Shown: positions 1-64,000 of the stretch, piece by piece | Layout: each line of letters starts with the position of its first letter | How positions within the stretch are numbered: the stretch's first letter is position 1 | NCBI GenBank assembly: GCA_963714115.1 | Contig: OY970232.1 | Coordinates: 3,625,997 to 3,689,996 of the forward strand | Length of the DNA: 64,000 bases | Reading direction: 5' to 3' | From: an uncultured Solirubrobacterales bacterium | GTDB lineage: Bacteria; Actinomycetota; Thermoleophilia; Solirubrobacterales; Solirubrobacteraceae | Position numbers and translations under genes: made by a program | The notes under the pieces: model-generated | Database searches by the model: none | What the model was told of the DNA's origin: nothing | What the model saw: the letters and a program-made list of their open reading frames with translations, nothing else

Positions 1-960
1 GCGGAAGCCGAAGCGCACGTCGCCACCGATGCGGTCAGGCGTTTGCAGGCATCGCTGCACGTCGCCGTGGACGGCGAATTCGGCCCCGAAACCGAGGCCG
101 CCTTGCGCCGCCTGCAGGCTCGCGAGGGTCTCACGGTCGACGGCGTCGCGGGCCCCGCCACCTGGAACGCGCTCGGCCAGCACAGCCAGCCCGAGCTCAC
201 GCCTCCCCCCTCCGCCCTCCCCCAGCCCTCCCACGGCCACCGCTCCGGCGCGGGATCGCAGGGCGAGCAGCTCGGCGGGAGCAGCGCCTTCGCGGCGCAG
301 GGAGCTCGCCCCGCCGGGCGCGTCGGCCGGGGCGAGGCGATCCGCCGCCTCCAGGAAGACCTCCACGTATCCGTCGACGGCGAATTCGGCCCCGAAACGC
401 AGACCGCGGTGCGCCACTTCCAGGAAGCCCACGGCCTCGCGGTCGACGGCGTCGTCGGTCCCGACACCTGGAGCGCACTCGGCATCCCCGGGGCACCCAC
501 CCTGCACGCCGACCCCGCCTACTTCCCCCAGAGCGCGGGCTCCGGGGGCGGGAGCTCCTCCGCCGGCGGCGGCTCGGCCCCAGGCGCCGGCTCCTCCAGC
601 GCCGAAGGGGTCATCGCGCAGGTGATCGCCGCCGCCAACGAAATCGCCACCCGCCCCTACGTCTACGGGGGCGGCCACGGCTCCTTCACCTCCGACGGCT
701 ACGACTGCTCGGGCTCGGTCTCCTACGCCCTGCACGGCGGAGGCCTGCTGAGCTCCCCCGAGGACTCCGGCGAACTGGAGTCCTACGGCGAACCCGGCCC
801 CGGCCGCTACATCACGATCTACGCCAACGCCGAACACGCCTGGATGACGATCGACGGCCGCCGCTTCGACACCGTTGCGCTGGCCGAAGACGGCTCCCGC
901 TGGGGCGGTCCCTCCGATGACGGCGGCGGGTTCGTGGAGCGCCACCCCGACGGGCTCTAG
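1..960 (+). CDS. Peptidoglycan-binding-domain protein with C-terminal NlpC/P60-like hydrolase domain (5' partial)
   Basis: Two PG_binding_1-like repeats (VDGEFGPETEAALRRLQ...GLTVDGVAGPATWNAL), Gly/Ser linker, then RPYVYGGGH...YDCSGSVSYAL with catalytic Cys. Frame 1 is open from base 1. Confidence 0.8.
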   Translation, partial: AEAEAHVATDAVRRLQASLHVAVDGEFGPETEAALRRLQAREGLTVDGVAGPATWNALGQHSQPELTPPPSALPQPSHGHRSGAGSQGEQLGGSSAFAAQGARPAGRVGRGEAIRRLQEDLHVSVDGEFGPETQTAVRHFQEAHGLAVDGVVGPDTWSALGIPGAPTLHADPAYFPQSAGSGGGSSSAGGGSAPGAGSSSAEGVIAQVIAAANEIATRPYVYGGGHGSFTSDGYDCSGSVSYALHGGGLLSSPEDSGELESYGEPGPGRYITIYANAEHAWMTIDGRRFDTVALAEDGSRWGGPSDDGGGFVERHPDGL

Positions 961-1135
961 GCTCAGCCGCCAGCTTCGACACTCGATCATCCACCGATCG
1001 GGGATCGACGGATCTCCGATCGACCGGCCCGCCCGGCCGAGACACCCCCGGGCGAGCGTACCGTCCCAAGCGCCGCCTACCGTGCGGACAGTCGTCTGAT
1101 GGCGACCGACCACACCGGACACGGAGGAGGCACAA

Positions 1136-2746
1136 ATGCTGGCGCGAGCGCGCACGTTCACGATCGAGGGACTCCAGACGCGGCCGGTGGCCGTCGAGGT
1201 GGACATCCGCGCGGGGCTCCCCGCGTTCACGATCGTGGGTCTCGCCGACGTCGCGGTGCGCGAGGCGCGCGACCGCGTGCGCGCGGCGATCCTCAACTCG
1301 GGCTACGAGTTCCCCGAGCGGCGGATCACCGCGAACCTGGCCCCCGGCGACGTCCCCAAGGTCGGACCGGGACTCGACCTCGCGCTCGCCTGCGCGGTAC
1401 TCGCCGCCTCCGGCCAACTCCCCACTCGGCTCCTGGAGAGCCACGCGCTCTTCGGCGAGCTCTCCCTCGACGGCGAGGTGCGCCCCTGCAACGGCACGCT
1501 CGCGATCGCGCAGGCCGCGCGGGAGGAGGGCATGCACGCGCTCGTGCTGGCGGGCACACGAGCGCGCGAGGCGGCACTGGTGGAGGGCCTCCAGGTGATC
1601 GTCGCGGAGCGTCTGGCGAGCGCGGCGCGCGCGCTGAGCGGCGGCGCGGGGGATCCGCTGCCCGCGCCGGCGCCGAGGGGCTCCGACTCCTGCCGCCGAG
1701 GCGGCTCGGTGGAGCTCTCGGACCTCGACCTCGGCGACGTGCACGGCCAGCCCCACGCGGTGCAGGCGCTCCTGCTGGCGGCGGCAGGCGCCCACAACCT
1801 GCTGCTGAGCGGCCCCCCGGGCACCGGCAAGACGATGCTCGCCCAGCGCCTGCCCACGATCCTGCCCCCGCTGAGCCGCGCGGAGGCGATCGAGGTGACG
1901 CGCATCCACAGCATCACCGGCCGCCTGGAGGACGGGGAGCTGATCCGCCGCCGTCCCTTCCGCGCCCCCCACCACTCGATCACCATCGCCGGCCTCGTGG
2001 GCGGCGCACGGCGGGGGTGGATGGGAGAGGTGGTGCTGGCCCACCGTGGAGTGCTGTTCCTGGACGAGCTCTGCGAGTTCGCCCGCCCCACCCTCGAGGC
2101 GCTGCGCCAGCCCCTGGAGGACGGGCGGGTGGCAATCGTGCGCGCCCGGCACTCCGCGGTGCACCCAGCACGCTTCGCGCTGATCGCCGCCACCAATCCC
2201 TGCCCCTGCGGCTACCACGGGGCGGTGGAGCGCTGTCGCTGCTCGGAAGCCGACCTCGCCCGCCACCGCCGGCGCCTCAGCGGACCGCTGCTCGACCGCA
2301 TCGACATCGTCGCCCATCTAGAGCGGTCGAGCTCGAAGCGCTCGGAGCGCACCCCGGCCAAGCGCGATCGAATGGCGCCCGCGCAGCGGCTCGGGGGGCG
2401 CGATCCGAGCACCGGGACACCAATCGGCTCCGAGGAGGCCCGCGAGCGGGTGGTGTGGGCCCGCAAGCGCCAGGAGGCACGCCTGCGCGAGGAGGGGGTG
2501 AGCGCCAACGCGCACATGAACGCTCGCATGCTGCGCCGCCATGTCGCCCTGAGCGAGGGTGGGGAGCGACTGTTGCGGGGCGCGCAGGAGCGCGGCACGA
2601 TCAGCGCCCGCGGCCTCGCCCGGGTGCTGCGCGTGGCGCGCACAGCAGCGGACCTCGAGGGCAGCAGCAGGACGCGCGAGGAGGATGTCGCGCTCGCGCT
2701 CGCCCTGCGCACGCAGGACGCTCCGCCCGGGAGGCGTACCGCATGA
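1136..2746 (+). CDS. comM: YifB/ComM family Mg-chelatase-like AAA+ ATPase
   Basis: N-term VEVDIRAGLPAFTIVGLAD...EARDRVRAAI; Walker A GPPGTGKT; FRAPHHS; LFLDE; NPCPCG; LLDRID; SD ggagga upstream; adjacent to dprA. Confidence 0.9.
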   Translation: MLARARTFTIEGLQTRPVAVEVDIRAGLPAFTIVGLADVAVREARDRVRAAILNSGYEFPERRITANLAPGDVPKVGPGLDLALACAVLAASGQLPTRLLESHALFGELSLDGEVRPCNGTLAIAQAAREEGMHALVLAGTRAREAALVEGLQVIVAERLASAARALSGGAGDPLPAPAPRGSDSCRRGGSVELSDLDLGDVHGQPHAVQALLLAAAGAHNLLLSGPPGTGKTMLAQRLPTILPPLSRAEAIEVTRIHSITGRLEDGELIRRRPFRAPHHSITIAGLVGGARRGWMGEVVLAHRGVLFLDELCEFARPTLEALRQPLEDGRVAIVRARHSAVHPARFALIAATNPCPCGYHGAVERCRCSEADLARHRRRLSGPLLDRIDIVAHLERSSSKRSERTPAKRDRMAPAQRLGGRDPSTGTPIGSEEARERVVWARKRQEARLREEGVSANAHMNARMLRRHVALSEGGERLLRGAQERGTISARGLARVLRVARTAADLEGSSRTREEDVALALALRTQDAPPGRRTA

Positions 2747-3963
2747 AGCTCTCCACCAGACAGGCGTGCCGCGGGGAGGCCTGCCCGGCCTGCGTGCGTC
2801 GTGCCTGGCTGCTGGGAGCGTTGAGCGCGCGCCTCGAGTACCGGGGGCGCGACCCCGAGCGCCTCGTGAGGCTGCTGGAGCTCTCCGACCGGGAGCTCAT
2901 ACGGGCGGTCACCGGCGAGGGGCCGGAGGGCGTGCTGGTGCAGTACGCGCAGCTCGAGCGCTCACCCCCACCCCCGGTCCCGGGGGTGCAGCGGATCTGC
3001 CGCCACGACCGCCGCTATCCCCGCCCGCTGGCCGAGAGCGGGGGTTCGCCGCGGGTGCTGCACGTGGCGGGCGGCATCTCGCGCATGGAGGAGCTGCTGG
3101 CGCAGCCCGTGGTGGCGGTGGTGGGAACGCGGAGGGCGAGCGACTACGGCATGGAGGTGGCGCACAGCCTCGCACGGGGTCTGGCGGCGAGCGGAATCAC
3201 GGTGGTGAGCGGCCTCGCCGAGGGCATCCCCGCGGCGGCCCACTGCGGAGCGCTTCAGGTCCAGGGCCCCACCCTCACGGTGACGGCGGGCGGCGTCGAT
3301 GTCCCTTATCCCAAGAGCTGGGGCCCTCTGCACCGGCGCATCGCCCTGGAGGGCTGCGCGCTGGCGGAGCTGCCATGCGGCTGCGCCCCCCGTGGCTGGT
3401 GCCACGCCGCCCGCGCGCGAATCGTGGCGGCGCTGGCGCACATGGTGATCGTGGTGGAGGCGGGGGAGCGGCCCAGCGAACTGCTGCAAGCGCGCCTGGC
3501 GGCGGCATCGGGCGCGATCGTGGCAGCAGTCCCCGGCCGCGTGAGCGCCCCCGCAGCGCGCGGCCCCCACCTGCTGCTGCGCGAGGGGGCGCTGCTGGTG
3601 CGCGACCCCCAGGACGCGCTGGAGGCGCTCTACGGGGTGGGCGGGCGCCAAGCTGCCGCCACACCCTGGAGAGCAGTGGCACCCCGGACGGCCGTGACAC
3701 CCCCCGAGCTGGAGGGCTTCCCGCGAGTGGTGCTGGAGCGGGTGAGCGCAGGAAGCGACACGGTGGCGAAGCTGGCCACCGAGGAGACCCTCGCGCGCGA
3801 GGTGCTGGTGGCGCTTGCCGAACTGGAGCTGAGCGGGGCAGTGGCACGCGGCGACGGCGGGCGCTACGTGGCCTGCCTGAGGGGAGCTCTAGAGCCGGAG
3901 ATTCAGCACCCGACTCTGGCTGCTGGGCTTGCCGCCGCGTGGGGTGAAGGTGACTTTCACTAA
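2743..3963 (+). CDS. dprA: DNA-processing protein DprA
   Basis: ATGA overlap with the comM stop; VAVVGTRRASDYG, VVSGLAEGIPAAAH, VIVVEAGE, AVPGRV motifs and a C-terminal winged-helix-like tail (LELSGAV..GDGGRY). Confidence 0.9.
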   Translation: MKLSTRQACRGEACPACVRRAWLLGALSARLEYRGRDPERLVRLLELSDRELIRAVTGEGPEGVLVQYAQLERSPPPPVPGVQRICRHDRRYPRPLAESGGSPRVLHVAGGISRMEELLAQPVVAVVGTRRASDYGMEVAHSLARGLAASGITVVSGLAEGIPAAAHCGALQVQGPTLTVTAGGVDVPYPKSWGPLHRRIALEGCALAELPCGCAPRGWCHAARARIVAALAHMVIVVEAGERPSELLQARLAAASGAIVAAVPGRVSAPAARGPHLLLREGALLVRDPQDALEALYGVGGRQAAATPWRAVAPRTAVTPPELEGFPRVVLERVSAGSDTVAKLATEETLAREVLVALAELELSGAVARGDGGRYVACLRGALEPEIQHPTLAAGLAAAWGEGDFH

Positions 3964-6570
3964 CAGGCGCAACTTGCCGAACTTCCGGAGCGCACTCAGG
4001 GCCGACGGGTGCGGCGCTATCACGAGCGTCATCGTGCCCATGGGCCACGTAGGGCCCGATGCCGTCCCGTAGGCGATCATGCGGCTGTGGCGGCGGCGCG
4101 CCGCGTTCTTCCTGGCTTCGCGCAGCTTGCGGGCCGTTTTCGCACTCGGGACCGCGACGGCGTTGGTCTCGAAGGAGCCGGTATCGGGTGCCTCGAGGCG
4201 CAGTTCGATCCTGTCCCCACCTCTCACCCGGGCTCGGACGATCGTGAAGACGTTGGAGGGCGATTCCGTGCTCGGAGACTTTGATCCCGGTCCTTCCGGG
4301 CCGCTTTTCCCCGGGTTCGTCTCGTCTGAGCCGCCCTGCCCCGGACCGATCTGTTCCGAGCCGCCTCTACCCGAGTTGGTTTCTTCCGGGCCACCTCCAC
4401 CCGAGTTGGTTTCTTCCGGGCCACCTCTACCCGAATTGGTTTCTTCCGGGCCGCCTCTACCCGAGTTGGTTTCTTCCGGGCCACCCTGCCCAGTTTCTTC
4501 AGACGTCGTCCCCACGACGGCATAGCCGGCCTGGTCGACTGAAACGCACAGCGACACCGACGCGCACGACACGCTGGTGAGGGCGTGCAGGGGGGTGAGG
4601 GCGTGACCCGGATCCACGCTCTTGACGCTCCACGCACCCGCGCCGCCGGTCGGATCGGTGGAGGTGAGCACGTTGCCAGCTTCATCGACCGCGACGCACA
4701 GCGACACCGACGGGCAGGAGACGCCGGTGATCGCATGGCCCGGGTCAACGCTGGCGGCGCTCCATGCGCCTGCGCCGCCGGTCGGGTCGGTCGAGGTGAG
4801 CACGTTGCCAGCTTCATCGACCGCGACGCACAGCGATTCCGAGGGGCAGGAGATGTCTTCGAAAGGCGTTTCGCCGTCGATGTGCGCGGGAACCCATGCA
4901 TGTTTGCGGTTCGCCGGTTCGGTCGTGACCGACACGTAACCGTGGCTGTCGACAGCCACGCACAGCGACGTCGATGGACAGGACACGCCGAAGACGGGGT
5001 CGACCTCGTTTTCGGCGCCCCGGGACCCTTCATAGGCGGGAAACACCGACGGTTCGCCGACCGTTGCCCAGGTCGGCTGTTCCGGCGCAGGAGGCGTGGT
5101 GGGATCCGTCGAGACATAGACTTCGCCGTGCGCTTCCACGGCGACGCACAGCGAGCTCGATGGGCAGGAAGCCCTGAAGTGCGGCGCGTAGTGCGGCGGT
5201 AGGGGCAAAATCGGATGGGCGTGTTCGTCAGTCGTGTGCCAGGCGCTCGCGCCACCTGCCGGTTCGGTGGAGGCGAGCATGTCGCTGCCGTTGCCAGCGA
5301 CGCACAGCGACGTCGAGCTGCACGACACGCCCCACAGGCTGGTAAAGATCTGGCTCGTGCTCCAAGCCCCACCGGCAGGGTCGGTCGAGCTGAGGATGTC
5401 CTTCGCACTGTCGACCGCGACACACAACGAGGCCGCGGAACAGGAGACGTCGAGGAGCCTGGGTGGGTTGTTGGAGTCCACGTGCGCCCTGGCCCATGCG
5501 CCGCCGGTCGGATCGCCCGTGCCCAGCACGTCGCCGTGGCCGTTGACGGCGATGCACAGCGTCGCCGAGGCACACGACACCCCCAGGAGGAATTCCTCGC
5601 CGTCGACGTGGCTCGGGGTCCACGCACCCGCGCCGCCGGTCGGGTCGGTCGCGCTGAGCGCGTTCCCGGCGCCGTCGATCGCCACGCACAGCGACACCGA
5701 GGGGCAGGAGACACCGCCGATCGCCGTACTGCTGCCGTCCACCCGGCTCGTCGCCGTCCAGCGGCCGGCTGCCGGTTCGGTCGAGGTGACCACATCGCCT
5801 TCGCCGCCGACGGCCACACACAGCGATCCTCCGCTTTCGGTGCACGAGACGCCCAGGAGCGGGATGCTGCCATCCACATCGCTCACCGTCCACGCCCCGG
5901 CGCCCTCCGTGGGATCGACCGACGTCGCGACCGCACCGGCTTCATCGACGGCCACGCACAGTGACTCCGAAGCGCACGAGACACCCCGCAGCACCTGTTC
6001 GACGATGTGGCTCGCGCTCCACGCTCGCGCGCCGCCTCCGGGGTCCGTCGAGGTGAGCACGTCTCCAGCGCTGTCGACCGCCACGCACAGCTCCGTCGAG
6101 GGACACGACACGCCGAGCAGCGTGTGGCCTTCGTCGATTTCGCTCTGCGTCCACGTACCCGCACCATCGGCGGGATCGGTCGAGACCAGCACCTGCCCGT
6201 ATTCGCCAACGGCGACGCACAGCATGCTCGACGGGCACGAGACTCCCCGCAGGCACAGCGGGACTTCGTAGCAGGGGGCGTTGGGTATGTATGTCTGCGA
6301 ATCGGGCTGGGCAAACGACCATGCGCCCGGGCCCCCCGCGGGATCGGTCGAGCTCACGATGCCCCCGAACCGATCGACCCCCACGCACAGCGACGCGGAC
6401 GGGCAGGAGACGGCGTCGAGTTCGGGCTGCGGCGGCGAGTTGTCGATCAACGCCGGCGAGGACCAGCTCAGCGGCGAGGCCGCCAGCGCCGGCGCGGTAG
6501 CCAGTGCTCCACATCCGAGGAGGATCGCGAGGAATGCCGCCAGCCACAGCGCAGCCCGACCGCGCCCCAT
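3889..6570 (-). CDS. Secreted protein with 14 VSCxSxSLCVAVD repeats (probable beta-propeller), Gly/Ser/Pro linker and basic C-terminal domain
   Basis: Signal peptide MGRGRAALWLAAFLAILLGCGALATAPALAA (ATG at 6570 chosen over the ORF-track start 6672); 14 repeats of ~46 aa, each with a Cys pair. Confidence 0.75.
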   Translation of the reverse strand: MGRGRAALWLAAFLAILLGCGALATAPALAASPLSWSSPALIDNSPPQPELDAVSCPSASLCVGVDRFGGIVSSTDPAGGPGAWSFAQPDSQTYIPNAPCYEVPLCLRGVSCPSSMLCVAVGEYGQVLVSTDPADGAGTWTQSEIDEGHTLLGVSCPSTELCVAVDSAGDVLTSTDPGGGARAWSASHIVEQVLRGVSCASESLCVAVDEAGAVATSVDPTEGAGAWTVSDVDGSIPLLGVSCTESGGSLCVAVGGEGDVVTSTEPAAGRWTATSRVDGSSTAIGGVSCPSVSLCVAIDGAGNALSATDPTGGAGAWTPSHVDGEEFLLGVSCASATLCIAVNGHGDVLGTGDPTGGAWARAHVDSNNPPRLLDVSCSAASLCVAVDSAKDILSSTDPAGGAWSTSQIFTSLWGVSCSSTSLCVAGNGSDMLASTEPAGGASAWHTTDEHAHPILPLPPHYAPHFRASCPSSSLCVAVEAHGEVYVSTDPTTPPAPEQPTWATVGEPSVFPAYEGSRGAENEVDPVFGVSCPSTSLCVAVDSHGYVSVTTEPANRKHAWVPAHIDGETPFEDISCPSESLCVAVDEAGNVLTSTDPTGGAGAWSAASVDPGHAITGVSCPSVSLCVAVDEAGNVLTSTDPTGGAGAWSVKSVDPGHALTPLHALTSVSCASVSLCVSVDQAGYAVVGTTSEETGQGGPEETNSGRGGPEETNSGRGGPEETNSGGGGPEETNSGRGGSEQIGPGQGGSDETNPGKSGPEGPGSKSPSTESPSNVFTIVRARVRGGDRIELRLEAPDTGSFETNAVAVPSAKTARKLREARKNAARRRHSRMIAYGTASGPTWPMGTMTLVIAPHPSALSALRKFGKLRLLVKVTFTPRGGKPSSQSRVLNLRL
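4361..4490. repeat. 30-bp tandem repeat (about 4 copies) encoding GGPEETNSGR on the minus strand
   Basis: ccRcctcYacccgaRttggtttcttccggg repeated head to tail. Confidence 0.9.
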
Positions 6571-6744
6571 GCGGCTCGACAGGGCTCTGTGCGAGCAACC
6601 AACCCAGATGATCGTTTTATCAGTTATGTGCCTGATCCTACTATATTGAGTCCGCATGACCGGCTCGCCCACCTACCCCGCGCGCCATGCTCGGCCGCCA
6701 CCTGCCTCGATGACCGCCGTGCGCTACCTCACCACTGCCGCGCG

Positions 6745-9078
6745 CTACGTCACCACTTCCAGCGTGCCGCCTTTCGCCGCTTCGATGAGTTCCGTGCCTT
6801 CCAAAGCTCCCGCACCTGCGCCACCGACGCTGCATTTGAGCTTTTCACCATCGAATTCCGCGTCGACGCCACCGGCCGCATTGGTCACACTCGTCTTGAG
6901 CGTCCCCGTGCATTCGTCCACCACTTTCAGGATCCCACCCACGGTGCACGTGATCGAAAAGCCGGGAGTACCTTTGCCACTCGTGGTGATCACCTCACGC
7001 ACCGCTCCCCCTTCCGGCATGACCAGTTCGGAGTGCCACGACAGGTGCACCGCCGCCAATTCCGCCCCTTTGCCCGCTTCGCAGGACGCCGCTTTCACGA
7101 GAGTGCATTTCGACTTGGCCCATTTCGTCTCCAGGCCCACCGAACCAGGCCCAACCGACCCTTCGCCGGTGCCTTCGCATTCCACCTCCAGAGAGTCCCC
7201 TTCGTCGGTGAGCTTCACCGACCCTTTCGACTTCGTCCCCACCGATTCCAAGAGCTCCGCCCCGCCCTGCCGCCATTCCGGGCCGGTGACTTCGAGCGTG
7301 CCGCCTTTGGCGGCTTCGATGAGTTCGGTGCCTTCCAAAGCTCCCGCGCCTGCGCCACCGACGCTGCATTTGAGCTTTTCGCCGTCGAATGCCGCGTCGA
7401 CGCCACCGGCCGCGTTGGCCACACTCGTCTTGAGCGTCCCCGTGCATTCGTCCACCACTTTCAGGATCCCGCCCACGGTGCACTTGATCGTGAAGCCGGG
7501 AGTACCTTTGCCACCGGTGGTGATCGAGTCACGCACCGCTCCTTCCGGCATGACCAGTTCGGAGTGCCACGAGAGGCTCACCGCCGACAGTTCCGCCCCT
7601 TTGCCCGCTTCGCAGGACGCCGCTTTCACGAGAGTGCATTTCGACTTGGTCCATTTCGCCTCTTCGCCCACCGACCCCGCCCCAACCGACCCTTCGCCGG
7701 TGCCTTCGCATTCCACCTCCAGAGAGTCCCCTTCGTCGGTGAGCTTCACCGACCCTTTCGACTTCGTCCCCACCGATTCCAAGAGCTCCGCCCCGCCCTG
7801 GCGCCATTCCGCACCGAGGAGCGCCAGAGCGCCGTCGGGTGTGCCGTTGCCGCTCGGCCCATCGTAACCCACCTCCGCGTTGCAGAGAGACGCCGGCGTG
7901 CACCCTCCTTCCGTGGGGTAGTTGGTGCCTTTCGTGATGTCGAACATCGCGCTCGCAGCGAGGTAGAACGCCTCTGCGCCTTCTCGGGACCGGGAGAAGC
8001 TGGTGCTCAGCGCCTCGGCTCCAGCCATCAGAGCAGCGGAGACGCTCGTGCCACCAAAATCGTGCCATTTTTCTTTCATTTCATAGGTGTCGTACACCGA
8101 TACGGGCGTGCTGGTGTCGGCCACCGCGGCGACATCGTTGTCCATGCGGTCTTTGCAGCCGGTATAGAACGTCTGCCAGGATGGCTTGGTCTGCGTGAGA
8201 CTGCAGCCACCGCCGCTTTCCGTCCATACCGTTTCCGCCCACCCACGCCCTCCTTCCGAGGGCAGCAGCGTCGTGCCACCCACGGAGATCACGTCTGGTG
8301 CCGTGGCGGGGAAGCTCGGCGTTTTAGCGCTTTCCTCGTGGTTGTCATAGCCCGCATCTCCAGCGGCGACGGTCGTCGGGATGCCCGGGTGGTCGTAGTC
8401 GGAGTCGTATGACGCGTAGCCTTTGCCTCCCGTTTCTTCTTCTTCGGGCAGACCGTAGCCATTGTCGATCACCGTCGCGCCCAGTTTGATGGCCTCGATG
8501 ACGGAGGCTGCCAGTTCGCCTATTGCGTTGCTGTTGGCCTCGACCAGCAGAATGTGGCAGCCGGGACACGCCGCGGACACCATATCCAGATCGACGGAGA
8601 TCTCTTCCGACCAACTCCTGCTGTTTTCGGGATATGAGCCTTCTTCGCCTTTCTGGTTGACCTTCTTGAAACACCCGCTGGCTTTGGTGCATTCCGATAG
8701 TTCATAGTGCGCCCTGTAGGCCGCCAGATCCGATTCCGCGTTCGGGTCGTTGTCGGCATCGACGATCGCAACCGTCTGTCCCGAGCCACCCGTGGACGGA
8801 AGTTTGTACGCCGACCGCAGTTCGCTCGGATCGAACCCTCCCAGCTCCCCACTCCCAGCGGTATAGGTTTTGACACCTTCTTCGGTCTTGTCGAGCAGGG
8901 CGTAGCATGTCGCGTGGTTGGTGGACGGCGCCGGGCAGGAGTGTTCGAAGGAAGCGCCGAGGGCTTCGGCATTCCACACACAAGCACTGAGGAAGACCGC
9001 GGCCACGGCAGCAATCGAGACCAGCGGGCCATGGCTGAGCCTGCTCTGCCATGCCGCTCCGGGATACAGGCGCCTCAT
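6745..9078 (-). CDS. Secreted S53 (sedolisin-like) serine peptidase with two C-terminal ~177-aa Cys-containing repeat domains
   Basis: Signal-like N-term; GQTVAIVDA..DPNAESDL; WSEEISVDLDMVSAACP (Glu/Asp), VAAGD (oxyanion), FGGTSVSA (catalytic Ser), YDGPSGNGTP; then duplicated EWRQGGAELL... domains. Confidence 0.85.
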   Translation of the reverse strand: MRRLYPGAAWQSRLSHGPLVSIAAVAAVFLSACVWNAEALGASFEHSCPAPSTNHATCYALLDKTEEGVKTYTAGSGELGGFDPSELRSAYKLPSTGGSGQTVAIVDADNDPNAESDLAAYRAHYELSECTKASGCFKKVNQKGEEGSYPENSRSWSEEISVDLDMVSAACPGCHILLVEANSNAIGELAASVIEAIKLGATVIDNGYGLPEEEETGGKGYASYDSDYDHPGIPTTVAAGDAGYDNHEESAKTPSFPATAPDVISVGGTTLLPSEGGRGWAETVWTESGGGCSLTQTKPSWQTFYTGCKDRMDNDVAAVADTSTPVSVYDTYEMKEKWHDFGGTSVSAALMAGAEALSTSFSRSREGAEAFYLAASAMFDITKGTNYPTEGGCTPASLCNAEVGYDGPSGNGTPDGALALLGAEWRQGGAELLESVGTKSKGSVKLTDEGDSLEVECEGTGEGSVGAGSVGEEAKWTKSKCTLVKAASCEAGKGAELSAVSLSWHSELVMPEGAVRDSITTGGKGTPGFTIKCTVGGILKVVDECTGTLKTSVANAAGGVDAAFDGEKLKCSVGGAGAGALEGTELIEAAKGGTLEVTGPEWRQGGAELLESVGTKSKGSVKLTDEGDSLEVECEGTGEGSVGPGSVGLETKWAKSKCTLVKAASCEAGKGAELAAVHLSWHSELVMPEGGAVREVITTSGKGTPGFSITCTVGGILKVVDECTGTLKTSVTNAAGGVDAEFDGEKLKCSVGGAGAGALEGTELIEAAKGGTLEVVT
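6748..7809 (-). repeat. Near-identical tandem duplication (~531-bp period) of the S53 C-terminal domain
   Basis: Both units start GAATGGCG (EWRQGG) at 7809 and 7278, and the DNA is near-identical over most of the unit. Confidence 0.9.
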
Positions 9079-9511
9079 ACCAACTCCTTTGCGTTAGATC
9101 GATGCACGGGCACTGGTCCGGACTCGTGCGAAGGGGATCGATGCTCGCTGGCAGATGTTCTGATCATCGGCATTGCTCTGACATGACTGGAGAGGAAAGC
9201 AAACTTCTAGCACCCACGTAACCCAGATGGTCCGCGAGGTTCATGCTAGCTGAACACGAGACAACAGACTACAATTTCAAAGACCGCAGATGATCCTGCT
9301 AGTTGGCATGGGCGGGAGTCAAGCACAAAGTCTCCCGTTTTGCAACTCGTTTAGTCGAATTGTCTCTAGCCAGCGTGTCCGTGCACCCAGACAGGCCGCC
9401 TGGGGCCCACTCGTTCCTCGCATCGCCGCGCGCGGCCAGCGGGCTGACAGCCGGCTTGCAAAGAGCGTTGCGCGAGCGCCCGGCCACCCAGCCCTGCGCT
9501 ATGGTCCGCTG

Positions 9512-9590
9512 GTCAGATGGAGCCCTGACGTGAGGTCCGCCAAGCGGCCCTCCAGACCGCCCACCCAGGAGAAGGGCTGATGGCTCCTTT
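9512..9590 (+). ncRNA. Fluoride riboswitch (crcB motif)
   Basis: gtcag-ATGGAGCC-ctgac P1 with pseudoknot strand, agACCGCCC...GGGCTGATGGCTCCT, an extra hairpin between, directly upstream of crcB. Confidence 0.85.
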
Positions 9591-9628
9591 CGCGAACTCG
9601 ACCTCACGCGAGAGGAGCATCCAGCAGC

Positions 9629-10042
9629 TTGCGCCCTTCCCGAATGCCCAATCCAGACAGACGCGAGCTCGCGGCGATCTTCCTCGGGGGAGCCGCCGGA
9701 GGCCTGCTGCGGGTGTGGCTGGGCGAGACCTTCGCCAGCACCGCCACCCAGTGGCCGTGGGCGACGTTCGCAATCAACGTCAGCGGCTCGTTCGCGCTCG
9801 GCTACCTCGCCACGCGCCTGCAGGAGCGCCTCCCGCTCTCCACCTACCGGCGGCCGCTGCTCGGGACGGGCTTCTGCGGGGCTTACACCACCTTCTCGAC
9901 GATGCAGGTGGAGATCCTCGCGATGGTCGAACATCATCGCTACGGGCTTGCCGCGGGCTACGCCAGCGCAAGCATCGCGGCCGGCTACCTGGCGATCTGG
10001 CTGGCCACGGCAAGCGTGCGACGCGTGCGAGCGATTGCGTGA
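9629..10042 (+). CDS. crcB: Fluoride efflux channel Fluc/CrcB, copy 1
   Basis: [35 protein letters not shown] motifs; start is TTG 9629 or ATG 9644. Confidence 0.92.
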
Positions 10043-10115
10043 GAGTCAGGGTGGGCATGGGCGCGACCGGCATGAACGCGTGCGGGTGCTCGCGCGCGTG
10101 CATGGGTGCGATCGC

Positions 10116-10484
10116 GTGAGCGCGTGGGTGTGGATCGGCGTGGCGCTGCTCGGCGGGGGAGGCGCTCTGGCGCGCTTCAGGCTCGACGGCGCGGTCGGCT
10201 CGGGCACGGCGAGGGGCGGCTTTCCGCTGGGCACCCTCGTGGTGAACGCGAGCGGTGCGCTGCTGCTGGGCCTGCTCAGCGGAGCGGCGCTCAGCGGCGA
10301 GGCGCTGGTGCTGGCGGGCACCGCGACACTGGGCTCCTACACGACCTTCTCCACCTGGATGCTCGAGTCCCAGCGCCTGGCCGAGGATGCGGAGGGCGGG
10401 CGCGCGCTGCTCAACATCCTGCTCAGCCTCGCAGCGGGCGTCGGCGCGGCCGCGCTGGGGCACACGATCGGAGCGGGGCTGTGA
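10116..10484 (+). CDS. crcB: Fluoride efflux channel Fluc/CrcB, copy 2
   Basis: GGGGALARF, FPLGTLVVNASG, LGSYTTFSTW; GTG start at 10116 inside ORF 9948..10484. Confidence 0.9.
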   Translation: MSAWVWIGVALLGGGGALARFRLDGAVGSGTARGGFPLGTLVVNASGALLLGLLSGAALSGEALVLAGTATLGSYTTFSTWMLESQRLAEDAEGGRALLNILLSLAAGVGAAALGHTIGAGL

Positions 10485-11557
10485 ACGAGGACTGCCTGAC
10501 CCTCACCACCTACTTTGGCGAGCGCGACCGCACACCCGATGGGTTGCTGGCGGATGAGCTGCTCGAGCTCTACGACGAGCGCTGCGTGGCGGCGAGCGTG
10601 CTGCTGCGCGGGGCGGAGGGCTTCGGGCGCCTGCACCACCTGCGCACCGACCGACTGCTGAGCCTCTCCGAGGACCTGCCCGTGGTCTCGATCGCGGTGG
10701 ACCGGCGCGAGCGGATCGAGGCGCTGCTCGAGCCGCTGCTGCAGATCAAGCGCCGGGGGCTGGTGACGCTCGAGCGCACCCGCCTGCTCACCGGCGAGAT
10801 CGGCGATGTGCAGCTGCCCGAGCAGCTACAGGAGGCCACCAGGCTGACGGCGTATGTGGGCCGTCGCGAGCGCATCGAGGGCCGGCCCGCGTTCATCGCG
10901 ATCTGCGAGCTGCTGCGCCGGCACGGAATCGCGGGGGCGAGCGTGCTGCTGGGCGTCGATGGCACCCGCGGCGGGCGGCGCCTGCGTGCGGGCTTCTTCA
11001 GCGCCAACGCCGAGATCCCCATGGCGATCGTCGCGGTGGGCTCCGGCGAGCGCATCGCCGAGGCGCTGCCCGAGCTCGGAGGCCGGTTGAGCGAGCCGCT
11101 GTTGACGCTGGAGCGCGTGCGGGTGTGCAAGCGCGACGGGCAGCTGCTGGCAACCCCCCACGAGCTGCCCGCCAGGGACGAGCAGGGACTCGAGCTGTGG
11201 CAGAAGCTGACCGTCTACTCCTCCCAGAGCGCCACCCACAGGAGTCGCCCGCTGCACCTCCAGCTGATTCGCCGCCTGCGCGAATCCGGCGCCGCCGGCG
11301 CCACCACCCTGCGCGGCATCTGGGGCTTCCACGGCGAGCACCCCCCGCACGGGGACCGCCTCATGCAAATCCGCCGCCGGGTGCCGGTCGTGACGATCGC
11401 CATCGACACCCCCGAGCGGATCGCGCGCGCCTTCGCGATCGTCGACGAGCTCACCGCCGAGCACGGCCTGGTCACCAGCGAGATGGTGCCCGCCCTGAGC
11501 GCCATGAGCGCCGCCGAGACCCGCGGCGGGCTGCGCCTCGCGCGGCATGAGTTCTGA
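10481..11557 (+). CDS. DUF190 (PII-like) protein with three tandem domains
   Basis: GTGA overlap with crcB; three units with LxxYxG/S...RG.xG(F)...LP(V)...(I)D; the usual partner of crcB pairs. Confidence 0.85.
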   Translation: MNEDCLTLTTYFGERDRTPDGLLADELLELYDERCVAASVLLRGAEGFGRLHHLRTDRLLSLSEDLPVVSIAVDRRERIEALLEPLLQIKRRGLVTLERTRLLTGEIGDVQLPEQLQEATRLTAYVGRRERIEGRPAFIAICELLRRHGIAGASVLLGVDGTRGGRRLRAGFFSANAEIPMAIVAVGSGERIAEALPELGGRLSEPLLTLERVRVCKRDGQLLATPHELPARDEQGLELWQKLTVYSSQSATHRSRPLHLQLIRRLRESGAAGATTLRGIWGFHGEHPPHGDRLMQIRRRVPVVTIAIDTPERIARAFAIVDELTAEHGLVTSEMVPALSAMSAAETRGGLRLARHEF

Positions 11558-11695
11558 TGCCTCAGACCCCGAGCGGGGAGCCGCTCGGTCAGGGGCACGA
11601 TCCGGTGAGTCGCGACCGCCGCCTCGCGGCGCGGGTCCGCACGTTCGCCCCCTTGCTCCCGGCTCGATTTGCGGCGGGTATAGTTCAGGGCTCGC

Positions 11696-11769
11696 GCGGA
11701 TGTAGCTCAGTTGGCTAGAGCGTCTGCTTGCCATGCAGAAGGTCGTGGGTTCGAGTCCCATCATCCGCT
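11696..11769 (+). tRNA. tRNA-Gly (GCC)
   Basis: Acceptor GCGGATG/CATCCGC, D-arm TAGCTCAGTTGGCTAGAGC, anticodon stem TCTGC-TTGCCAT-GCAGA, T-arm GGTTCGAGTCC, discriminator U; CCA not encoded. Confidence 0.96.
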
Positions 11770-11772
11770 CTC

Positions 11773-11803
11773 GGGAAAGCCCTGCTAATGCGGGGCTTTT
11801 CTC
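11773..11803 (+). terminator. Intrinsic terminator after tRNA-Gly
   Basis: aaagccctgc-taat-gcggggcttt hairpin followed by T-rich bases. Confidence 0.7.
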
Positions 11804-12194
11804 GTTAAGCGGCCTTGCGCTTGCGGTCTTCGAAGGCTCTATATCACCCAGTTCGCCCATATTCGCCCAATGGCCACCCTCGATGAGCGCGCGTAGCGGG
11901 TGGCCGCCGCTACGCGCACCGGAGGCGTCGGCTTCGCCTCCGTGTCCGCGCTGACGCGCGGAGAGCAGAGCAATCATCTCGTTAGCGGCCCTGATAGCGC
12001 CCCGCCGATCCGCAGGCCTGCGAGAGTAAGCTCCACGAGCAACGGGCGGCGCTGCCCGAAGCAGACCCACGCTCGGCGGCTCCGTCGCCTCCATGCGATC
12101 ATTGCCGTGTGCCAGAGAGCGGCAACACCCCAGACGATACGGCTGCCGTCCACATGGGCCGCAACCTTCGAGCAAGTGGCAGTCTTAACTGACG

Positions 12195-12923
12195 ATGCGC
12201 CAAATCGCGATACAAGCACTCTCCGTCTCGGTCTTGACCCTATGCATTGCTGGTCAGAGCTATGCCGCGCATGCAGTTGCTCCAATCCGTCAGTGCCCGC
12301 CCGCACATGCTCGTATCGTGCGGTCAGATAGGCAGGCGGTTATATACAAGGTCCGGGAATTCGCCACAGAAACCATGGAAACAGTTAATGGCGGCTACGA
12401 ACACTACCGAATACCTGTCACCGGGATACGAGGATGTGTGCGCGGGCGAATCCGTTCGTACAAGCTAGGGGAACCTTTTGCATTTAGTAGCTCATCACAG
12501 GGTGGAAGTGGCGGCGGCATCGGGAGCCTAGCGCTGGCTGGTGGTATGGTGGCGTTCGAAGAATCGCTAATAAACACCGGACCACCAGAAGGCGAACCAG
12601 TTGGAAACAATGAATGGAGGGTAGTGGTGCGTGATCTGCGCACCGGGGAGGTTGTGCACAAAGTGCCGACGGGCACACAAACGACTCCTAGTCCGAAGCT
12701 CGTCGGCGTTGGTCCAACAACGGCGATTGTGGTCAAGAGCGACGGGGCTGTCGCATGGATCGCCGAAGCCGGCGTGGGAAACTACGAGGTGTACGCGCTA
12801 GACAAGACCGGCAGCCGACTGCTCGCGTCTGGGGAAGATATCAAGCCACACGTCCTGGGGATCAAGGGCAGCCGCTTGTACTGGAAGCAAGGCGCCCAGA
12901 TGCAGTCGGCAGTGCTGAGCTGA
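12195..12923 (+). CDS. Secreted hypothetical protein
   Basis: Signal-like N-term (SVLTLCIAGQSYAAHA), beta-strand-rich body, one Cys pair; lower GC than flanks. Confidence 0.6.
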   Translation: MRQIAIQALSVSVLTLCIAGQSYAAHAVAPIRQCPPAHARIVRSDRQAVIYKVREFATETMETVNGGYEHYRIPVTGIRGCVRGRIRSYKLGEPFAFSSSSQGGSGGGIGSLALAGGMVAFEESLINTGPPEGEPVGNNEWRVVVRDLRTGEVVHKVPTGTQTTPSPKLVGVGPTTAIVVKSDGAVAWIAEAGVGNYEVYALDKTGSRLLASGEDIKPHVLGIKGSRLYWKQGAQMQSAVLS

Positions 12924-12933
12924 GGGATGGAGT

Positions 12934-13173
12934 TTGTGCTGTCCCGCAAGCGGGTGCGCGATTGGGCTCTTGATCGTGGCGATGGGTCTGGGCGGCTGTG
13001 GTGGAAAGAGCGCCGTGAAAACGAGCAGCTCAGCGCGCGCCCAAGTTTTGATGGAAACGGCCTATCGGGTCGGCCAGTACTGTCTGCTGAGTAGGGAAGC
13101 GAAGTATCGTGCCGAAGCGAAGTATCGTGCCGAAGGACTTGTATGTAAGAGGCATCACCTGGCGAGACGCTAA
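12934..13173 (+). CDS. Possible small lipoprotein with internal 18-bp duplication
   Basis: Lipobox-like LGGC after a hydrophobic run; EAKYRA-EAKYRA duplication. Short, start uncertain. Confidence 0.3.
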   Translation: MCCPASGCAIGLLIVAMGLGGCGGKSAVKTSSSARAQVLMETAYRVGQYCLLSREAKYRAEAKYRAEGLVCKRHHLARR

Positions 13174-13389
13174 TAGGTGACGCAGCAGAGACATCACGCA
13201 ACTTCCGGCGGCCTGTGTGGTTAGGACAAATGCACCGATGAACTGAGGGATACGGTCGAGCCGGTGCAAACGCATATGCGCCTGGCGAGACGATGACGCT
13301 CCACCAAACGGGGGGAGCCCACCCCCGCCGGCTAGTGCTCGCTTGGCAGTCCTGCCGGCTCCGCACTCGCGCGTTTTTCGCGCTTGCTG

Positions 13390-14307
13390 CTACCCCCGGT
13401 GCGAAGCCCGCTTCGCACCGCTTCCCTTCGCGCCGATCCACAGCGCAACGCGCGCCCCGTGCGCGAGCAGCTCCCCCGCCGGAGCGCCCTGGGCGCTAAC
13501 GCGCAGCGTGCCGTGGTGGTCGGCTGGTTGGTGGAGGACGCCGAGGCGGCAGTGTGCCTTGGCGAGCGCGCGGCGGGCGGCCACAAGCGTGTCGCCCTTT
13601 AGCGCGGGGACGCGGCAGGCTGGGTGTTCGGCTTCGGCTTCTTCTCGTTCGCTGCGTTCACGGGCGGCGGCTTCCTGTGCCTCCCGCTGCTCGGCCTGCT
13701 CGAGTTCGGCCGCTTCGGCGGCGAGCTGGGCGGCTTCTCGGGCTTTGGTTTCTTCGTGTTCTTTGGCTTGTTTGGCTTCGTATTCTTTGAGGGTCTTATT
13801 GGACTCTTCGTCTGAAAGATGGTTGTACCACTGGGGGACTTCGGCTGTGTTCTCTTCGTTTTTCGAGGCGGGGCATCCGTCGGGGCAGGCGCCGGGCGGG
13901 ACTTCGGGGACCGTGAATTCGCCGGGCCAGTTGGCTTCGCCGGCGGAGTTGTGCGCGAGAACGTCGAATCGATAGGAGCCGGGCGCGATGCCGGTGAGGC
14001 TGAGGGTGACGATGCGGGGTTCGTTGACGGCGGGAAGCGTCCCGGTCGCTGGCGAATAGCCCACTGGCGCACATGATGAGCACGCAAGCTTGACTTCGTA
14101 GCTGGTTTCGAGGCCCTCGGGGTTGATCTGGGCATTCACGGTCACCTGGCCGCCGATTCCCCACCCGGCAGTCACGATCTCGGGGGGCCTGCCTTCGGCG
14201 CCTGCCGCAGCGGACACGGGCACGAGGGCAGCGAGGATCGCGCCAGCGAGCACCAGACCGAAAAGGCTTCGAGCGTGCTGCGGGGTGTGCGCGGCTTGTC
14301 TGATCAT
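13390..14307 (-). CDS. Secreted protein with Ig/FN3-like region, charged helix and C-terminal PASTA-like domain
   Basis: Signal peptide from ATG 14307 (MIRQ...LAGAILAALVPVSAAAGA); NAQINPEGLETSY; C-term CRVPALKGDTLVAARRALAKAHCRLG. Confidence 0.7.
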   Translation of the reverse strand: MIRQAAHTPQHARSLFGLVLAGAILAALVPVSAAAGAEGRPPEIVTAGWGIGGQVTVNAQINPEGLETSYEVKLACSSCAPVGYSPATGTLPAVNEPRIVTLSLTGIAPGSYRFDVLAHNSAGEANWPGEFTVPEVPPGACPDGCPASKNEENTAEVPQWYNHLSDEESNKTLKEYEAKQAKEHEETKAREAAQLAAEAAELEQAEQREAQEAAARERSEREEAEAEHPACRVPALKGDTLVAARRALAKAHCRLGVLHQPADHHGTLRVSAQGAPAGELLAHGARVALWIGAKGSGAKRASHRG

Positions 14308-14364
14308 GATCCTGAGCTTCGGAATCACAGAGGGAGCCGTTGCCGGTGGCTTGGCGGCGTAGGG

Positions 14365-14433
14365 CGAGGCGTCGAGGTAGCCGCCGGCGGGGCCGGGGAA
14401 CACGAGGTCATCCTCGCCGGTGGTGCGCTCGCG
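14365..14433 (-). pseudogene. Short tyrosine-integrase-like fragment
   Basis: RERTTGEDDLVFPGPAGGYLDAS resembles the LVF...G.YLD.S segment preceding the HxLRH box of actinobacterial phage integrases; nothing else of an integrase is visible. Confidence 0.4.
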
Positions 14434-14452
14434 GGTCTTGCCCCTCTCCCGG

Positions 14453-15052
14453 TCACGTGTGGGGATCGGTGGAAGCAACGTTGCTGTTCGCATGGGTGGA
14501 GAGGACTTCGCCGTGGGCGTTCAGCCATGTGATGGTGGCGGGAAGCTCCGGGGTGGGGCCGGGGCTCGGCTGGCCCGAGCCATTGACGATCGGTCCGTCT
14601 GGCGCGGGATAGCCGTGGAATGAGAAGGTGTTCTCCGTCACGGTCTCGGTTTGGCTTGGATGGTCGCCGTAGTGCAGAACGACGCTGGCGACGCCATCGG
14701 GCACGAGCCCATACCCATCGAGGCCGACGCTCTCGAGCCAACGGCCCGACGTAAGCACGCTCGTGTCGGTGCAATCGCCTCCGCCACCATCGGCTTCGAG
14801 CCTCTCGACACAGATCAAGTTCTTGGCTTCGGTTGGCGTCGGAGCGCCCGCCTCCGAGTTGAATTGCGCCGGGCCGAATTCGCCGCTGGTGACGGTGTAG
14901 AGCAGCTGGTCCGGGAATCCGGGCGCGGGCGGGAGTCGCCGGATGTAGTTCGTGCGAATTCCGTGGATGCCCGAAAGCAGTGACGAGCCGATCGTCGCGG
15001 GGTCCACGGAGGCCCCCGGAGGCGGATCGCGCAGGATGCCCAACAGCGCGAG
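14453..15052 (-). pseudogene. Orphan C-terminal extracytoplasmic domain of a probable anti-sigma partner
   Basis: Begins abruptly at LALLGILRDP with no signal or TM segment; Cys pair and YGLVPDGVASVVLHY; abuts the truncated ECF sigma. Confidence 0.45.
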
Positions 15053-15404
15053 CTAACTCGATGTCACCATCGTCCAACGCGATAGGCGCGAGCCGCAGCT
15101 GACGACGCGCCACCTCGGCGACCACGTCGTGTCGGTGGCGATCGATCAACAGATGTCTCGCCGTGACCAGCAGCCACGCCGGCGGACTCTTGGGGAGACC
15201 ACGCCGGCGGTCGCGCACGATCGTGAGCAGTCTCGCGAAGGTCTCGGCGAGCAGATCGGCCGCGACCTCAGGCTCATCCACCCGACGAGCCAGAAAAGCC
15301 AGAACAACGGCATGGTGCCTGCGAAAGAACTCCCCGAAGCACTCCGCCTCACGGCTCCTCGCAGCGAGCAACAGCTCTTGGTCATCGCGGGCCATCGAGT
15401 CCAT
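15050..15404 (-). pseudogene. Truncated ECF sigma factor (region 2 only)
   Basis: SD aagggg + ATG; DQELLLAA...FGEFFRRH...VAADLLAETF...PAWLLVTARHLLIDRHR; similarity ends at DDGDIELAR with no region 4. Confidence 0.75.
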
Positions 15405-15534
15405 ATACCCCTTACACGAACGAGCAGGACCACTTGTGACCGCCACACGCCGGCGACTCCCGGCACCCGCCCCCGCGGGCGTCATCGGTATAGTCCCTGC
15501 GGCTCGCCAAGGCCAAGCCCACATAGGGGGGAAG

Positions 15535-17949
15535 TTGTCTACCCAAGCGCTGTCGCCCATCTCTGAGAAGCTCGCGTTCTATCGGCGCGCGGCCAACTAC
15601 ATCGCGGTGGCGATGATCTACCTGCAGGACAACCACTTGCTCGAGGAGCCCCTGAAGCCCGAGCACGTCAAGCACCGTCTGCTCGGCCACTGGGGGACCG
15701 TGCCGGGGATCAACCTGATGTACGCGGGCCTCAACCGCCTGATCCTCGACAACGACGCGAGCGTCCTGCTGGTCACCGGGCCCGGTCACGGGGCGCCCGC
15801 GAACCTCGCCAACCTGTGGATCGACGGGTGCCTCGAAGACGTCAAGCCCGAGATGAGCCGCGACCGCGAGGGCCTCGCCAAGCTCGTGCGCCTCTTCTCC
15901 TGGCCCGGCGGCTTTCCGAGCCACATCGCCCCGATCGTGCCCGGCACGATCCACGAGGGCGGGGAGCTCGGCTACGCGCTGGCCACCGCCTTCGGGGCCG
16001 CCCTGGACAACCCCGAGCTGATCGTGGCCTGCATCGTCGGGGACGGTGAGGCCGAGACCGGGCCCACCGCGGGCGCGTGGCACTCCAACAAGTTCCTCGA
16101 CCCCGCCACCTCCGGGGCGGTGCTCCCGATGCTCCACCTCAACGGCTACAAGATCGCCAACCCCACGATCTTCAGCTCGATGAGCGACACCGAGCTCACC
16201 AAGCTCTTCGAGGGCTACGGCTGGCACCCCCTGATCGTCCAGGGCGAGGACCTCGACGGCGAGCTCGCCGCAGCGCTCGACACCGCCCACGGCGAGATCC
16301 GCGAGCTGCAGAACGCCGCGCGCGAAGGCAGCCGGCCGGTGCGGCCGATCTGGCCGATGCTGATCGTGCGCTCCCCCAAGGGCTGGACCGGCATCCGCGA
16401 GCTCGACGGCATCCAGGTGGAGGGCACCTCCAAGGCCCACCAGGTGCCAGCCATGCAGGCCCGCACCAACCCCGAGCACCTGAAGGCCCTGGAGGACTGG
16501 CTGCGCTCCTACGGACCCGAGGAGCTCTTCGACGCGAGCGGCGGCCCCGCTCCCGAGATCGCCGCGATGTGCCCCACCGGCGAGCGGCGCATGGGCGCCA
16601 ACCCCCACGTCAACGGCGGGCGCATGCGCGTCCCCCTGAAGCTGCCTGAGCTCGGCAGCCACGCTGTCGCGCTCGATGAGCCCGGCGGCGCAACCGAGAG
16701 CTCGCTCGGCGCGCTGGGGGGATACTTGGGCCAGGTCTTCGTGCTCAACCGCGATGAGGCCAACTTCCGCGTCGTCTGCCCCGACGAGGTCGCCTCCAAC
16801 CGCCTCGGTGCCCTGTTCGAGGTCGAGAACCACGCCTACGAGTGGCCCGTCGACCCCGAGATCAACCCCGACTACAAGCCCGACGGGCGCATCATGGAGG
16901 TCCTCTCCGAGCACAACTGCCAGGGCTGGCTGCAGGGCTACGTGCTCACCGGCCGCCATGGGGTCTTCCCCTGCTACGAGGCCTTCATCCCGATCGTCGA
17001 CGGGATGGTCAACCAGTACGGCAAGTTCCTCAAGATGTCCCGCGAGGAGGCCCCCTGGCGCGAGCCGGTGGCCTCGCTCAACTACCTGCTCACCTCCGAG
17101 GGCTGGCGTCAGGACCACAACGGCTACTCCCACCAGATGCCCGGCTTCATCAACTCGATGCTCAACCGTCGCGAGGAGCACGCGCGCGTGTACGTGCCGC
17201 CGGACGCCAACACGCTGCTGGCCACCATGGACCACTGCCTGCAGGCCACCGGCTGCATCAACCTCGTGATCGGCTCCAAGCTGCCGCTGCCGCAGTGGCT
17301 CTCGATGGACGAAGCCCGCGAGCACGTCCGCGCCGGAGCCTCCACGTGGAGGTGGGCCAGCAACGGCGACGACGGCGAGCCCGACCTCGTGCTCGCCAGC
17401 TGCGGCACGATCCCCACGATCGAGCTGCTCGCGGCCGCCAGCATGCTGCGGGAGGACGTGCCGGACCTCAAGGTGCGCTTCGTCAACGTCACCAACCTGT
17501 TCGCGCTGGCGGCGCCCGGCAAACACCCCGACGCGATGTCCGCCGCCGCGTTCAGCGAGATCTTCACCACGGACAGGCCGGTGATCTTCAACTTCCACGG
17601 CTACCCCTCCGCCGTGCACCAGCTGATCCACCGCCGCCCCCAGCAGGAGCGCTTCCACGTGCGGGGTTACGCGGAGGAGGGCACCACCACCACCCCCTTC
17701 GACCTGCTCGCGATGAACGGCGTCGACCGCTTCCAGCTCGCGATCGAGGGCCTCAGCCGCGTCGACATCGCGATCAGCGACAACATCGGCGGCATGTCCG
17801 GCGCGTTTGCGGTGCGCAACATCGGCGGCGCCCAGGAAGCGATCGCCAAGTACCGCGCGCAGCTCGCCAAGTACCGCAGCTACGCCCGCGAGTTCGGCGA
17901 CGACTCCCCCGAGCTGACCAAGTGGTCGTGGACGGGATCCAAGGCGTGA
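15535..17949 (+). CDS. xfp: Phosphoketolase (Xfp/Xpk family)
   Basis: SD aggggg + TTG; YRRAANY...YLQDN, LLGHWGTVPG, GPGHGAP, HEGGELGY, GDGEAETGP, NGYKIANP, QDHNGYSHQ. Confidence 0.95.
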   Translation: MSTQALSPISEKLAFYRRAANYIAVAMIYLQDNHLLEEPLKPEHVKHRLLGHWGTVPGINLMYAGLNRLILDNDASVLLVTGPGHGAPANLANLWIDGCLEDVKPEMSRDREGLAKLVRLFSWPGGFPSHIAPIVPGTIHEGGELGYALATAFGAALDNPELIVACIVGDGEAETGPTAGAWHSNKFLDPATSGAVLPMLHLNGYKIANPTIFSSMSDTELTKLFEGYGWHPLIVQGEDLDGELAAALDTAHGEIRELQNAAREGSRPVRPIWPMLIVRSPKGWTGIRELDGIQVEGTSKAHQVPAMQARTNPEHLKALEDWLRSYGPEELFDASGGPAPEIAAMCPTGERRMGANPHVNGGRMRVPLKLPELGSHAVALDEPGGATESSLGALGGYLGQVFVLNRDEANFRVVCPDEVASNRLGALFEVENHAYEWPVDPEINPDYKPDGRIMEVLSEHNCQGWLQGYVLTGRHGVFPCYEAFIPIVDGMVNQYGKFLKMSREEAPWREPVASLNYLLTSEGWRQDHNGYSHQMPGFINSMLNRREEHARVYVPPDANTLLATMDHCLQATGCINLVIGSKLPLPQWLSMDEAREHVRAGASTWRWASNGDDGEPDLVLASCGTIPTIELLAAASMLREDVPDLKVRFVNVTNLFALAAPGKHPDAMSAAAFSEIFTTDRPVIFNFHGYPSAVHQLIHRRPQQERFHVRGYAEEGTTTTPFDLLAMNGVDRFQLAIEGLSRVDIAISDNIGGMSGAFAVRNIGGAQEAIAKYRAQLAKYRSYAREFGDDSPELTKWSWTGSKA

Positions 17950-18090
17950 GGATGTCGAGAGCGCGCGATGACGTGCAGGGATCGATGAGCGCAAACGCCG
18001 CGAGGGACCTATGAGCGCTGACGCCGTGCAACCGGCGGACGCCCATCTCATAGCCGGCGGGATTCGCCCGGCGAGGAGGTGGAGGAGCCG

Positions 18091-18978
18091 ATGAGCACGG
18101 ACGTCGCGCAACGGGCGGACACCCTCCTCCAGGCCGGTAACTACCGGGAGAGCCATGAGGCCGCCCTGGCGGGCCTCGCCGCCGCGCCCGATGACGTCGA
18201 GCTGCTCGTGCTCGCCGGGCGCGCGGGCGTGGAGCTCGATGCGGATGACGCCACCGAGCAGCTGCGACGTGCCACCGAGCTCGAGCCCGAGCACGCCGGC
18301 GCATGGCACCACCTGGGCGAGGCGCTCGCCACCGAGGGACGCATGGACGAGGCCAATGAGGCCTTTCGCCGCGCCGTCGAGCTCGACCCCGCCGACCAGG
18401 TGGCGCTCAGCCACCTCGGCCACACCTCAGCCGCCACTGGCCGCGAGGAGGAGGCCGTGGGCTACCTCAGCCAGGCCGCGCAGAGCTTTCGCGGCGCCTC
18501 CACCGCGGCGATCAGCCTGGTCGACATGTACCGCACGCTCGGGCACTACGAGGAGGCGCTGGCCCAGGCCCAGCGCATTGCGGAGGCCGAGCCCGACGAT
18601 CTGGTGGCCGCGCTCGACGTGGCCGAGCTCAGCCTCGAGGTCGGCCGCCTTGACGAGGCGGTGGCCGCGTTCGAGCGTCTGCGCGAGCTCGACGACGTGC
18701 CCGGCCACGAGGTCTACCCCCTGCGCGGGATGATCAAGGCCGAGATCCAGCGCGAGGAGTGGCAGCGCGCGCTCGCGCTCGCCCGCGAGACGCCGCTCGG
18801 CGACTCCCAGGGACGTGCGGTCAACCTGGTCGCCTTCCTCCAGGCCCAGAGCGGTGAACCGGCCGAGCAGGCGCCCCCGCGGGAGGAGGTCGACGCCGCC
18901 CTGGCGGGGTCCCTGGCAGAGTACCGGCGCATGCACGCCGACGATCGCCGTCTAGCCACGGAAGACCTCCTTGGCTGA
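18091..18978 (+). CDS. Tetratricopeptide-repeat protein
   Basis: SD ggagg + ATG; repeated TPR helices (AWHHLGEALATEGRMDEANEAFRRAVELDP); overlaps the acc carboxyltransferase start. Confidence 0.85.
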   Translation: MSTDVAQRADTLLQAGNYRESHEAALAGLAAAPDDVELLVLAGRAGVELDADDATEQLRRATELEPEHAGAWHHLGEALATEGRMDEANEAFRRAVELDPADQVALSHLGHTSAATGREEEAVGYLSQAAQSFRGASTAAISLVDMYRTLGHYEEALAQAQRIAEAEPDDLVAALDVAELSLEVGRLDEAVAAFERLRELDDVPGHEVYPLRGMIKAEIQREEWQRALALARETPLGDSQGRAVNLVAFLQAQSGEPAEQAPPREEVDAALAGSLAEYRRMHADDRRLATEDLLG

Positions 18979-20707
18979 GGTGGCCACAGCCAGCCGCGCG
19001 GACGCGGTGGATTGGTTCCGCTGCCCCTCCTGCGCGGCCTTCGTCTACCACAAGCGCCTGCGCCGCAACCTCGGCGTCTGCCCCGACTGCAACCACCACT
19101 TCCGGCTGCGCATCCGCGAGCGCCTCGGCCAGCTGCTCGACGAGGGCAGCTTCGAGGAGCTGAGCGGCGACCTGGAGATCGTGGACGCGCTCTCCTTCGC
19201 GGACTCCAAGCCCTACGTGGAGCGGATCGCGCAGGCACAGAAGAAGAGCGAGACCAAGACCGGCGCGCTGCACGGCACCGGCACCATCGACGGCCTGCCG
19301 ATCGTGGTGGCCGGCATCGACTTCTCCTTCATCGGCGGCTCCATGGGGGGCGCGGTCGGCGAGTCGATCACCCGCGCCGCCGAGCTCGCCCTCCAGAACC
19401 GCACGCCGCTGCTGGTGATCTCCGCCTCCGGCGGCGCCCGCATGCAGGAGGGGTGCGTGTCGCTGATGCAGATGGTCAAGACCTCCCAGGCGATGGCACG
19501 CCTCGCCGAGGAGGGCGTGCTCTTCATCTCGCTGCTCACCGACCCCACCTACGGCGGCGTCAGCGCCTCCTACGCGACCCTCGGGGACATCCTGATCGCC
19601 GAGCCCGACGCCCACATCGGCTTCGCCGGGCCCACCGTGATCGAGCAGACCATCCGCCAGAAGCTCCCCGACGGGTTCCAGACCGCCGGCTTCCTGCTCG
19701 AGCACGGGATGCTCGACTTGGTCGAGCCCCGCGAGAGCCTGCGGCGCACGATCCGCAACCTGCTCGAGCTCCACGCCCAGGCCGAGGCGGCGCGTGGCGA
19801 GGACACCCAGGCGCGACTGCGGCGCCTGCCCGCCACCGAGGGAGCCGCGCCGATCGTCGATCCCGAGCAGCTCCCCGCGCGCGACCCCTGGGAGATCGTG
19901 CAGCTCGCCCGCCACATCGACCGCCCGCGGATGCTCGACCTCGTCGGCTTCGCCTTCGACGGCTTCCAGGAGCTCCACGGCGACCGCCTCTTCCAGGAGG
20001 ACCACGCGATCATCGCCGGTCTCGCGCGCCTGGGCGAGCTGACCGTGATGCTGATCGGCCAGCAGAAGGGCCACACCACGAGCGAGCTCGTGGAGCACAA
20101 CTTCGGGATGCCCGAGCCCGAGGGCTACCGCAAGAGCATGCGCCTGATGCGCTACGCCGCCCGCTTCGGCCTGCCGCTCGTCACGCTCGTGGACACCCCC
20201 GGCGCCTACCCCGGCCTCGGAGCGGAGGAGCGCGGGCAGTCCAACGCGATCGCCGAATCGATCATGCTGATGGTGCGCCTGCCCGTGCCCGCCGTGACCG
20301 TCGTCACCGGCGAGGGCGGCAGCGGCGGCGCCCTGGCAATCGCCGCGGGCGACCGCGTGCTGATGATGGAGAACGCCTACTACTCCGTGATCAGCCCCGA
20401 GGGCTGCTCGACGATCCTCTTCAAGGACGCCTCCGCCGCCCCCCGCGCCGCCAAGGCGCTGCGGATCACGAGCCCCGACCTGCTGCGCCTCGGCGTGATG
20501 GACGCCGTCGTGGCCGAGCCCGAGGGCGGCGCGCAGGCCGACCCACCGGTCGCCGGGGCCAACCTCAAGGCCGCAATCGTCGCCAGCCTCGGCGAGCTGC
20601 TCCCGCTGAGTGCCGACGAGCTGATCGCCCAGCGCTACGAGCGCTTTCGCAAGTTCGGCACCCCCGGGCGCCAGCCCACCCTTCCGCCAATCACAGGGGA
20701 GACATGA
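18971..20707 (+). CDS. accD: Acetyl-CoA carboxylase carboxyltransferase, fused beta (AccD) + alpha (AccA)
   Basis: Zn finger CPSC..CPDC, GGSMG, SGGARMQEG, PTYGGV; then GQQKG, PEGYRK, VDTPGAYPG, GEGGSGGA, ISPEGC. Confidence 0.93.
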   Translation: MAEVATASRADAVDWFRCPSCAAFVYHKRLRRNLGVCPDCNHHFRLRIRERLGQLLDEGSFEELSGDLEIVDALSFADSKPYVERIAQAQKKSETKTGALHGTGTIDGLPIVVAGIDFSFIGGSMGGAVGESITRAAELALQNRTPLLVISASGGARMQEGCVSLMQMVKTSQAMARLAEEGVLFISLLTDPTYGGVSASYATLGDILIAEPDAHIGFAGPTVIEQTIRQKLPDGFQTAGFLLEHGMLDLVEPRESLRRTIRNLLELHAQAEAARGEDTQARLRRLPATEGAAPIVDPEQLPARDPWEIVQLARHIDRPRMLDLVGFAFDGFQELHGDRLFQEDHAIIAGLARLGELTVMLIGQQKGHTTSELVEHNFGMPEPEGYRKSMRLMRYAARFGLPLVTLVDTPGAYPGLGAEERGQSNAIAESIMLMVRLPVPAVTVVTGEGGSGGALAIAAGDRVLMMENAYYSVISPEGCSTILFKDASAAPRAAKALRITSPDLLRLGVMDAVVAEPEGGAQADPPVAGANLKAAIVASLGELLPLSADELIAQRYERFRKFGTPGRQPTLPPITGET

Positions 20708-21264
20708 GCGAGAACGAGAACATCCCAGCCACCCCCGACCGCGAGCTGATCGAGTCCGTGTGGGCCGAGGCCCGCGACCTGATCAAGCGCCTGGAGGGCA
20801 GCACCGTGCAGCGCTTCGCGGTCGCCGCCGGCGACTACCGGATCGAGATCGAGCGCGGCTCCCCGGCAGTCGCGCCGGGCACTCCGGGCGTACCCCCCCC
20901 TCCTCCCCCCTTCCCCAGCGGACCTGTCGCCACCGGCGCGGGCCCGGGTATGAGCATCGCGCCCGGCGCGCGCATGGCCTCCGGCGTCTTCACGATCGGG
21001 GATCTCGAGGCCGACAACCGGGTGCCGGTCCTGGCGCCCCTGGTGGGCACCTTCTATGGCGCCGCCCAGCCCGGGGCCAAGCCGTTCGTCGAGGTCGGCT
21101 CGAATGTCGAGCCCGGGCAGACCGTGTGCATCGTCGAGGCGATGAAGATGATGAACGAGGTCGCCGCCGGCGAGGGCGGCAAGGTCGCCGAGATCGTTGT
21201 GGAGAACGGCGAGTGGGTCGAGTTCGAGCAGGTGCTCATGTACCTGGAGCCCGCCGATGACTAG
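20704..21264 (+). CDS. accB: Biotin carboxyl carrier protein
   Basis: ATGA overlap; Pro-rich linker; APLVGTFY, IVEAMKMMNEV biotinylation motif. Confidence 0.93.
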   Translation: MSENENIPATPDRELIESVWAEARDLIKRLEGSTVQRFAVAAGDYRIEIERGSPAVAPGTPGVPPPPPPFPSGPVATGAGPGMSIAPGARMASGVFTIGDLEADNRVPVLAPLVGTFYGAAQPGAKPFVEVGSNVEPGQTVCIVEAMKMMNEVAAGEGGKVAEIVVENGEWVEFEQVLMYLEPADD

Positions 21265-21365
21265 AGCAGTCGCCGCGCCACGCCGGCCGACCCACGATCG
21301 CTCGGTGTCCTCGATCGCTCGCGAGGGCTCCCTCGAGCGTCCGGCATCACCGAGGAGCTGAGCCG

Positions 21366-22733
21366 ATGTTCGAGAAGGTCCTGATCGCCAACCGCGGTGA
21401 GATCGCGCTCCGCGTGGCGCGCGCCTGCCGCGAGCTCGGCATCAAGTCGGTCGCGATCTACTCCACCGCCGACGCCGAGTCCGCCGTGGTGCGCTTCGCC
21501 GACGAGGCCGTGCACGTCGGTCCCCACCACCCCGGCAAGAGCTACCTGCACATCCCCAACGTGATCGGCGCCGCCCAGAAGACCGGCGCCGACGCGATCC
21601 ACCCCGGCTACGGCTTCCTCTCCGAGGACCCCTTCTTCGCGGAGATCTGCTCCGACAACGGGATCACCTTCATCGGGCCCCGCCCCGAGGTGATGGAGAA
21701 GGTGGGCGACAAGGCGATCGCCCGCGACCTCATGCAGAAGGCCGGCCTGCCGCTGCTGCCCGGGACGATCGAGCCCGTGCAGACGGCAGAGGAGGCCCAA
21801 GAAATTGCCGACGGGATCGGCTACCCCGTGATCATCAAGGCCGTCGCCGGCGGGGGCGGGCGGGGCATGAACGTCGTGCGCCGCGCCGAGGACCTCGTGC
21901 GCCTCTACCAGACCACCCGCGCCACCGCGCAGGCCGTCTTCAAGGACAGCGCCGTCTACATCGAGCGCTACCTCGAGGCCCCCCGCCACACCGAGGTGCA
22001 GCTCGTCTGCGACAGCCACGGAAACGGCGTGTACTTCTTCGAACGCGACTGCTCCGTGCAGCGCCGCCACCAGAAGCTGATCGAGGAGGCCCCCTCCATC
22101 CATCTCTCCGACGCCCAACGCAAGGACATCGGCGAGCGCGCCGTCGCCGGGGCCCTCTCCGTCGGCTACACCGGCGCCGGCACGATGGAGTTCCTGCTCG
22201 ACCACCAGGGCAACCTCAGCTTCATGGAGATGAACGCCCGCATCCAGGTCGAGCACCCCGTCAGCGAGATGGTCACGAGCGTCGATCTCATCCAGGAGCA
22301 GATCCGCGTCGCCGCCGGCGAGCCCCTGTCAGTCACCCAGGAGGACGTCGTCCTGCGCGGCCACGCGATCGAGTGCCGTGTCAACGCCGAGGACCCCGAC
22401 CGCGACTTCGCTCCCGCCGCTGGGCGCCTGGACGTCTACGTTCCCCCAGGTGGCCCCTGGACGCGCGTGGATTCCCACTGCTACCCCGGCTGGAACATCG
22501 CCCCCTTCTACGACTCCCTGATCGCCAAGCTGATCGTCTGGGCGCCCACTCGGCTGGAGGCGATCGAGCGCATGGACCGCGCGCTCTCGGAGTTTCAGAT
22601 CGAGGGGCGCGGCGTCAAGACCACGATCCCCTTCCACCGCCGCGTGCTCGCCAACGAGCAGTTCCGCTCCGGCGACGTGACCACCGACTTCGTCGAGCAC
22701 TTCCTCGCGCGCGAGGCGGTAACGGCGACATGA
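21366..22733 (+). CDS. accC: Biotin carboxylase
   Basis: KVLIANRGEIA, IHPGYGFLSE, GGGGRGM, ERDCSVQRRHQKL, EMNARIQVEH, RVNAED, FYDSLIAKL. Confidence 0.96.
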   Translation: MFEKVLIANRGEIALRVARACRELGIKSVAIYSTADAESAVVRFADEAVHVGPHHPGKSYLHIPNVIGAAQKTGADAIHPGYGFLSEDPFFAEICSDNGITFIGPRPEVMEKVGDKAIARDLMQKAGLPLLPGTIEPVQTAEEAQEIADGIGYPVIIKAVAGGGGRGMNVVRRAEDLVRLYQTTRATAQAVFKDSAVYIERYLEAPRHTEVQLVCDSHGNGVYFFERDCSVQRRHQKLIEEAPSIHLSDAQRKDIGERAVAGALSVGYTGAGTMEFLLDHQGNLSFMEMNARIQVEHPVSEMVTSVDLIQEQIRVAAGEPLSVTQEDVVLRGHAIECRVNAEDPDRDFAPAAGRLDVYVPPGGPWTRVDSHCYPGWNIAPFYDSLIAKLIVWAPTRLEAIERMDRALSEFQIEGRGVKTTIPFHRRVLANEQFRSGDVTTDFVEHFLAREAVTAT

Positions 22734-22821
22734 GCCACCGCTTCGCGCAACGTCCGCGACCGACCCTGAGTGAGACGTCCTGCTCGCGACCCGCGACCGA
22801 CCCACAGCAAGGAGACCCCCA

Positions 22822-23685
22822 ATGAGCAGCGGTGAAGCCCCAGTCGAGATGTTGCCCGAGGTGCTGGACTATCTGGGCGAGCAGCGCACGCTCACACTTG
22901 CCACCGCCAGCCCCAGCGGGGTCCCCCACGCCGGCACCTTCCTCTACGTGCACGACGGCCCCGAGCTGTACTTCTGGACGAAGGCCCACACCACCACCGC
23001 CCGCCACATCGAGCAGAACCCGCTCGTCTCCTTCACGATCGACCGCTACTCCGAGGACCTCCAGAAGATCCGCGGGCTGCAGGGCAAAGGCGAGTGCCGC
23101 GTGATCCTCAGCGGCGAACAGATCGCCCGCGTGGCCGACCTCTTCGGGCAGAAGTTCCCCGCGCTCTCCCCCGGCACCACCATGACGATCTCGTTCTTTC
23201 GCATCGTGGCCAGCGAGCTGCAGTTCACCGACAACACCGACGCCGCCACCCACCAGGAGGGGACCTTCGGCGTGGAGTTCCACCGCGAGCGAGCCTACAG
23301 CGTCTTCAGCGACCTCCCCCTCCAGAGCGTCGCCAACCTCACCGGCGAGCTGCAGATCCTCGACTTCCCCGCCGGCGAGACGATCGCACGCGCGGGCGGT
23401 CCCGCGGACAAGTTCTTCATCGTCGTCGACGGCGAGGTCGAGGTCGGGCGCGAGGGCGCCGGCGACGAGGGGGGCGCCACGACGGCCTCGCTCGGCCCCG
23501 GGCAGTTCTTCGGGGAGCTCGCGATCCTGCGCGACCGGCCGCGGACGGCCACGCTGACGGCGCGCACGCCCACGCGGCTGCTCGCGATGGAGCGCGACAC
23601 CTTCCGCGACATCGTCGCCGAGTCCCTGGGGACCACCAAGGACTTCGATGAGATCGTCCGCGCGCGGCTGCGGATCCTCGACTGA
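22822..23685 (+). CDS. Pyridoxamine 5'-phosphate oxidase-like (split-barrel) domain fused to a cyclic-nucleotide-binding domain
   Basis: N-term TLTLATASPSGVPHAG...LYFWT....TARHIEQNPLVS; C-term GETIARAGGPADKFFIVVDGEVEV...FFGELAILRDRPRTATL. Confidence 0.85.
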   Translation: MSSGEAPVEMLPEVLDYLGEQRTLTLATASPSGVPHAGTFLYVHDGPELYFWTKAHTTTARHIEQNPLVSFTIDRYSEDLQKIRGLQGKGECRVILSGEQIARVADLFGQKFPALSPGTTMTISFFRIVASELQFTDNTDAATHQEGTFGVEFHRERAYSVFSDLPLQSVANLTGELQILDFPAGETIARAGGPADKFFIVVDGEVEVGREGAGDEGGATTASLGPGQFFGELAILRDRPRTATLTARTPTRLLAMERDTFRDIVAESLGTTKDFDEIVRARLRILD

Positions 23686-23714
23686 GGGGTCCCCCGCGAG
23701 CACGCGCCCCGCTC

Positions 23715-24215
23715 ATGTCAGCGCCCGCCTTCAGCAGCAAGGACTTCCGTGACACCGTCGGCGCCTTCGCCACCGGCGTCACGGTGATCACCACGCGCGG
23801 TGAGGAGCACGCCTACGGGATGACCGCCAACGCGTTCTCCTCGGTGTCGCTCGATCCCCCCCTGGTGCTCGTGTGCACGATCGCGCGCTCGGAGGGCAGC
23901 GAACATCTGCGCAGCAACGGGGTGTTCGCCGTGAACATCCTCGGCACCGACCAGGAGCCGCTGTCGCGCTACTTCGCCTCCAAGGAGCGCCCCCGCGGCC
24001 GCGACGCCTTCGCCGACGTGGCCCACCGCGCCGCCACCAGCGGCTCGCCGATCCTCGATGGAGCCCTCGCCTACCTCGACTGCCGGCTGCACGCCGAGCA
24101 CGAGGCGGGAGACCACGACATCTTCATCGGCGAGGTGCTCGAGCTCGGCTCCCGGGAGAGCGCCGAGCCGCTGATCTTCCACCGCGGGCAGTACCGGCTG
24201 CTCGGGGCGGGGTAG
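23715..24215 (+). CDS. Flavin reductase (ActVB/HpaC-like)
   Basis: FATGVTVITT, GMTANAFSSVSLDPPLVL, AGDHDIFIGEV, PLIFHRGQY. Confidence 0.92.
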   Translation: MSAPAFSSKDFRDTVGAFATGVTVITTRGEEHAYGMTANAFSSVSLDPPLVLVCTIARSEGSEHLRSNGVFAVNILGTDQEPLSRYFASKERPRGRDAFADVAHRAATSGSPILDGALAYLDCRLHAEHEAGDHDIFIGEVLELGSRESAEPLIFHRGQYRLLGAG

Positions 24216-24294
24216 GCAACGGCGGGCAGTACGGGGCTGCACCGGGCGGGCAGGCTCCGTCGACCGCGGGAAGCTACCTGCGAATCGGTGAAGG

Positions 24295-25470
24295 TCAGAC
24301 GTCGTAGGCGATCGAGTCCGCGACGAGCTTGCGCCACTTCTTGTCGGGGACCATCTTCATGGCGGTGTTGCGCAGGGCGCACACGACGCCATTCGCCTTG
24401 GCCTGCTCGCCTCGGCGCCGTGAGGCGAGCACGATCGAGTTGGCCCGCTCAGCGCGGCGCAGCTCGTAGGACTGAAGCGCGAGCAGAATCGAGGAGGACT
24501 CGCTCAGCGGCGCGCTGAGCGACAGCTCCTTCGCCAGCACGATCGCGTCCTCGATCGAAATGCCGGCGCCCTGCCCCATGAACGGCGTGGTCGGATGGGC
24601 CGCATCGCCGATCAGCACCAACCGGCCCTTGGACCAGGGACGGATCGGATCGCGGTCGTAGATGTCACTGCGGATCACCGCGTCATCGGCGGTGCTCCCG
24701 ATCAGCGTCTCCGCGGGCGCCGGAAACTTGCCGAAATGCCGCAGACACTCCGCCCGCTGGCCGTCGGGCGCGTGGTGCTCACCGGCCGGCGCGAGCATGG
24801 ATGCGCTCCAGTAGACCTCGCCGTGAGTGAGGGGGAAGATCCCGAACTGGGCGCCGGCGCCGCTGTACAGCCTGGCAACGTCGACCGGCACGAGACCGGG
24901 CTCGACGGTCGCGATTCCGCGCCAAGCCGTGAAGCCGGAGTATCTTGGCTCGGCCTTGCCGTGCATGGTGGTGCGCACCACGGAGTGCAACCCGTCGGCC
25001 CCGACGATCAGAGCGCCGCGCTCGCGCCGGCCGTCGGCAAAGTGCGCGATTGCACCGTCCGCGTCCTGCTCGACGGCGACGCACTCGGCCGACAGATGGA
25101 TCTGGCGAGCGTCGATCTCGCGGAGCAGGCCCTTCTGGAGATCGCTGCGGCGAATGGTCACCCCCGGAACGCCCTTCTGCCTTGCGACCTCGCCCTGCGG
25201 CAGGCGCGCCAGCAGTCTCCCGCGGTGGGAGTAGAACTCCTGCCACTCGACGGGGGTGCCCAGATCGATCATGTAGCGGCCGATCCCGATTCTGATCAGG
25301 GCGCGCAGAGCATTGGTCTGCAGGCCCAGACCAGCGCCAACCTCACGCAGCTGGGGGGTCCGCTCGAACACCTCCACCGGGATCTGAACTCGTGTGAACG
25401 CCGCTGCCGCAGCGAGGCCAGCCGGGCCGGCGCCGATGATCAGGACACGCCGTGCGTCGTCTGTCGTCAC
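24295..25470 (-). CDS. FAD-dependent monooxygenase (class A aromatic hydroxylase type)
   Basis: GTG at 25470; IIGAGPAG, VGADGLHS, LIGDAAHPTTPFMGQGA..SIEDA. Confidence 0.9.
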   Translation of the reverse strand: MTTDDARRVLIIGAGPAGLAAAAAFTRVQIPVEVFERTPQLREVGAGLGLQTNALRALIRIGIGRYMIDLGTPVEWQEFYSHRGRLLARLPQGEVARQKGVPGVTIRRSDLQKGLLREIDARQIHLSAECVAVEQDADGAIAHFADGRRERGALIVGADGLHSVVRTTMHGKAEPRYSGFTAWRGIATVEPGLVPVDVARLYSGAGAQFGIFPLTHGEVYWSASMLAPAGEHHAPDGQRAECLRHFGKFPAPAETLIGSTADDAVIRSDIYDRDPIRPWSKGRLVLIGDAAHPTTPFMGQGAGISIEDAIVLAKELSLSAPLSESSSILLALQSYELRRAERANSIVLASRRRGEQAKANGVVCALRNTAMKMVPDKKWRKLVADSIAYDV

Positions 25471-26555
25471 CGAGGTCCAACGCTCCACGACAGGCCGACC
25501 GGTTCCAGAGCGCGGAGAAATGCTTCGGGGTCGAACGCAGCAGATGGCGCCAGTGCGCCGGCGCGGCTGTAATCGGGCTCTGACATGGACCTGGCGGCCT
25601 GGGTCAGCGCCGCCGCGGTCAGCCTGTAGGGATCGCGACCGCGGGCGGTGGCGGAGGCGATCGCGCCGCTGTCGCTGTGCGCCACGACGTGGACCGTGAA
25701 TTCGGCGGCCTCGCGCTGCTCCTCGGTCGGACCGGCCGAGGAGCGACTCGCGGCGCGCTGCGCAAGTCGATAGATCGGGGTCCGCAGGGCCGCCTGACCA
25801 ACCGGGAGCGCGAGCTGCACGAAGCGTGCCAGGGCAGGCTTCGGCGCGAGGCCGGCTGCGGCCTGCACCACGCGCACCTCTCGAGTCTGCGTGTGTCGCG
25901 GCACGGTGATCACCTCGCAGCTCGGGAAGCGGATCGCCGGCTGCTTGCCGATCGGCGGTGGGAACTCGAAGCTGCCGAGCTGAAAACCACGGCCGCCGAA
26001 GCTCAGGGCGCCGTTCTCGTAGACCAGGTCCCGCTCGCGCAGGACCTCGAGCACGGTGAGCGCCGTACCCCGGCCCATCGCCTGGTTCACGGTCCAATAG
26101 CCGATCTCGAGTGAGGTGAGGGGCTCGCGGTCGCGGGCCACGAGGTGGCTGAGCAGATCGCCCACCAAGCCCAGGCCGAGACCCGAGACGAGCGCAACGC
26201 CGCGCTCCTTCGCCGCGGGGGCGCTGTCCTCGAACACTTTCCTGAGGAACAGCTGCTCGGAGGTCGTGTCGAGATAGTTGGTTCCCGTCTCGATCGCCGC
26301 CGCGAGGATGCCCTCACCCGAGAGGGCAAACGGACCGGCGCAGTTGATCACCACGCGCGCATCGGCAAGCAGCGCTCGCAGCCCCGCCGGATCGTCGACC
26401 GAAGCAGCGGCCCAGGGGATGCCGCCTCGCTGCTCAGAGAGCGCCGCGAGGCGCGTCGCATCGCGGCCGGCGAGCGTGAATGTCAGCCCGGCGCTCGTCA
26501 GTTCGTCAGCGATCAGACCGCCGGTGTAGCCGGTTGCGCCGTAGAGGACGATCAC
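25467..26555 (-). CDS. Saccharopine dehydrogenase-like NAD(P)-binding oxidoreductase
   Basis: VLYGATGYTG, LAGRD, VINCAGPF..SGE..LAAAIETGTNYLD; GTGA overlap with the monooxygenase. Confidence 0.85.
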   Translation of the reverse strand: MIVLYGATGYTGGLIADELTSAGLTFTLAGRDATRLAALSEQRGGIPWAAASVDDPAGLRALLADARVVINCAGPFALSGEGILAAAIETGTNYLDTTSEQLFLRKVFEDSAPAAKERGVALVSGLGLGLVGDLLSHLVARDREPLTSLEIGYWTVNQAMGRGTALTVLEVLRERDLVYENGALSFGGRGFQLGSFEFPPPIGKQPAIRFPSCEVITVPRHTQTREVRVVQAAAGLAPKPALARFVQLALPVGQAALRTPIYRLAQRAASRSSAGPTEEQREAAEFTVHVVAHSDSGAIASATARGRDPYRLTAAALTQAARSMSEPDYSRAGALAPSAAFDPEAFLRALEPVGLSWSVGPR

Positions 26556-26572
26556 GATCCTCAGGTCCCCTG

Positions 26573-27838
26573 CTAGATCTCGATCCGCTTGGCCTGCGAG
26601 CTGTTGAAGCGAAGCATCGCGATCCCCGCGAACACCAGCGTCATCCCCGCCAGGACGGCGGCGGGAACGAGCACGCCCGAGATCCCCTTGCCGTCGAGGA
26701 TCACGTTGTGAGCAGCCAGGAGCGCCCAGTAGCTGGGAAACGCATGTCCGATCGCCCTGATCGTCGGGGGGAGCGATGCGACGGGAGTCAGCGCGCCACC
26801 CATCGCGGCGAACACGATCAGGATCATGTTGCCGATCGCCTCGAGCTGCGCGTAGGTCTGCACCAGCGCGACGATTGCGGCGGTCATCGCCAGCACGCAC
26901 GCGATCAGCGGCACGACGACCACCAGCAGAACCAGCACCGGCCCCTTGGAGCTCATGCCGAACACCGTCAGGCCGATGACCATCGTGATCACGATCTGGG
27001 CCAGGATCAGCAGCGCTCCCGGTAGGAGCTTGCCCGTGAGGACCTGCCCGATGCTGGCCTGACTGGCACGCATCCGTTCCCACGTGTTCCACCCGTGCTC
27101 GATGAAGAACCCCCTGCCGAGCGTGATGACCCAGAGGAACATGAACATGATCATGAACCCGGGGACGGCCTGCTCGGAGCCGTTGACGTTCCTGTAGCCC
27201 TCCTGCACGAGGATGGTCTTCATCGTCGGTCGCATCACCAAAATCGACAGCACCGGGATGATGAGATAGAGGATGATCGGTCCCGGATCGCCAAGCAGCA
27301 ATTTCATGTTGTGCCCGATCAGCGCTCCGAGAGGACTGGCCGTCCGCTCCTGGACGACGCCGCTGGGCCCCTGCTCGGGATCGCCGGCTGCTCGGGCGAA
27401 CTTGGGGAAGGCGTACCCGGCGCTCACCCCGGCCTCGGAACTCGGCGCCGCCGCTTCGATGGGGGGCCCGGAGCTGAGCGTCGTCGCCTGCATCTGGGGG
27501 CGCACGCTGGTGCGCTGCGACGCAGCGTCCGCCGGTTCGGACTGCGCAGGGAGCACGCCGATCGTGGTGCCGCCGACGCTGATCGAGTCGCCCTGGCGCA
27601 GCTGACGCGGGCCGGAGATCCGCTCGCCGTTGACGTAGGTCCCGTTGGTGGAGCCAAGATCCTCGATCGTCAGAACCCCGTTCGCGCGCGTGATGCGTGC
27701 GTGGTGTCGCGAGAGTTCCTGGTCGCCGTCCAGCGTGCCCTTGCCTTCGGCCGCGCGCCCGATCACGAGCTCGGTCTCGACCTCCAACCCGGTGCCGGCG
27801 GCGCCGCCACTGGTGATTCTCATGATCTCTCGAGCCAT
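26573..27838 (-). CDS. FHA-domain + ABC-2 type exporter permease fusion
   Basis: FHA: IGRA...LSRHHARI...EDLGSTNGTYVNG; then six TM ABC-2 region with EHGWNTWERM. Confidence 0.88.
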   Translation of the reverse strand: MAREIMRITSGGAAGTGLEVETELVIGRAAEGKGTLDGDQELSRHHARITRANGVLTIEDLGSTNGTYVNGERISGPRQLRQGDSISVGGTTIGVLPAQSEPADAASQRTSVRPQMQATTLSSGPPIEAAAPSSEAGVSAGYAFPKFARAAGDPEQGPSGVVQERTASPLGALIGHNMKLLLGDPGPIILYLIIPVLSILVMRPTMKTILVQEGYRNVNGSEQAVPGFMIMFMFLWVITLGRGFFIEHGWNTWERMRASQASIGQVLTGKLLPGALLILAQIVITMVIGLTVFGMSSKGPVLVLLVVVVPLIACVLAMTAAIVALVQTYAQLEAIGNMILIVFAAMGGALTPVASLPPTIRAIGHAFPSYWALLAAHNVILDGKGISGVLVPAAVLAGMTLVFAGIAMLRFNSSQAKRIEI

Positions 27839-27843
27839 GCCGC

Positions 27844-29217
27844 CTAGCCGTCCCTCTTGCGCATCACCGTCACACCCGGACGACCGACCGTCCCCTCTGA
27901 GAGTGGCGTGAGTCCCTGCCCGGGAACGTAGGGCACGGGCTGGATCTCTGCATAGTGCCTGTTGGTGAGCGCGAGGTAGACGCTGTCGAGGCTCGGGCGA
28001 AGGACCTCGATGCTGGCAATCGGCGGCGCGTCGCGACCAATCCGGTTCAGCAGCGCCGCGGCGGCCCCCTTCGGGTCATCGGTCTCTAGGCGCAGGAGGT
28101 TGTCTTGAATCGTGAGCTCGCCGGGGAAGTCGAGCTGGGGAGCCGCGCCATCGAACCGCACCTCGACAGCGGTGCTTGCGCACTCGCGGATCAGCTCGGC
28201 GATCGATCCACGCGCGACGATCTTGCCGCCATCGAGGATCGCCACCGACGCTCCGAGCTCTTCGATCTCGGGAAGATAGTGGGTCGAGTAGCAGATCGCG
28301 CGTCCTTTCGCGGCAAGGGCCTTGACGGCCTCGAGGATCTCCTGGCGTGTGCGAATGTCGGCACCGACCGTGGGCTCGTCCAAAATCAGGAGCGGTGGGT
28401 GGTGGAGCATCGCCATGCCCGTGTGCAGCCGGCGCTTCTGACCGCCCGACAGGGTCCCCGCCCTGCGAGCGAGCATCGGTGTCAGGCTCAAGGCGTTCGC
28501 GACCTCGGTGACGCGTTGATCCACGAGCGGCTTGCCCAAGCCGTTTAGCCGGCCGAGGATGCGGAGGTTGTGCTCGACCGTCAACGTCGGATAGATCCCG
28601 AGGTCCTGGGGTGCGATCCCGAGCGCGGTCCGCGCCTTGCGAGGGTTGGCAAGCGCATCTACCCCGTTGATCCGGATCGTTCCCGCATCTGCCGTCCGCA
28701 GGCCCGCGATGATCGAAACGAGCGACGTCTTGCCCGCGCCGTTGGGCCCGAGCAGACCGACGATCTCGCCCGGCTGGATCTCGAGATCCACACCGTGCAG
28801 CACGTGGTGGTCGCCGTAGGACTTCGTGACCCCCCGCACTGACAGCACGGAACCCTCGTCGGAACGGTGGGTCTCGCTCGCCTCGCCGATCATCGCCGAG
28901 CGCAGCACGGTGCCCTGCCCCTGGGCGACGAACTCCATCACGGTGTCGCCCACTTCGATCCGATCGCCGGTTGCTAGGAACTGGGGAACCGGGATCTTCC
29001 AGCCGTTGAGGAAGGTGCCGTTCGTCGATCCCAGATCCTCGATGATCAGACCGCCTTCCGGCAGGCGCAGGATCCGCGCGTGGCGACGCGACAGCTCCAT
29101 GTCTCCACCCAGGCTGCCGTCCGTGCCGCTCTCGCGACCAATCAGCAGCTCATCGCCTATGCGCAGCTCGCTTCCCGAGGCGGGCCCGGAAAGAACTCGC
29201 AGCATTTCGCCGGCCAT
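27844..29217 (-). CDS. FHA-domain + ABC exporter ATPase fusion
   Basis: FHA (IGRE..LSRRHA..DLGSTNGT); Walker A GPNGAGKT; LSGGQ; LILDEPT; STHYL. Confidence 0.92.
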   Translation of the reverse strand: MAGEMLRVLSGPASGSELRIGDELLIGRESGTDGSLGGDMELSRRHARILRLPEGGLIIEDLGSTNGTFLNGWKIPVPQFLATGDRIEVGDTVMEFVAQGQGTVLRSAMIGEASETHRSDEGSVLSVRGVTKSYGDHHVLHGVDLEIQPGEIVGLLGPNGAGKTSLVSIIAGLRTADAGTIRINGVDALANPRKARTALGIAPQDLGIYPTLTVEHNLRILGRLNGLGKPLVDQRVTEVANALSLTPMLARRAGTLSGGQKRRLHTGMAMLHHPPLLILDEPTVGADIRTRQEILEAVKALAAKGRAICYSTHYLPEIEELGASVAILDGGKIVARGSIAELIRECASTAVEVRFDGAAPQLDFPGELTIQDNLLRLETDDPKGAAAALLNRIGRDAPPIASIEVLRPSLDSVYLALTNRHYAEIQPVPYVPGQGLTPLSEGTVGRPGVTVMRKRDG

Positions 29218-29238
29218 CGGCGATAACCCTACCCTAGC

Positions 29239-30174
29239 CTAGGCCGTCGACCCGGCGAACGCCGCCAGCTTCTCCGGCGAGTCGGCCGCGAAGACCTCCA
29301 CGTCGCTGTCGATCTGACGCACCAACCCCCCCAGCACCCGCCCGGGCCCGAGCTCGAGGACCCTCGTGCAGCCCTCCCCCACGAGTGTCTGCACGCAGTC
29401 CACCCAGAGCACCGGGCTCGCGATCTGGGCCACCAGGGCCTGGCAGACCTCCTCGCCGGTCCTGATCACGGTGCCGGAGGCGTTGGCGACCAGCGGGACC
29501 GTGGGGTCCTTCCAGGTGAGCTTGTCCATCGCCTCGGCCATCTCGCGCTGCACCGGCTCCATCAGAGCACTGTGGAAGGCGGCCGACACCTTCAGGCGCA
29601 CCGCCTTGCTGGCGCCCGCCTCCTCGGCCAGCTCGAGCAGCCGCTGCACACCCGCCTCCTCGCCGGAGACCACGGTCTGGCGGGGGCTGTTGAAGTTGGC
29701 TGGAGCCACCGTGCCCGCCTCGGCGGCCGTATCGCAAAGCGCCCGCACCTCCTCGGAGGGCAGGCCCACGATCGCGGCCATCCCGCCTGGGCGTTCCGAG
29801 CCGCAGTTGGCCATCAGCCGCCCGCGCAGCGAGACGAGCTCCATGCCATCCTCCAGGTCGAGCGCTCCCGCGGCCACCGCCGCCGTGTCCTCGCCGAGGC
29901 TGTGTCCGGCAACGAAGTCGGGCTCCAGACCCGACTCGCGCGCCAGCTCGTGGATCGCGAGCGAGAGCGCGAACAGCGCGGGCTGAGTCACATCGGTGCG
30001 GGTGAGCTCCTCGATCGGACCCTCGAGCGCGAGCTCCCGAATCGGCAGACCCGAGGCCTCGTCGGCCAGCGCGAAGTAGCGATCGAACAGCTCGGGGCGC
30101 GCCTCCAGGAGCCCTGCGCCCATGCCCACGCGCTGCGATCCCTGTCCGGGAAAAACAAATGCCGTTGCCCCCAT
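29239..30174 (-). CDS. fabD: Malonyl-CoA:ACP transacylase
   Basis: FVFPGQGSQ, TQPAL, AGHSLG, ANFNSPRQTVVSG, VSAAFHS, PVLW, ELGPG. Confidence 0.93.
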   Translation of the reverse strand: MGATAFVFPGQGSQRVGMGAGLLEARPELFDRYFALADEASGLPIRELALEGPIEELTRTDVTQPALFALSLAIHELARESGLEPDFVAGHSLGEDTAAVAAGALDLEDGMELVSLRGRLMANCGSERPGGMAAIVGLPSEEVRALCDTAAEAGTVAPANFNSPRQTVVSGEEAGVQRLLELAEEAGASKAVRLKVSAAFHSALMEPVQREMAEAMDKLTWKDPTVPLVANASGTVIRTGEEVCQALVAQIASPVLWVDCVQTLVGEGCTRVLELGPGRVLGGLVRQIDSDVEVFAADSPEKLAAFAGSTA

Positions 30175-30176
30175 GT

Positions 30177-30689
30177 TCAGTGCTCCTTGGTCGTCTCGGT
30201 GTGGATCTCGCGCAACCGGCTGGTGTCGACGTCGTAGACGAAGCCGCGCACCATGTCGCGGTGTAGCAGGAACTGAGATTGGCGGACGCGCAGGATCGAT
30301 TGGCGCACGTCGGCCTCGACGTCGGTGAAGGACTCGATCGCAAACGCCGGCGCCACGCCGGTCGCCTGCAGCAGCTCGGCGCGAAACCCGTCGTCGGTGA
30401 GTGTCTGCATGCCGCAGTTGGTGTGGTGGATCAGCATCACCTCGCGCGTGCCCAGCCGACGTTGGGAGACCGCCAACGAGCGGATCACGTCATCGCTCAC
30501 CACCCCGCCCGCGTTGCGCAGGATGTGCGCCTCGCCACCCCCCAGGCCAAGCGCCGCGAAGACGTCGATGCGGGAGTCCATGCACGTCACGATCGCCAGC
30601 CGGCGGGTCGGGCGCACGTCGAGGTGCTCGGTGGGCCTCGCCGCCGCGAATGCCTCATTGTTGGCCAGCAGCTCGTCGATCGCGTCCAT
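30177..30689 (-). CDS. Beta-class carbonic anhydrase
   Basis: IVTCMDSR, LRNAGG, IHHTNCG Zn ligands; -10-like TAGGGT 7 nt upstream (leaderless). Confidence 0.92.
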   Translation of the reverse strand: MDAIDELLANNEAFAAARPTEHLDVRPTRRLAIVTCMDSRIDVFAALGLGGGEAHILRNAGGVVSDDVIRSLAVSQRRLGTREVMLIHHTNCGMQTLTDDGFRAELLQATGVAPAFAIESFTDVEADVRQSILRVRQSQFLLHRDMVRGFVYDVDTSRLREIHTETTKEH

Positions 30690-30829
30690 CGCAGGAACCC
30701 TAGCCGGATCCAGGTAGGCTTGGCCCCTCGTGCGACTCGAGAACGTCTTTGGACATGGGCCTGCCGGTCCCCCGAAAGCCGTTCTCAGAAGGTGCTTGGC
30801 AATGGGTGGTGTTCTCAGAGGAGGGTGTC

Positions 30830-31567
30830 TTGGATCTCGGGCTTAACGGAAAGCGAGCGCTCGTCACGGGCGGCTCGCGCGGTATCGGACGTGCGCTGGT
30901 GTTGGGACTAGCCCAGGGAGGCGCCTCGGTTGGGGCCTGCTACAACCGCGAGTCCGACGACGTGGAGCGCCTGCGCGGCGAGCTGCAGCAGATCGGCGGC
31001 GCGAGCTTCCTCGCGCAGGCCGACCTCTCAGACCCCGCGTCGGCTGAGGCTTTCGTGCGCGACACCAGCGAGCGCTTCGGGGGCCTTGACATCGTCATCA
31101 ACAACGCCGGTGTGGTGAGCCACGCGATGATCGAGCAGCTCGAGCTCGAGGAGTGGCACCGGGTGATCGACACCAACCTGACCGCCGTCTACCTCGTCAG
31201 CAAGGCCGCCCTTCCCGTCATGGGAGAGGGAGGATCGATCGTCAACATCACCTCCGCGGTCGCGATGCGCGGGATGCCGGGGCGCGTGCACTACATCTCA
31301 TCCAAGGCCGGGCTGATCGGCCTGACGCGCGCCCTCTGCAAGGAGGTCGGCAAGCGCGGCATCCGCGTCAACGCGCTCGCGCCCGGCATCATCGAAACCG
31401 ACCAGACCGGCGAGCTCGACGAGGCCGGCCGCGCGCGCTACTCCGGCCTGGCGGCGCTCAACCGGCTGGGGCGCCCGGAGGAGATCGCCGACGTCGCGCT
31501 GTTCCTCGCCAGCGATCACGCGAGCTTCGTCTCCGGGGTGACGCTGAACGTGGACGGCGGGATCTGA
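30830..31567 (+). CDS. SDR ketoreductase (3-oxoacyl-ACP reductase-like)
   Basis: SD gaggagg + TTG; MDLGLNGKRALVTGGSRGIG, NNAG, YISSK. Confidence 0.9.
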   Translation: MDLGLNGKRALVTGGSRGIGRALVLGLAQGGASVGACYNRESDDVERLRGELQQIGGASFLAQADLSDPASAEAFVRDTSERFGGLDIVINNAGVVSHAMIEQLELEEWHRVIDTNLTAVYLVSKAALPVMGEGGSIVNITSAVAMRGMPGRVHYISSKAGLIGLTRALCKEVGKRGIRVNALAPGIIETDQTGELDEAGRARYSGLAALNRLGRPEEIADVALFLASDHASFVSGVTLNVDGGI

Positions 31568-31584
31568 GGGGCCAACGGCCCCTC
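31566..31584. terminator. Hairpin between convergent genes
   Basis: gaggggcc-aac-ggcccctc perfect 8-bp stem; no T tract. Confidence 0.45.
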
Positions 31585-31632
31585 CGGCGGCCGCGCGGGC
31601 CGAGACTCGGGAAGCTGACCGGGCCGCGCAGG

Positions 31633-31986
31633 CTAGGGCTTCGTGAGCCCCTCACCCGCCTCGTCCGAGGCGAACGAGCCGTTGAAGATCTCGCCCGTGA
31701 AGAGGTGAAGCTTGAAGTTCTCGGGGTCGTGGGCATCCGTGAAGAACTCCCCGAAGCGTTCGACCGCCCGCTTGTGGTACTCGGCCTCGGTGCTCGAGAG
31801 CAGCTCGTCCTCACCCTCCCAGAAGGTGATCGAGAGCGCCTTGCCCGACTCGGGGTCCACCAGCGAGAGCGCGCCCTTGAACCCCTCGCGCGCCATCGTG
31901 ACCGGTAGGACGTTCTCGTACCACAGTTTGAGGCCCTCCTGCACCCGTCCCTCGGGCGCCTGAACGTGGGTCACGCGACAGAACAC
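31633..31986 (-). CDS. ABM-like dimeric alpha/beta-barrel protein (paralog A)
   Basis: MFCRVTHVQ...AREGFKGALSL.D...GKALSITFWE; SD aaggggg. Confidence 0.8.
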   Translation of the reverse strand: MFCRVTHVQAPEGRVQEGLKLWYENVLPVTMAREGFKGALSLVDPESGKALSITFWEGEDELLSSTEAEYHKRAVERFGEFFTDAHDPENFKLHLFTGEIFNGSFASDEAGEGLTKP

Positions 31987-32035
31987 ATGCTCCCCCTTGT
32001 GTACGGGTTGGACGAGGTTGAAGCTCGCGCGGATC

Positions 32036-32395
32036 CTAGCGCTCCGCCGGTGGGGTTGCGATGCCCTCGCCCGCGTCGTCGGCTGCGTAGGCGCCGTTGA
32101 AGATCTCTCCGGCGAGGAGATGCAACTGCATGTTCTCGGGCTCGGGAGCGTTCGCGAAGAACTCCCCGAAGCGCTGGATCGCCTGCTCGTGGTACTCGGC
32201 CTCTTCCTGCGCCGCGTCCTCGCCCTCCCAAAGGCTGATCAGGAGCGCTTTGCCCGTGTCGAAGTCGGCCAGCGAGAGCGCGCCCTTGAACCCCTCGCGC
32301 GCCTGCATCGTCGGCAGGACGTTCTCCCGCCACAGTTCGAGGCCCTCATGCACCCGTCCCGCGGGCGCCTGGACATGGGTCACGCGACAGAACAC
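32036..32395 (-). CDS. ABM-like dimeric alpha/beta-barrel protein (paralog B)
   Basis: GTG at 32395; clearly homologous over its full length to 31633..31986. Confidence 0.8.
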   Translation of the reverse strand: MFCRVTHVQAPAGRVHEGLELWRENVLPTMQAREGFKGALSLADFDTGKALLISLWEGEDAAQEEAEYHEQAIQRFGEFFANAPEPENMQLHLLAGEIFNGAYAADDAGEGIATPPAER

Positions 32396-32498
32396 CTGCT
32401 CTCCGCTTCGTGGGCTGGACCGGATCGAGCTCGCGTCGATCCTAGACCATGGTGGGCGGGACCATCGGCGGCGAGCGCCGGCATGTAGGATCCCAGCG

Positions 32499-32858
32499 GT
32501 GGTGCGCGCGACCCTGCACATGACGGTCAAGGAGGGCCGCGGGCCGGACTTCGAACGGGCGTGGCAGGCGATCGCCGAGCAGGTCCGCACCGTCCCCGGG
32601 AACGTCCGCCAGACGCTCGCTCGCGACCCCGAGGACACCGACAGCTTCGTGGTGACCAGCGACTGGAGCAGCAGGGAGGTGTTCGGGGAGTTCGAGCGCA
32701 GCCCCGAGCAGGACGAGCTGACGGCGCCGCTGCGCGAGCTGCGCTCCTCGGCGCGCATGACAGTGCACGACGTACTCATCGACATAGAGGGTGGCGCAGG
32801 CGGCCGACCCCCGGCGAGCCGGGACCCTCTTCTTCAATCCGACGGAGGGGCGAGCTGA
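32499..32858 (+). CDS. Antibiotic biosynthesis monooxygenase (ABM) family protein
   Basis: VKEGRGPDFERAW...PGNVRQTL.RD...FVVTSDW..RE.F..FE; TAGGAT -10 7 nt upstream of GTG. Confidence 0.82.
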   Translation: MVRATLHMTVKEGRGPDFERAWQAIAEQVRTVPGNVRQTLARDPEDTDSFVVTSDWSSREVFGEFERSPEQDELTAPLRELRSSARMTVHDVLIDIEGGAGGRPPASRDPLLQSDGGAS

Positions 32859-33185
32859 ATGGCCGCACGTGTGATGGTTTTCGCCAAGATCAACCGTGAG
32901 GACGCCGATGCGTTCGAGACGGCGTATGCGCAGGTCACCGCCAACGTGAAAGGCACCGCCGGGCACATCGGCGACGAGCTGCTGCGACGCCGCGAGCCGA
33001 CGGACCCCGAGGGGGAGCCTCTCAGCTACATCCTGCTCAGCGAGTGGGAGAGCAAGGAGGCGTTCCTGGCGTGGGAGGAGTCGCTCGCCCATGTCGCCAA
33101 GCGCTCGCCGATGCACCCCTACTGGGCGGGGACCAACGAGCGGATCATCTACGACGTCGCCCACACGATCAAGCCAACTGCCTGA
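32859..33185 (+). CDS. ABM family protein
   Basis: AFETAY......GTAGHIGDELLR...YILLSEWESKEAFLAWE. Confidence 0.82.
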   Translation: MAARVMVFAKINREDADAFETAYAQVTANVKGTAGHIGDELLRRREPTDPEGEPLSYILLSEWESKEAFLAWEESLAHVAKRSPMHPYWAGTNERIIYDVAHTIKPTA

Positions 33186-33194
33186 GGGGATCTC

Positions 33195-33491
33195 ATGTAC
33201 GCGCGAGTCAACACCACCGAGTGGAACCCCGAGAAAGTCGACGCCGGCATGGAGCTGACGGAGGAGAAGATCATCCCCGCCTACCAAGAGCACCCGGGCT
33301 TTCGCGGCTACATCCTGCTGACCGAGCCCGACGGCGGTCCCCACGCGATCGCGATCACGCTGTGGGACAGTGAGGAGACCAGGGATTCGAGCGCCGGGAT
33401 CGCCCGCGCGATGGTTGGGGAGCTCAAGGACATCCTCCAGGCACCACCCAAAACCGACCACTACGACGTTCGCTTCTACGTGCAGGACTAG
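33195..33491 (+). CDS. ABM-like protein
   Basis: MYARV...[15 protein letters not shown]......[11 protein letters not shown]. Confidence 0.75.
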
Positions 33492-33506
33492 GGAAAGGGG
33501 AGTGTG

Positions 33507-33878
33507 ATGGCGCAGTACTGGGCGCTCATGTGGGACATCAAGCCGGGATCGCAGGACGCGGTTCGCCAGGCCTTCAAGGAATACGGTCGTCCCGATCACA
33601 CCGTCCGCGACGAGGAGGGCAACGACGTCGGAACACTGCTCAGCACGCAGGTGTTCATGAAGGGCAACACTGTGGTCAGGGTGGTCGAGACGACCGACGA
33701 CGTGCCGCTGCCGGTGCTCGGCCAGCACATGGGGCGCCAGCCGGCGATCCGCGAGCTGGAGGACAAGCTCGACGAGCTCGTGGCCGAGCCCCGCGACATG
33801 TCCACCAGCGAGGGCGCGCGGGAGTTCTTCATGAAGAGCACGATGGAGCTGCTGGTCACGCGGCGGCACGACGAATGA
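33507..33878 (+). CDS. SchA/CurD-like domain protein (WhiE ORF I type)
   Basis: [10 protein letters not shown]...F..Y..PDH......[19 protein letters not shown]...[11 protein letters not shown]....PRD. Confidence 0.85.
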
Positions 33879-34786
33879 GCGCGGGGCCACCGTCCGGCCC
33901 GCCGGGGGGGCCGCCCGGACCGGGGGGGCAGTCGGGCCCGCCAGGGGGGCTATCCGGACCGCCCGGAGGACCGCCCGGCCCGCCGATCGTGGTCGACGAG
34001 CAGCGCGCGGCCGACTTCGCGTCCCTGTTTCGCCTCGACGGCCGGCGCGTGATCCTGGTCGGCGGCTACGGCGGCATCGGCGAGGTCACCACCCGCCTGT
34101 TCGCGGAGTGCGGCGCCGAGCTGATGATCGCGGGACGCTCCCAGGAGAAGGCGCAGGCGCTCGCCGAGGAGCTCACCGGGGCGGGGCACGTCGCGCACGG
34201 CACGCGCGTGGACATCTCCAGCCGCGCGAGCGCACGCGAGCTGGTCGAGCAGTGCCGGCGCGAGCTGGGCGGGGTTGACGTGCTCGTGAACCTCGCCGGG
34301 ATCGACATCGAGGCGCCGGCGGAGCGCTTCGAGGAGGAGGCGTGGGACTCGCTCCTCGGGATCAACCTCTCGGGCGCCTTCTGGCTCTCCCAGGCGGCCG
34401 GCGAGGCGATGATCGACTCCGGACGCGGGGGACGCATCGTGCACTACTCGACCACCCGCAGCGTCGCGGGCGCGCGTCGGGGCTTCGCTGGGTACGCCGC
34501 CAGCAAGGCCGGTCTCAACGGCCTCATCCGCCAGCTCGCCACGGAGTGGGGCAGGCACCGCATCACCGTCAACGGGGTCGCGCCGGGGTTCGTCCCCACC
34601 GAGCTCGTGCGCGAGGCCGCCGCCGATGATAGGTTCGTCGCGATGATGCTCGGGCGGATCCCCTTCGGGCGCTTCGGCGAGCCGGTCGAGCTGGCGAGCG
34701 CGACGCTGTTCCTCGCCTCCCCCGCGGCGAGCTTCATCACCGGGCAGGTCCTGTTTGTCGACGGCGGCGTGACCGCGAGCTCTTAG
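33875..34786 (+). CDS. SDR oxidoreductase with N-terminal GPPG low-complexity tract
   Basis: ATGA overlap; [32 protein letters not shown]. Confidence 0.88.
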
Positions 34787-34787
34787 C

Positions 34788-35741
34788 GTGTCCTCTGCGC
34801 CAACCGACAAGCAGCGGATCGCGTTCATCGGCCTAGGCGTTATGGGCAACGGCATGGCCTGCCGACTGGTCGAGTCGGGGTATGACCTCGCCGTCTACAA
34901 CCGCACGCGCTCGAAGACCGAGGAAATCGCGGGACTCGGCGCGCGCGTCGCCGACTCCCCGGCGGACGCGGCACGCGAGGCCGACGTGGTGATGCTGAGC
35001 CTCGCCAACCAGGAGATCGTCGGGCGGATGCTGTTCGATACGGACGGGGTCTTCGAGACCCTCGGGGAGGGTGGCTACATCCTCGACATGAGCACCGTTC
35101 CGCCCGACTTCCCCCGCGAGCTCGCGGCGCGCGCCCGGGAGGCGGGCTACCACGCGCTCGACGCCTGCGTGCTCGGCAACCCGATGCACGCCAGGAGCGG
35201 CGAGATGCGGGTCATGGCCGGCGGCGAGGAGCAGGACTTCCGGGCGGTCGAGCCCCTGCTGGGGGTGCTGGGCAAGGAGGTGACCTATCTCGGCGCCAGC
35301 GGCATGGGCGCGACGATGAAGCTGGTCCTCAACATGCTGATGGGAGTGCAGATGCCCGCGCTCGCCGAGGCGGTGGTGTTTGGCGAACGCGCCGGGCTGG
35401 CGCGCGAGCAGGTGCTGGAGATGATCTCCAAGAGCGGCTACAGCTCGCCGGTGATGGGCTTCCGCTGCGCGATCATGGGTCAGCGCAACTTCGAGTTCGC
35501 TGCCTTCAAGCTCGGGCTGATGCGCAAGGACATGACGCTTGTGCTCGGTGAGGCCCAGAAGGCGGGCGTGCCGATGCCCGTCACCGAGAGCGCCCACGCG
35601 ATGCTCACCGCCGCCCAGCAGCAGGGGCTCGGCGACCTCGACGTCGCCGCGATGCTGGCCTTCCAGGAGCGGATGTCGGGGGTGCACGAGTACCCCTGGC
35701 CCGGCGCCGAGCCCGCCGAGGACGGTGGGGCGACGTCGTGA
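34788..35741 (+). CDS. NAD(P)-dependent beta-hydroxyacid dehydrogenase / imine-reductase-like oxidoreductase
   Basis: IAFIGLGVMG..MA, VYNRT, DMSTV, GATMKLVLN, LMRKDM. Confidence 0.88.
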   Translation: MSSAPTDKQRIAFIGLGVMGNGMACRLVESGYDLAVYNRTRSKTEEIAGLGARVADSPADAAREADVVMLSLANQEIVGRMLFDTDGVFETLGEGGYILDMSTVPPDFPRELAARAREAGYHALDACVLGNPMHARSGEMRVMAGGEEQDFRAVEPLLGVLGKEVTYLGASGMGATMKLVLNMLMGVQMPALAEAVVFGERAGLAREQVLEMISKSGYSSPVMGFRCAIMGQRNFEFAAFKLGLMRKDMTLVLGEAQKAGVPMPVTESAHAMLTAAQQQGLGDLDVAAMLAFQERMSGVHEYPWPGAEPAEDGGATS

Positions 35742-35796
35742 TCGCCGAAGGCCGGAGTGGCACCGTTGGGGCCATTGAGACTCGCGGAGCCACCTC

Positions 35797-36879
35797 GTGA
35801 TCATCGACGTCCACGGCCACATCACGCATCCCGAGCTGTTCAAGCGCTACCCGATGCCCCCCGCGCTGGCTGACATCGAGGGGATGCTCGACCGCAAGTC
35901 CCAGGCGGGGATCGACCTGACGATCGTCGGCAGCCCGGTGGGTTTCGGGACGATGAGCAAGCGCGGCCACGACAACTACGCGCAGTCGGCCGATGAGCTG
36001 AAGTCGTTTCACGAGTGGCTCGCCGAGACGGTGCGCAAGCACGCTCCGCGGTTGGCCGCCTACGCCTACACCAACCCGTTCGGTGACGAGGAGCTGCTCG
36101 AGCAGACCGTGCGGACCGTGAAGGACGGGGGGTTCGTCGGGCTGATCGTCAACACCAGTGTGGGCGGCGAGTATCTCGACTCGCCACGCGCCGACCAGTT
36201 CTTCGCGATGGCGGCCGAGCTCGGCAAGCCGGTCTTCCTGCACCCCCCCGCCGAGCCCGTCGGCAGCGAGCGCATCGAGGACTTCCGCTTGGTCGAGCAG
36301 GTCGGTCGGTTCATGGACGTCACGGTTGGCTTGGCGACGCTCGTGTTCTCGGGCCGGCTGGAGGAGCACCCCGACCTCGATGTCATCGCGGCCACGGCCG
36401 GTGGCGCGATCTCGCTGCTCGCGGGGCGCATGGATCAGGCCTACCAGCCGCGCCACTGGGGCGCCGGTGGCCCTCCCGGCGGTGGGCCTCCAGGCGGGCC
36501 TCCAGGCGGGCCTCCCGGTGGGCCTCCCGGCGGTGGCCCTCCCGGCGGGCCTCCCAGCGGTGGTCCGGCCAGCGGTGGCCCCGGTGGTGGCCCTCCCGGC
36601 GGCGGACCGCCGCCCATGGCCCAGTACACCAACAAGATCACCCAGCCCCCGAGTACCTATCTGCGGCGCGTGTACGTCGACACCGCCAACTCCAGCGTGC
36701 CCAACCACCTCGCCAACCTGGAGTTGATGGGTGCCGGTCGCATGCTGTTCGGCACCGACTCGCCGCCCCTGGCGACGCCACTGCAGGACGCGATCGCGAT
36801 GGTCGACGGTCTACCTATCTCAGCCGCCGAGAAGCAGGGCATCCTGGAGGACAATGCGCGGCGGCTGTTCGGGCTGTGA
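35797..36879 (+). CDS. Amidohydrolase-2 family protein (ACMSD/aromatic decarboxylase-like) with internal GGPP tract
   Basis: IIDVHGH, PVFLHP, VYVDT, MLFGTDSP, NARRLFGL. Confidence 0.88.
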   Translation: MIIDVHGHITHPELFKRYPMPPALADIEGMLDRKSQAGIDLTIVGSPVGFGTMSKRGHDNYAQSADELKSFHEWLAETVRKHAPRLAAYAYTNPFGDEELLEQTVRTVKDGGFVGLIVNTSVGGEYLDSPRADQFFAMAAELGKPVFLHPPAEPVGSERIEDFRLVEQVGRFMDVTVGLATLVFSGRLEEHPDLDVIAATAGGAISLLAGRMDQAYQPRHWGAGGPPGGGPPGGPPGGPPGGPPGGGPPGGPPSGGPASGGPGGGPPGGGPPPMAQYTNKITQPPSTYLRRVYVDTANSSVPNHLANLELMGAGRMLFGTDSPPLATPLQDAIAMVDGLPISAAEKQGILEDNARRLFGL

Positions 36880-36884
36880 TGTAG

Positions 36885-37388
36885 TCAGAATACGAGCAGG
36901 GCGATCACGACGATAATCGCGATCACCAGCGCGATCAGCAGCAGCGGCACGAGTATCACGACGGGACGCCGGGCTCGCGGCGGAAGCTTGATGAGGAGCG
37001 GCAGCAGGCGCATCCCCGTCGGAGATTTCATCAGCAGACGGACGGGCAGCGGTATGGTCGGGGGAGGACCGCCGGCCGGAGGGCTGGGAGGATCCTCAGC
37101 CGGGGGATCGGCAACCTCCGCTGGCTTGGGAGGTATCACGGTGCGATCCGACGCCTCCACCGGCGTGGGACGGATCACAGTACGGTCCGATGCCTCCTCC
37201 ACCGGCCTGGGTCGGATCACAGTGCGATCCGACGCCTCCACCGGCGTGGGACGGATCACAGTGCGGTCCGATACGTCCTCCCCCAGCCTGGGGCGGATCA
37301 CAGTGCGATCCGACGCCTCCACCGGCGTGGGGCGGATCACGGTGCGGTCCGACGCGTCCTCCACTGGGGGTTGTTCGCCATCGGCCAT
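36885..37388 (-). CDS. Small C-terminally membrane-anchored protein with six SDRTVI(R/P)P repeats
   Basis: ATG 37388; the repeats stay in frame (39/42-bp units); Pro-rich linker; terminal hydrophobic helix VVILVPLLLIALVIAIIVVIALLVF preceded by basic residues. Confidence 0.7.
   Translation of the reverse strand: MADGEQPPVEDASDRTVIRPTPVEASDRTVIRPRLGEDVSDRTVIRPTPVEASDRTVIRPRPVEEASDRTVIRPTPVEASDRTVIPPKPAEVADPPAEDPPSPPAGGPPPTIPLPVRLLMKSPTGMRLLPLLIKLPPRARRPVVILVPLLLIALVIAIIVVIALLVF
37129..37358 (-). repeat. Six tandem units, alternating 39 and 42 bp
   Basis: Core ggatcacRgtRcgRtccga recurs six times on the + strand. Confidence 0.92.
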
Positions 37389-37467
37389 GCTGAGTGGCAG
37401 CCTAGTGGTGCGACGAGGCGGCGTCAACTGCGCGGCAGTTGCTCGACCGCGTGCGCGAGACCACCGC

Positions 37468-38856
37468 TCATCCCGGCGGGGTGGCTGCGGCTGAATCGGG
37501 CGCCTCGGTCGCTCCGGCGTCGCTCGCCACACCGGCCTGCTCGTACACCGGCCAGCGGTACTGACGCTGGCGGCGGGCGTTCAGCGCGATGAGCCCACCG
37601 AACTCAGCGAGCAGCGCTCGCCGGTCGCACCCGGGCCGGGCGAAGGCCCGTCCCATCGCGGCGGCGAGGCGCGGCGGAGTGATGACCTGCGAGGGCTTCC
37701 CGCGGTGGCTGAAGAGGTTGATCAACGGCACCAATTCGCCCCGGGCAAGCAGCCGCTTGCCAACCTCGGGAAGCGCGGTGGGCGCTCTGCCCGCTTTGCC
37801 GATGTCGGTCGCCAGCCAGTAGTGCCCGATCGCATCGTCGTTGCGCCAGCGGCCCCACTCCACGAGCGCCTGGTCGAGTTCCCGATCGGAGCCCCCCAGG
37901 CCGCGGACGATCGGCTCGACGAGCTCCTCGCCCTGCCTGAATGCGTCCCCGATCCCCTGGCCCGCGGCGGGATCCTTGAAGTGACCGGCATCGCCGAGCA
38001 GCACCCAGCCGGCGCCGGAGGCCTCTCGGAAGAACCCCTGCCAGCGCAGCATCCCGAACATCTTTCCCACTCGGCGCGCCCCCGCGAGCGCCTCGGCCAC
38101 CGGTTGGCAGCTGTGGACGTGCTCGGTGTAGCTGCCCTCGAGGTCCTCCCGGTAGCGCGGGAGCTCGCTCAGCTCGGGCATCACCACCACCTGATACAGC
38201 CCGCTGTCCGACGGCGAGGCGATCACGAACCGCTCGCCCCAGCGATGCAGGACGAACGCCGGATCGGGGCCCGGCTCGGCGCCCTCGAAGAACGACCAGT
38301 AGGCGAACCGCTCGTTCCAGACCACGTTGTACTTGCGTGCCCCAACGCTGCTGGCGACCGTCGAGTTGCGACCGTCGGCGCCCACTACCAGTCGCGCCTG
38401 CAGGGTGCTCTGCGAGCCATCCTGCTTGACCCGCACGCCGGTCACCCTCCCGCCCTCCTTCACCACGCCCGTCACAGTCGCCCCCATGCGCATCTCAGCC
38501 CCAGCCTCGGCCGCGGCTTCGGCGAGGATCGGGTCGAGCATCAGGCGGCGCACCGACCTGAGCCCCCCGGCATCGCCTGGCTGCTGGGGGGTCGGCGCCT
38601 GAAATTGGAAGTCTTCGATGCGGAGGCTCACCATCCCCAGGCATGGCGCGCCGGTCGCCTGCAGCTTCTCCGTCACTCCGAGACGCTCCAGGGAGGCGAG
38701 CGCCTGGGCCTGGAAGAAGTGGGTTGAGAGCGTGTCGCGGGGGAACCTCGCCTTCTCCACCACCGCGACGCGCAGGCCTCGGCGCGCGAGCAGCGCCGCC
38801 AGCGGCGAGCCCGCGCAACGCGCGCCGACTACGACGACGTCGAAGCGCTCAGCGAT
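37468..38856 (-). CDS. FAD-dependent oxidoreductase (geranylgeranyl-reductase/hydroxylase-like); apparent non-canonical ATC start
   Basis: (I)AERFDVVVVGARCAG Rossmann motif, VGADGRNS, LLGDAGHFKDP..GQGI. An in-frame TGA at 38875-38877 leaves no ATG/GTG/TTG before the Rossmann motif. Confidence 0.8.
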   Translation of the reverse strand: MAERFDVVVVGARCAGSPLAALLARRGLRVAVVEKARFPRDTLSTHFFQAQALASLERLGVTEKLQATGAPCLGMVSLRIEDFQFQAPTPQQPGDAGGLRSVRRLMLDPILAEAAAEAGAEMRMGATVTGVVKEGGRVTGVRVKQDGSQSTLQARLVVGADGRNSTVASSVGARKYNVVWNERFAYWSFFEGAEPGPDPAFVLHRWGERFVIASPSDSGLYQVVVMPELSELPRYREDLEGSYTEHVHSCQPVAEALAGARRVGKMFGMLRWQGFFREASGAGWVLLGDAGHFKDPAAGQGIGDAFRQGEELVEPIVRGLGGSDRELDQALVEWGRWRNDDAIGHYWLATDIGKAGRAPTALPEVGKRLLARGELVPLINLFSHRGKPSQVITPPRLAAAMGRAFARPGCDRRALLAEFGGLIALNARRQRQYRWPVYEQAGVASDAGATEAPDSAAATPPG

Positions 38857-38937
38857 GCGAGCCTCGCAGACGGCTCACGGAACATGGGCTCACAGTCGGC
38901 ATCCCGCATGACCTGCTCGCAGGACGTCCGCGCATCT

Positions 38938-40803
38938 CTACGCGGGAGGACCGCCGAGGCCCGGGGGTGGGCCGCCGAGGCCCGGAGGCGGGCCACCGAC
39001 ACCTGGGGGCGGACCACCCGCGCCGGGCGGGCCACCAACACCTGGAGGCGGGCCACCCGCAAACGCCAGCGAGGAGTCCCACAGGCCGTCGATCCCCACG
39101 ACCATCCCGCGGGCCTGCTCGATCGTCAAACCGGGCTCCTCGAACAGGCCGTCCGCCTCCCAGCGCTTGGGATCGAGGCTCAGGGCGTAGGGGTTGATCG
39201 GCCGATCGGTCGGGGGTCCCTCCGGCAGCGCCTGCGCGGCCTGGTTGAAGATCGCGACCGCCAACGCCTCCGAGTTGCGCACGTTGGCGCGCAACTCCTC
39301 CAGCAGCGACTCGTCGTCGGGGTACTCCCTGACGAGGCCGACGAGCCCCGCGACCAGCAGCGGGAAGGTGGCGAGCATGCCCGGGTCGCGCGGCTTGCGC
39401 TCGAGCTCGTGCCATTCGCGAAACAGCTTGTGCATGTTGATGTTCAACTTGAAGAGCCGATTCATGTACTCGTCGGCGCGCCTCATGAAGTCGATGTCGG
39501 TGAACCTGTTCTGCGTGAACAGCAGCACGTTCCCGGTGTGGTTGGAGTAGAAATCCCAGGTCAGCAGACCGCACAGCACCCAGGTGTTGCCGAAGACCGG
39601 GTAGGAGTCGCGATAGCGGGAGATGACGTGCTCGAAGAGGCGCTGGTAGAGGTCGTTGTAGTAGTCGACGCGCTCGCCGATCGCCTCGCCGTTCAGGTCG
39701 CGCGTCACGAGATCGGCGGTGAAGGTGTTGCTGTAGCCGATGAAGTCCGAGCCGGGGGAGTAGAAGGGGTCGGCGAACGCTCCCGCCTCCCCCACGAGCG
39801 CCCAGCGGTCGGTCGAGAACATCTGCTTGACCCCGTAGGCGAAGTCTTTGACGCGGAGGAAGTCCTCGATGTCCTGGGGGCGCTCTTCGATCGATGCGGC
39901 GAGCTGCGGCTCGTGCTCGCGCAGCCACCCGAGCAGGCCCTCGAGCTCGTTGATCTCCTCGTAGGGGTGAAAGCGGGGGTCGGCGCACACGCCGATGCTG
40001 ATCGGCCCCGTGGAGAGCGGGATCATCCACACCCAGTACCCCTCCCCCATCAGGTGATTGGTGCTGAACTGGCGGATGCCCGGCTGGGACATCTGCGCCA
40101 TCCACTCAGTGTCATCGGCGCCCCACTGCTCGAGATCGAGCCCCCCTCCAAGTCGCAGCCACGAGGAGTTGATGTGGTGCCCGCAGTCGGCCATCAGGTC
40201 GAGCTTGCGCTTGAGGATGCTGGCGCGGCCCGCGGCGTCCACGACCCAGCGCGCCGTGAGCGTCGCCTCGCGCTCGAACTGCTCGAAGGTCACGCGGTGG
40301 GGATCGCTGTCGAGATCGACCTCCCGCACCCGCGCGCCCTGCTGCAGGTCCACCCCGAGCGCCCGCGCGCGCGCCGCGAGCTTGTTCTCGAAGAGGCCCC
40401 GATCGAGCTGGAAGTTGTCGTGCGGCGGGTACACCGGGGGCCCGGCCTCGACCCGCTTGGTGATGTCCTCGTTGCCGTCCGCGGGCGGGAAGTAGCGCAG
40501 CCCGCACTTGATGATCTGTTCGGAGCGCAGATGCTCCTCCATCCCGACGACCTCGGCGAAGTAGTGGGCGCCGGAGGGGACGGTGGACTCGCCCACCTTG
40601 AACGCCGCCAGCGGCGCCGGCCCCTCGCGCTTCTCGAGCACCACCACCGCCGTCTCGGGCCGCATCTGCTTGAGCTGGATCGCCAGCGTGAGGCCCGCCA
40701 AGCCGCCCCCGAGAATCGCGACGTCGTAGTGCTCCTGCGGCGGGCGCACCGCCGCGAACTCCACAATTGAATCGCCCCGTTCGATGCTCACGCCGGGCGC
40801 CAT
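38938..40803 (-). CDS. Flavin-dependent halogenase with C-terminal GGPPPG tract
   Basis: ILGGGLAG, KVGEST, IIKCG (candidate catalytic Lys), VVDAAGR, YWVWMIP (WxWxIP), GEAGAFADPFYSPG; ATG 1 nt after the upstream stop. Confidence 0.85.
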   Translation of the reverse strand: MAPGVSIERGDSIVEFAAVRPPQEHYDVAILGGGLAGLTLAIQLKQMRPETAVVVLEKREGPAPLAAFKVGESTVPSGAHYFAEVVGMEEHLRSEQIIKCGLRYFPPADGNEDITKRVEAGPPVYPPHDNFQLDRGLFENKLAARARALGVDLQQGARVREVDLDSDPHRVTFEQFEREATLTARWVVDAAGRASILKRKLDLMADCGHHINSSWLRLGGGLDLEQWGADDTEWMAQMSQPGIRQFSTNHLMGEGYWVWMIPLSTGPISIGVCADPRFHPYEEINELEGLLGWLREHEPQLAASIEERPQDIEDFLRVKDFAYGVKQMFSTDRWALVGEAGAFADPFYSPGSDFIGYSNTFTADLVTRDLNGEAIGERVDYYNDLYQRLFEHVISRYRDSYPVFGNTWVLCGLLTWDFYSNHTGNVLLFTQNRFTDIDFMRRADEYMNRLFKLNINMHKLFREWHELERKPRDPGMLATFPLLVAGLVGLVREYPDDESLLEELRANVRNSEALAVAIFNQAAQALPEGPPTDRPINPYALSLDPKRWEADGLFEEPGLTIEQARGMVVGIDGLWDSSLAFAGGPPPGVGGPPGAGGPPPGVGGPPPGLGGPPPGLGGPPA

Positions 40804-40804
40804 C

Positions 40805-41104
40805 CTATACGACCACACCGTCACGCACGTGGAAGCTCGAGCGGCTGGCCTGCGCGAAGCAGGCCCGCAGCGGTGCCAGCAGGCGGGCGTGATCCTCCGA
40901 GGCGTCCCAGGCGCCGGAGCGCTCGATGCTCTCCCACTCGCTGATCACCAGCCAGCGCTCGCCATCCTCGCTTGACTCGCAGAGCTGATGGCCGATCAGC
41001 CCCGGCTCCTGCGCTGCGCGCGCCCGCAGCGCGGCGTAGGCACTCAACAGCTCATCGCGGGAACCGGGCTTGATGCGAACGTCGACGACGAGCCTTACGC
41101 TCAT
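40805..41104 (-). CDS. ABM family protein
   Basis: VRIKPGSRDEL..AY......EPGLIGHQLC......WLVISEWES. Confidence 0.82.
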   Translation of the reverse strand: MSVRLVVDVRIKPGSRDELLSAYAALRARAAQEPGLIGHQLCESSEDGERWLVISEWESIERSGAWDASEDHARLLAPLRACFAQASRSSFHVRDGVVV

Positions 41105-41433
41105 GCCTCGGTCGGTGGGTCCCAGCTATAGAACTCCCGCGCCTGGGCGTCCTTCGGAGAGCGCCATGTCTCGGGGTTGTACGGGGTTATATATGAATCC
41201 AGTTGGGCGCTGATCTCCTTGAACAGGTCGTGATTGCGCACCTTCTCGACGGCGTCGGCGAACTCGTCGTCGGTCTCCACCAGGTGGATGTAGATGTCGT
41301 CGAGCACGAACAGGCTGCGGTGCCTGACCCCGGTGATCCGCGGCAGCTCGGTCTCATCGGACTCGGCGAAGATCCGCGCGACCTCCTCCTCGGCTCCGGG
41401 CTTGATCCGGGCGACGATCACACCTCGCTTGAT
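41101..41433 (-). CDS. TcmI/WhiE-VII-type polyketide cyclase; start probably ATC 41433 (GTG 41421 alternative)
   Basis: IVARIKPG..EEVARIFAESD.TELP...GV..RSLF...DIYIHL...F.EIS..L..YI.PY.P.TWRSP.DA.A.EFY.W. Confidence 0.9.
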   Translation of the reverse strand: MKRGVIVARIKPGAEEEVARIFAESDETELPRITGVRHRSLFVLDDIYIHLVETDDEFADAVEKVRNHDLFKEISAQLDSYITPYNPETWRSPKDAQAREFYSWDPPTEA

Positions 41434-41506
41434 GATGGCCTGCTCCTTTCGCCCGGTTGCCAGTTACTCCGCGACCGGAGCATATATTGTCCACGCGCGA
41501 GCCGCC

Positions 41507-42274
41507 ATGTCACGCCGACGACTGCTGATCATCTCCCGCCATCAGGCAAAGCTGCTGCTCGGCAACCCGGGGGCGCTCGTGATCTTCGTGATCATCCCGC
41601 TGCTGACGATGGTCATCATGAAGTCCACGCAGAAGTCGGCGCTGCTCGGGGCCGGCTACCGCCATGTCAACGGAGCCGAGCAGGCCGTGCCGGGGTTCAC
41701 GGTGATGTTCGCGTTCTTCTGGCTGGTGTTCGTCGGGCGCACGTTCTTCGCCGAGCACGCCTGGGGCACGTGGGACCGCCTGCAGATGATGGCCAGCACG
41801 ACCGAGGTCATCATCGGCAAGCTGCTGCCCTCGTTCGTCGTGATCACCATCCAGATGATCGCGCTGTTCGCGATCGGCGACCTCGTGCTCGGCATGAACT
41901 CGAAGGGCTCGATGGTGACGCTCGTGATCCTCGCGCCGACATTGGCGATCTGCGTATTGGCGCTGACGTTCGCGCTGGTCTCGTTCTGCTCCACGATGAG
42001 CCAGATGGACGCCTCCTCCAACCTGCTGATGCTGGTGTTCGCCTCGCTCGGGGGGGCGCTCGCGCTGACCACGGCGCTGCCACAGTGGGCGCAGACCATC
42101 TCGCCCGCGATCCCCAGCCACTGGGCGATGCAGGCGTCGACCGACGTGATCCTCAAGGGCGACGGGTTCGGCGCGGTGATCGGACCCGTGGGCGTGCTGC
42201 TGGGTTTCGCCGCTCTCTTCGCCGCCCTCGCCGCGATCCGCTTCCGCCCGACCGACCACAAGCTGGTCTCGTGA
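41507..42274 (+). CDS. ABC-2 type exporter permease (no FHA domain)
   Basis: Six TM segments; GAEQAVPGF, EHAWGTWDRL; paralogous to the permease part of 26573..27838. Confidence 0.88.
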   Translation: MSRRRLLIISRHQAKLLLGNPGALVIFVIIPLLTMVIMKSTQKSALLGAGYRHVNGAEQAVPGFTVMFAFFWLVFVGRTFFAEHAWGTWDRLQMMASTTEVIIGKLLPSFVVITIQMIALFAIGDLVLGMNSKGSMVTLVILAPTLAICVLALTFALVSFCSTMSQMDASSNLLMLVFASLGGALALTTALPQWAQTISPAIPSHWAMQASTDVILKGDGFGAVIGPVGVLLGFAALFAALAAIRFRPTDHKLVS

Positions 42275-42314
42275 GCGCGAGCAGGCCAACCACCCGGCAA
42301 ACAGCGGTTCTCCC

Positions 42315-43715
42315 ATGAGCGCGGGCGAGCAGCTGCGCGTGATCGCCGGGCCGGCTGCCGGCACCGACATCCCGCTCGGGCACGACGTCTCGATCGGACG
42401 CGCCGCGCAGGGACCGGGCGCCCTCGGCGGGGACGAGGAGCTTTCTCGCAACCACGCGCGCATCGTGCTGCGCGGCGACGGCGCCTACGTGCTCGAGGAT
42501 CTCGGCTCGACCAACGGCACCTACCTGAACGGCTGGCGGATACCCGCCTCGCAGCTGCTCAGCGCCGGCGATCGCATCCAGGTCGGCCAGACGGTGCTCG
42601 AGGTCGTGCTGCCGGGAGACTCCCAGCGCACCGTGATGCGCCGGCGGCCGGTGATCCTGGCCGGCTCCCCCGACGCGGAGGAGCTGCGCACCCCGCGCTC
42701 GCAGGCGACCCTCTACGTGAGTGGCGTGCGCAAGTCCTACGGGGACTTCGAGGTTCTGAAGGGAGTTGACCTCGAGATCGAACCGGGCGAGGTCGCCGGC
42801 CTGCTCGGCCACAACGGCGCGGGCAAGACGACCTTCGTCTCGTGCGTCGCCGGGTTGCGGCGGGCGGACTCCGGCACGATCCTCGTCAATGGCGTCGACG
42901 CGACCGCCGACCCGCTGAAGGCGCGCCAGCACCTGGGGATCGCCCCGCAGGATCTCGGCATCTACCCGACGCTCACGGTACGCGGCAACCTCGAGCTGTT
43001 CGGCGAGCTCGGCGGGCTGCGGGGGCGCGAGGTCGCAAAGCGCGCCGAGGAAGTGGGGGAGGCGCTCAGCCTCACGCCCAAGTTCGATGCCCACGCGGGC
43101 ACGCTCTCCGGCGGCCAGCAGCGGCGCCTGCACACCGGCATGGCGATCGTCTGCAAGCCGGCGCTGCTGATCCTCGACGAGCCGACCGTCGGCGCCGACA
43201 TCCGCACCCGCCAGGAGATCCTCGATCTCGTCAAAGGGCTCGCCGAGGAGGGGCACGCGATCTGCTATTCGACCCACTACCTCCCCGAGATCGAGCAGCT
43301 CGGCGCCTCGGTGGCGCTGCTCCAGGGCGGCGCGATCATCGCCCGCGGATCGATCGCCGAGCTCGTCGCGATGAACTCCACCCAGGTCGTGGAACTCACC
43401 TTCGACGGGCCAGCGCCCGAGATCTCCGTGCGCGGTGGGAAGGTCGTGTGCGAGGGCTCCGTGCTGCGCATCTCGACCGACAACGCCGCGGAGATGGCCG
43501 CCGCCGCACTCGGTCAGCTCGGCGGCAACGCGATGCGGCTGCGCAACATCGAATTGGTGAGGCCGAGCCTCGACAGCATCTACCTGACCCTCACCGAACA
43601 GCGCTACTCGAGCGAGGAGCCGGACGCTCGAGGCGAGGAGGGCGGCGACGGCGCCCCCCAGGTCATGGCGCGGGCCGCGCTGCAGAACACCGGGTTGAAC
43701 TTCAGGCAGCCGTAG
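42315..43715 (+). CDS. FHA-domain + ABC exporter ATPase fusion (paralog of 27844..29217)
   Basis: FHA IGRA..LSRNHA..DLGSTNGT; GHNGAGKT; LSGGQ; LILDEPT. Confidence 0.92.
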   Translation: MSAGEQLRVIAGPAAGTDIPLGHDVSIGRAAQGPGALGGDEELSRNHARIVLRGDGAYVLEDLGSTNGTYLNGWRIPASQLLSAGDRIQVGQTVLEVVLPGDSQRTVMRRRPVILAGSPDAEELRTPRSQATLYVSGVRKSYGDFEVLKGVDLEIEPGEVAGLLGHNGAGKTTFVSCVAGLRRADSGTILVNGVDATADPLKARQHLGIAPQDLGIYPTLTVRGNLELFGELGGLRGREVAKRAEEVGEALSLTPKFDAHAGTLSGGQQRRLHTGMAIVCKPALLILDEPTVGADIRTRQEILDLVKGLAEEGHAICYSTHYLPEIEQLGASVALLQGGAIIARGSIAELVAMNSTQVVELTFDGPAPEISVRGGKVVCEGSVLRISTDNAAEMAAAALGQLGGNAMRLRNIELVRPSLDSIYLTLTEQRYSSEEPDARGEEGGDGAPQVMARAALQNTGLNFRQP

Positions 43716-43833
43716 CGCTTGCCGAGGCATGCGCTGTGCCGTGCCGTGTCGGGGTCGGGGGGTCCCGCCGACCAGGGGTCCTTCCTGCCCACGGTTGCCT
43801 GTGAGCGCCCCCAACTGGGGGGCATGACCGGGA

Positions 43834-45135
43834 TCAGAGGTCGTACTTGACGCTGTTCGCGAGCGCTCTGCGCCAGAGGGCCGCCGGGACCGCGCGCAGG
43901 GCGGCGTTGCGGACCTTCCCGACGGCGGGGTTCGACAACGACAGCATCTGCCCCCGGCGCCTCGATGTCAGCACGATCTTCGCGCAGCGGGGCATCCGCT
44001 CGCGCTGGAAGGACTCCAGGGCGCCGGCGAGCATCCGCTGATCGCGCAGGCCGCCGGTGAGAGCCAGCTCCTTGGCGAGCACCACCGCGTCCTCCATCGA
44101 GATCCCGGCGCCCTGCCCGATGAAGGGGGTGGTCATGTGCGCCGCGTCGCCGATCAGCACGACCCGGCCCTTCACCCACGTCTGCTCCGGGTCGCGGTCG
44201 CAGATGTCGGTTCTGAGGATCCCCCCCTCCTCGCTCGCCATCACGAGCTGGCGCGCCACCTCGGGGAAGTCGCGCAGGTACTCGGTCAACAGCTCGCGCA
44301 GACCGCTTTCGGGATCCGTGCCCCCCTGCGGTTCGCGTTTCAACAGTCCCCAGTAGATCCTGTCGGCGCCCACCGGGAACATCACGAACTGCCTGCCCGT
44401 GCCGAGGAACGTGCGCGAGGTGTGCGGCGGCAGATCCTCCGGGCTCATCTCGACGACCGCACGCCAGGTGGTGAAGCCCGAGTAGCGCGGCTCCGCGTCG
44501 GCCGCCCCGTAGAGGTGCTTGCGCGCAACCGAGCGGCCGCCGTCGGCGCCGATCAGCAGCGCACCCCGCTCGGTGCGGCCGTCGGCGAACGTCGCCGTGA
44601 CCCCATCGGCGTCCTGCTCGATCGCTACGCACTCCGCGCTCAGCCGCAGCGCGCCCGGCGCGACGGCATCGATCAGCGCCCGCTGAACGTCCGCGCGCAG
44701 CAGGCTGATCGTCGGCGTCCCGTACTCGTCTGCGACCTCTCCCTGCGGAAAGGTGAACAGCAGCTTGCCGTTGATGTCGCAGAACTCCTGAGAGCGCAGC
44801 TCGGTGCCCGCCGCCTCGATCCGGTCGCCGACGCCGAGCTTCTGCAGGGCGCGCAGCGCATTGCTCTGCACGCCCAGCCCGGCGCCCGCCTTGCCGAGCT
44901 CCGCCGCGCGGTCGAACACGCGCGCCTCGATCCCGATGCGCGCCAGCGCGATTGCCGCGGTGAGACCGGCGGGCCCGGCGCCGATGATCAGCACGCGATT
45001 GCTGGCATCGGCTCCCGTGGTCCCGCCGCCCGACTCCCGGCTCCCCGGGGCGCCGGGGATGGAGTCGGGCGACGTGTCCTCCGGTTTCGGCGCCTGCCCA
45101 CTGACCGTGGGATCGGCGGCGTCCGGCTCAGCCAT
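43834..45135 (-). CDS. FAD-dependent monooxygenase (paralog of 24295..25470)
   Basis: IIGAGPAG, IGADGGRS, LIGDAAHMTTPFIGQGA..SMEDA. Confidence 0.9.
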   Translation of the reverse strand: MAEPDAADPTVSGQAPKPEDTSPDSIPGAPGSRESGGGTTGADASNRVLIIGAGPAGLTAAIALARIGIEARVFDRAAELGKAGAGLGVQSNALRALQKLGVGDRIEAAGTELRSQEFCDINGKLLFTFPQGEVADEYGTPTISLLRADVQRALIDAVAPGALRLSAECVAIEQDADGVTATFADGRTERGALLIGADGGRSVARKHLYGAADAEPRYSGFTTWRAVVEMSPEDLPPHTSRTFLGTGRQFVMFPVGADRIYWGLLKREPQGGTDPESGLRELLTEYLRDFPEVARQLVMASEEGGILRTDICDRDPEQTWVKGRVVLIGDAAHMTTPFIGQGAGISMEDAVVLAKELALTGGLRDQRMLAGALESFQRERMPRCAKIVLTSRRRGQMLSLSNPAVGKVRNAALRAVPAALWRRALANSVKYDL

Positions 45136-45598
45136 CCGCGGACTCCCCCGCCTGCGCCTCCAGGCGCTCCTTGATGACCTGCATCTGCACCTTGGTGTTC
45201 TTGTTCATGTACTCCTCGGCGTGCTCGTCGTCGGCGGGCGCCTCGGGCTTCATCGAGAAGTCCTGCACCCAGCGCATCGCGGTGCCCTCGTCGGCCTCCT
45301 CGAAGTACCACTCGATGTTCATGTACTGGAAGGGGCCGGTCTCGATCCGCTTGGACTTCGAGCTGTGCGTCTGGGGATCGGCGGTCCGCTCAGAGGTCCA
45401 GCTCCACACCTGCCCGTCGTAGTCGGGGTCGGGGTGGGTGGTGAGCTTGAAGCGAACGGTGTCCCCGTCCTGCTCCAGCACCTCCGCGGCGGCGTACTCG
45501 CTGAACAGGCTGGGCCAGCTCTCGATGTCCATCATCCGCTCCCACACGAACTCCAGCGGGGCCTGGATGACGACGGAGTTGTCGGTGTGCGCGGCCAT
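45128..45598 (-). CDS. SRPBCC aromatase/cyclase (TcmN-N / WhiE-VI type)
   Basis: HTDNSVVI.AP...VW....DIESWP.LFSEYA, WSWTSER, ETGPF.YM.I.W, RWVQDF.MKP. Confidence 0.92.
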   Translation of the reverse strand: MAAHTDNSVVIQAPLEFVWERMMDIESWPSLFSEYAAAEVLEQDGDTVRFKLTTHPDPDYDGQVWSWTSERTADPQTHSSKSKRIETGPFQYMNIEWYFEEADEGTAMRWVQDFSMKPEAPADDEHAEEYMNKNTKVQMQVIKERLEAQAGESADG

Positions 45599-45601
45599 CG
45601 T

Positions 45602-45862
45602 CTACTCCTGTTCTGAGAGGCGCCGGTTTACATAGTCAATCGCCTCGCCCACGCTGTGGATCTCCTCGGCGTCCTCGTCGGGGATCCTGAACCCGTAGTC
45701 CTGCTGCATGGCGAGCTGGATCTCCATGAAGGCGAGGGAATCCAGGCCCATGTCCTCGAACGTCGCTTCGCGGTCGTCCACGACGTCCGCCTCGGGGAGG
45801 CCCACGCGGTCCACGAGGATCCGCTTGAGATCGTCGAATTCGAACTTCGTCTGCTCAGGCAA
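45602..45862 (-). CDS. Type II PKS acyl carrier protein
   Basis: SD gaaggag + TTG; acidic 86 aa; F.DMGLDSLA phosphopantetheine motif. Confidence 0.92.
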   Translation of the reverse strand: MPEQTKFEFDDLKRILVDRVGLPEADVVDDREATFEDMGLDSLAFMEIQLAMQQDYGFRIPDEDAEEIHSVGEAIDYVNRRLSEQE

Positions 45863-45910
45863 TGCCGTCTCCTTCGGTAGCGGTTGATTGATCGACAGGG
45901 GTGTCGGTTT

Positions 45911-47803
45911 TCAGATCGACAGGGCGTCGGTCTGCGGATTGACAGGTGTGCTGGTCTTCGGGTCGACAGGTGTGCTGAGCGCCTGCAGCGCCGGCAGCTG
46001 CTCCAGCGCCGCTCGGCGCCCGGCGGCGAGAAACAGATCGGCGAGGTGGAAGTCTCGCCAATGGGCCGGTCCGAAGCGTGGCGTGATCGTCACGTCGGCG
46101 AGCTCGGCGTGGCGGGCGCTGGTCTCGAGCTGGCTCAAATCCATCACCTCCAGCAACGTGTCGAGCGTGCCGCCCCGCGCCTTGCGCTCGCGGGCGGGGG
46201 GCAGCTCGGGCTGCTCCGGCCACTCCGCCAGCATCTCGGCGCCCATCAGGTTGACCGAGACGGCGAGGTCGGCTCCATCCTCGAACACCGCCCCCGTCGG
46301 CACCGGCACGAGCGCCAGCCCGTCCACCAGGCGGTGTCCGCCGCGCTCGTGCGGGGGGTAGACCCCGGCCAGCGCGGTGGCGGCCAGCAGCGCCTCCCAC
46401 AGGGGCCCCTCGCGCAGGGGGGCGGGGGCGCGATCGGTGAGATCGACCGTCATCACCGCCAGCGGGATCAGCGTGTCGGCGAAGGAGCGCTCCGCGGTGC
46501 TCTCGCGCATCAGCCGGCTCATCGCCTCAAGTGCCGAGCCGCCCCCACCGAGCGAGGTTTTGAACAGCTCGGCCACGTTGTCGGCATCGAAGGTGCCCCG
46601 CAGGGTCGCGTCGATCTCCGCGGCGTCCATGCCCAGCGCCAGGTAGGCGCCCACAATCGCGCCGATGCTGCTGCCCGACACATAATCCACGACGTAGCCG
46701 GCCTCCTCGAGCACTTCCAGCGCGCCCACGTGGGCGTACCCCTTCGCGCCTCCGGCGCCGAGCGCCAGACCCAGCTTTGTTCGGGTGAGATGGCGCGCCA
46801 GCCACGCCTCGTCGGCGGGGGGCATCCCAGCTCCCGCCGGCGGGATGAGCCCGGCGCCGTCCCCGGTGGCCATCGTGGCGCCCGCCGGAGGCAGCCCGGT
46901 GCTGTTCGCCAAGCCATGCCTGGCGTCGTCTGGGGCCGTGAACCCGGCGCCGTCCGCCCGCAGGCAGGTGCGCACCACGCGAATCGGCGCGCCGGGCGGC
47001 CAGTCGCGGCTCGCCGCCACGGCCTCCTCGCCGACCAGCACGGCCTCCACCTGGGCGCCGCGCGTGTTCGGGGCCTGCGCGAGCGCGCCCAGCCGTTCGG
47101 CTTCGCCGGCCGAGCCGACCAGCGCCACCACGCGGTCCACGTCATCGAGCAGCACAGTCACGGTCTCGGGGTCGAGCTCGCCGGGCAGCAGCACGGTGGC
47201 GTGCTCGTCGGTCAGGTCGCCCGCGGCGGTCAGGGCGCCCGCGAACGAGAGGCGCCGGTCCAACCAGACCACCGGGCGGGGGCTCGCGCCGCGCGCGAGG
47301 GACGCCACGCGCGCCGCCGTGGCGGCCATCGCGGGCCCGCTGAGGAGCGCCACGGCCTCACCGCGCTGGCGCTCGACGCGGCGCGCGTTGGCCCTGACGA
47401 GGCTCTCGCTCTGGATGCGGATCAGGTTGATGAGGATCGCCGGGAACCGCTGCGCGAGCGCGAGGAAGCGCTCGGCGTCGAGCTCGAGGGCGGAGGAGGC
47501 GATCGCGGCCACCACGGTGGCGGTGCGCGGCTCGCCGGTGACCGCACCCTGAGCGCCCACCACGTCGCCCTTGCGCTGGCGGGCGAGCACCTCTCCCGCC
47601 GCGGCGTCGGCGCTCCCGGCGAGGACGTGGACGAGGCCCCCGGTGATCAGCCACAGCCGGTCGCTGCGCTCACCCGCGGCGCAGATCTGCTCGCCGGCGG
47701 CGAACGCCCGGGAGCGCATCTGCGCGGCGATCGCCTCGAGCTCCGGCCTGGCCAGCCCGGCGAACAGCGGGCTGGGGGGCAGCGGCGGCGAGGTGTGCGC
47801 CAT
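45911..47803 (-). CDS. Cyclic-nucleotide-binding domain + patatin-like phospholipase fusion
   Basis: N-term SPLFAGL..FAAGEQIC..GE.SDRLWLI..GLV...GEPRTATV; patatin GAGGAKG, GSSIG, VDG. Confidence 0.88.
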   Translation of the reverse strand: MAHTSPPLPPSPLFAGLARPELEAIAAQMRSRAFAAGEQICAAGERSDRLWLITGGLVHVLAGSADAAAGEVLARQRKGDVVGAQGAVTGEPRTATVVAAIASSALELDAERFLALAQRFPAILINLIRIQSESLVRANARRVERQRGEAVALLSGPAMAATAARVASLARGASPRPVVWLDRRLSFAGALTAAGDLTDEHATVLLPGELDPETVTVLLDDVDRVVALVGSAGEAERLGALAQAPNTRGAQVEAVLVGEEAVAASRDWPPGAPIRVVRTCLRADGAGFTAPDDARHGLANSTGLPPAGATMATGDGAGLIPPAGAGMPPADEAWLARHLTRTKLGLALGAGGAKGYAHVGALEVLEEAGYVVDYVSGSSIGAIVGAYLALGMDAAEIDATLRGTFDADNVAELFKTSLGGGGSALEAMSRLMRESTAERSFADTLIPLAVMTVDLTDRAPAPLREGPLWEALLAATALAGVYPPHERGGHRLVDGLALVPVPTGAVFEDGADLAVSVNLMGAEMLAEWPEQPELPPARERKARGGTLDTLLEVMDLSQLETSARHAELADVTITPRFGPAHWRDFHLADLFLAAGRRAALEQLPALQALSTPVDPKTSTPVNPQTDALSI

Positions 47804-47804
47804 C

Positions 47805-49436
47805 TCAGGCCCCCGCCTGGTGGGCGTGGAGGCCGCGGGCCAGCTCGCGCCGGTCGGGCTTGCCCGAGGGAAGCAGCGGCAGCTCGGGCACGACGCTGAC
47901 GCCATAGGGCACCTTGTACCCCGCGATTCCCGCCCGCGCGAAGCCGACGACGTCGCGCCCCGCGAGCCCAGCCCCGGGGCTCGGCACCACGAACGCATGG
48001 AGGGCTTCGCCCATCGCGGCGTGCGGCACGCCGATCACGCTCGCCTGGCCGACCGCGGGGTGGGTCAGCAGGAAGCTCTCGACCTCCGCGGGGAACACGT
48101 TGAAGCCGCCGACGTGGACCACTTCCTTGGCGCGTCCCGCGATCGAGAGGTTACCGGCGGCGTCGATCCCCCCGAGATCCCCGGTGCGAAACCACTCCCC
48201 GTCGAACGCCTCGTCGTGCTCGCGGGGACGGCCGTGATAGCCCAGGGTCACGTAGGGGCCGCGGACCTCGATCTCGCCCATCGCCTCATCTCCCTCGCAC
48301 GGCCTCTCCTCGCTCCCCCCCAGCGCCACATCTCGCTTGCCCGGCACCCCTCCCCCGCTCTCCCCCTCACCCACCACTCCGTGCACCTCTCTCGGCCCTC
48401 CATCCCCCTCGCCCATCCCGCCCCGCCCGCGGCGCACCACCCGGAACTCGTAGCCCGGGAGCGGACGGCCGACCGTGCGGTGGCGGACCTCCGGGGGGTC
48501 CTCGGGGCGGCAGCTGCTCGCCGCGCCGATCTCGGTCATGCCGTACACGTTGAGGATGCGCGCCTCGCGCCGGTCGAGCTCTTCGAGCACCTCCGGCGGG
48601 CAGGAGGATCCGGCGGTGAATCCGCTCCTCACGGGCAGCTCGTCGGTCGCCTTCAGCAGCCGCGCGAACAGGGCCGGCGAGCCGTGCAGCACGCGCGCCT
48701 CGTGACGGCGCAGCGCCGCCACGAGGGGCTGCAGGGAGGTCGTGGAGTCGACCAGCACCGCCTCCCCGCAGGCGGCCAGGTCGCACAGCAGGCAGGCCAG
48801 CCCGAACGCGTGCGAGCCGGGGACGACCATGACGCTCGCAGCCTGCGCGCTCTCGCCCAGCAGGCCGGCGAGGCACTGGCCCTCGGCGACGCCGAGAGCG
48901 TGTGACATCAGCGCGCCCTTCGGCTCCCCGGTGGTGCCGGAGGTGTACATGATCGCCGCCACGTCGGGGTGAAGCGGCGGCGCGGCCTCGCCGGCGGGCC
49001 AGCTCAGCTCCTGGTGGATCTCTCCGAGCTCGTCGACGACGATCCCGGTGGCCAGCGTCGGGATCAGCTCGCCGAGGGCGCCCAGCTCCCGCACGAGCGA
49101 GAACCCCCCGTGGGAGGCGAGCGATATGACCGCCGAGGGCTGCGCGTCGGCGAACACGCGCCGCAGCTCGAAGCTGCGCAGGCGGGCGCTCAACGGGACG
49201 ACGGCGGCGCCCGCGCGCCAGGCGGCGAACAGCGCGATCACGAGGGCGGGCACGTTGGGCGCGATCACCGCGACGCGCTCCCCCGAGCGCTCGCCCAAGC
49301 GCGCGGCGAGCCGGTCCACGGCAGTGTGCAGCTGGTGGTAGGTGAGCTCGACGTCGGCGTGGGCGAGGGCCGGGCGCTGGGGGCTCTGCGACACAGCCGC
49401 CTCCAGTAGAGAGCCGATCTGTGGTGGCTGCGACAT
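47805..49436 (-). CDS. Class I adenylate-forming enzyme (acyl-CoA/ACP ligase)
   Basis: YTSGTTGEPKG, YGMTE, FRTGDLG, GR.KE, GFNVFPAEVE, LPSGKPDR. Confidence 0.92.
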   Translation of the reverse strand: MSQPPQIGSLLEAAVSQSPQRPALAHADVELTYHQLHTAVDRLAARLGERSGERVAVIAPNVPALVIALFAAWRAGAAVVPLSARLRSFELRRVFADAQPSAVISLASHGGFSLVRELGALGELIPTLATGIVVDELGEIHQELSWPAGEAAPPLHPDVAAIMYTSGTTGEPKGALMSHALGVAEGQCLAGLLGESAQAASVMVVPGSHAFGLACLLCDLAACGEAVLVDSTTSLQPLVAALRRHEARVLHGSPALFARLLKATDELPVRSGFTAGSSCPPEVLEELDRREARILNVYGMTEIGAASSCRPEDPPEVRHRTVGRPLPGYEFRVVRRGRGGMGEGDGGPREVHGVVGEGESGGGVPGKRDVALGGSEERPCEGDEAMGEIEVRGPYVTLGYHGRPREHDEAFDGEWFRTGDLGGIDAAGNLSIAGRAKEVVHVGGFNVFPAEVESFLLTHPAVGQASVIGVPHAAMGEALHAFVVPSPGAGLAGRDVVGFARAGIAGYKVPYGVSVVPELPLLPSGKPDRRELARGLHAHQAGA

Positions 49437-49473
49437 GAGCAGGTGCGCCGATGCTCGCCGGGGGCTCAGGACA

Positions 49474-50730
49474 CTAGCTCATGCGCCTGAGCACGAGGGC
49501 GCTGTTGAAGCCCCCGAAGCCGCGTGCGTTGACGAGGATCGTCGAGAGCTCCCCCGCCCGCTCGGAGCCCCGCACGAAGTCGAGCTCGAAGCCCTCCGCG
49601 GGCTCCTCGAGGTTGACGATCGGGGGCAGTGTCCCGTCGCGCATGCAGAGCAGCGCCGCGGCGGTGTCCAGCGAGGCGCCGCCCGCATACATGCGCCCGA
49701 CGCCGCTTTTGGGGGCGAGCACGGGCACGCGCGCGGCGTGCTCGCCGAGGACCGCCTTGATCGCCTGCACCTCCAGCGCGTCGATCTCGGGGACGCCGAA
49801 GGCGTCGGCCACCACCGCGTCGACCTCGCCTGGCGAGATGCCGGCGTTCGCGAGCGCCACCGACATCGCCCGTGCGGACTGCGTTGCGTCCGGTGCCGGG
49901 CGGCCCCAGTGGTGGGCGTCGTTGGTGGCGCCATAGCCCAGGATCTCGCCGTAGATCTGCGGGGCCCCCCGCTCCTGGGCGCTCTGGAGGCTCTCGACCA
50001 GCAGGATCGCTCCCCCCTCGCCGGGGACGTAGCCGTTGGCGCGCGCGTCGAACGGGCGGTAGGCCGCGGCCGGATCGGACTCGGTGCTAAGGAACCCGGT
50101 GCCGAGCTGGCAGGTGAGGGCGTAGGGGCCGATCGGCGCCTCCACGCCGCCGCTCACCGCTGTCTCCACGCCCCGGCGGATCGTGCGCCGCGAGTGGGCG
50201 AGCGCCTCCAGCCCGCCGGCCCCCTCCGCGAGCACCACGCCGGAGGGGCCCTTCATGCCGTGCTTGATCGAGATCTGCCCGGTGGTGGCGGCGTAGAACC
50301 AGGCGATCGACTGGTAGGCGCCCACGAACACCGGCCCCTTCTCCCACAGCGCCTGGATTTCGCGCTGCCCAAACTCGTTGCCGCCCGAGGAGCTGGCGGT
50401 GATCACGCTCATCGAGTAGGGGTCGTGCTCGGTCGGGTCGAACTTGGCGTCGTCAAGCGCGGCCTGGGCGGCGACGAGCGCCATCCACGTCCAGCGGTCG
50501 GTCTGCTTGATCAGCCGCTGGTCCAGGTGGTCGCCGGGCTCGAAGTCCCGCACTTCGCCGGCGAGCGTCACCGGGTAGCGCGAGGGATCGAAGCGCGCGA
50601 TGCGCTCGATCCCGCTCTGCCCCGCACGCGTGGCCGACCACCACGACTCGCGATCCTGGCCGGTGGGGGCGACCACGCCGATGCCGGTGATCACTGCGCG
50701 GCGGTCTGCCGATGGGATCGTGGGGCTCAT
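49474..50730 (-). CDS. Type II PKS chain-length factor (KS-beta)
   Basis: VITGIGVVAP, SSSGGNEFGQ, QSIAWFYAATTGQISI, VPGEGGA, NARGFGGFNSA; lacks the catalytic Cys motif. Confidence 0.95.
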   Translation of the reverse strand: MSPTIPSADRRAVITGIGVVAPTGQDRESWWSATRAGQSGIERIARFDPSRYPVTLAGEVRDFEPGDHLDQRLIKQTDRWTWMALVAAQAALDDAKFDPTEHDPYSMSVITASSSGGNEFGQREIQALWEKGPVFVGAYQSIAWFYAATTGQISIKHGMKGPSGVVLAEGAGGLEALAHSRRTIRRGVETAVSGGVEAPIGPYALTCQLGTGFLSTESDPAAAYRPFDARANGYVPGEGGAILLVESLQSAQERGAPQIYGEILGYGATNDAHHWGRPAPDATQSARAMSVALANAGISPGEVDAVVADAFGVPEIDALEVQAIKAVLGEHAARVPVLAPKSGVGRMYAGGASLDTAAALLCMRDGTLPPIVNLEEPAEGFELDFVRGSERAGELSTILVNARGFGGFNSALVLRRMS

Positions 50731-50825
50731 CGCGGGTTCACGCTCCTGTCGCTGCGGTCGTCAAGCGGGCACGATGGGCCACAGTCGTGGCGCTCCGCGG
50801 GCTGGCATGGAGACTCATCGCCCGC

Positions 50826-52118
50826 TCACAGCCCCGCGTTGCGGCGCTCGCCGGGGACCGAGAAGATCATCGCCGACTGAAAGCCGCCGAAGCCGCTGCC
50901 GGTCGAGAGCGCCACGTCGATCTGCTTGCGCACCGCAACCTTGGGCGTGTAGTTCAGATCGCACTCGGGGTCGGGGTTCTCCCAGTTAGCGGTGGGCGGC
51001 ACCACGCCGCGGTCGATCGCCAACGCGCAGGTCGCCATCTCGATCGCCCCGATTCCCCCAAGCGAGTGGCCCACCATCGACTTGATCGAGCTGATCGGCA
51101 CGTTGTAGGCGTGCTCGCCAAGGGTGTTCTTGTACGCCGCGGTCTCGTGCCGGTCGTTCTGCTTGGTGCCCGACCCGTGGGCGTTGATGTAGTCGATGTC
51201 CTCCGGCTTGGTTGCGCCCTGCGCCATCGCGTCGAGGATCGCCTCGCTCATCTCGCTCGCGTCGGGCTTCAGCCCAGTCATGTGGAAGGCGTTGCCGCGG
51301 CTGGCGAAGCCGGTTACCTCGCAGTAGATGTGGGCGCCGCGCGCCAGCGCGCTCTGCATCTCCTCGAGGATCAGCACCGCCCCGCCCTCCCCCATCACGA
51401 ACCCGTCGCGGTCGCGGTCGAAGGGGCGCGAGGCGTGCTCGGCGTCGTCGTTGCGCCGCGAGGTCGCCTTGATCGGGTCGAAGCACGCCATCGAGATCGG
51501 CGAGATGCCGGACTCCGCGGCGCCCGCGATCACGATGTCGGCCTCGTCGTCCTGGATCATCTGGTGTCCATAGCCGATCGCGTCGATCCCCGAGGTGCAG
51601 CCGGTCGAGACGACCACCGAGGGCCCGTGCGCGCCGAACTTCAGCGCCACCTCGCTGGCCAGGCTGCTGGGGATCAGCCCCTGGTAGAGGAACGGGGGGG
51701 CATAGTCGGGGTCGACCAACCACTCGCGGCCGTGGTTGGAGACCGCCACGTAGCCGTCCTCGAGCACCATCGTGCCGCCCACCGCCGAGCCGAGACTGAC
51801 CCCGGTGCGATCGAGGTCGATCCTCTCGCTCTCCAGCGCGCTGTCGGTCATCGCCTCCATCGCTGCGGCGACGGCGAACTGGATGTAGCGGTCCATGCGG
51901 CGCGTCTCGTGCTCGCTGAGGCCGGCCGCCAGCGGGTCGAAGTCGCACTCGGCGGCGATCTGGGAGCGAAACCCGGAGGCGTCGAAGAACGTGATGCGAC
52001 GCGTCGCGGTGCGCCCGGCGGTGATCGCCTCCCAGAAGGAGTCGCGCGTGCTGCCACCCGGGGCGACGACGCCGACCCCGGTCACGGCCGTCCTCCTTGG
52101 AATCTGCCCGCTGCTCAT
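50826..52118 (-). CDS. Type II PKS ketosynthase (KS-alpha)
   Basis: STGCTSG (catalytic Cys), YINAHGSGT.QNDRHET, SIKSMVGHSLGG, GSGFGGFQSA. Confidence 0.96.
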   Translation of the reverse strand: MSSGQIPRRTAVTGVGVVAPGGSTRDSFWEAITAGRTATRRITFFDASGFRSQIAAECDFDPLAAGLSEHETRRMDRYIQFAVAAAMEAMTDSALESERIDLDRTGVSLGSAVGGTMVLEDGYVAVSNHGREWLVDPDYAPPFLYQGLIPSSLASEVALKFGAHGPSVVVSTGCTSGIDAIGYGHQMIQDDEADIVIAGAAESGISPISMACFDPIKATSRRNDDAEHASRPFDRDRDGFVMGEGGAVLILEEMQSALARGAHIYCEVTGFASRGNAFHMTGLKPDASEMSEAILDAMAQGATKPEDIDYINAHGSGTKQNDRHETAAYKNTLGEHAYNVPISSIKSMVGHSLGGIGAIEMATCALAIDRGVVPPTANWENPDPECDLNYTPKVAVRKQIDVALSTGSGFGGFQSAMIFSVPGERRNAGL

Positions 52119-52126
52119 CTCAGCGC

Positions 52127-52531
52127 CTACTCCGTGTCCACGTGCCCGGCGTCGGGGCGGGGCGCGAGCGGCCCGAGGTGGAAGACGATGAACGCCTCCT
52201 CCTCGCCGTCGTTGACGAGGCGGTGGCGCACGTTGATCGGTATCAGCAGCGCCTGGCGGGCCTCCAGTCTGTGGGAGGTGCCGTCCATCTGGGCGTCGAG
52301 CGCGCCGCTGACCACGAAGATGAACTCCTCCGAGTAGGGGTGGTAGTGCTCGCTGATCCGTTCGCCCGGCCCAATCGTGGCCACGCCCATGAAGCCCGAG
52401 GTCGAGCCCGCGGTCTTGGGGCTCAGCAGGGTGCGAACGTCGCCGCCGCGCCGCGTGTCGGCCGGCATCTCATCGACCAGGCGAATCTGCGGCTCGCCGG
52501 CGGGCTCGGACTGGGGCTGCTCGGAGGACAT
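52127..52531 (-). CDS. Cupin-fold polyketide cyclase (TcmJ / WhiE-II type)
   Basis: [53 protein letters not shown]. Confidence 0.93.
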
Positions 52532-52647
52532 GCGCTTTCCTCGTCTCTCGTTCGTGGGACCGAGCCTGGGAATCTATCCAAGAGGGGTTATGCTTGCGCT
52601 GCGCTGGCGAGCGGGAGATCGGGAGGATCGGGTTGGAAGTCGGACAG

Positions 52648-53223
52648 ATGACATCGATCGACGTGATCGCCTCGGCGCTGGGCGACGCGCAGCCCCCGCT
52701 CGGCGAGATGAGCTCTCCGGACGGGGCCCTGACGCTGCTCTTCTGCGACATCGAGGACGCCGCGGGAATCCGCGAGGAGGTCGGCGCCGAGCGTTTCTCG
52801 GAGCTGCTGCGCGACCACCGCGCGATCGTCGAGCAGGTCATCCGCCACCACGGGGGCACGGTGGCGAAGTCCCACGACGACGGTTTCATGGTCGCCTTTG
52901 ACAGCGCCCACGCGGCGCTGCGCTGCGCGATCGACCTGCAGAGCTCGCTCGCCGACCGCACCGTCCCAGGGGGCGATCGTCCGCTGCGCCTGCGCGTCGG
53001 CCTGCACACCGGGTTCGTGATCGTCACCGACGAGGAGATGTACGGGCGCAACGTCGTGCTCGGCGCCCGCATCGCCGGCTGCGCGCGGGGCGGGGAGATC
53101 ACGGTCTCCTCGACGCTGAAGGAATACACCGAGACCGACCCCAGCTTTCGCTTCGAGGAGCGCGGCGAGCACCGCTTCAAAGGGGTCCTCGGCGAACATC
53201 ATGTTTTTGCCGTCCTGCGCTGA
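52648..53223 (+). CDS. Stand-alone class III adenylate/guanylate cyclase domain protein
   Basis: PDGALTLLFCDIE, VAKSHDDGFM, LRVGLHTG, YGRNVVLGARI, VSS; start ATG 52648 or TTG 52633. Confidence 0.88.
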   Translation: MTSIDVIASALGDAQPPLGEMSSPDGALTLLFCDIEDAAGIREEVGAERFSELLRDHRAIVEQVIRHHGGTVAKSHDDGFMVAFDSAHAALRCAIDLQSSLADRTVPGGDRPLRLRVGLHTGFVIVTDEEMYGRNVVLGARIAGCARGGEITVSSTLKEYTETDPSFRFEERGEHRFKGVLGEHHVFAVLR

Positions 53224-53313
53224 GGGCGCCTGCGGCGGTGAACAGATGAACCAGGCAAGCCCACCCGGCCGTCCAGGCCGGCGGGTATCGTGGCGTGGGC
53301 ACTGAGGAGCCCT

Positions 53314-55383
53314 GTGGCGCGAAACATCTACATCACGGCGATGGGCCCGCACAGCGGCAAGTCCGTCGTGGCCCTCGGTTTCGTCGAGATGCTCTCCGCG
53401 CGCCTGCAGCGCATCGGCTTCTTCCGCCCGGTCGTCCGCAGCGCCACCGAGCCGGACCCCCAGATCGAGCTGATGCGCGATCGCTACCAGCTTCGCTCCA
53501 GCTACGCAGAGATGCACGGCCCCACAGCCGAGGAGGTGACGGGCCTGAGCGCCCACGGCGCGCACGAGGAGATCGAGAAGCGGGTCCTCGCGGCCTATCG
53601 CGAGCTCGAGCGCCAGTGCGACTTCGTGGTCTGCGAGGGCACCGACTTCGTGGGCTCCGCCCCGGCGCTCGACTTCGACCTGAACGCCAACCTCGCCAAT
53701 CAGCTCGGCTGCCCGGTGCTGGTGGTTATCAACGGGGCGGCAAGCGCCAACGTCGTCGAGGAGGTGCAGCTCGCGCGCGAGGAGCTCCAGCGCAAGGACT
53801 GCGAGCTGTTCGGCGTGATCGTCAACCGCGTCGCGCCGGACGCGGTGGAGGAGGTCGAGCGCCGGCTCGCCCCCAACACCGGCCAGGAGTGGGTCTATGT
53901 GATGCCCGAGCACGCCGAGCTGGGCTACCCGAACGTGGGCGAGATCCAGGCCGCCCTCGACGCCCGCCCGGTGCTGGCGGTGGACGGGATGCTCGAGCGC
54001 GAGGTGCGCGACGTGCGGGTGGCGGCGATGAGCGCCGAGCACTTCATCGAGGATCTCGTGGACGGCGCCCTCGTGGTGGTGCCGGCCGACCGCTCGGACA
54101 TCGTCGTGGCCTGTCTCGCCTCCACCCTCTCCCCCTCCTTCCCCGCCGTCTCCGGACTGCTCTTGACCGGCGGTTACAAGCTCTCCCCCACCGTGCGGGC
54201 ACTGCTCGAGACCTCCCCCTTCCCGGTGTTCGAGATCGACGCGCGCACGCACGTCGTCGCGGCCGCGATCTCGGGCGTGAGGCCGGTGCTGCGGGCCGAG
54301 AACGAGCAGCGCATCGCCACCGCCCTGGGCGTCTTCGAGCACAGCGTGGACAAGGTCGAGCTGCAGATGCGCTTCATGGTGGAGCGCCCCACGCGGATGA
54401 CCCCGACGATGTTCGAGTACGAGCTGATCGAGCGCGCGAAGGCGGCGCGCCGGCACATCGTGCTGCCCGAGGGCGAGGACGAGCGGGTGCTGCGGGCCGC
54501 CGACATCCTGCTGCGCCGCGGCGTGGTCGCCCTGACGGTGCTGGGCGACCCCGAGGCGGTGCGCGCCCGCGCCGCCTCGCTCGGGTTGGACCTCGACGAC
54601 GCGCGGATCGTGGACCCCCTGAGCTCACCCGAGCGCGAGCGCTACGGCGCGGTCTACCACGAGCTGCGCAAGCACAAGGGGATGACCGAGGCGCTCGCCT
54701 TCGACACCCTCGCCGACCCCACCTACTTCGGCACGATGATGGTCCACCTGGGTGAGGTCGACGGCATGGTCTCCGGTGCTGCCCACACCACCGGCGACAC
54801 GATCCGCCCCGCGTTCGAGTTCGTCAAGTCCCGCCCCGGGGTCTCGGTGGTCTCGAGCGTCTTCTTCATGTGCCTCGCCGACCGCGTGCTGGTCTACGGC
54901 GACTGCGCGGTCAACCCCAAACCCGACAGCACCCAGCTCGCGGACATCGCGATCTCCTCCGCCGACACCGCCGCGGCGTTCGGCATCGCCCCGCGGATCG
55001 CGATGCTCTCCTACGCCACCGGGGACTCCGCCAAGGGCGCCCAGGTGGACGCGGTGCGCGAGGCAACCGAGACCGTGCGCCGGCTGCGGGGGGACCTCAA
55101 GGTCGACGGGCCGATCCAGTACGACGCCGCGGTCGACGAGAGCGTCGCCAAGCTGAAGCTGCCCGACAGCGAGGTCGCGGGCAGCGCCACGGTCTTCATC
55201 TTCCCCGACCTCGACACCGGCAACGTCGCCTACAAGGCCGTGCAGCGCTCCTCCGGGGCGCTCGCCATCGGCCCCGTCCTGCAGGGACTGCGCCGGCCGG
55301 TCAACGACCTCAGCCGGGGCTGCTCGGTCACGGACATCGTCAACACGGTGGCGATCACTGCGATCCAGGCGCAGGAGGGGTGA
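53314..55383 (+). CDS. pta: Phosphate acetyltransferase (long form with BioD-like and DRTGG-like domains)
   Basis: SD gaggag + GTG; [64 protein letters not shown]. Confidence 0.95.
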   Translation: MARNIYITAMGPHSGKSVVALGFVEMLSARLQRIGFFRPVVRSATEPDPQIELMRDRYQLRSSYAEMHGPTAEEVTGLSAHGAHEEIEKRVLAAYRELERQCDFVVCEGTDFVGSAPALDFDLNANLANQLGCPVLVVINGAASANVVEEVQLAREELQRKDCELFGVIVNRVAPDAVEEVERRLAPNTGQEWVYVMPEHAELGYPNVGEIQAALDARPVLAVDGMLEREVRDVRVAAMSAEHFIEDLVDGALVVVPADRSDIVVACLASTLSPSFPAVSGLLLTGGYKLSPTVRALLETSPFPVFEIDARTHVVAAAISGVRPVLRAENEQRIATALGVFEHSVDKVELQMRFMVERPTRMTPTMFEYELIERAKAARRHIVLPEGEDERVLRAADILLRRGVVALTVLGDPEAVRARAASLGLDLDDARIVDPLSSPERERYGAVYHELRKHKGMTEALAFDTLADPTYFGTMMVHLGEVDGMVSGAAHTTGDTIRPAFEFVKSRPGVSVVSSVFFMCLADRVLVYGDCAVNPKPDSTQLADIAISSADTAAAFGIAPRIAMLSYATGDSAKGAQVDAVREATETVRRLRGDLKVDGPIQYDAAVDESVAKLKLPDSEVAGSATVFIFPDLDTGNVAYKAVQRSSGALAIGPVLQGLRRPVNDLSRGCSVTDIVNTVAITAIQAQEG

Positions 55384-55416
55384 ACATCTCTTCTTGATGC
55401 GCTATGATGCGCTGTC

Positions 55417-55713
55417 ATGGAGCGTCGACGCAGGGCACCGCATCGCGAAGGACACAGAACCACTCTCACCGTGCCCCATTCGGTCATGAACGCAGCCGAC
55501 CGACTGGCGCGAGAGCTGGGCACGACTACAAACGACGCGATCGTGCGTCTAGCGGAGGAGGGGGCCTCAGCCCGCGAGTGCCGCGAGCGGATCGCGGCAC
55601 TCGCATCGCAGCGGCATGCCGCGGTTGAGCACGTCAGCCTCGACAAAGCACTGACATTCCCCTCAGCGGATGAGTTCCGTGACGCGATGCTCGCCGGCCG
55701 CCGCGACCCTTGA
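55417..55713 (+). CDS. Probable antitoxin (ribbon-helix-helix-like)
   Basis: RTTLTVP...AADRLARELGTT.NDAIVRL; overlaps the PIN gene; TATGAT -10 8 nt upstream. Confidence 0.65.
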   Translation: MERRRRAPHREGHRTTLTVPHSVMNAADRLARELGTTTNDAIVRLAEEGASARECRERIAALASQRHAAVEHVSLDKALTFPSADEFRDAMLAGRRDP

Positions 55714-56198
55714 TCGGAGCCTGGGATACGACCCTCGTCTCCCGGCTCTACCCTGGCGGGGCGCTGGAGCGACATATGCTGGAATGCGCCCACGCGGGTG
55801 AACCTATCGCCATCACCGCGCCCACGGTGATGGAGGTCGTCCGTGGCATCCAAGCCACGGTGGCCCGCAAGCCGCACATCGCGCCGGCGCTGGCCTGGTT
55901 CGTCGCCCTCATCGCAAGTGATCTGGTCGAGATCCTGTCGCTGGACCGGCCCGCCGCAATCGTCGCTGGGCGGCTTCGCGCCCTGCATCCGACACCACCC
56001 ACCGGGGCGCGGCGAAAGGGTGTCAAGCCAGAGCAGCGCACCGGCTGGGTACTGGACATCCAGATCGCCGCCTGCGCCTGGACCCACGGCCGCCAAATCG
56101 CCACGGAGAACCTTCGCGACTTCGAAGTCCTACGCGACCTCATCGCACAGATCTACCCCGATACCTCGCCGCTTGTCGTGACCCCGCCGGTGGCCTGA
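55710..56198 (+). CDS. PIN-domain (VapC-like) toxin
   Basis: WDTT, VMEV..G, LDIQIAACA, IATENLRDF acidic PIN residues. Confidence 0.8.
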   Translation: MIGAWDTTLVSRLYPGGALERHMLECAHAGEPIAITAPTVMEVVRGIQATVARKPHIAPALAWFVALIASDLVEILSLDRPAAIVAGRLRALHPTPPTGARRKGVKPEQRTGWVLDIQIAACAWTHGRQIATENLRDFEVLRDLIAQIYPDTSPLVVTPPVA

Positions 56199-56492
56199 CC
56201 CAACGGACTTCGCGTGGTGCGGTGTCGGGGCTGGTTGACGCGCTGATGGCCAGCAGTAGCGCGCCTTCCGCCAAGCAGTGGCCCATTCGAGTCAATGACT
56301 TAACGATCCATTATCATGGATAGTCTGATATATTAGATGCGAATCTCTGGTTGGCTTCTGGTGTGGCTATGCGTCTGGCGGCCAGCGGGAGGCTGAGAAG
56401 TACGACATAGCCGGTGTCGTGAGGTCTTTGCGTTTTGAAGACGGGCCTCACGGTTCGGCAACCGACCTTCCATGGGAAAGGAGCAGTACGAC

Positions 56493-58995
<2,503 letters not shown>

Positions 58996-59060
58996 GCGGG
59001 TGGGTGGACATCGGCCCAATCGGGGGCCAATCGGTGCTACACGGTGCTACACTGAGTCCA

Positions 59061-59351
59061 ATGCCGACTACGCTCCAACGTCATACGATCACCGAGACGC
59101 AGCCTGTCCGGGAGGCGCTCGATGACTTGCGTGCGAGGCTGAACGGTGAACGGATCGACTACGCCGAGCTGGTAATCCTGGGTGCCCGCGCGAAGGCGCG
59201 CCGGCTGCCCGATCGGGGGGAGACCGAGGAGGCCAGGAGGGCTCGTAAGGAGCTCGCTGAATGGATCCGCAACGGCAATCCAGACATGGTTGACGTCGCG
59301 GCAGCCGATGAGGTCAAGCATCTCGGTCTGATCGCCGACTACGACGAGTAG
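59061..59351 (+). CDS. Probable antitoxin
   Basis: MPTTLQRHTITET..V.EALD; directly upstream of a PIN gene; TACACT -10 7 nt upstream. Confidence 0.7.
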   Translation: MPTTLQRHTITETQPVREALDDLRARLNGERIDYAELVILGARAKARRLPDRGETEEARRARKELAEWIRNGNPDMVDVAAADEVKHLGLIADYDE

Positions 59352-59352
59352 C

Positions 59353-59772
59353 GTGCTGCTGCTCGACAACTCGGCGTGGGCGCGCCTGCTCCAAGGTGTC
59401 GTGCCCAGGGATCGCGCGAAAACGATCGGTGACTGGATGGCCCAGCGCGAGATCGCGGTCTGCATGCCGTTCCTCCTGGAGGCCGGCTACTCGGCGCGAT
59501 CAGCCATCAGGCATCGAGAAATGATGGTCAAATTCGATCGCCTGCCCCGAATTGCGATCGACGGGGAGGTCGAGCGCATGGCGTTGCAGGCACAACGAGA
59601 GCTCGCCGGGATCGGCCACCACCGCCTCGCGCCGATGGACGTGATGATCGCCGCGTGCGCGCACAGGGCAGAAGCCGGCGTGCTGCACTACGACGGCGAC
59701 TACGACCTCCTCGCCGAGCACACGAGCCTCGTGTTCGAGAGCGAGTGGCTGGCCGCGTCGGGCACACTTTGA
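59353..59772 (+). CDS. VapC-type PIN-domain toxin
   Basis: LLDNSAW, LLEAGYSAR, DVMIAACA, VLHYDGDYD. Confidence 0.88.
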   Translation: MLLLDNSAWARLLQGVVPRDRAKTIGDWMAQREIAVCMPFLLEAGYSARSAIRHREMMVKFDRLPRIAIDGEVERMALQAQRELAGIGHHRLAPMDVMIAACAHRAEAGVLHYDGDYDLLAEHTSLVFESEWLAASGTL

Positions 59773-59841
59773 TCGCCGGCAGTTGCGCCGCGCCGGTGCT
59801 CCTCCAGGGGCGCCGGGGTCGGATTGCGGCCCCATCAGGCA

Positions 59842-61002
59842 TCACCCGATCTGATAGGTGCGCTCCTGCTCCCACAGCAGCTGCCAGAAGCGTTGCGGCA
59901 TCGCCGAGAGGACGCGCTCGCGCATGAACAGCCCCACCGGGTGCTTGACGTGCGAGAGTTTCGCCAGTTTCGCCGAGCGGTCCACGATCTGGCTCGTGCG
60001 GGGGATGCGCTTGCGCTCGTAGGAGTCGAGCGCCGCCTGGATCGCGCCGGGGCTGGAGAGGCTGCCCGCGGCAGACAGCTCGCGCCCGAGCACGACGCCG
60101 TCCTCGATCGCCATCCCCGCGCCCTGCCCCAGCGTCGGCGTCGTCGGATGCGCCGCGTCGCCGAGCAGCGTCACGCGCCCGTTGCGCCAGCGCTCGAGGG
60201 GCTTGCGGTCGTAGAGGTCCTGGCGGAAGAGCTGCCCCTCGGGGGTCGCTTCGATCACCTGCTGCACCTCCGCGGGCCAGCCGGCGAACGTGTTCAGCAG
60301 GTCCTGCTTGCGGCCGATCGGCGGGTCGATCGCGCCCTCGGGCCGGATCTGGCTGCCCCACCAGAAGAGTCGCTTGTCGACCGGGAACATCCCGAAGATC
60401 GAGGCCGGGCCGTACACCTGCTGGGCGAAGTTGCGCCCCAGGGATTTGTGCTCGTACTCGGGCAGCGCCCGCCACACCGTCGCGCCCGAGTACCGCGGCC
60501 TGCCGTCGCCGATCAGCTTCGCGCGGATCGCCGACTCCAGCCCGTCCGCCGCCACCAGCGCCGCGCCGCGCTCCTCGTGACCGTCGGCGAACAGCGCCGT
60601 GACGCTGCTCGCATCCTGGCGGAAGCCGACGCACTCCATGCCGCAGTGGACGATGCCCAAGTCACCGACGGCACGCGCGAGTATCTCCAGCAACTCCCCG
60701 CGATGGACTGCGACGACCTCGCCGTGCCACGGAACCGCCGCCAGCGTGCGCCCGTCGCGCCAGGAGAGCAGCCGCAGCGCCTCGAACCCGGGCCCCGAGA
60801 TCCCTCGCAGCTCATCGCGGAGTCCCAGCATCGAAAGCGCCTGCGCCGCAACGCGCTGGATCCCCACGCCCGTGCCCAGCTCCCGCAGCTCGGGCTGGCG
60901 CTCGAAGACCTCGACGGGGACCCCGCCGGCTTTGAGCGCGGCCGCGGCCGTGAGGCCGCCGATACCGCCGCCGATCACCAGCACCCGTTCGGAGTCCTGC
61001 AT
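59842..61002 (-). CDS. FAD-dependent monooxygenase (third paralog)
   Basis: VIGGGIGG, VAADGLES, LLGDAAHPTTPTLGQGA..AIEDG. Confidence 0.9.
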   Translation of the reverse strand: MQDSERVLVIGGGIGGLTAAAALKAGGVPVEVFERQPELRELGTGVGIQRVAAQALSMLGLRDELRGISGPGFEALRLLSWRDGRTLAAVPWHGEVVAVHRGELLEILARAVGDLGIVHCGMECVGFRQDASSVTALFADGHEERGAALVAADGLESAIRAKLIGDGRPRYSGATVWRALPEYEHKSLGRNFAQQVYGPASIFGMFPVDKRLFWWGSQIRPEGAIDPPIGRKQDLLNTFAGWPAEVQQVIEATPEGQLFRQDLYDRKPLERWRNGRVTLLGDAAHPTTPTLGQGAGMAIEDGVVLGRELSAAGSLSSPGAIQAALDSYERKRIPRTSQIVDRSAKLAKLSHVKHPVGLFMRERVLSAMPQRFWQLLWEQERTYQIG

Positions 61003-61013
61003 CGCGGCGGACT

Positions 61014-63089
61014 CTACTGGCCGCGGCTGGCAGGCAAGGTATCTCGATCCGCAGGAGCAAGGGGACCGTCGGCCCCGCTCCTATCTAGGCCGGTCGAGGA
61101 ATCGCCCCTTCGGGAGCGCAGCGCGAGGTGCCCGATGCCACACGGGACCTCAGCCTCCGCGTCGGGGTTCCCGGGGTGGAGGTCGAGCAGGGTGCTCAGC
61201 AGCAGCAGCGGGGTTCCCGCCGCCCATGCCTGGGGGCGCGAGGCCGTGGGGAACGCCACGGGGACCGATGTCACCGACGCGGGGTAGCCGGCGAAGACCT
61301 CGGGCAGGCGGTGCTCGAAGTACGGTGCCGCCTTCAGGATCGTGGAGGCGATGGTGCTCGCCGCCTCGCGGTGGCCGTAGCGCGCGAGGCCGGCGGCGAT
61401 CAGCGAGTTCTCGTGGGGCCACACGGTCCCGGTGTGGTAGCCGAGCGGGTTGTAGCCGGCCTCGTGGGTGCCGAGGGTGCGCACGCCCCAGCCGGAGTAG
61501 AGCTGCTCGTCGAGCAGCCGCTCGGCGGTCGCGGCCGCCTCGGCCTCGTCCAGGATGCCCGACCACAGCAGATGGCCGATGTTGGAGGTCAGGCTGTCCA
61601 CCTGACGCTTCTCGCCGTCCAGCGCAAGGGCGTGGCAGTCACGCTCGGGCATCCAGAAGTCGCGGCGGAAGTGTTCGCGCAGGACCGCCGCCTGGCGCTC
61701 GAGGCGCTCGGCGAGCGCCGGATCGCCCCACACCTCGCGAGCCAGACGGGCGCAGCGGCGGCGTGCGTCGTATACGTAGCCCTGGATCTCGCAGGTCGCG
61801 ATCGGCCCGCGAGCCAGCGTGCCGTCGGCGCGCTGGATCGCGTCCCAGCTGTCCTTCCAGCACTGGTTGACCAGCCCGGTGGCGTGGTTGCGGCAGGCGT
61901 ACTCGACGTACCCGTCGCCGTCGGCGTCACCGCTGTCCTCGATCCAGGCCAGGGCGGCCCGAGCGCCCGGCTCCAGGATGCGCACGAGCTCCGTGTCGCC
62001 CGACCAGCGGTGGTACTCGTCCAGGAGGATGAGGAACAGGGGTGTGGCGTCGGCGCTCCCGTAGTACGGGGAGTGCGGGCGCTCCCCTCGCGCGGTGAGC
62101 TCGCCGAAGCGCAGCTCGTGCAGGATCTTGCCGGGCTCCTGTTCGTGGAAGTCGTCGCGGCCCGTGGCCTGGCGGGCGGCCAGCACGCGCAGGGTGGTGG
62201 CGGCCAGCTCGGGGAGGTAGGGCAGCGCCTGGAAGCTCGTGATCAGGCTGTCGCGGCCGAAGAGCGCCATGAACCACGGCAGCCCCGCCGCGGGGAGGGT
62301 CGCGCCCTCGCTGAGATCGGGGTGCAGCCGCAGCGCGCCGAGGTCGCTGAGGCTCGCTCGGTACGTGCGCGCCAGCGCCATGTCCTGGGTCTGCAACAGC
62401 GGCGCCCCTGCCAGCCACTGCTCGAGCTCGGCCGCCTTGGAGGCGCTCAGCTGCGCCAGGCTGCCGCGCTGCTCGCGCCGCGCGAAGGCGACCCCCGGCT
62501 GGGCGGCGTGGGGCGTGAGGGTGAAGGTGGTCGACCACTGCTCGCCGGGCGCGAGCCGCAGCGAGTAGGCGAAGCCCCGGCGGGTGACCGTCGCGGCGCG
62601 GCTCGAGGCAATCGTGAGCGAGCGCTTGAAGCCCGTGCGCTCGTAGGCCAGCGTGAGGGACCCGTCGTCGTGGTGGCAGCTCACCTCGCGTTTGGCCACC
62701 ACGCCGTCCTTGACCTCGAACAGGTCGGCGAAGTCGGCCTCGACCTCCAGTGCGAGCCGCATCTCGCTGTGCGCGTGGCGGTGGTTGGTCACGGTGACCT
62801 CCTCGATCCACAGGTGATCGACGAGCCGGCGGCGCATGATCGAGCACGGCGCCTCCTCGTCGGGCCCCACGCGGGGGGTCAGGAAGAACTGCGCGGCGTA
62901 GTGCGCGCTCTGGTCGAGGCCGAGCAGCTCCAGCGGCGTCTCGCCGACGCGCAGGACCCAGCGTGAGAGGAAGCGGGTGTCCTCGCAATAGAAGCCGTGC
63001 TCGCGGCCCGCGTCGATCCGCACGTCGCCGTGGCGGTCCCCGACGACGAAGGTGCTGCCGTCCAGGACGCTCAGGGTGCGCTCAGACAA
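61014..63089 (-). CDS. Amylo-alpha-1,6-glucosidase / glycogen debranching family protein
   Basis: DTRFLSR, AAGLPWFMALFGRDSLI, EQEPGKILHE.R, YYGSADAT, NQCWKDS, YHTGTVWPHEN, PQAWAA. Confidence 0.9.
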   Translation of the reverse strand: MSERTLSVLDGSTFVVGDRHGDVRIDAGREHGFYCEDTRFLSRWVLRVGETPLELLGLDQSAHYAAQFFLTPRVGPDEEAPCSIMRRRLVDHLWIEEVTVTNHRHAHSEMRLALEVEADFADLFEVKDGVVAKREVSCHHDDGSLTLAYERTGFKRSLTIASSRAATVTRRGFAYSLRLAPGEQWSTTFTLTPHAAQPGVAFARREQRGSLAQLSASKAAELEQWLAGAPLLQTQDMALARTYRASLSDLGALRLHPDLSEGATLPAAGLPWFMALFGRDSLITSFQALPYLPELAATTLRVLAARQATGRDDFHEQEPGKILHELRFGELTARGERPHSPYYGSADATPLFLILLDEYHRWSGDTELVRILEPGARAALAWIEDSGDADGDGYVEYACRNHATGLVNQCWKDSWDAIQRADGTLARGPIATCEIQGYVYDARRRCARLAREVWGDPALAERLERQAAVLREHFRRDFWMPERDCHALALDGEKRQVDSLTSNIGHLLWSGILDEAEAAATAERLLDEQLYSGWGVRTLGTHEAGYNPLGYHTGTVWPHENSLIAAGLARYGHREAASTIASTILKAAPYFEHRLPEVFAGYPASVTSVPVAFPTASRPQAWAAGTPLLLLSTLLDLHPGNPDAEAEVPCGIGHLALRSRRGDSSTGLDRSGADGPLAPADRDTLPASRGQ

Positions 63090-64000
63090 GCGCGGCGACC
63101 TCCGCTATGCGCCGGTGCATCACTGACCGGTAGGTCCGCTCGTAGGCGGCGGCGACGACGTCGACGTCGCAGTGCTCGGCGACCCACGCCCGGCAGTCCC
63201 GCGGGGCGATCCGGGGCAGGCGGGCGACCGCAGCGCCCATCGCCCGCTCGTCCTCGACCAGAAAGCCGGTCCGCCCGTCGCAGACGAGCTCGCGGGCGGC
63301 GCCTTCTGCAAACGCGATCACCGGGGTCCCGCAGGCCAGCGCCTCGACCATGACCATCCCGAAGGGCTCCTCCCAGCGGATCGGCATCAGCAGCGCGCGG
63401 GCACCCGCGAAGGCCGCGCGCTTGGCCGACCCACCGATCTCTCCGAGGAAGCGCACGCGCTCGCCGTCGATGTGCGGTGCGACCTCCCGGTCGAAGAACG
63501 CCTGCTGGCCGGGCTGAATGACCCCGGCCAGCACGAGCGGCACGCCCGCCGCACGAGCCGCCGCGATCGCGCGGTGGGGACCCTTCTCGGCGGTCATCCT
63601 CCCAATCCACAGCAGGTAGTCCTCCTTGTGCTCACGCAGCGGCCAGGCCCGCACGTCGATGGGGTTCGGGGTCGCACCCACCGGCTCCACGCCGCTCGGC
63701 GCCGACGCGAGCTGCGCGCGGCTGATACCCACGAGCGCAGCCTTGTGGCCATGGCGGGCGTAGAAGGCCGCGGTACTGGTGGTGAACTGCCCGTGCAGGG
63801 TGTGCACGAGCGGCGTGTCGAGGCGGTCGGCCATCGCGAGCGCGGTGAAGCCGCAATGGTCGTGAACCACGTCGAAGGGCTCCTCGTGGGCGGCGAGGTC
63901 GATCTGCTCAAACGCCCGCGCGACGTGGTCGACCTCATACAGCGAACGCTCGATCTCCTCGGGGTGGGCCTCCTCGAGCAGAGGCACTACCCGCGCGCTC
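63082..64000 (-). CDS. Glycosyltransferase family 4 (5' part beyond the window)
   Basis: DVVHDH, VHTLH, WIGRMTAEKG, PIRWEEPFGMVMVEALACGTPV. Confidence 0.9.
   Translation of the reverse strand, partial: SARVVPLLEEAHPEEIERSLYEVDHVARAFEQIDLAAHEEPFDVVHDHCGFTALAMADRLDTPLVHTLHGQFTTSTAAFYARHGHKAALVGISRAQLASAPSGVEPVGATPNPIDVRAWPLREHKEDYLLWIGRMTAEKGPHRAIAAARAAGVPLVLAGVIQPGQQAFFDREVAPHIDGERVRFLGEIGGSAKRAAFAGARALLMPIRWEEPFGMVMVEALACGTPVIAFAEGAARELVCDGRTGFLVEDERAMGAAVARLPRIAPRDCRAWVAEHCDVDVVAAAYERTYRSVMHRRIAEVAALV

Follow-up and report, generated by a model that had tools for sequence, protein, structure and literature searches.

Gene content of the locus

The window, that is, the whole 64-kb stretch of DNA analyzed here, belongs to a 3.75-Mb MAG of an uncultured member of the Solirubrobacteraceae, a soil actinobacterium. 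The original prediction had placed xfp at the left edge, pta at the right edge, and accD-A, accB, accC, a beta-carbonic anhydrase (CA) gene and fabD between them; all these genes were found by Pfam domains, motifs and translation at or near the predicted positions, in the order xfp, TPR, fused accD-accA, accB, accC, fabD/beta-carbonic anhydrase, type II polyketide synthase (PKS) genes, pta. The claimed absence of ackA from the window was also borne out, the sole ackA of the genome being located at C1:121786-122721. The PKS part comprises KS/CLF/ACP genes together with cyclases and tailoring genes. The main features are as follows.

15535-17949, + strand: xfp1, cluster-type phosphoketolase, 804 aa (XFP_N, XFP, XFP_C domains)
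18079-18978, + strand: TPR-repeat protein (TPR families)
18971-20707, + strand: fused AccD-AccA carboxyltransferase, E. coli type (Zn_ribbon_ACC, Carboxyl_trans, ACCA)
20704-21264, + strand: accB, biotin carboxyl carrier protein (EAMKM motif; Biotin_lipoyl, E-value 5.6e-19)
21366-22733, + strand: accC, biotin carboxylase (Biotin_carb_N, CPSase_L_D2, Biotin_carb_C)
22822-23685, + strand: PNPOx-like domain fused to cNMP-binding domain (Pfam)
23715-24215, + strand: flavin reductase (Flavin_Reduct)
29239-30174, - strand: fabD, malonyl-CoA:ACP transacylase, cluster copy (Acyl_transf_1)
30177-30689, - strand: beta-carbonic anhydrase, directly upstream of fabD (Pro_CA)
30749-31567, + strand: SDR ketoreductase of the PKS (adh_short_C2, KR)
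45128-45598, - strand: aromatase/cyclase, SRPBCC (Polyketide_cyc)
45602-45910, - strand: PKS acyl carrier protein (PP-binding)
49474-50730, - strand: chain-length factor, KS beta (ketoacyl-synt N and C domains; no active-site Cys)
50826-52118, - strand: KS alpha (ketoacyl-synt N and C domains; TGCTSG active site)
52594-53223, + strand: class III adenylate/guanylate cyclase, 66 bp upstream of pta (Guanylate_cyc)
53290-55383, + strand: pta, long-form phosphotransacetylase (AAA_26, DRTGG, PTA_PTB)

Judged by their domains and motifs, the supply enzymes are intact representatives of the respective families. The full length of Xfp1 is covered by phosphoketolase domains (E-values 7e-149 for XFP_N, 8e-76 for XFP, and 8e-76 for XFP_C), and comparison with solved phosphoketolases yields a full-length match (8io8, E-value 1.4e-263, residues 13-799) that includes the GDGE thiamine-diphosphate region; the gene starts with TTG at position 15535, preceded by a GGGGGGAAG Shine-Dalgarno sequence. 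The stop codon of the TPR gene overlaps the start of accD-A, which encodes the AccD zinc ribbon and the AccA half in a single 578-aa protein. The ORF at 20760-21260, listed mechanically and considered as accB, is in the wrong frame, and the real gene, with the biotinylation-type EAMKM motif and the Biotin_lipoyl domain, is the one given above. The beta-carbonic anhydrase has both zinc motifs, Cys-x-Asp-x-Arg and His-x-x-Cys, and matches Mycobacterium tuberculosis Rv1284 over the full length (E-value 1.6e-48) with CMDSR and HHTNCG aligned; COS and CS2 hydrolases, which also belong to this subfamily, are weaker matches. The cluster FabD has the GQGSQ, GHSLG, Arg, and AAFHS motifs, which we take to be the GHSLG serine and malonyl-type motifs. 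In Pta, which is of the E. coli long-form type, the AAA_26 and DRTGG domains (8.5e-26 and 7.9e-21, respectively) precede PTA_PTB (9.6e-128), and the sequence contains an LSRG...D stretch, presumably the catalytic motif.

The synthase is of type II, with the active-site Cys in KS alpha, a CLF lacking it, and a discrete ACP. The CLF has Gly at a position that, as we assume, is Gln in canonical CLFs; a link of this Gly to the insertion of the acyl-ligase gene was ruled out, as module-less and ligase-less relatives have Gly too.

Gene copies and co-occurrence

According to the genome census, housekeeping ACC, fabD (C1:1641158, beside fabF), and carbonic anhydrase genes (the second CA at C1:1911743) exist apart from the cluster copies, and the genome has two xfp genes with 51-53% identity, and its only ackA comes immediately after the second of these (xfp2). 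In the phosphoketolase tree, xfp1 sequences group in a single, well-supported clade with a long stem, on a different deep branch from xfp2. The cluster pta, present as a single full copy, is not accompanied by any other pta in the genome and hence is not a duplicate of a housekeeping gene. Thus, the search for separate housekeeping copies succeeded for ACC, fabD, and the beta-carbonic anhydrase, and additionally gave the second xfp paired with ackA; the idea of private supply copies holds for xfp, ACC, fabD, and CA, and fails for pta. Two carriers, G002 and G009, have the cluster xfp as the only xfp found, so that xfp1 does not count as a private addition in these two.

With a sole pta and a distant ackA, Pta could also serve general acetate metabolism. 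At the extreme, Pta would be mainly paired with AckA in acetate overflow (acetyl-CoA to acetate and ATP) or uptake, and Xfp1 would be only catabolic for sugar phosphates. This agrees with the established reversibility of Pta, the presence of ackA in the genome, and the usual xfp-ackA pairing in other bacteria. Still, we regard it as quite improbable, since ackA adjoins xfp2 rather than pta, at a distance from the cluster of 3.5 Mb on the linear contig, or of about 230 kb assuming that this one-contig genome closes to a circle, since other genera place pta between xfp1 and the carboxylase genes, as fits conversion of acetyl-phosphate to acetyl-CoA and on to malonyl-CoA, and since uptake of acetate would still be a supply role.

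Within the genus, pta, xfp1, and the fused accD-A are restricted to the same five of 44 sampled genomes, namely, the cluster carriers, with accD-A not detected in one of them, G009, where xfp1 is at a contig end. The sample of 401 family genomes shows the same trend (Fisher's p about 1e-13 to 1e-17 for the co-occurrence of the three genes), e.g., 8/0/0/393 for pta vs. accD-A (p = 6e-17) and 7/1/1/392 for pta vs. xfp1 (p = 2e-13). Pta was not detected in carriers G043 and G269, both incomplete MAGs. None of pta, the cluster-type xfp, and the fused accD-A is present in non-carrier relatives; the situation that would speak against the original prediction, sole xfp and pta copies at these positions in PKS-less relatives, was therefore not encountered.

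Linkage and gene order across carriers

Throughout about 28 species from at least eight genera, xfp always adjoins the TPR-ACC genes, and, provided that the contigs are long enough, pta is no more than 50 kb away. For example, 17 carrier loci of other species have the TPR and ACC genes after xfp1 (accC in 17/17, accD-A in 16/17), and in all 13 of these that could be evaluated the same contig carries pta at a distance of at most 50 kb. The TPR gene is situated between xfp/pta and accD-A in all 17 loci and in further mapped carriers, and is present even in G127, where xfp and pta are absent. The expected linkage of xfp and pta to the KS genes was confirmed as well: xfp and pta share a contig in 20 out of 20 evaluable cases, and KS genes are found beside the set in 21 genomes where contigs allow.

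The bracketing layout, with xfp and pta at the edges, is specific to the genus, with a spacing of 34-38 kb also in G002, G007, and G011; elsewhere the two genes are adjacent. In G089 and G173, xfp-pta-TPR-accDA-accB-accC form one contiguous string (the xfp-pta gap in G089 is 4 bp), and in G334 bCA-pta is divergent from xfp-TPR-ACC. The class III cyclase gene keeps its place beside pta within the genus and belongs to the cluster in other genera, too. AccC of the other carriers of the genus is 96-98% identical to that encoded here.

The supply set accompanies two different PKS cores, and G145 has both. Between the core types, the segment from xfp to accC is 93-98% identical and that from the cyclase to pta 83-92%, compared to only 62-77% for the interior; the PNPOx/cNMP-binding gene and the flavin reductase are retained in both variants. 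Related whiE-like cores without the set occur in G214, G430, and G368, and hence the synthase does not require it. Taken together, the set is co-inherited, distinct from the housekeeping genes, and associated with type II PKS genes wherever contigs allow.

The sequence flanking the set varies among carriers. An ECF-sigma-like ORF (approximately 14325-15394, - strand) divergent from xfp was considered as a member of the set and rejected, being conserved in no other carrier. A tRNA gene as the integration site was also rejected: tRNA-Gly is 3.8 kb to the left of xfp here and 9 kb in locus L025, other carriers have tRNA-Arg or nothing, and thus there is no consistent attachment site. Low-GC patches and tRNA-Gly are seen at the cluster edges. 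The island has a GC content of 69.95% vs. 69.5% for the genome and so bears no compositional sign of recent import. In the region of 14.5-31 kb, a scan for promoters and terminators found none of the former, while sites resembling terminators were fewer than in shuffles; it thus speaks neither for nor against an operon.

The position of xfp and pta at the two edges, both on the + strand, and the edge features just mentioned could be explained by chance insertion of the PKS cluster between two ordinary housekeeping genes. This explanation is already contradicted and highly improbable: PKS-less members of the genus have neither pta nor xfp1, xfp1 is not of the vertical actinobacterial type, pta in other genera is inside the set, adjoining xfp1 or ACC, and the flanks differ between carriers.

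Alternatively, xfp1-pta-ACC-CA could be a general carbon-metabolism island, used under some condition to make lipids or to grow on pentoses or acetate, its proximity to the PKS reflecting shared history rather than function. The lack of another pta in the genome, xfp1 as the only xfp of G002 and G009, the equal GC content of island and genome, and the related PKS cores without the set are all compatible with such an island. It seems unlikely nonetheless, as, in about 21 evaluable genomes, the set never occurs apart from type II PKS genes even though the gene order has been rearranged repeatedly, a malonyl-ACP loader is among its members, ACC and fabD are already available as housekeeping genes, and most members of the genus live without pta.

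Proposed supply route and known systems

The original prediction regarded these genes as a natural precursor module of the polyketide, and comparative genomics supports this reading: the locus probably represents a type II polyketide gene cluster with an integrated sub-cluster for precursor supply. The steps of the route are deduced from what is established on the reactions of the respective enzyme families. Xfp1 would split fructose-6-phosphate or xylulose-5-phosphate to acetyl-phosphate without CO2 loss, and Pta would turn the latter into acetyl-CoA without spending ATP. Malonyl-CoA would then come from the E. coli-type carboxylase (AccD-A, AccB, AccC), with bicarbonate made by the beta-carbonic anhydrase from CO2, including that freed at each chain-extension step, and the cluster FabD would put malonyl onto the PKS carrier protein. 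Since the second phosphoketolase adjoins acetate kinase, acetyl-phosphate would have two outlets, the common one to ATP and acetate and that of the cluster to acetyl-CoA and malonyl. That the line is carbon-conserving and dedicated to the polyketide we infer from enzymology and linkage; we also infer how much flux passes and in which direction, that the genes are co-transcribed, and that the product pathway is the main consumer.

ACC genes occur inside other type II PKS clusters, e.g., jadJ of jadomycin and XanB1-B3 of xantholipin, where, similarly, a cluster carboxylase apart from the housekeeping one supplies malonyl-CoA. These known cases end at the carboxylase, whereas the present set, with its E. 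coli-type multi-subunit ACC and cluster FabD, starts two steps earlier, with phosphoketolase and Pta, and also contains a carbonic anhydrase and a TPR partner that is conserved. A full-text literature search found no natural polyketide cluster with phosphoketolase, Pta, and carbonic anhydrase.

The order cupin-KS-CLF-ACP-ARO/CYC-TcmI-like cyclase and the SchA/CurD-like protein are shared with the whiE/sch/cur spore-pigment PKSs, given the whiE gene order as we assume it. Unlike these, the present cluster has an acyl ligase and a cNMP-patatin gene between CLF and ACP, as well as a halogenase, several flavin monooxygenases, FHA-ABC exporters, and the supply set. The common xfp-ackA pair, leading to acetate and ATP, involves the same phosphoketolase family, and the host has such a pair in xfp2-ackA; the partners of the cluster xfp clade, however, are pta and ACC. 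Among 63 xfp loci from other bacteria, taken as an outgroup control, ackA is beside xfp in 35, and none (0/63) has pta, ACC, CA, fabD, or KS within 10 kb.

Non-oxidative glycolysis (NOG) is a synthetic cycle in which phosphoketolase provides acetyl units without CO2 loss. The present set resembles it in that acetyl units would be derived from sugar phosphate in this way; of such a cycle, only the entry enzyme and the outlet are shown here. Engineered PK-PTA modules, used in yeasts for acetyl-CoA and polyketides, combine the same two enzymes for the same stated purpose; for example, such a module increased resveratrol production in Yarrowia (PMC13500920). They are man-made mixtures of genes from different organisms, while the set described here is natural, co-inherited, and also contains CA, ACC, and FabD. 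A kind of supply line that has until now been familiar chiefly from engineered metabolism appears to have a counterpart in a gene cluster.

A broader and more tentative reading, which we consider possible though somewhat doubtful, is that of a portable malonyl-ACP cassette (xfp-pta-TPR-accDA-accB-accC with CA, FabD, and cAMP parts) that Solirubrobacteraceae join to different type II PKS cores, its highly conserved ends serving as flanks for core exchange or loss. The carbon loop would be nearly closed, with sugar phosphate converted to acetyl units without CO2 loss and condensation CO2 recaptured by CA and ACC; such a cassette would be the natural counterpart of the PK-PTA/NOG designs.

Cluster-borne carboxylases are already known; a natural cluster with this reach into central sugar metabolism and a carbonic anhydrase did not turn up in the literature searched. 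If the sub-cluster route works as proposed, evolution has arrived at the same design for boosting acetyl-CoA and malonyl-CoA as metabolic engineers. Heterologous production of polyketides would then have a ready-made, co-adapted gene set at hand, including the TPR partner of ACC, and cluster-mining tools would be directed to primary-metabolism genes now taken as cluster borders. The set also flags uncultured Solirubrobacteraceae as carriers of two type II polyketide pathways, whose products are probably halogenated.

Gene Content of the Cluster and the Proposed Supply Route

Genes of the window (G+C content about 70%) were called by third-position G+C and scanned against Pfam. Every item of the gene inventory in the original prediction was recovered, namely, phosphoketolase and Pta genes at the cluster edges, the acetyl-CoA carboxylase (ACC), carbonic anhydrase, and fabD genes inside, and no acetate kinase gene in the window.

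Genes of the cluster from left to right, in window coordinates

15535-17949, xfp1, phosphoketolase; TTG start after GGGGGGAAG ribosome-binding site
18079-18978, TPR protein
18971-20707, accDA, fused AccD-AccA carboxyltransferase; AccD zinc ribbon present
20704-21264, accB; EAMKM biotin motif and Biotin_lipoyl domain
21366-22733, accC
22822-23685, PNPOx-like domain fused to a cNMP-binding domain; then flavin reductase
24295-29217, flavin monooxygenase; then a pair of FHA-domain ABC exporter genes
29239-30174, minus strand, fabD
30177-30689, minus strand, beta-carbonic anhydrase, directly upstream of fabD
next block, ketoreductase, ABM monooxygenases, SchA/CurD-like protein, 6PGDH-like reductase
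next block, amidohydrolase, more flavin monooxygenases, halogenase-like protein, TcmI-like cyclase
next block, second exporter pair, aromatase/cyclase, ACP
next block, cNMP-binding patatin (45911-47998), acyl ligase, CLF (49474-50730), KS alpha, cupin
52594-53223, class III nucleotide cyclase, adjoining pta
53290-55383, pta, long form

The ORF at 20760 in a mechanical list is in the wrong frame for accB; the EAMKM motif and the Biotin_lipoyl domain are both encoded in the frame of 20704-21264.

The genes from xfp1 through the flavin reductase run in one direction, with overlaps (8 bp for TPR/accDA, the TPR stop overlapping the accDA start, and 4 bp for accDA/accB) or gaps of at most 130 bp, and a scan across this run found no terminator-like site on the plus strand; a gap of 66 bp separates the class III cyclase gene from pta. 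Co-transcription is predicted from this arrangement.

Xfp1 matches solved phosphoketolases over its full length (8io8, E 1e-263). Along its entire length, the cluster carbonic anhydrase can be aligned to M. tuberculosis Rv1284, with the CxDxR and HxxC zinc motifs retained; its substrate is treated as putative because COS and CS2 hydrolases, although weaker matches, belong to the same subfamily. FabD contains GQGSQ, GHSLG, and AAFHS, KS alpha contains TGCTSG, and Pta contains an LSRG...D stretch. Near residue 170 the CLF reads AEGAGGLEA, with Gly where canonical chain-length factors typically carry Gln; its orthologues in four other genera have the same Gly or Ser, including those from clusters without the ligase insertion.

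From established enzymology we infer the following route. Xfp1 would convert F6P or Xu5P to acetyl-phosphate without decarboxylation, and Pta would convert acetyl-phosphate to acetyl-CoA with no ATP spent; carbonic anhydrase would feed bicarbonate to ACC, which would make malonyl-CoA, and FabD would load the PKS carrier protein. The CO2 released once per condensation could return to ACC via the anhydrase. The cAMP-related parts, that is, the cyclase and the two cNMP-binding proteins, accompany the cluster across genomes; speculatively, they may gate it.

Directly after pta lies a low-GC segment (55384-58995, 56% G+C vs. 69.5% in the genome) with a PIN-domain gene and an ORF of 733 aa that lacks a Pfam match; behind it comes a 70-aa duplicate of the pta 3' end (86-91% identity). 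The segment is an insertion in this genome, since the right-flank genes directly follow pta in G002, a genome of the same genus. Although the G002 cluster is otherwise collinear, nothing in it corresponds by position to the genes at 24295-29217, whose best G002 matches (only 44-58% identity) are the counterparts of the second monooxygenase and exporter pair (41294-45135 in the window). On the left, tRNA-Gly(GCC) (11696-11770) is followed by a patch of 64% G+C with ORFs lacking Pfam matches; the patch further contains, on the minus strand at about 14325-15394, an ECF-sigma-like ORF that diverges from xfp1; none of these features of 11696-15534 is conserved in other genomes carrying the supply set.

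Copies Elsewhere in the Genome

The genome is a single 3.75-Mb contig (C1), estimated to be 93% complete, in which the window occupies 3,625,997-3,689,996. A tblastn census of the genome identified a second phosphoketolase gene, xfp2 (119,273-121,618; 51-53% identical to xfp1), and full-length pta only in the cluster. The only ackA of the genome (121,786) directly follows xfp2. As xfp2 sits with ackA, whereas xfp1 sits with pta and the ACC genes, acetyl-phosphate has two genetically separate outlets. A Pta-AckA overflow role may exist in parallel to the proposed supply role.

Housekeeping ACC genes are located at 1.068 Mb (actinobacterial-type biotin carboxylase) and at 1.061 and 1.638 Mb (carboxyltransferases), housekeeping fabD at 1.641 Mb, adjoining fabF, and a second carbonic anhydrase gene at 1.912 Mb. 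Cluster genes separate from other genomic copies hence exist for xfp, ACC, fabD, and carbonic anhydrase, but pta is single-copy. Other PKS-related genes of the genome comprise another two KS pairs, which occur together with fabD- and KR-like genes near 46-57 kb (C1:23-57 kb), and a very large run, about 250 kb, of repeated type I PKS modules (C1:2.16-2.41 Mb).

Linkage of the Supply Genes Across Genomes

Of 24 same-genus genomes, only five (G000, G002, G007, G009, and G011) have true pta, and exactly these five have an xfp 92-94% identical to xfp1, the other members having the xfp2 type or none; the fused accDA was found in the same genomes apart from G009, in which xfp1 borders a contig end and accDA went undetected. 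Wherever one contig carries both genes (four genomes), xfp1 and pta are spaced 34-38 kb apart, and 20 more genomes of the genus within the family sample lack pta. The xfp2-type gene of G007 is split into two pieces.

A wider scan with one genome per species detected the xfp1 type (74-94% identity) in a further 17 species of Solirubrobacterales; matches ranking below these were at most 59% identical and came from other phyla. The TPR and ACC genes follow xfp1 in all 17 (accC in 17/17; accDA over the coverage filter in 16/17), pta lies on the same contig 0.5-50 kb away in 13/13 evaluable genomes, and KS genes are found between or beside xfp1 and pta. The anticipated linkage of xfp and pta to KS in related genomes therefore holds both within the genus and beyond it, wherever contigs permit the comparison.

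In an even sample of 401 genomes of the family, island-type pta and accDA occur in the same eight genomes (Fisher p = 6e-17), and xfp1 in seven of these and one other (p = 2e-13); the p values overstate independence, since the genomes are related, but the carriers nonetheless span at least eight genera. Among 63 xfp loci of other bacteria from the wider scan, which served as an outgroup control, ackA adjoins xfp in 35, and none of the 63 has pta, ACC, carbonic anhydrase, fabD, or KS genes within 10 kb of xfp. All genomes compared are MAGs; however, misassembly is unlikely, as many independent assemblies, some of them single-contig, show the same layout.

Gene order changes across genera, while the linkage is kept. 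In G089 and G173, xfp-pta-TPR-accDA-accB-accC form a single string, with an xfp-pta gap of only 4 bp and the carbonic anhydrase gene just upstream of the string in G089; in G334, carbonic anhydrase-pta is divergent from xfp-TPR-ACC; and in the genus of the window, pta and the cyclase gene are located at the distal cluster end. A tree built from 80 phosphoketolases unites the Xfp1 sequences of the island in a single clade (support 100) with a long stem, and Xfp2 groups with other Actinomycetota in a different deep branch; thus, Xfp1 is no recent copy of the resident gene.

PKS-less relatives lack both xfp1-type xfp and pta altogether, which contradicts the view that the cluster inserted between two housekeeping genes and rules out the scenario named as refuting in the original prediction, in which both genes keep these positions in relatives without the PKS. 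The supply set could also be a general metabolic island merely neighbouring the PKS genes, in agreement with the single genomic copy of pta and with xfp1 being the sole phosphoketolase gene in G002 and G009 (93-94% complete), where no xfp2-type gene was seen; we consider this improbable, as it leaves unexplained the unbroken PKS association through many rearrangements and the presence of a malonyl-ACP loader in the set.

One Supply Set with Two Synthases

KS identity to the window is 95% for G002, whereas the KS genes of G007, G009, and G011, despite lying between the same cluster ends, reach only 38-40%. The G011 core is a different system, which by its annotation resembles a reducing type II or aryl-polyene-like one: the synthase comprises an ACP, KS, FabA-like dehydratase, second KS, KAS III, fused KS-KS, and ketoreductase, and the remaining genes encode halogenase-like enzymes, a multicopper oxidase, an MMPL protein, and an FHA-MFS exporter. 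This alternative PKS was found in G011 (loci L007-L009), G007 (L010-L012), and G145 (L100-L103); in G145, both PKS cores adjoin one supply set.

Common to both core types are xfp, TPR, accDA, accB, and accC (93-98% identical), the cyclase and pta (83-92%), and, at lower identity, carbonic anhydrase (70-77%) and fabD (62-64%), as well as the PNPOx-cNMP, flavin reductase, and halogenase genes; that is, shared interior genes are 62-77% identical between core types vs. 83-98% for the ends. The whiE-like cores of G214, G430, and G368 (KS 71-75% identical) are devoid of xfp, pta, carbonic anhydrase, and E. coli-type ACC, and G127 has TPR-accDA-accB with KS/CLF and neither xfp nor pta. TPR accompanies accDA in every mapped carrier, including G127.

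Carboxylase genes are established in type II PKS clusters (jadJ, XanB1-B3). A full-text literature search retrieved no natural cluster that combines phosphoketolase with Pta, and no type II PKS cluster in which a carbonic anhydrase gene adjoins those of ACC; since the searchable literature is incomplete, this blank is absence of evidence. In yeast, polyketide titres have been increased by engineered PK-PTA modules (PMC13500920). The set is invariably accompanied by a PKS, whereas some PKS cores lack the set, which is the pattern expected of an accessory booster. Cluster-embedded precursor supply by a carboxylase is of a known kind; here, it would be extended back to sugar phosphates.

Follow-up and report, generated by a model that had tools for sequence, protein, structure and literature searches.

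Candidate phosphothreonine coupling between a Thr-repeat membrane protein and FHA-bearing ABC exporters in a Solirubrobacterales polyketide cluster

RESULTS

A Thr-repeat protein and FHA-bearing exporters in one polyketide cluster

In a type II polyketide cluster of an uncultured soil bacterium of the Solirubrobacterales, the product of ORF 36885-37388 may serve the cluster's FHA-armed exporters as a tether or regulator with several phosphothreonine sites, written by a kinase. We give this reading about even odds (probability ∼0.5); the phosphorylation, the binding and any effect on transport are inferred. The window, that is, the whole stretch of DNA analysed here (64,000 nt; GCA_963714115.1, contig OY970232.1, positions 3,625,997-3,689,996, forward strand), contains KS-alpha, chain-length factor, ACP and aromatase/cyclase genes of the cluster, which also encodes SchA/CurD and ABM domains:

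50826-52118 and 49474-50730: two ketoacyl-synthase genes
45602-45862: PP-binding (ACP) gene
45128-45598: Polyketide_cyc gene
41101-41421: TcmI-type cyclase gene

The ABC exporter genes under study are the following:

26573-27838, minus strand: ABC-2 permease (Pfam ABC2_membrane) with an N-terminal FHA domain (27572-27766, 68.6 bits) and the linker motif ASQRTSVRP (27497-27523)
27844-29217, minus strand: ATPase1, a DrrA-like ABC ATPase with an FHA domain (28948-29145, 54.7 bits) and the weak motif QGTVLRS (28897-28917)
42315-43715, plus strand: ATPase2, a DrrA-like ABC ATPase (Pfam ABC_tran) with an FHA domain (42387-42587, 58.7 bits) and the linker motif DSQRTVMRR (42618-42644)
41507-42274, plus strand: ABC-2 (DrrB-like) permease partner of ATPase2, without FHA (Pfam ABC2_membrane; start set by comparison with the ortholog at locus L001)

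The initial annotation had assigned N-terminal FHA domains to three exporter subunits, two ATPases and one permease, and all three scored well above the Pfam gathering cut-off for PF00498 (20.7 bits). Each subunit has a single FHA domain and there is no tandem pair in the window; in both ATPases, FHA residues 25-91 precede ABC_tran (140-291). The three linker motifs named in that annotation are all present, DSQRTVMRR exactly where it was placed and the other two displaced by one base. The phosphothreonine-binding loops read IGR...LSRHHARI...STNGT, IGR...LSRRHARI...STNGT and IGR...LSRNHARI...STNGT, which by sequence leaves the phosphothreonine pockets of the cluster FHA domains intact (G-R, S-x-x-H and N-G kept). 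An AF2 model of ATPase2 from a 10-row alignment had a mean pLDDT of 44.6, too low for the model to be used.

The repeat ORF is a conserved gene with its own promoter

The repeat gene and its parts are all on the minus strand:

36885-37388: Thr-repeat tail protein gene, 167 aa, tail-anchored, largely disordered and FHA-less ('type B'), defined by homologs that share the tail and the motifs
37128-37355: six tandem (A/V)SDRTVI(R/P)P units with a period of 13-14 residues (39-42 bp), from TRF
36963-37061: juxtamembrane segment PTIPLPVRLLMKSPTGMRLLPLLIKLPPRARRP, conserved (alignment A1 has many invariant columns here) and folded into two short helices in the AF2 prediction for homolog P0011
36888-36962: C-terminal transmembrane helix, the predicted tail anchor (AF2 of homolog P0011)
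37399-37427: promoter assigned by conservation, with -35 TTGACG (37427-37422), a 17-nt spacer, -10 TAGGCT (37404-37399) and 10 nt to the ATG

The six units lie at 37329-37355, 37290-37316, 37248-37274, 37209-37235, 37167-37193 and 37128-37154 and are followed by the C-terminal membrane helix, in agreement with the earlier description of a membrane-anchored ORF with six motif copies. Tandem Repeats Finder reported a 39-bp period and 6.1 copies. The copies are 81-91% alike in DNA, their cores differ only by synonymous changes apart from one Arg to Pro replacement, and GC3 is 0.77 in the coding frame. The ORF matched no Pfam family (PF00498 included) and no NCBIfam family. T-x-[VILM]-R-P has a frequency of 5.15 per 100,000 residues in the GC3-filtered ORFs of the genome, so that ∼0.009 occurrences would be expected by chance in the 167-residue repeat ORF compared to the five observed. 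The looser pattern [DNQ][RK]T[VSA][VILM][RP] was matched in 6 of 3,180 filtered ORFs; two of these matches are FHA-ABC linkers and four lie inside folded domains.

When 43 repeat units from nine type B orthologs were compared, Thr was found in every unit (43/43) and was encoded by all four Thr codons, while the residues between the cores varied. The other core positions were nearly as constant (S-3 in 42/43, D-2 in 41/43, R-1 in 42/43 and R+3 in 39/43), and more distant family members retain T-V-x-R. These comparisons show purifying selection on the repeat motif at the level of the protein. In the promoter, TTGAC is invariant and the TA and T of the -10 element are conserved across the 15 loci aligned, which include both family types. 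A strict sigma-70 (TATAAT) scan did not call this promoter, so its assignment rests on conservation. Because the -10 element stands 10 nt before the ATG, the mRNA is implied to be leaderless or nearly so. On these alignments ORF 36885-37388 is a real gene with its own conserved promoter.

A basic cluster on the N-terminal side of the tail helix implies that the N-terminus faces the cytoplasm. For the homolog P0011 (a type A member, 23-row family alignment), AF2 predicted juxtamembrane helices at 234-241 and 243-254 and a tail helix at 257-286 (pLDDT 85-98); only the tail helices were confident, the linker was disordered and no Thr motif was docked on the FHA domain of the model. Predicted disorder in the motif region is as expected for a linear motif.

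The protein belongs to a small, cluster-specific family

Judged by our searches, the tail proteins form a previously undescribed, small and cluster-specific family of uncultured Solirubrobacterales. A representative search of 1.84 billion proteins returned ∼8 true relatives, the remaining matches being unrelated repeat proteins. The family was detected in Solirubrobacterales MAGs only, and at every locus with readable gene content it lies inside one type II PKS cluster. When the family alignment was used as a profile across the order, generic FHA matches dominated the results; among 301 sampled genomes the tail was matched in the window's own genome only. The same search brought to light a broader group of FHA proteins in the order that are tail-anchored and have T-x-L-R-P linkers, and one gene of this group is followed by an FHA-kinase gene. 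Gly-Pro (GGPP) tracts are common to the tail proteins and two tailoring enzymes of the same cluster.

Most members ('type A') combine an FHA domain, 3-6 Thr motifs and the common tail in one polypeptide. The FHA-less type B branch consists of the window ORF and those of L001 and L030-L036, and its form is kept in nine genomes at ∼72% DNA identity. At L001, the start given by the gene caller (P0001, 97 aa) proved to be an artefact, as the ORF begins earlier and has five motifs. Conservation within the family is highest in the tail: PLPVRLLMKSP...RLLPLLIKLPPRARRP and the transmembrane helix form (near-)invariant columns in the 23 sequences of alignment A1, which include the window ORF, and locus L037 has retained the tail alone. 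The FHA-less protein descends from an FHA-bearing form by domain loss. Transfer of the type A FHA onto the window's permease was considered and rejected, since the permease FHA shares 50-54 identities with the ATPase FHAs and with a 242-aa FHA protein, and 39 with that of type A.

One exporter linker is conserved and its FHA could read Arg at +3

Of the similar Thr motifs after the three FHA domains, emphasized in the initial annotation, that of ATPase2 is conserved among relatives; the ATPase1 motif and the +3 Arg of the permease motif are not. The ATPase2 linker D(P/S)QRTxMRRRP is invariant in its QRTxMRRRP part among the orthologs of relatives (Q104, T106 and R109 in all 10 ATPases). The ATPase1 motif QGTVLRS is QASALRS in the closest relative, with Thr changed to Ser, and the permease motif ASQRTSVRP has lost its +3 Arg there (ASQRTSVSP in G301). 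G301 was also the only one of five relatives with a full-length ortholog of the FHA-permease (92% identity). In type A relatives, a two-FHA ATPase has AVQRTRVKQ between its two domains.

In the repeat motif, positions +1 and +2 are hydrophobic and +3 is Arg, unlike the targets preferred by mycobacterial kinases and FHA domains, which are hydrophobic at +3 and +5 (PMC3138270). The cluster FHA domains have Glu two residues before the conserved Ser (Ser-2), which is the loop position that reads pT+3 in Rad53 FHA1. There, Arg83 selects Asp at +3 (PMC4037201), and by analogy Glu at the same position would fit Arg at +3, so that these domains could be charge-reversed readers. T-x-hydrophobic-R linkers were found in 25 of 45 FHA ORFs with Glu or Asp at Ser-2 compared to 1 of 10 others, in sequences that are related and hence non-independent. 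The likeness of the motifs in the tail protein and the ATPase linker could also stem from an ancestral FHA-plus-linker module and not from upkeep for cross-binding.

The tail gene keeps company with an FHA-ATPase, and the kinases lie outside the cluster

Co-occurrence in related genomes, proposed at the outset as a check, was found: of the 17 loci fetched from relatives, 12 have an ATPase2 ortholog <10 kb from the tail gene, and since L002 and L026 are the same contig these amount to 11 distinct places. The tail gene co-occurs with an FHA-ATPase inside one type II polyketide cluster. As the initial annotation had cautioned, there is no Ser/Thr kinase in the 64-kb window or in the polyketide cluster, and neither a Ser/Thr kinase (identified by the HRDxKPxN motif) nor a phosphatase was found within 10 kb of the tail gene in 18 loci. 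Three kinases begin 0.5 to 10 kb past the window end, and the genome has seven Ser/Thr kinases. A receptor kinase 37 kb from the tail gene has TTRLRP after its kinase domain, in the juxtamembrane linker. Its orthologs in 5/5 relatives searched keep DATRLRP and lie ∼25-35 kb from the tail gene on the same contig. This linkage over 25-37 kb may merely mirror the shared ancestry of closely related genomes.

DISCUSSION

The mechanism that we propose is a control circuit like that of Rv1747, split across separate polypeptides. ORF 36885-37388 would be expressed as a cytoplasm-facing, tail-anchored and intrinsically disordered protein whose six S-D-R-T-V-I-R-P units serve as short linear motifs. A Ser/Thr kinase would phosphorylate the invariant Thr of the repeats, the best candidate being the syntenic receptor kinase, whose juxtamembrane linker itself contains T-R-L-R-P. 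FHA domains on the cluster's DrrAB-like polyketide exporters would then bind the phosphorylated sites; the exporter has the same Q-R-T-x-M-R motif between FHA and ATPase. In this way the tail protein would be a membrane tether or export regulator, multivalent and switched by phosphorylation. The original proposal of a multivalent phosphothreonine partner for the exporters is therefore supported in part: the FHA fusion in type A, the company of the FHA-ATPase, the invariant Thr and the intact FHA pockets with Glu argue for it, and the unconserved third motif and the position of the kinase outside the cluster argue against it.

A more far-reaching version, which we regard as a long shot, makes the Thr-repeat protein the scaffold of a phosphorylation-switched membrane assembly. 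Its 3-6 phosphothreonine sites, written by the syntenic receptor kinase, would cross-link exporter FHA domains into clusters, an Rv1747-like condensate made of a separate scaffold and its clients. The GGPP tracts could bring the late steps of biosynthesis to where export takes place, and FHA Glu at Ser-2 with Arg at pT+3 would constitute a new, charge-reversed FHA specificity class.

The proposed docking has to be weighed against readings in which the repeats do something else or nothing at all. The working part could be the juxtamembrane helices and transmembrane tail, for example as a small accessory subunit that joins the ABC-2 exporter or a different membrane protein from the cluster, with the Thr repeats as a disordered spacer and the ATPase-linker likeness reflecting common descent without phospho-dependent cross-binding. 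The strong conservation of the tail with its many invariant columns, its survival alone at L037, the range of 3 to 6 repeats and the absence of a kinase from the cluster are all consistent with this. However, a spacer would not be expected to hold S-D-R-T-V-I-R near-invariant, with Thr written in all four codons, next to variable inter-core residues, nor does it account for the motif in divergent members and in the ATPase linker, and we consider this reading unlikely.

Less probable again, in our estimate, is that the repeats are a decoy or sink, either a multi-site substrate that buffers a kinase or phosphatase or a competitor of the exporter's own linker phosphothreonine for its FHA, which would relieve or impose auto-regulation without clustering of pumps. 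The window form has no FHA of its own, so it can be bound but cannot bind, the shared motif in the ATPase linker makes competition possible, and intramolecular FHA-phosphothreonine switches of the GarA/OdhI type are established; yet membrane anchoring beside the pumps and the FHA-bearing ancestral form suit a scaffold better. Finally, the loss of the FHA and the similarity of the copies in DNA might suggest a decaying remnant of a type A gene with repeats produced by recent, functionless slippage. The open reading frame, the conserved promoter, the purifying selection and the persistence of the FHA-less form in nine genomes led us to reject the pseudogene interpretation, and we hold it to be highly improbable.

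Rv1747, from a pathogen and with no known substrate, is essentially the only ABC exporter for which control through FHA and phosphothreonine has been worked out. The cluster would be a useful second system, in which FHA reader and multivalent Thr-array ligand occur on one protein or on separate ones across sister lineages and the likely cargo of the FHA-armed exporters is the cluster's own polyketide. It also suggests a specificity rule, with Glu at Ser-2 reading Arg at +3. If the docking model is true, Ser/Thr kinase signalling would be shown to gate antibiotic export or self-resistance, and a simple peptide/FHA pair would become available for studies of binding, clustering and engineering. 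If FHA binding is absent, the finding of a small, conserved membrane protein peculiar to this unexplored polyketide cluster of the Solirubrobacterales still stands.

Comparison with known systems

The exporters resemble the daunorubicin-type DrrAB system, a two-component ABC-2 exporter in an aromatic polyketide cluster. They contain the Pfam ABC_tran and ABC2_membrane domains and their best NCBIfam matches are drrA and drrB (TIGR01188 and TIGR01247), but they score below the subfamily cut-offs (drrA 225 bits for ATPase2, the best match, against 312; drrB 41.7 and 22.1 against 223), and to our knowledge classical DrrA has no FHA domain. FhaB/FipA (Rv0019c) is likewise a small, membrane-tethered FHA protein of Actinobacteria, and among NCBIfam families it matches the FHA part best in both the type A members and the FHA-permease (63-72 bits, cut-off 125). 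In the window's family, however, the membrane helix is at the opposite end, and FhaB/FipA is not known to have Thr repeats and belongs to cell division, not to a biosynthetic cluster. The layout of an FHA with a motif in type A members is that of GarA and OdhI, FHA proteins with an N-terminal ETTS phospho-switch in which a Thr motif in a disordered arm is bound by the adjoining FHA once phosphorylated. GarA and OdhI are soluble, regulate metabolism and have a single motif, whereas the tail-protein family has 3-6 motifs and a membrane anchor, and the window form lacks the FHA; the NCBIfam match to OdhI is confined to the FHA domain and scores far under the cut-off.

Among the papers listed by a full-text search, none combines an FHA domain with type II polyketide clusters. 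The closest known system is Rv1747 of M. tuberculosis with its kinase PknF, likewise an ABC exporter that has its FHA module at the cytoplasmic N-terminus and Thr sites in a disordered linker. Its FHA domains bind the phosphorylated linker Thr sites and the transporter is up-regulated (PMC3138270, PMC8339232), and reviews take up the phase separation of its regulatory module (PMC9312465). Compared to Rv1747, the window has one FHA per subunit, and ATPase and permease are separate, with one permease FHA-armed. The multivalent Thr array is carried by a tail-anchored protein of its own, neither operon nor cluster includes a kinase, the motif has Arg instead of a hydrophobic residue at +3, and the setting is a type II polyketide cluster. 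What appears to be new here, as read from sequence, is thus a variant of Rv1747-type control, together with the tail-protein family, its conserved promoter and FHA-less branch, the conservation of the ATPase2 linker and a candidate kinase.

The polyketide cluster and its FHA-bearing exporters

The window comes from a single-contig genome of 3.75 Mb and roughly 70% GC, and a type II polyketide synthase cluster spans ~19-53 kb of the window. This cluster contains two DrrAB-like ABC-2 exporters.

Features of the type II polyketide cluster
26573-27838 (-), permease of the first exporter
27844-29217 (-), ATPase1, ATPase of the first exporter
29239-30174 (-), malonyl transferase
36885-37388 (-), repeat ORF, Thr-motif units and a C-terminal membrane helix
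41101-41421 (-), TcmI-type cyclase
41507-42274 (+), second permease
42315-43715 (+), ATPase2
45128-45598 (-), aromatase/cyclase
45602-45862 (-), ACP
49474-50730 (-), chain-length factor
50826-52118 (-), KS-alpha
Also within the cluster: acetyl-CoA carboxylase parts; SchA/CurD protein and several ABM monooxygenases; FAD monooxygenases and a halogenase-like flavoenzyme; amidohydrolase and ketoreductase

As the initial annotation had proposed, three exporter subunits (the first permease and both ATPases) carry an N-terminal FHA domain in Pfam, and no FHA domain was found there in the second permease. All three domains retain the phosphothreonine-binding loops (Gly-Arg, Ser-x-x-His and Asn-Gly). 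The Thr motifs reported for the linkers were found at their places, with minus-strand coordinates that were off by one base. Among five genomes searched, a full ortholog of the first exporter (FHA-ATPase and FHA-permease) was present only in the closest relative, G301. Its permease motif reads ASQRTSVSP, indicating only partial conservation, and the ATPase1 stretch reads QASALRS; the third reported motif is therefore probably due to chance.

Both the amidohydrolase (internally) and the halogenase-like flavoenzyme (at its C-terminus) contain long Gly-Pro (GGPP-type) tracts (window 35797-36879 (+), 38938-40824 (-)), which are kept in the clusters of four relatives (L001, L002, L030, L031) and are missing from L003. 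In the tail-anchored family to which the repeat ORF belongs, a tract of the same kind stands directly ahead of the juxtamembrane helices, and co-assembly with the two enzymes via these tracts is possible. Three cyclic-nucleotide components were also located in or beside the cluster (window 22822-23685, 45911-47998, 52594-53223), namely a PNPOx-cNMP-binding fusion, a cNMP-binding patatin between the chain-length factor and the ACP, and a class III nucleotide cyclase, which suggests that the pathway is under cNMP control. The FAD monooxygenase ORF 37468-38763 (-) has no N-terminal dinucleotide-binding part if started at ATG, GTG or TTG, and its Pfam match starts at profile position 29.

The repeat ORF as a gene

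The six (A/V)SDRTVI(R/P)P units described for the repeat ORF are indeed present, on a 39-bp tandem repeat. The frequency of T-x-[VILM]-R-P in the GC3-filtered ORF set of the same genome (3,180 ORFs, 1.01 million residues) is 5.15 per 100,000 residues. The looser [DNQ][RK]T[VSA][VILM][RP] matches only six ORFs of this set, two being the FHA-ABC linkers and the other four having the match inside folded domains. Across the eight-codon core of the six copies, synonymous differences occur at the Asp, Arg, Thr, Ile and Arg codons, and only the last copy has a replacement, Arg to Pro. Ahead of the ORF stand a -35 element (TTGACG), a 17-nt spacer and a -10 element (TAGGCT), from which 10 nt lead to the ATG (37427-37386, minus strand). 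All 15 aligned loci have TTGAC, and TA and T of the -10 are kept; a strict TATAAT scan gave no call for this promoter. The conserved elements and their distance from the ATG imply that the ORF has a promoter of its own and an mRNA with little or no leader. Judged by its sequence, the repeat ORF is a real gene.

A tail-anchored family in two forms

A search of 5.8 billion proteins returned 22 relatives of the repeat ORF, all but one of which are 244-287 aa long with an N-terminal FHA domain, a motif linker, a Gly-Pro tract and the tail of the window ORF (type A). The type A linker carries three to six motifs (DPQRTVLRK, DPNRTVIRSRP, VDKTVVRNV), and the common tail consists of PLPVRLLMKSPxGxRLLPLLIKLPPRARRP and a hydrophobic helix. 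In 1.84 billion representative proteins, an exhaustive HMMER search picked up no more than about eight true relatives, and some of these are more divergent, with just T-V-x-R kept. Scanning one genome per species gave 14 loci of the family, and all related loci are from uncultured Solirubrobacterales or Solirubrobacteraceae metagenome-assembled genomes. In the AlphaFold2 model of one type A member the FHA domain is moderately confident and the motif region disordered; two short juxtamembrane helices are followed by a C-terminal membrane helix that is predicted with confidence. Because a basic cluster precedes this helix, the motif-bearing N-terminal part is predicted to face the cytoplasm.

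The FHA-less form (type B) is found in the window and at L001 and L030-L036, with 3-6 units of SDRT(V/A)(I/M/V)R. At L001 the gene-caller start is too late; the true ORF, with five motifs, starts MSDGEKPP. The N-terminus of type B, M-A-D-G-E-Q-P-P-V, lines up with the residues directly before the second type A motif, and the same promoter precedes both types, indicating that type B arose when the FHA domain and first motif were lost in frame. Residues between the type B cores are variable.

Conservation of the type B motif (43 units, nine genomes)
Position -3, Ser, 42/43
Position -2, Asp, 41/43
Position -1, Arg, 42/43
Position 0, Thr, 43/43 (ACC 19, ACG 11, ACA 8, ACT 5)
Position +1, Val, 36/43
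Position +2, Ile, 32/43
Position +3, Arg, 39/43

A broader class of tail-anchored FHA proteins occurs in the same order (L005-L010), with T-x-L-R-P linker motifs and another tail (SRSWVPVALSYG...). One of these loci, L008 (G125:C5, about 782-785 kb), has four EPIADPDRTAMRPRP repeats and an FHA-Ser/Thr kinase gene directly downstream.

Co-occurrence with ATPase2

At every locus with readable gene content the tail family lies inside the same polyketide cluster. The co-occurrence with FHA-ABC genes that the initial annotation had left to be checked was found: the tail gene has an ATPase2 ortholog no more than 10 kb away at 12 of the 17 relative loci, corresponding to 11 distinct places (L001, L002, L025, L026, L028, L029, L030-L035 and L037, where L002 and L026 share a contig). 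The remaining loci include two short contigs (L024, L036), L027, where a partner permease was seen at a distance of 8 kb, on the border of the DNA examined, and L003, which has no FHA-ATPase within the flanks examined. The ATPase2 linker reads D(P/S)QRT(V/M/A)MRRRPVILA wherever the ortholog is present except at L029 (the ORF is cut off ahead of the linker), and an alignment of 10 sequences shows no variation at Q104, T106 or R109.

Type A relatives (L002 (14221-15945 (-)), L025, L028 and L029) encode a second ABC ATPase in which AVQRTRVKQ lies between two tandem FHA domains; a permease and an additional membrane protein of 282 aa follow it.

FHA specificity and candidate kinases

The kinases and FHA domains of mycobacteria prefer a hydrophobic residue at +3 and at +5 (PMC3138270). 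The repeat motif has such residues at +1 and +2 and Arg at +3, and the earlier reservation about the pT+3 residue therefore stands. In every FHA domain of the cluster, Glu stands two positions ahead of the conserved Ser (E-L/M-S-R-x-H); Rad53 FHA1 has Arg83 there, and this Arg selects Asp at +3 (PMC4037201). It is plausible that the Glu pairs with Arg+3, with the charges reversed relative to Rad53 FHA1. Among the FHA ORFs examined, a linker T-x-hydrophobic-R was present in 25 of 45 with Glu or Asp at Ser-2 versus 1 of 10 others, an association that is only a hint because the sequences are related.

The genome holds eight FHA domains and seven Ser/Thr kinases. None of these kinases lies inside the window, in agreement with the initial annotation, and none was found within 10 kb of the tail gene at 18 loci. 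A signalling island 0.5-23 kb past the window end (C1:3690453-3713232) contains three Ser/Thr kinases, of which one has a GAF domain. It also encodes a membrane adenylate cyclase and an FHA protein of 242 aa, whose 222-aa counterpart at type A locus L003 (12154-13790 (-)) adjoins a rhomboid protease gene.

A receptor kinase in the signalling island (C1:3700316-3702451) has TTRLRP directly after the kinase domain (juxtamembrane) and is the only one of the seven kinases with a motif of this kind. In its orthologs from five relatives (74-99% identity) D-A-T-R-L-R-P is kept while the remaining linker drifts, and in all five the gene is on the contig of the tail gene, ~25-35 kb apart as estimated from coordinates. 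The kept TRLRP motif and this linkage make the receptor kinase a candidate writer of the repeat Thr, and the linkage may reflect shared ancestry only.

A proposed circuit and its alternatives

The best-supported reading, to which we assign a probability of about 0.5, is a Rv1747-like circuit split over several proteins; Rv1747 is the precedent for an exporter controlled by FHA and pThr (PMC3138270, PMC8339232). The anatomy of the parts, their conservation and their co-occurrence are observed. We infer a kinase that would phosphorylate the invariant Thr in both the repeats and the ATPase linker, exporter FHA domains that would bind the phosphorylated repeat and linker sites, and a tail-anchored array that would tether or regulate the pumps, with an effect on export.

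The tail, common to type A and the window ORF, could instead be the functional part and the motifs an inherited linker, which we consider rather unlikely. Slightly less probable still is that the array acts as a decoy or competitor and not as a dock. That the repeat ORF is a decaying remnant is very improbable: the FHA-less form persists in nine genomes, its Thr is never replaced, the L001 ORF is intact from its true start, and the promoter is conserved across the aligned loci.

FHA-armed transporters such as Rv1747 are already known. What appears to be new is a cluster-specific tail-anchored Thr-repeat family in FHA-bearing and FHA-less forms, a motif common to this family and the exporter linker, the setting of an FHA/Thr-motif system inside a type II polyketide cluster and a possible Glu/Arg+3 FHA specificity; no paper in the literature searched joins FHA domains to type II polyketide clusters. 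The layout nearest to that of Rv1747 is the two-FHA ABC ATPase of the type A relatives, with its QRT motif between the domains.

Follow-up and report, generated by a model that had tools for sequence, protein, structure and literature searches.

An adenylate-forming ligase and a cyclic-nucleotide-domain patatin encoded between chain length factor and acyl carrier protein in Solirubrobacterales type II polyketide clusters

The 64,000-nucleotide stretch of DNA analyzed here (the window) carries a type II polyketide cluster of the whiE/sch/cur type (spore-pigment-like), about 35 kb long, in which the genes for an ANL (adenylate-forming) ligase and for a patatin with a cyclic-nucleotide-binding (cNMP) domain stand inside the minimal polyketide synthase (PKS), between the chain length factor (CLF) and the acyl carrier protein (ACP). 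This layout, conserved in many relatives, is previously undescribed, and our literature search returned no paper tying patatins to type II PKSs. The role that we favor, with a probability of about 0.4, is that the ligase loads an acid onto the ACP (or CoA) and the patatin hydrolyzes or transfers carrier-bound acyl groups, like EncN and EncL of the enterocin pathway, with a tie to cAMP; the substrates of both enzymes, the ACP as their target, and any effect of cAMP are what we infer.

Organization of the cluster

The source organism is an uncultured soil actinobacterium, and the features of its cluster are collected in Table 1. ORFs and Pfam matches delineate a single operon on the minus strand, encoding in this order a cupin, the ketosynthase (KSα), the CLF, the ANL ligase, the cNMP-patatin, the ACP, an SRPBCC cyclase, and an FAD monooxygenase. 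The initial annotation had called the order KS-CLF-ligase-patatin-ACP-SRPBCC on one strand and a TGA-G-ATG coupling between ligase and patatin, and we confirmed both: the order recurs in relatives, and at the junction (...GCC TGA G ATG GCG...) a 1-nt gap separates the ligase stop (47807-47805) from the patatin ATG (47803-47801). A 695-aa patatin ORF (45911-47998) was rejected, as it overlaps the ligase; the true start is the ATG at 47803.

Table 1. Features of the polyketide cluster, with positions in the window
Feature	Position	Strand	Evidence
Acetyl-CoA carboxylase genes: carboxyltransferase, BCCP, biotin carboxylase	18980..22733	+	Pfam
PNPOx-fold protein, then flavin reductase	22822..24215	+	Pfam
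MCAT	29239..30174	-	Pfam Acyl_transf_1
β-Carbonic anhydrase	30177..30689	-	Pfam Pro_CA
SDR/KR	30755..31567	+	Pfam adh_short
SchA/CurD-like protein, whiE-ORFI-type	33504..33878	+	Pfam SchA_CurD 6.8e-33
ABM monooxygenase	40805..41104	-	Pfam ABM 7.6e-15
TcmI-like cyclase	41101..41421	-	Pfam Cyclase_polyket 5.7e-41
FAD-dependent monooxygenase, final operon gene	43834..45135	-	Pfam FAD_binding_3 1e-36
Single-domain SRPBCC aromatase/cyclase, whiE-ORFVI-like	45128..45598	-	Pfam Polyketide_cyc, Polyketide_cyc2
ACP	45602..45862	-	Pfam PP-binding 1.3e-12; Ser42 within GLDSLAF
cNMP-domain patatin, 630 aa	45911..47803	-	Pfam cNMP_binding 3.8e-13, Patatin 1.1e-25
Patatin catalytic domain, residues 329-609	45977..46819	-	Alignment, AF2 model, Foldseek
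Patatin middle α/β domain, residues 149-280	46964..47359	-	pLDDT about 90 in full model
Patatin cyclic-nucleotide-binding domain, residues 19-146	47366..47749	-	MloK1 alignment; non-canonical phosphate-binding cassette
ANL ligase, 543 aa	47805..49436	-	Pfam AMP-binding 3.8e-66, AMP-binding_C 3.2e-16
Gly/Glu-rich ligase insertion, residues about 335-386	48279..48434	-	Between conserved PLPGYEFRV and GEIEVRG
CLF (KSβ)	49474..50730	-	Top PDB match act CLF 1TQY_B, E 2e-114
KSα	50826..52118	-	Pfam ketoacyl-synt N and C
Cupin, TcmJ/whiE-ORFII-like, operon gene 1	52127..52531	-	Pfam Cupin_2 1.3e-17; position kept in all related loci
Stand-alone class III adenylyl cyclase, 191 aa	52648..53223	+	Pfam Guanylate_cyc 8e-15

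KSα matches the act KS (1TQY_A, E 6e-154) with Cys174, His314, and His351 conserved. The cluster shares with Streptomyces whiE/sch/cur the cupin, KS, CLF, ACP, single-domain SRPBCC, TcmI-like cyclase, FAD hydroxylase, and SchA/CurD; in the Streptomyces-like whiE-type loci L055-L057, the CLF is 49-50% and the KS 60-61% identical to the cluster proteins. Different from the cluster described here, whose host belongs to the Thermoleophilia, whiE-type loci carry neither a ligase nor a patatin gene at this position between CLF and ACP. MCAT homologues (60-67% identity) occur in the fetched operon flanks of L039-L042, L044, L045, and L051, and L039 also has a biotin carboxylase homologue (87%); the acetyl-CoA carboxylase genes are possibly the source of malonyl-CoA for the cluster.

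Conservation of the inserted pair

The order cupin-KS-CLF-ligase-patatin-ACP-SRPBCC was found in 17 other loci of the window clade (Solirubrobacterales MAGs), in f3 (L039-L041), another family of Solirubrobacterales, and in the soil metagenome contigs L044, L045, and L051, so that it cannot be put down to chance. Among these loci the KS is about 80% identical and the ligase and patatin about 50%, and elsewhere the coupling of the latter two takes the form of 4-nt overlaps. When the loci are compared pair by pair, the identities of KS, of CLF, of the ligase, and of the patatin each split them into the same three clades, in agreement with co-inheritance of the pair rather than repeated insertion; the insertion is an old one that has been kept. 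Purifying selection acts on ligase and patatin alike (dN/dS 0.13-0.28 and 0.14-0.27, respectively; ACP, 0-0.04). A position kept over deep divergence, the selection, the coupling, and the intact motifs make both proteins look functional and linked to the pathway.

It could be supposed that the two enzymes are merely carried in the operon and run a lipid or acyl metabolism independent of the polyketide. They evolve two to three times faster than KS and ACP, the ligase is not always retained (see below), and related patatins exist outside type II PKS, in a sister clade of 61 rows with support of 100. Yet the position between CLF and ACP is held over family-level divergence and in metagenomes, and the translational coupling is conserved. 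Furthermore, 400 sampled Actinomycetota genomes, with 3 candidates scored per genome, yielded no ligase homologue at E<=1e-55 outside the PKS-linked copies, so that the ligase subfamily looks cluster-specific, and the non-PKS patatins likewise belong to a biosynthetic operon. We therefore regard the passenger role as very unlikely.

The ligase, the chain length factor, and the choice of primer

Conservation over 30 orthologues of the ligase extends to motifs A3, A5, A7, and A8 and to the A10 Lys526. Its matches to NCBIfam models all stay under the respective cut-off; the top scores below it come from long-chain fatty-acid-CoA ligase families, which would serve the lipid-derived starter discussed below equally well. 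The Gly/Glu-rich insertion is hypervariable in length and sequence and is missing from L012, L023, L045, P0070, and others; it may be read as a disordered loop rather than as a conserved FAAL-type insertion.

In the CLF, Gly170 occupies the position of act CLF Gln161 ("vlaeGaggle" aligns with "lvaeQaggld"), and Gly is invariant there in 24 of the 24 family CLFs. This residue is not diagnostic, because related CLFs often have an amino acid other than Gln there: the nearest Streptomyces-like whiE-type CLFs, which also lack the Gln, have Glu; one angucycline-like cluster has Gly, with the ligase absent among 8 ORFs scanned; and CLF representatives at 50% identity show Q, S, G, A, E, or R. The requirement for Gln161 in priming is reportedly disputed between Bisang in 1999 and Dreier and Khosla in 2000.

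One genome, G326, keeps the patatin between CLF and ACP, its ATG following the CLF stop after 20 nt, and no ligase was found anywhere in the 91%-complete assembly. The ligase is thus dispensable in at least one lineage, where the CLF still has Gly at the act-161 position, which disfavors the ligase as the sole route to the primer.

These observations bear on two mechanisms put forward in the initial annotation, namely, lipid hydrolysis supplying a fatty-acyl starter and a patatin acting as ACP thioesterase or editor. In the former, a cyclic-nucleotide-triggered (lyso)phospholipase would free membrane fatty acids, and the ligase would activate them as starters of an alkyl-substituted aromatic polyketide. 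Patatins are lipid acyl hydrolases, and this family member has an intact dyad; the sub-threshold ligase matches, the translational coupling, the cyclase adjoining the operon, and the CLF without Gln161 also agree with lipid salvage. What speaks against it is that G326 has the patatin and no ligase, that the ORF/Pfam survey of the cluster genes revealed no KSIII and a tblastn search of the genome with the cluster ACP no second ACP-like match above 50 bits, both being typical of fatty-acyl-primed type II PKSs, and that no signal peptide or membrane segment was seen in the patatin sequence when read by eye. Moreover, the sister-clade patatin comes first in another co-directional operon, which also encodes an adenylation enzyme (stand-alone, amino-acid-type), a DSLG carrier protein of 83 aa, and a PigA/RedW-like dehydrogenase. 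In such a setting a supply of fatty acids is unneeded and makes little sense; the partner common to both patatin clades is a carrier-protein pathway rather than a lipid. Because of G326 and of the sister clade, the evidence leans to the thioesterase or editor, and the lipid-derived starter is the weaker rival, which we consider unlikely.

The patatin, its cyclic-nucleotide context, and the proposed module

Ser379 (GSSIG), Asp494 (VDG), and the oxyanion GGAKG of the patatin are invariant in 27 of 27 sequences, across all clades; in G000 there is no further patatin of this family. The AF2 model (pLDDT 76.7) has its best Foldseek match in PlpD of Pseudomonas aeruginosa (TM 0.80), which also matches the catalytic domain by phmmer (3.5e-15). 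NTE-family proteins share the order of a cNMP-binding and then a patatin domain, and JGI labels the homologues "NTE family protein." Different from PlpD and the NTE family, the patatin shares an operon with genes for a PKS or a carrier protein, contains an additional α/β domain (without a Foldseek match at E<=0.001 when modeled separately, pLDDT 82), and has a cassette without Glu, in a context that implies no lipid substrate. The patatin fold and the FabD acyltransferase fold share the SCOP superfamily "FabD/lysophospholipase-like," and patatin-fold enzymes can serve as transacylases; to our knowledge, no patatin is known to act on acyl-ACP.

The cNMP domain has the fold of CRP, GlxR, and MloK1 (Foldseek). 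The atypical cassette noticed at the outset is real: aligned with MloK1 (FGEMALISGEPRSAT), the patatin sequence VGAQGAVTGEPRTAT has Ala84 in place of the ribose-binding Glu and retains Arg93 and Thr94. The cassette differs among clades, the Arg being lost in others, and none of the sampled clades keeps Glu and Arg together. With the binding domain degenerate, direct gating of the patatin by cAMP is uncertain. The suggestion of signal-triggered action finds support in the neighborhood. A cyclase whose top PDB match is Ma1120 (4wp3, E 7e-34), with Asp34, Lys74, Asp78, Asn135, and Arg141 aligned with the catalytic residues of Ma1120, is encoded divergently from the operon, with 116 bp between the two; it adjoins the operon in each of the 18 window-clade genomes whose flank is long enough, and also in L039 (54%) and L051 (42%). 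In addition, the PNPOx-fold protein carries a canonical cAMP cassette (FGELAIL..RTAT), and the PNPOx-flavin reductase pair directly adjoins the PKS operon in L041 and L042, the latter also having a Crp-type regulator.

A late tailoring role has little probability in our judgment. The ligase would be an amide or ester synthetase or a CoA activator of a pathway intermediate, as ANL tailoring ligases exist in aromatic polyketide pathways, and the patatin mainly a cAMP-responsive regulator or scaffold with little catalysis, as its two non-catalytic domains (cNMP-binding and α/β) might suggest. Against this, the Ser, Asp, and oxyanion residues are invariant, and the catalytic domain is the best-conserved part of the patatin (67-92%, versus 41-83% for the cNMP domain).

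We also hold to be quite unlikely that the patatin, as a thioesterase, frees the finished ACP-bound polyketide or passes it on to an acceptor, either a hydroxyl group or a lipid, while the ligase re-activates the carboxylate for an ester or amide, for example, to attach pigment to the envelope. The transacylase activity possible for the fold, the persistence of the patatin after ligase loss, the need of the sister-clade operon to off-load a carrier-bound acyl group, two FHA-ABC exporters in the cluster, and the reported part of a discrete thioesterase in type II PKS off-loading (PMC7492732) fit such a role, but whiE-type release is thought to go through cyclization, no glycerol, lipid, or sugar acceptor-making genes were recognized within the cluster, and patatins have no precedent as off-loading enzymes.

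Several systems join cyclic nucleotides to comparable proteins. The patatin cNMP domain matches the NCBIfam model of mycobacterial Pat (Rv0998/KATmt) at 6.5e-8; Pat is an actinobacterial cAMP-dependent acyltransferase with an N-terminal cNMP-binding domain that acetylates FadD-type ANL ligases, thus linking cAMP to the control of acyl-activating enzymes, but its catalytic domain is a GNAT and not a patatin. The same domain matches the encap_f2b model at 2.2e-9, and two reports (10.1101/2024.04.23.590730; PMC13739066) place shells of family 2B encapsulins, which bind cNMP, in clusters for 2-methylisoborneol and geosmin, a precedent for such proteins as conserved actinobacterial cluster members; those are terpene clusters, the protein is a shell and not an enzyme, and the accessible text of the two reports names no cyclase among the members. 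In CBASS, a patatin hydrolase (CapV or CapE, the latter ranking 12th among the Foldseek matches) likewise neighbors a cyclase, whose cyclic nucleotide controls it (CapV: PMC6042076). CapV and CapE, however, lack a CRP-type domain and bind their cyclic di- or oligonucleotides directly; their partners are CD-NTase cyclases, and their action is lethal to the cell, whereas the cyclase here is of class III and the setting biosynthetic.

By enzyme class and setting, a close likeness to the favored role on carrier-bound acyl groups is found in initiation modules, which combine a ligase (EncN, AuaEII) with AT-like editing thioesterases (ZhuC, EncL), the EncN/EncL pair (benzoate:ACP ligase and AT-like enzyme) being proposed to set and police the ACP primer (review PMC12664062). 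As in enterocin, the type II minimal PKS is joined by an ANL ligase and by an enzyme of the Ser-hydrolase type; different from enterocin, these two are encoded between CLF and ACP, and the hydrolase, rather than an Acyl_transf_1 protein, is a patatin (PF01734) that has a Ser/Asp dyad and carries a cNMP-binding and an extra α/β domain. In R1128 (ZhuH/ZhuC/ZhuG) and daunorubicin (DpsC/DpsD), accessory enzymes beside the minimal PKS bring a non-acetate primer and remove acetyl-ACP, as we propose here; the present cluster, in which neither a KSIII nor a second ACP was found, has a ligase in place of a priming ketosynthase.

It is possible to hypothesize that an accessory module of two genes was established between CLF and ACP in an ancestor of these Solirubrobacterales clusters. 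The ligase would adenylate a carboxylic acid and hand it to the cluster ACP or to CoA, yielding a non-acetate primer or an acyl decoration, and the patatin, as a Ser379/Asp494 hydrolase, would act on carrier-protein thioesters, editing mis-primed ACP or releasing or transferring the bound acyl or polyketide group, in parallel with the AT-like EncL and ZhuC beside EncN-type ligases. The module may sit in a local cAMP circuit, formed with the Ma1120-like cyclase divergent from the operon and the PNPOx protein with its canonical cAMP site.

Architecture of the operon and of the surrounding cluster

The genome G000, to which the window belongs, is a single contig of 3.75 Mb with about 70% GC, and the genomes closest to it are MAGs that bear the label Solirubrobacterales or Solirubrobacteraceae. 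The ORF listing and the Pfam matches bore out the layout that the initial annotation had described, in which an ANL ligase and a cNMP-binding patatin lie between the CLF and the ACP on one strand, within a tightly packed operon read entirely from the minus strand. The claimed TGA-G-ATG coupling is likewise visible, since the sequence across the ligase/patatin junction is GCC TGA G ATG GCG; the true start of the patatin is the ATG at 47803, upstream of which the listed 695-aa ORF merely runs on into the ligase gene. The two genes account for a gap of 3.6 kb between CLF and ACP, which recurs in all related loci; contiguity of KS, CLF and ACP is usual, not obligatory, in type II minimal PKSs.

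Features of the operon and of the surrounding cluster (window coordinates)
Feature	Position	Strand	Basis
Phosphoketolase (cluster edge)	15163-17949		
Acetyl-CoA carboxylase genes (precursor supply)	18980-22733		Pfam
PNPOx-fold protein fused to cNMP-binding domain	22822-23685	+	Pfam
Flavin reductase, after the PNPOx-cNMP gene	23715-24215	+	Pfam
MCAT (precursor supply)	29239-30174		Pfam
β-Carbonic anhydrase (precursor supply)	30177-30689		Pfam
SDR	30755-31567		Pfam
SchA/CurD	33504-33878		Pfam
Two flavoenzymes, one halogenase-like	37468-40824		Pfam
TcmI-like cyclase + ABM	40805-41421	-	Pfam
FAD monooxygenase	43834-45135	-	ORF listing, Pfam
SRPBCC cyclase	45128-45598	-	ORF listing, Pfam
ACP	45602-45862	-	ORF listing, Pfam
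cNMP-binding patatin	45911-47803	-	ORF listing, Pfam
ANL ligase	47805-49436	-	ORF listing, Pfam
CLF	49474-50730	-	ORF listing, Pfam
KSα	50826-52118	-	ORF listing, Pfam
Cupin	52127-52531	-	ORF listing, Pfam
Class III nucleotide cyclase, 191 aa	52648-53223	+	Pfam, 8e-15
pta (right cluster edge)	53290-55383		Pfam

The core is that of an ordinary whiE-type type II PKS. In particular, alignment to the act KS revealed the triad Cys174/His314/His351 in KSα, the CLF was assigned as a true CLF because its closest PDB structure is the act CLF (1TQY_B, E 2e-114), and the ACP is a discrete protein (PP-binding, 1.3e-12) with the DSL serine at Ser42 in GLDSLAF. The cluster of about 35 kb around this core is, by its predicted gene content, of the whiE/sch/cur pigment type, whose products are long-chain aromatic pigments of spores or cells: the whole set accompanies the minimal PKS (cupin, single-domain SRPBCC cyclase, TcmI-like cyclase, SchA/CurD and FAD hydroxylase, all by Pfam), together with extra ABM proteins and, for export, two FHA-domain ABC exporter pairs. 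The TcmI-like cyclase, the two flavoenzymes, the ABM proteins, SchA/CurD and the SDR make up the predicted cyclisation and tailoring genes. The acetyl-CoA carboxylase and β-carbonic anhydrase genes inside the cluster, with phosphoketolase and pta at its edges, could constitute a built-in supply line for acetyl-CoA, bicarbonate and malonyl-CoA.

The ORF of the TcmI-like cyclase (41101-41421, minus strand) overlaps by about 130 nt the annotated start of an ABC-2 permease ORF (41294-42274, plus strand), so that one of the two start codons was probably called too early. Just beyond pta, between 56000 and 60000, GC drops to 0.54 to 0.62 against about 0.70 elsewhere, a composition that suggests foreign or mobile DNA. 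An Rfam scan of the window returned only a tRNA.

The CLF lacks the active-site Cys and presents Gly170, invariant in all 24 CLFs of the family, at the position of act Gln161. Gln is the classic CLF residue at this site and is tied to decarboxylative priming, so that a ligase-supplied primer seemed at first to be supported, albeit weakly. However, Q, S, G, A, E and R all occur there among CLF-like representatives at 50% identity, and since the non-Gln residues are frequent among related CLFs, Gln is not a strict requirement. Three Streptomyces-like whiE-type CLFs (L055-L057; genomes G636, G720 and G478) carry Glu (AADEAGGLDAL), and the residue is Gly in an angucycline-like locus (L081) whose 8 scanned ORFs include no ligase. 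These surveys undercut Gly170 as proof of non-acetate priming, and we retained it as a weak hint. A type II PKS of a 7-Mb actinomycete (L080; G730:C1:1183000-1202900) has Ala at this position and, downstream of the CLF, two AMP-binding ligases and a Ketoacyl-synt_2 protein; it may be another ligase-primed system.

Conservation and relatives of the ligase and the patatin

A scan for relatives of the patatin, with one genome per species, returned 21 loci, all from Solirubrobacterales, and 17 of them (L012-L024 and L027-L030) preserve the full order cupin-KS-CLF-ligase-patatin-ACP-SRPBCC, usually with pta adjoining, while L032 is a degraded copy of the operon. Matches to KS, CLF or ligase are split or partial in L032, L043, L013 and L017, which reflects either decaying clusters or frameshift errors of assembly. 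When 400 genomes of the order were searched, the CLF also turned up in a second family, f3, whose loci L039, L040 and L041 show the same gene order at 78 to 83% identity to the window for KS, 68 to 71% for CLF, 49 to 52% for the ligase and 45 to 49% for the patatin. Furthermore, protein searches detected many ligase and patatin homologues (52 to 62% identity) in soil metagenomes, and the same operon, with a 4-nt ligase/patatin overlap, is present in all three PKS-side contigs examined (L044, L045 and L051). Grouping of the loci by pairwise identity gives one and the same set of three clades for KS, CLF, ligase and patatin alike, and dN/dS among close relatives is 0.13 to 0.28 for the ligase, 0.14 to 0.27 for the patatin, 0.03 to 0.11 for KS and 0 to 0.04 for the ACP. 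The shared order, the matching clades and these ratios thus indicate that ligase and patatin are old, co-inherited and under selection, with a constraint weaker than that on the core; that the two genes are passengers of the operon appears very improbable to us.

The ligase retains motifs A3 (YTSGTTGEPKG), A5 (YGMTE), A7 (FRTGD), A8 and A10 (Lys526) in 30 orthologues, and the adenylation and thioester-forming motifs expected of an EncN-type acid:ACP ligase, an enzyme that charges the ACP of the PKS with its acid directly, are intact. A FAAL, the hallmark of which is a conserved insertion blocking the use of CoA, was considered and rejected: the Gly/Glu-rich stretch of about 50 residues at 335 to 386 is of low complexity; it is hypervariable and many orthologues lack it, which marks it as a loop rather than the FAAL insertion. 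No NCBIfam model reached its cut-off (the best, a long-chain fatty-acid-CoA ligase subfamily, scored 300 bits against 476), and the PDB neighbors are mixed, comprising feruloyl- and fatty-acyl-CoA synthetases, oxalate-CoA ligase, MenE and salicylate-AMP ligase; for both reasons we make no substrate call. By these comparisons the ligase is an ANL enzyme that falls outside any named subfamily. Among 400 sampled Actinomycetota genomes, with three candidates scored per genome, no homologue was found at E<=1e-55 other than the PKS-linked copies.

The patatin matches PF01734 with 91.4 bits against a gathering cut-off of 27.7, and its Ser379 (GSSIG), Asp494 (VDG) and oxyanion GGAKG, which align with the dyad of PlpD, are invariant in 27 sequences. 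The motifs of the family at these sites are G-x-S-x-G for the nucleophile, D-G-[AG] for the Asp and G-G-x-[RK]-G for the oxyanion loop. The AF2 model (pLDDT 76.7) comprises a cNMP-binding domain (19 to 146), a confidently modelled α/β domain (149 to 280), a disordered linker and the patatin domain (329 to 609), the last matching PlpD with a TM of 0.80 in Foldseek. The middle domain, modelled alone at pLDDT 82, gave no Foldseek match in the PDB at E<=0.001 and resembles only generic Rossmann-like folds. The protein is a PF01734 member with an NTE-like architecture. It has no Pfam match to Acyl_transf_1, the domain of the editors ZhuC, EncL and DpsD, which hydrolyze acetyl- or short-acyl-ACP in preference to the correct primer, and patatins are kin to FabD-like Acyl_transf_1 enzymes at the superfamily level only. 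The patatin consequently lies outside the AT-like editing thioesterase family, and the parallel with EncL or ZhuC means that it may work like them, not that it belongs with them.

On the patatin tree a single change separates the sequences labelled by context, and the PKS-linked ones fall into three groups. The branches leading to the patatins of L042 and of L041, from the same genus, are long (0.62 and 0.88). All four sequences from a second context belong to one clade of 61 (support 100), most members of which are without known context. This second operon (L026, 1587-10343; also L031, L049 and L050) is co-directional and begins with the patatin, followed by trpF-like and trpC-like genes, a stand-alone amino-acid-type adenylation enzyme, an 83-aa carrier protein (DSLG), trpD-like and trpA-like genes, an ectoine-synthase-like cupin and a PigA/RedW-like dehydrogenase; the adenylation enzyme has a Gly/Asp-rich insertion. 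Its genes suggest a cluster of the pyrrole or indole type that is so far uncharacterised. The trp-like paralogues share just 26 to 33% identity with the trp genes of G000. The finding of patatin homologues with 59% identity beside prs and trp-like genes had raised the idea of a relocated housekeeping gene, which was ruled out because that context is a biosynthetic operon. In the genomes G424 and G425, which carry the second operon, PKS and ligase were not found, and in G000 the sole patatin of this family is the PKS-linked copy. The two patatin clades, then, have in common not lipid metabolism but a carrier-protein pathway that includes an adenylating enzyme.

The ligase is not present wherever the PKS is. 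In L042 (G326:C50, 7912-10931) the CLF stop is followed after 20 nt by the patatin ATG, and no ligase homologue was detected at E<=1e-30 in this 91%-complete assembly, where PKS and patatin are both present; the patatin is therefore the more persistent partner. The model of the initial annotation, whereby lipid hydrolysis by the patatin would provide a fatty-acyl starter, fits less well both with this ligase-less genome and with the adenylation enzyme and carrier protein of the sister operon, and we regard it as unlikely.

Cyclic-nucleotide proteins of the cluster

A class III nucleotide cyclase, which the initial annotation did not mention, is divergent from the cupin gene, with 116 bp between the two starts. 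Among solved structures its closest match is the minimal adenylyl cyclase Ma1120 (4wp3, E 7e-34), with which Asp34 and Asp78 (metal), Lys74 (substrate-specifying), Asn135 and Arg141 (transition-state) align, so that it can be taken as a putative Ma1120-like class III enzyme. The gene adjoins the operon in 18 of the 18 genomes of the window clade with enough flank (80 to 100% identity), in L039 (54%) and in L051 (42%).

The atypical cNMP cassette that had been noticed in the patatin, with GAQ for the usual GE, proved to be real: it reads VGAQ...EPRTA, Ala84 replaces the Glu, Arg93, Thr94 and Ala95 are kept, and the fold itself is CNB. Three f3 loci show GA[ILT] with His for Arg, L042 shows GTG with the Arg kept, and the L043-L045 clade shows GE[IV] with Tyr or Gln for Arg. 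A canonical cassette combines Gly-Glu with Arg-[ST]-Ala. Since no patatin clade sampled keeps the canonical Glu and Arg contacts together, canonical cAMP binding by the patatin is doubtful. The proposal that the ligase serves in tailoring and the patatin in regulation seems very improbable.

The cassette of the PNPOx-cNMP protein is canonical (FGELAIL...RTAT). In the f3 loci L041 and L042 its gene and that of the flavin reductase lie directly beside the cupin gene of the PKS operon, so the pair is part of the same cluster family. Moreover, a Crp-type regulator occurs in L042 and a cNMP-domain NDH-2 in L045. Because cyclase, PNPOx-cNMP and other cNMP proteins recur across loci, cAMP signalling is, as far as gene content can tell, a recurring part of the cluster family, whichever protein reads cAMP. 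The 2-MIB and geosmin clusters, with their encapsulins, offer a precedent for cNMP-domain proteins among biosynthetic genes.

Putative role of the module and its implications

The usual description of a type II PKS is that of a fixed KS-CLF-ACP core accompanied by a small number of known initiation devices, namely a priming ketosynthase, AT-like editors and a few ligases. We infer the enzymatic roles of ligase and patatin and propose, with a probability of roughly 40%, that they form a module accessory to the minimal PKS, in which the ligase would activate an acid for the ACP (or CoA), and the patatin would hydrolyze or transfer carrier-bound acyl groups in editing or off-loading, with the module set in a local cAMP circuit. 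A dedicated off-loading or anchoring role for the pair seems to us rather improbable. The accessory module would find a functional parallel in initiation by EncN with EncL and in editing by ZhuC, described in a review (PMC12664062), the patatin differing in having no Acyl_transf_1 domain. In a full-text literature search, no paper paired a patatin with type II polyketides, or with ketosynthase, ACP and aromatic polyketide, and a 2026 paper on KS evolution contains no mention of Thermoleophilia, ligases or Gln.

It is also possible to hypothesize, although we hold it to be unlikely, that the cyclase of the cluster makes cAMP, that cluster proteins read it, and that the patatin, acting on the ligase-loaded ACP, toggles between clearing acyl groups and releasing them, so that cAMP would gate chain initiation or release post-translationally. 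The PNPOx protein is certainly a candidate reader under this hypothesis, and the divergent cNMP domain of the patatin possibly another. If this gating were true, a second messenger would act directly on type II PKS enzymes, and a family of carrier-protein-directed patatin thioesterases would be common to PKS and NRPS-like operons in Thermoleophilia.

In this cluster family, abundant in soil and unstudied, the compact cluster has a hydrolase of the patatin fold and an ANL ligase specific to the family within its core, and it brings along an adenylyl cyclase and cAMP-binding proteins of its own. Activity of the patatin on acyl-ACP, if it exists, would bring a new enzyme fold to editing and off-loading in carrier-protein pathways and a new handle for primer engineering; if cAMP controls the patatin, this would be a rare case of second-messenger wiring of a biosynthetic cluster at the level of the enzyme, as opposed to a global regulator. 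The interest of the family thus lies mainly in a possible new fold for editing or off-loading and in the possible cAMP wiring of a PKS.
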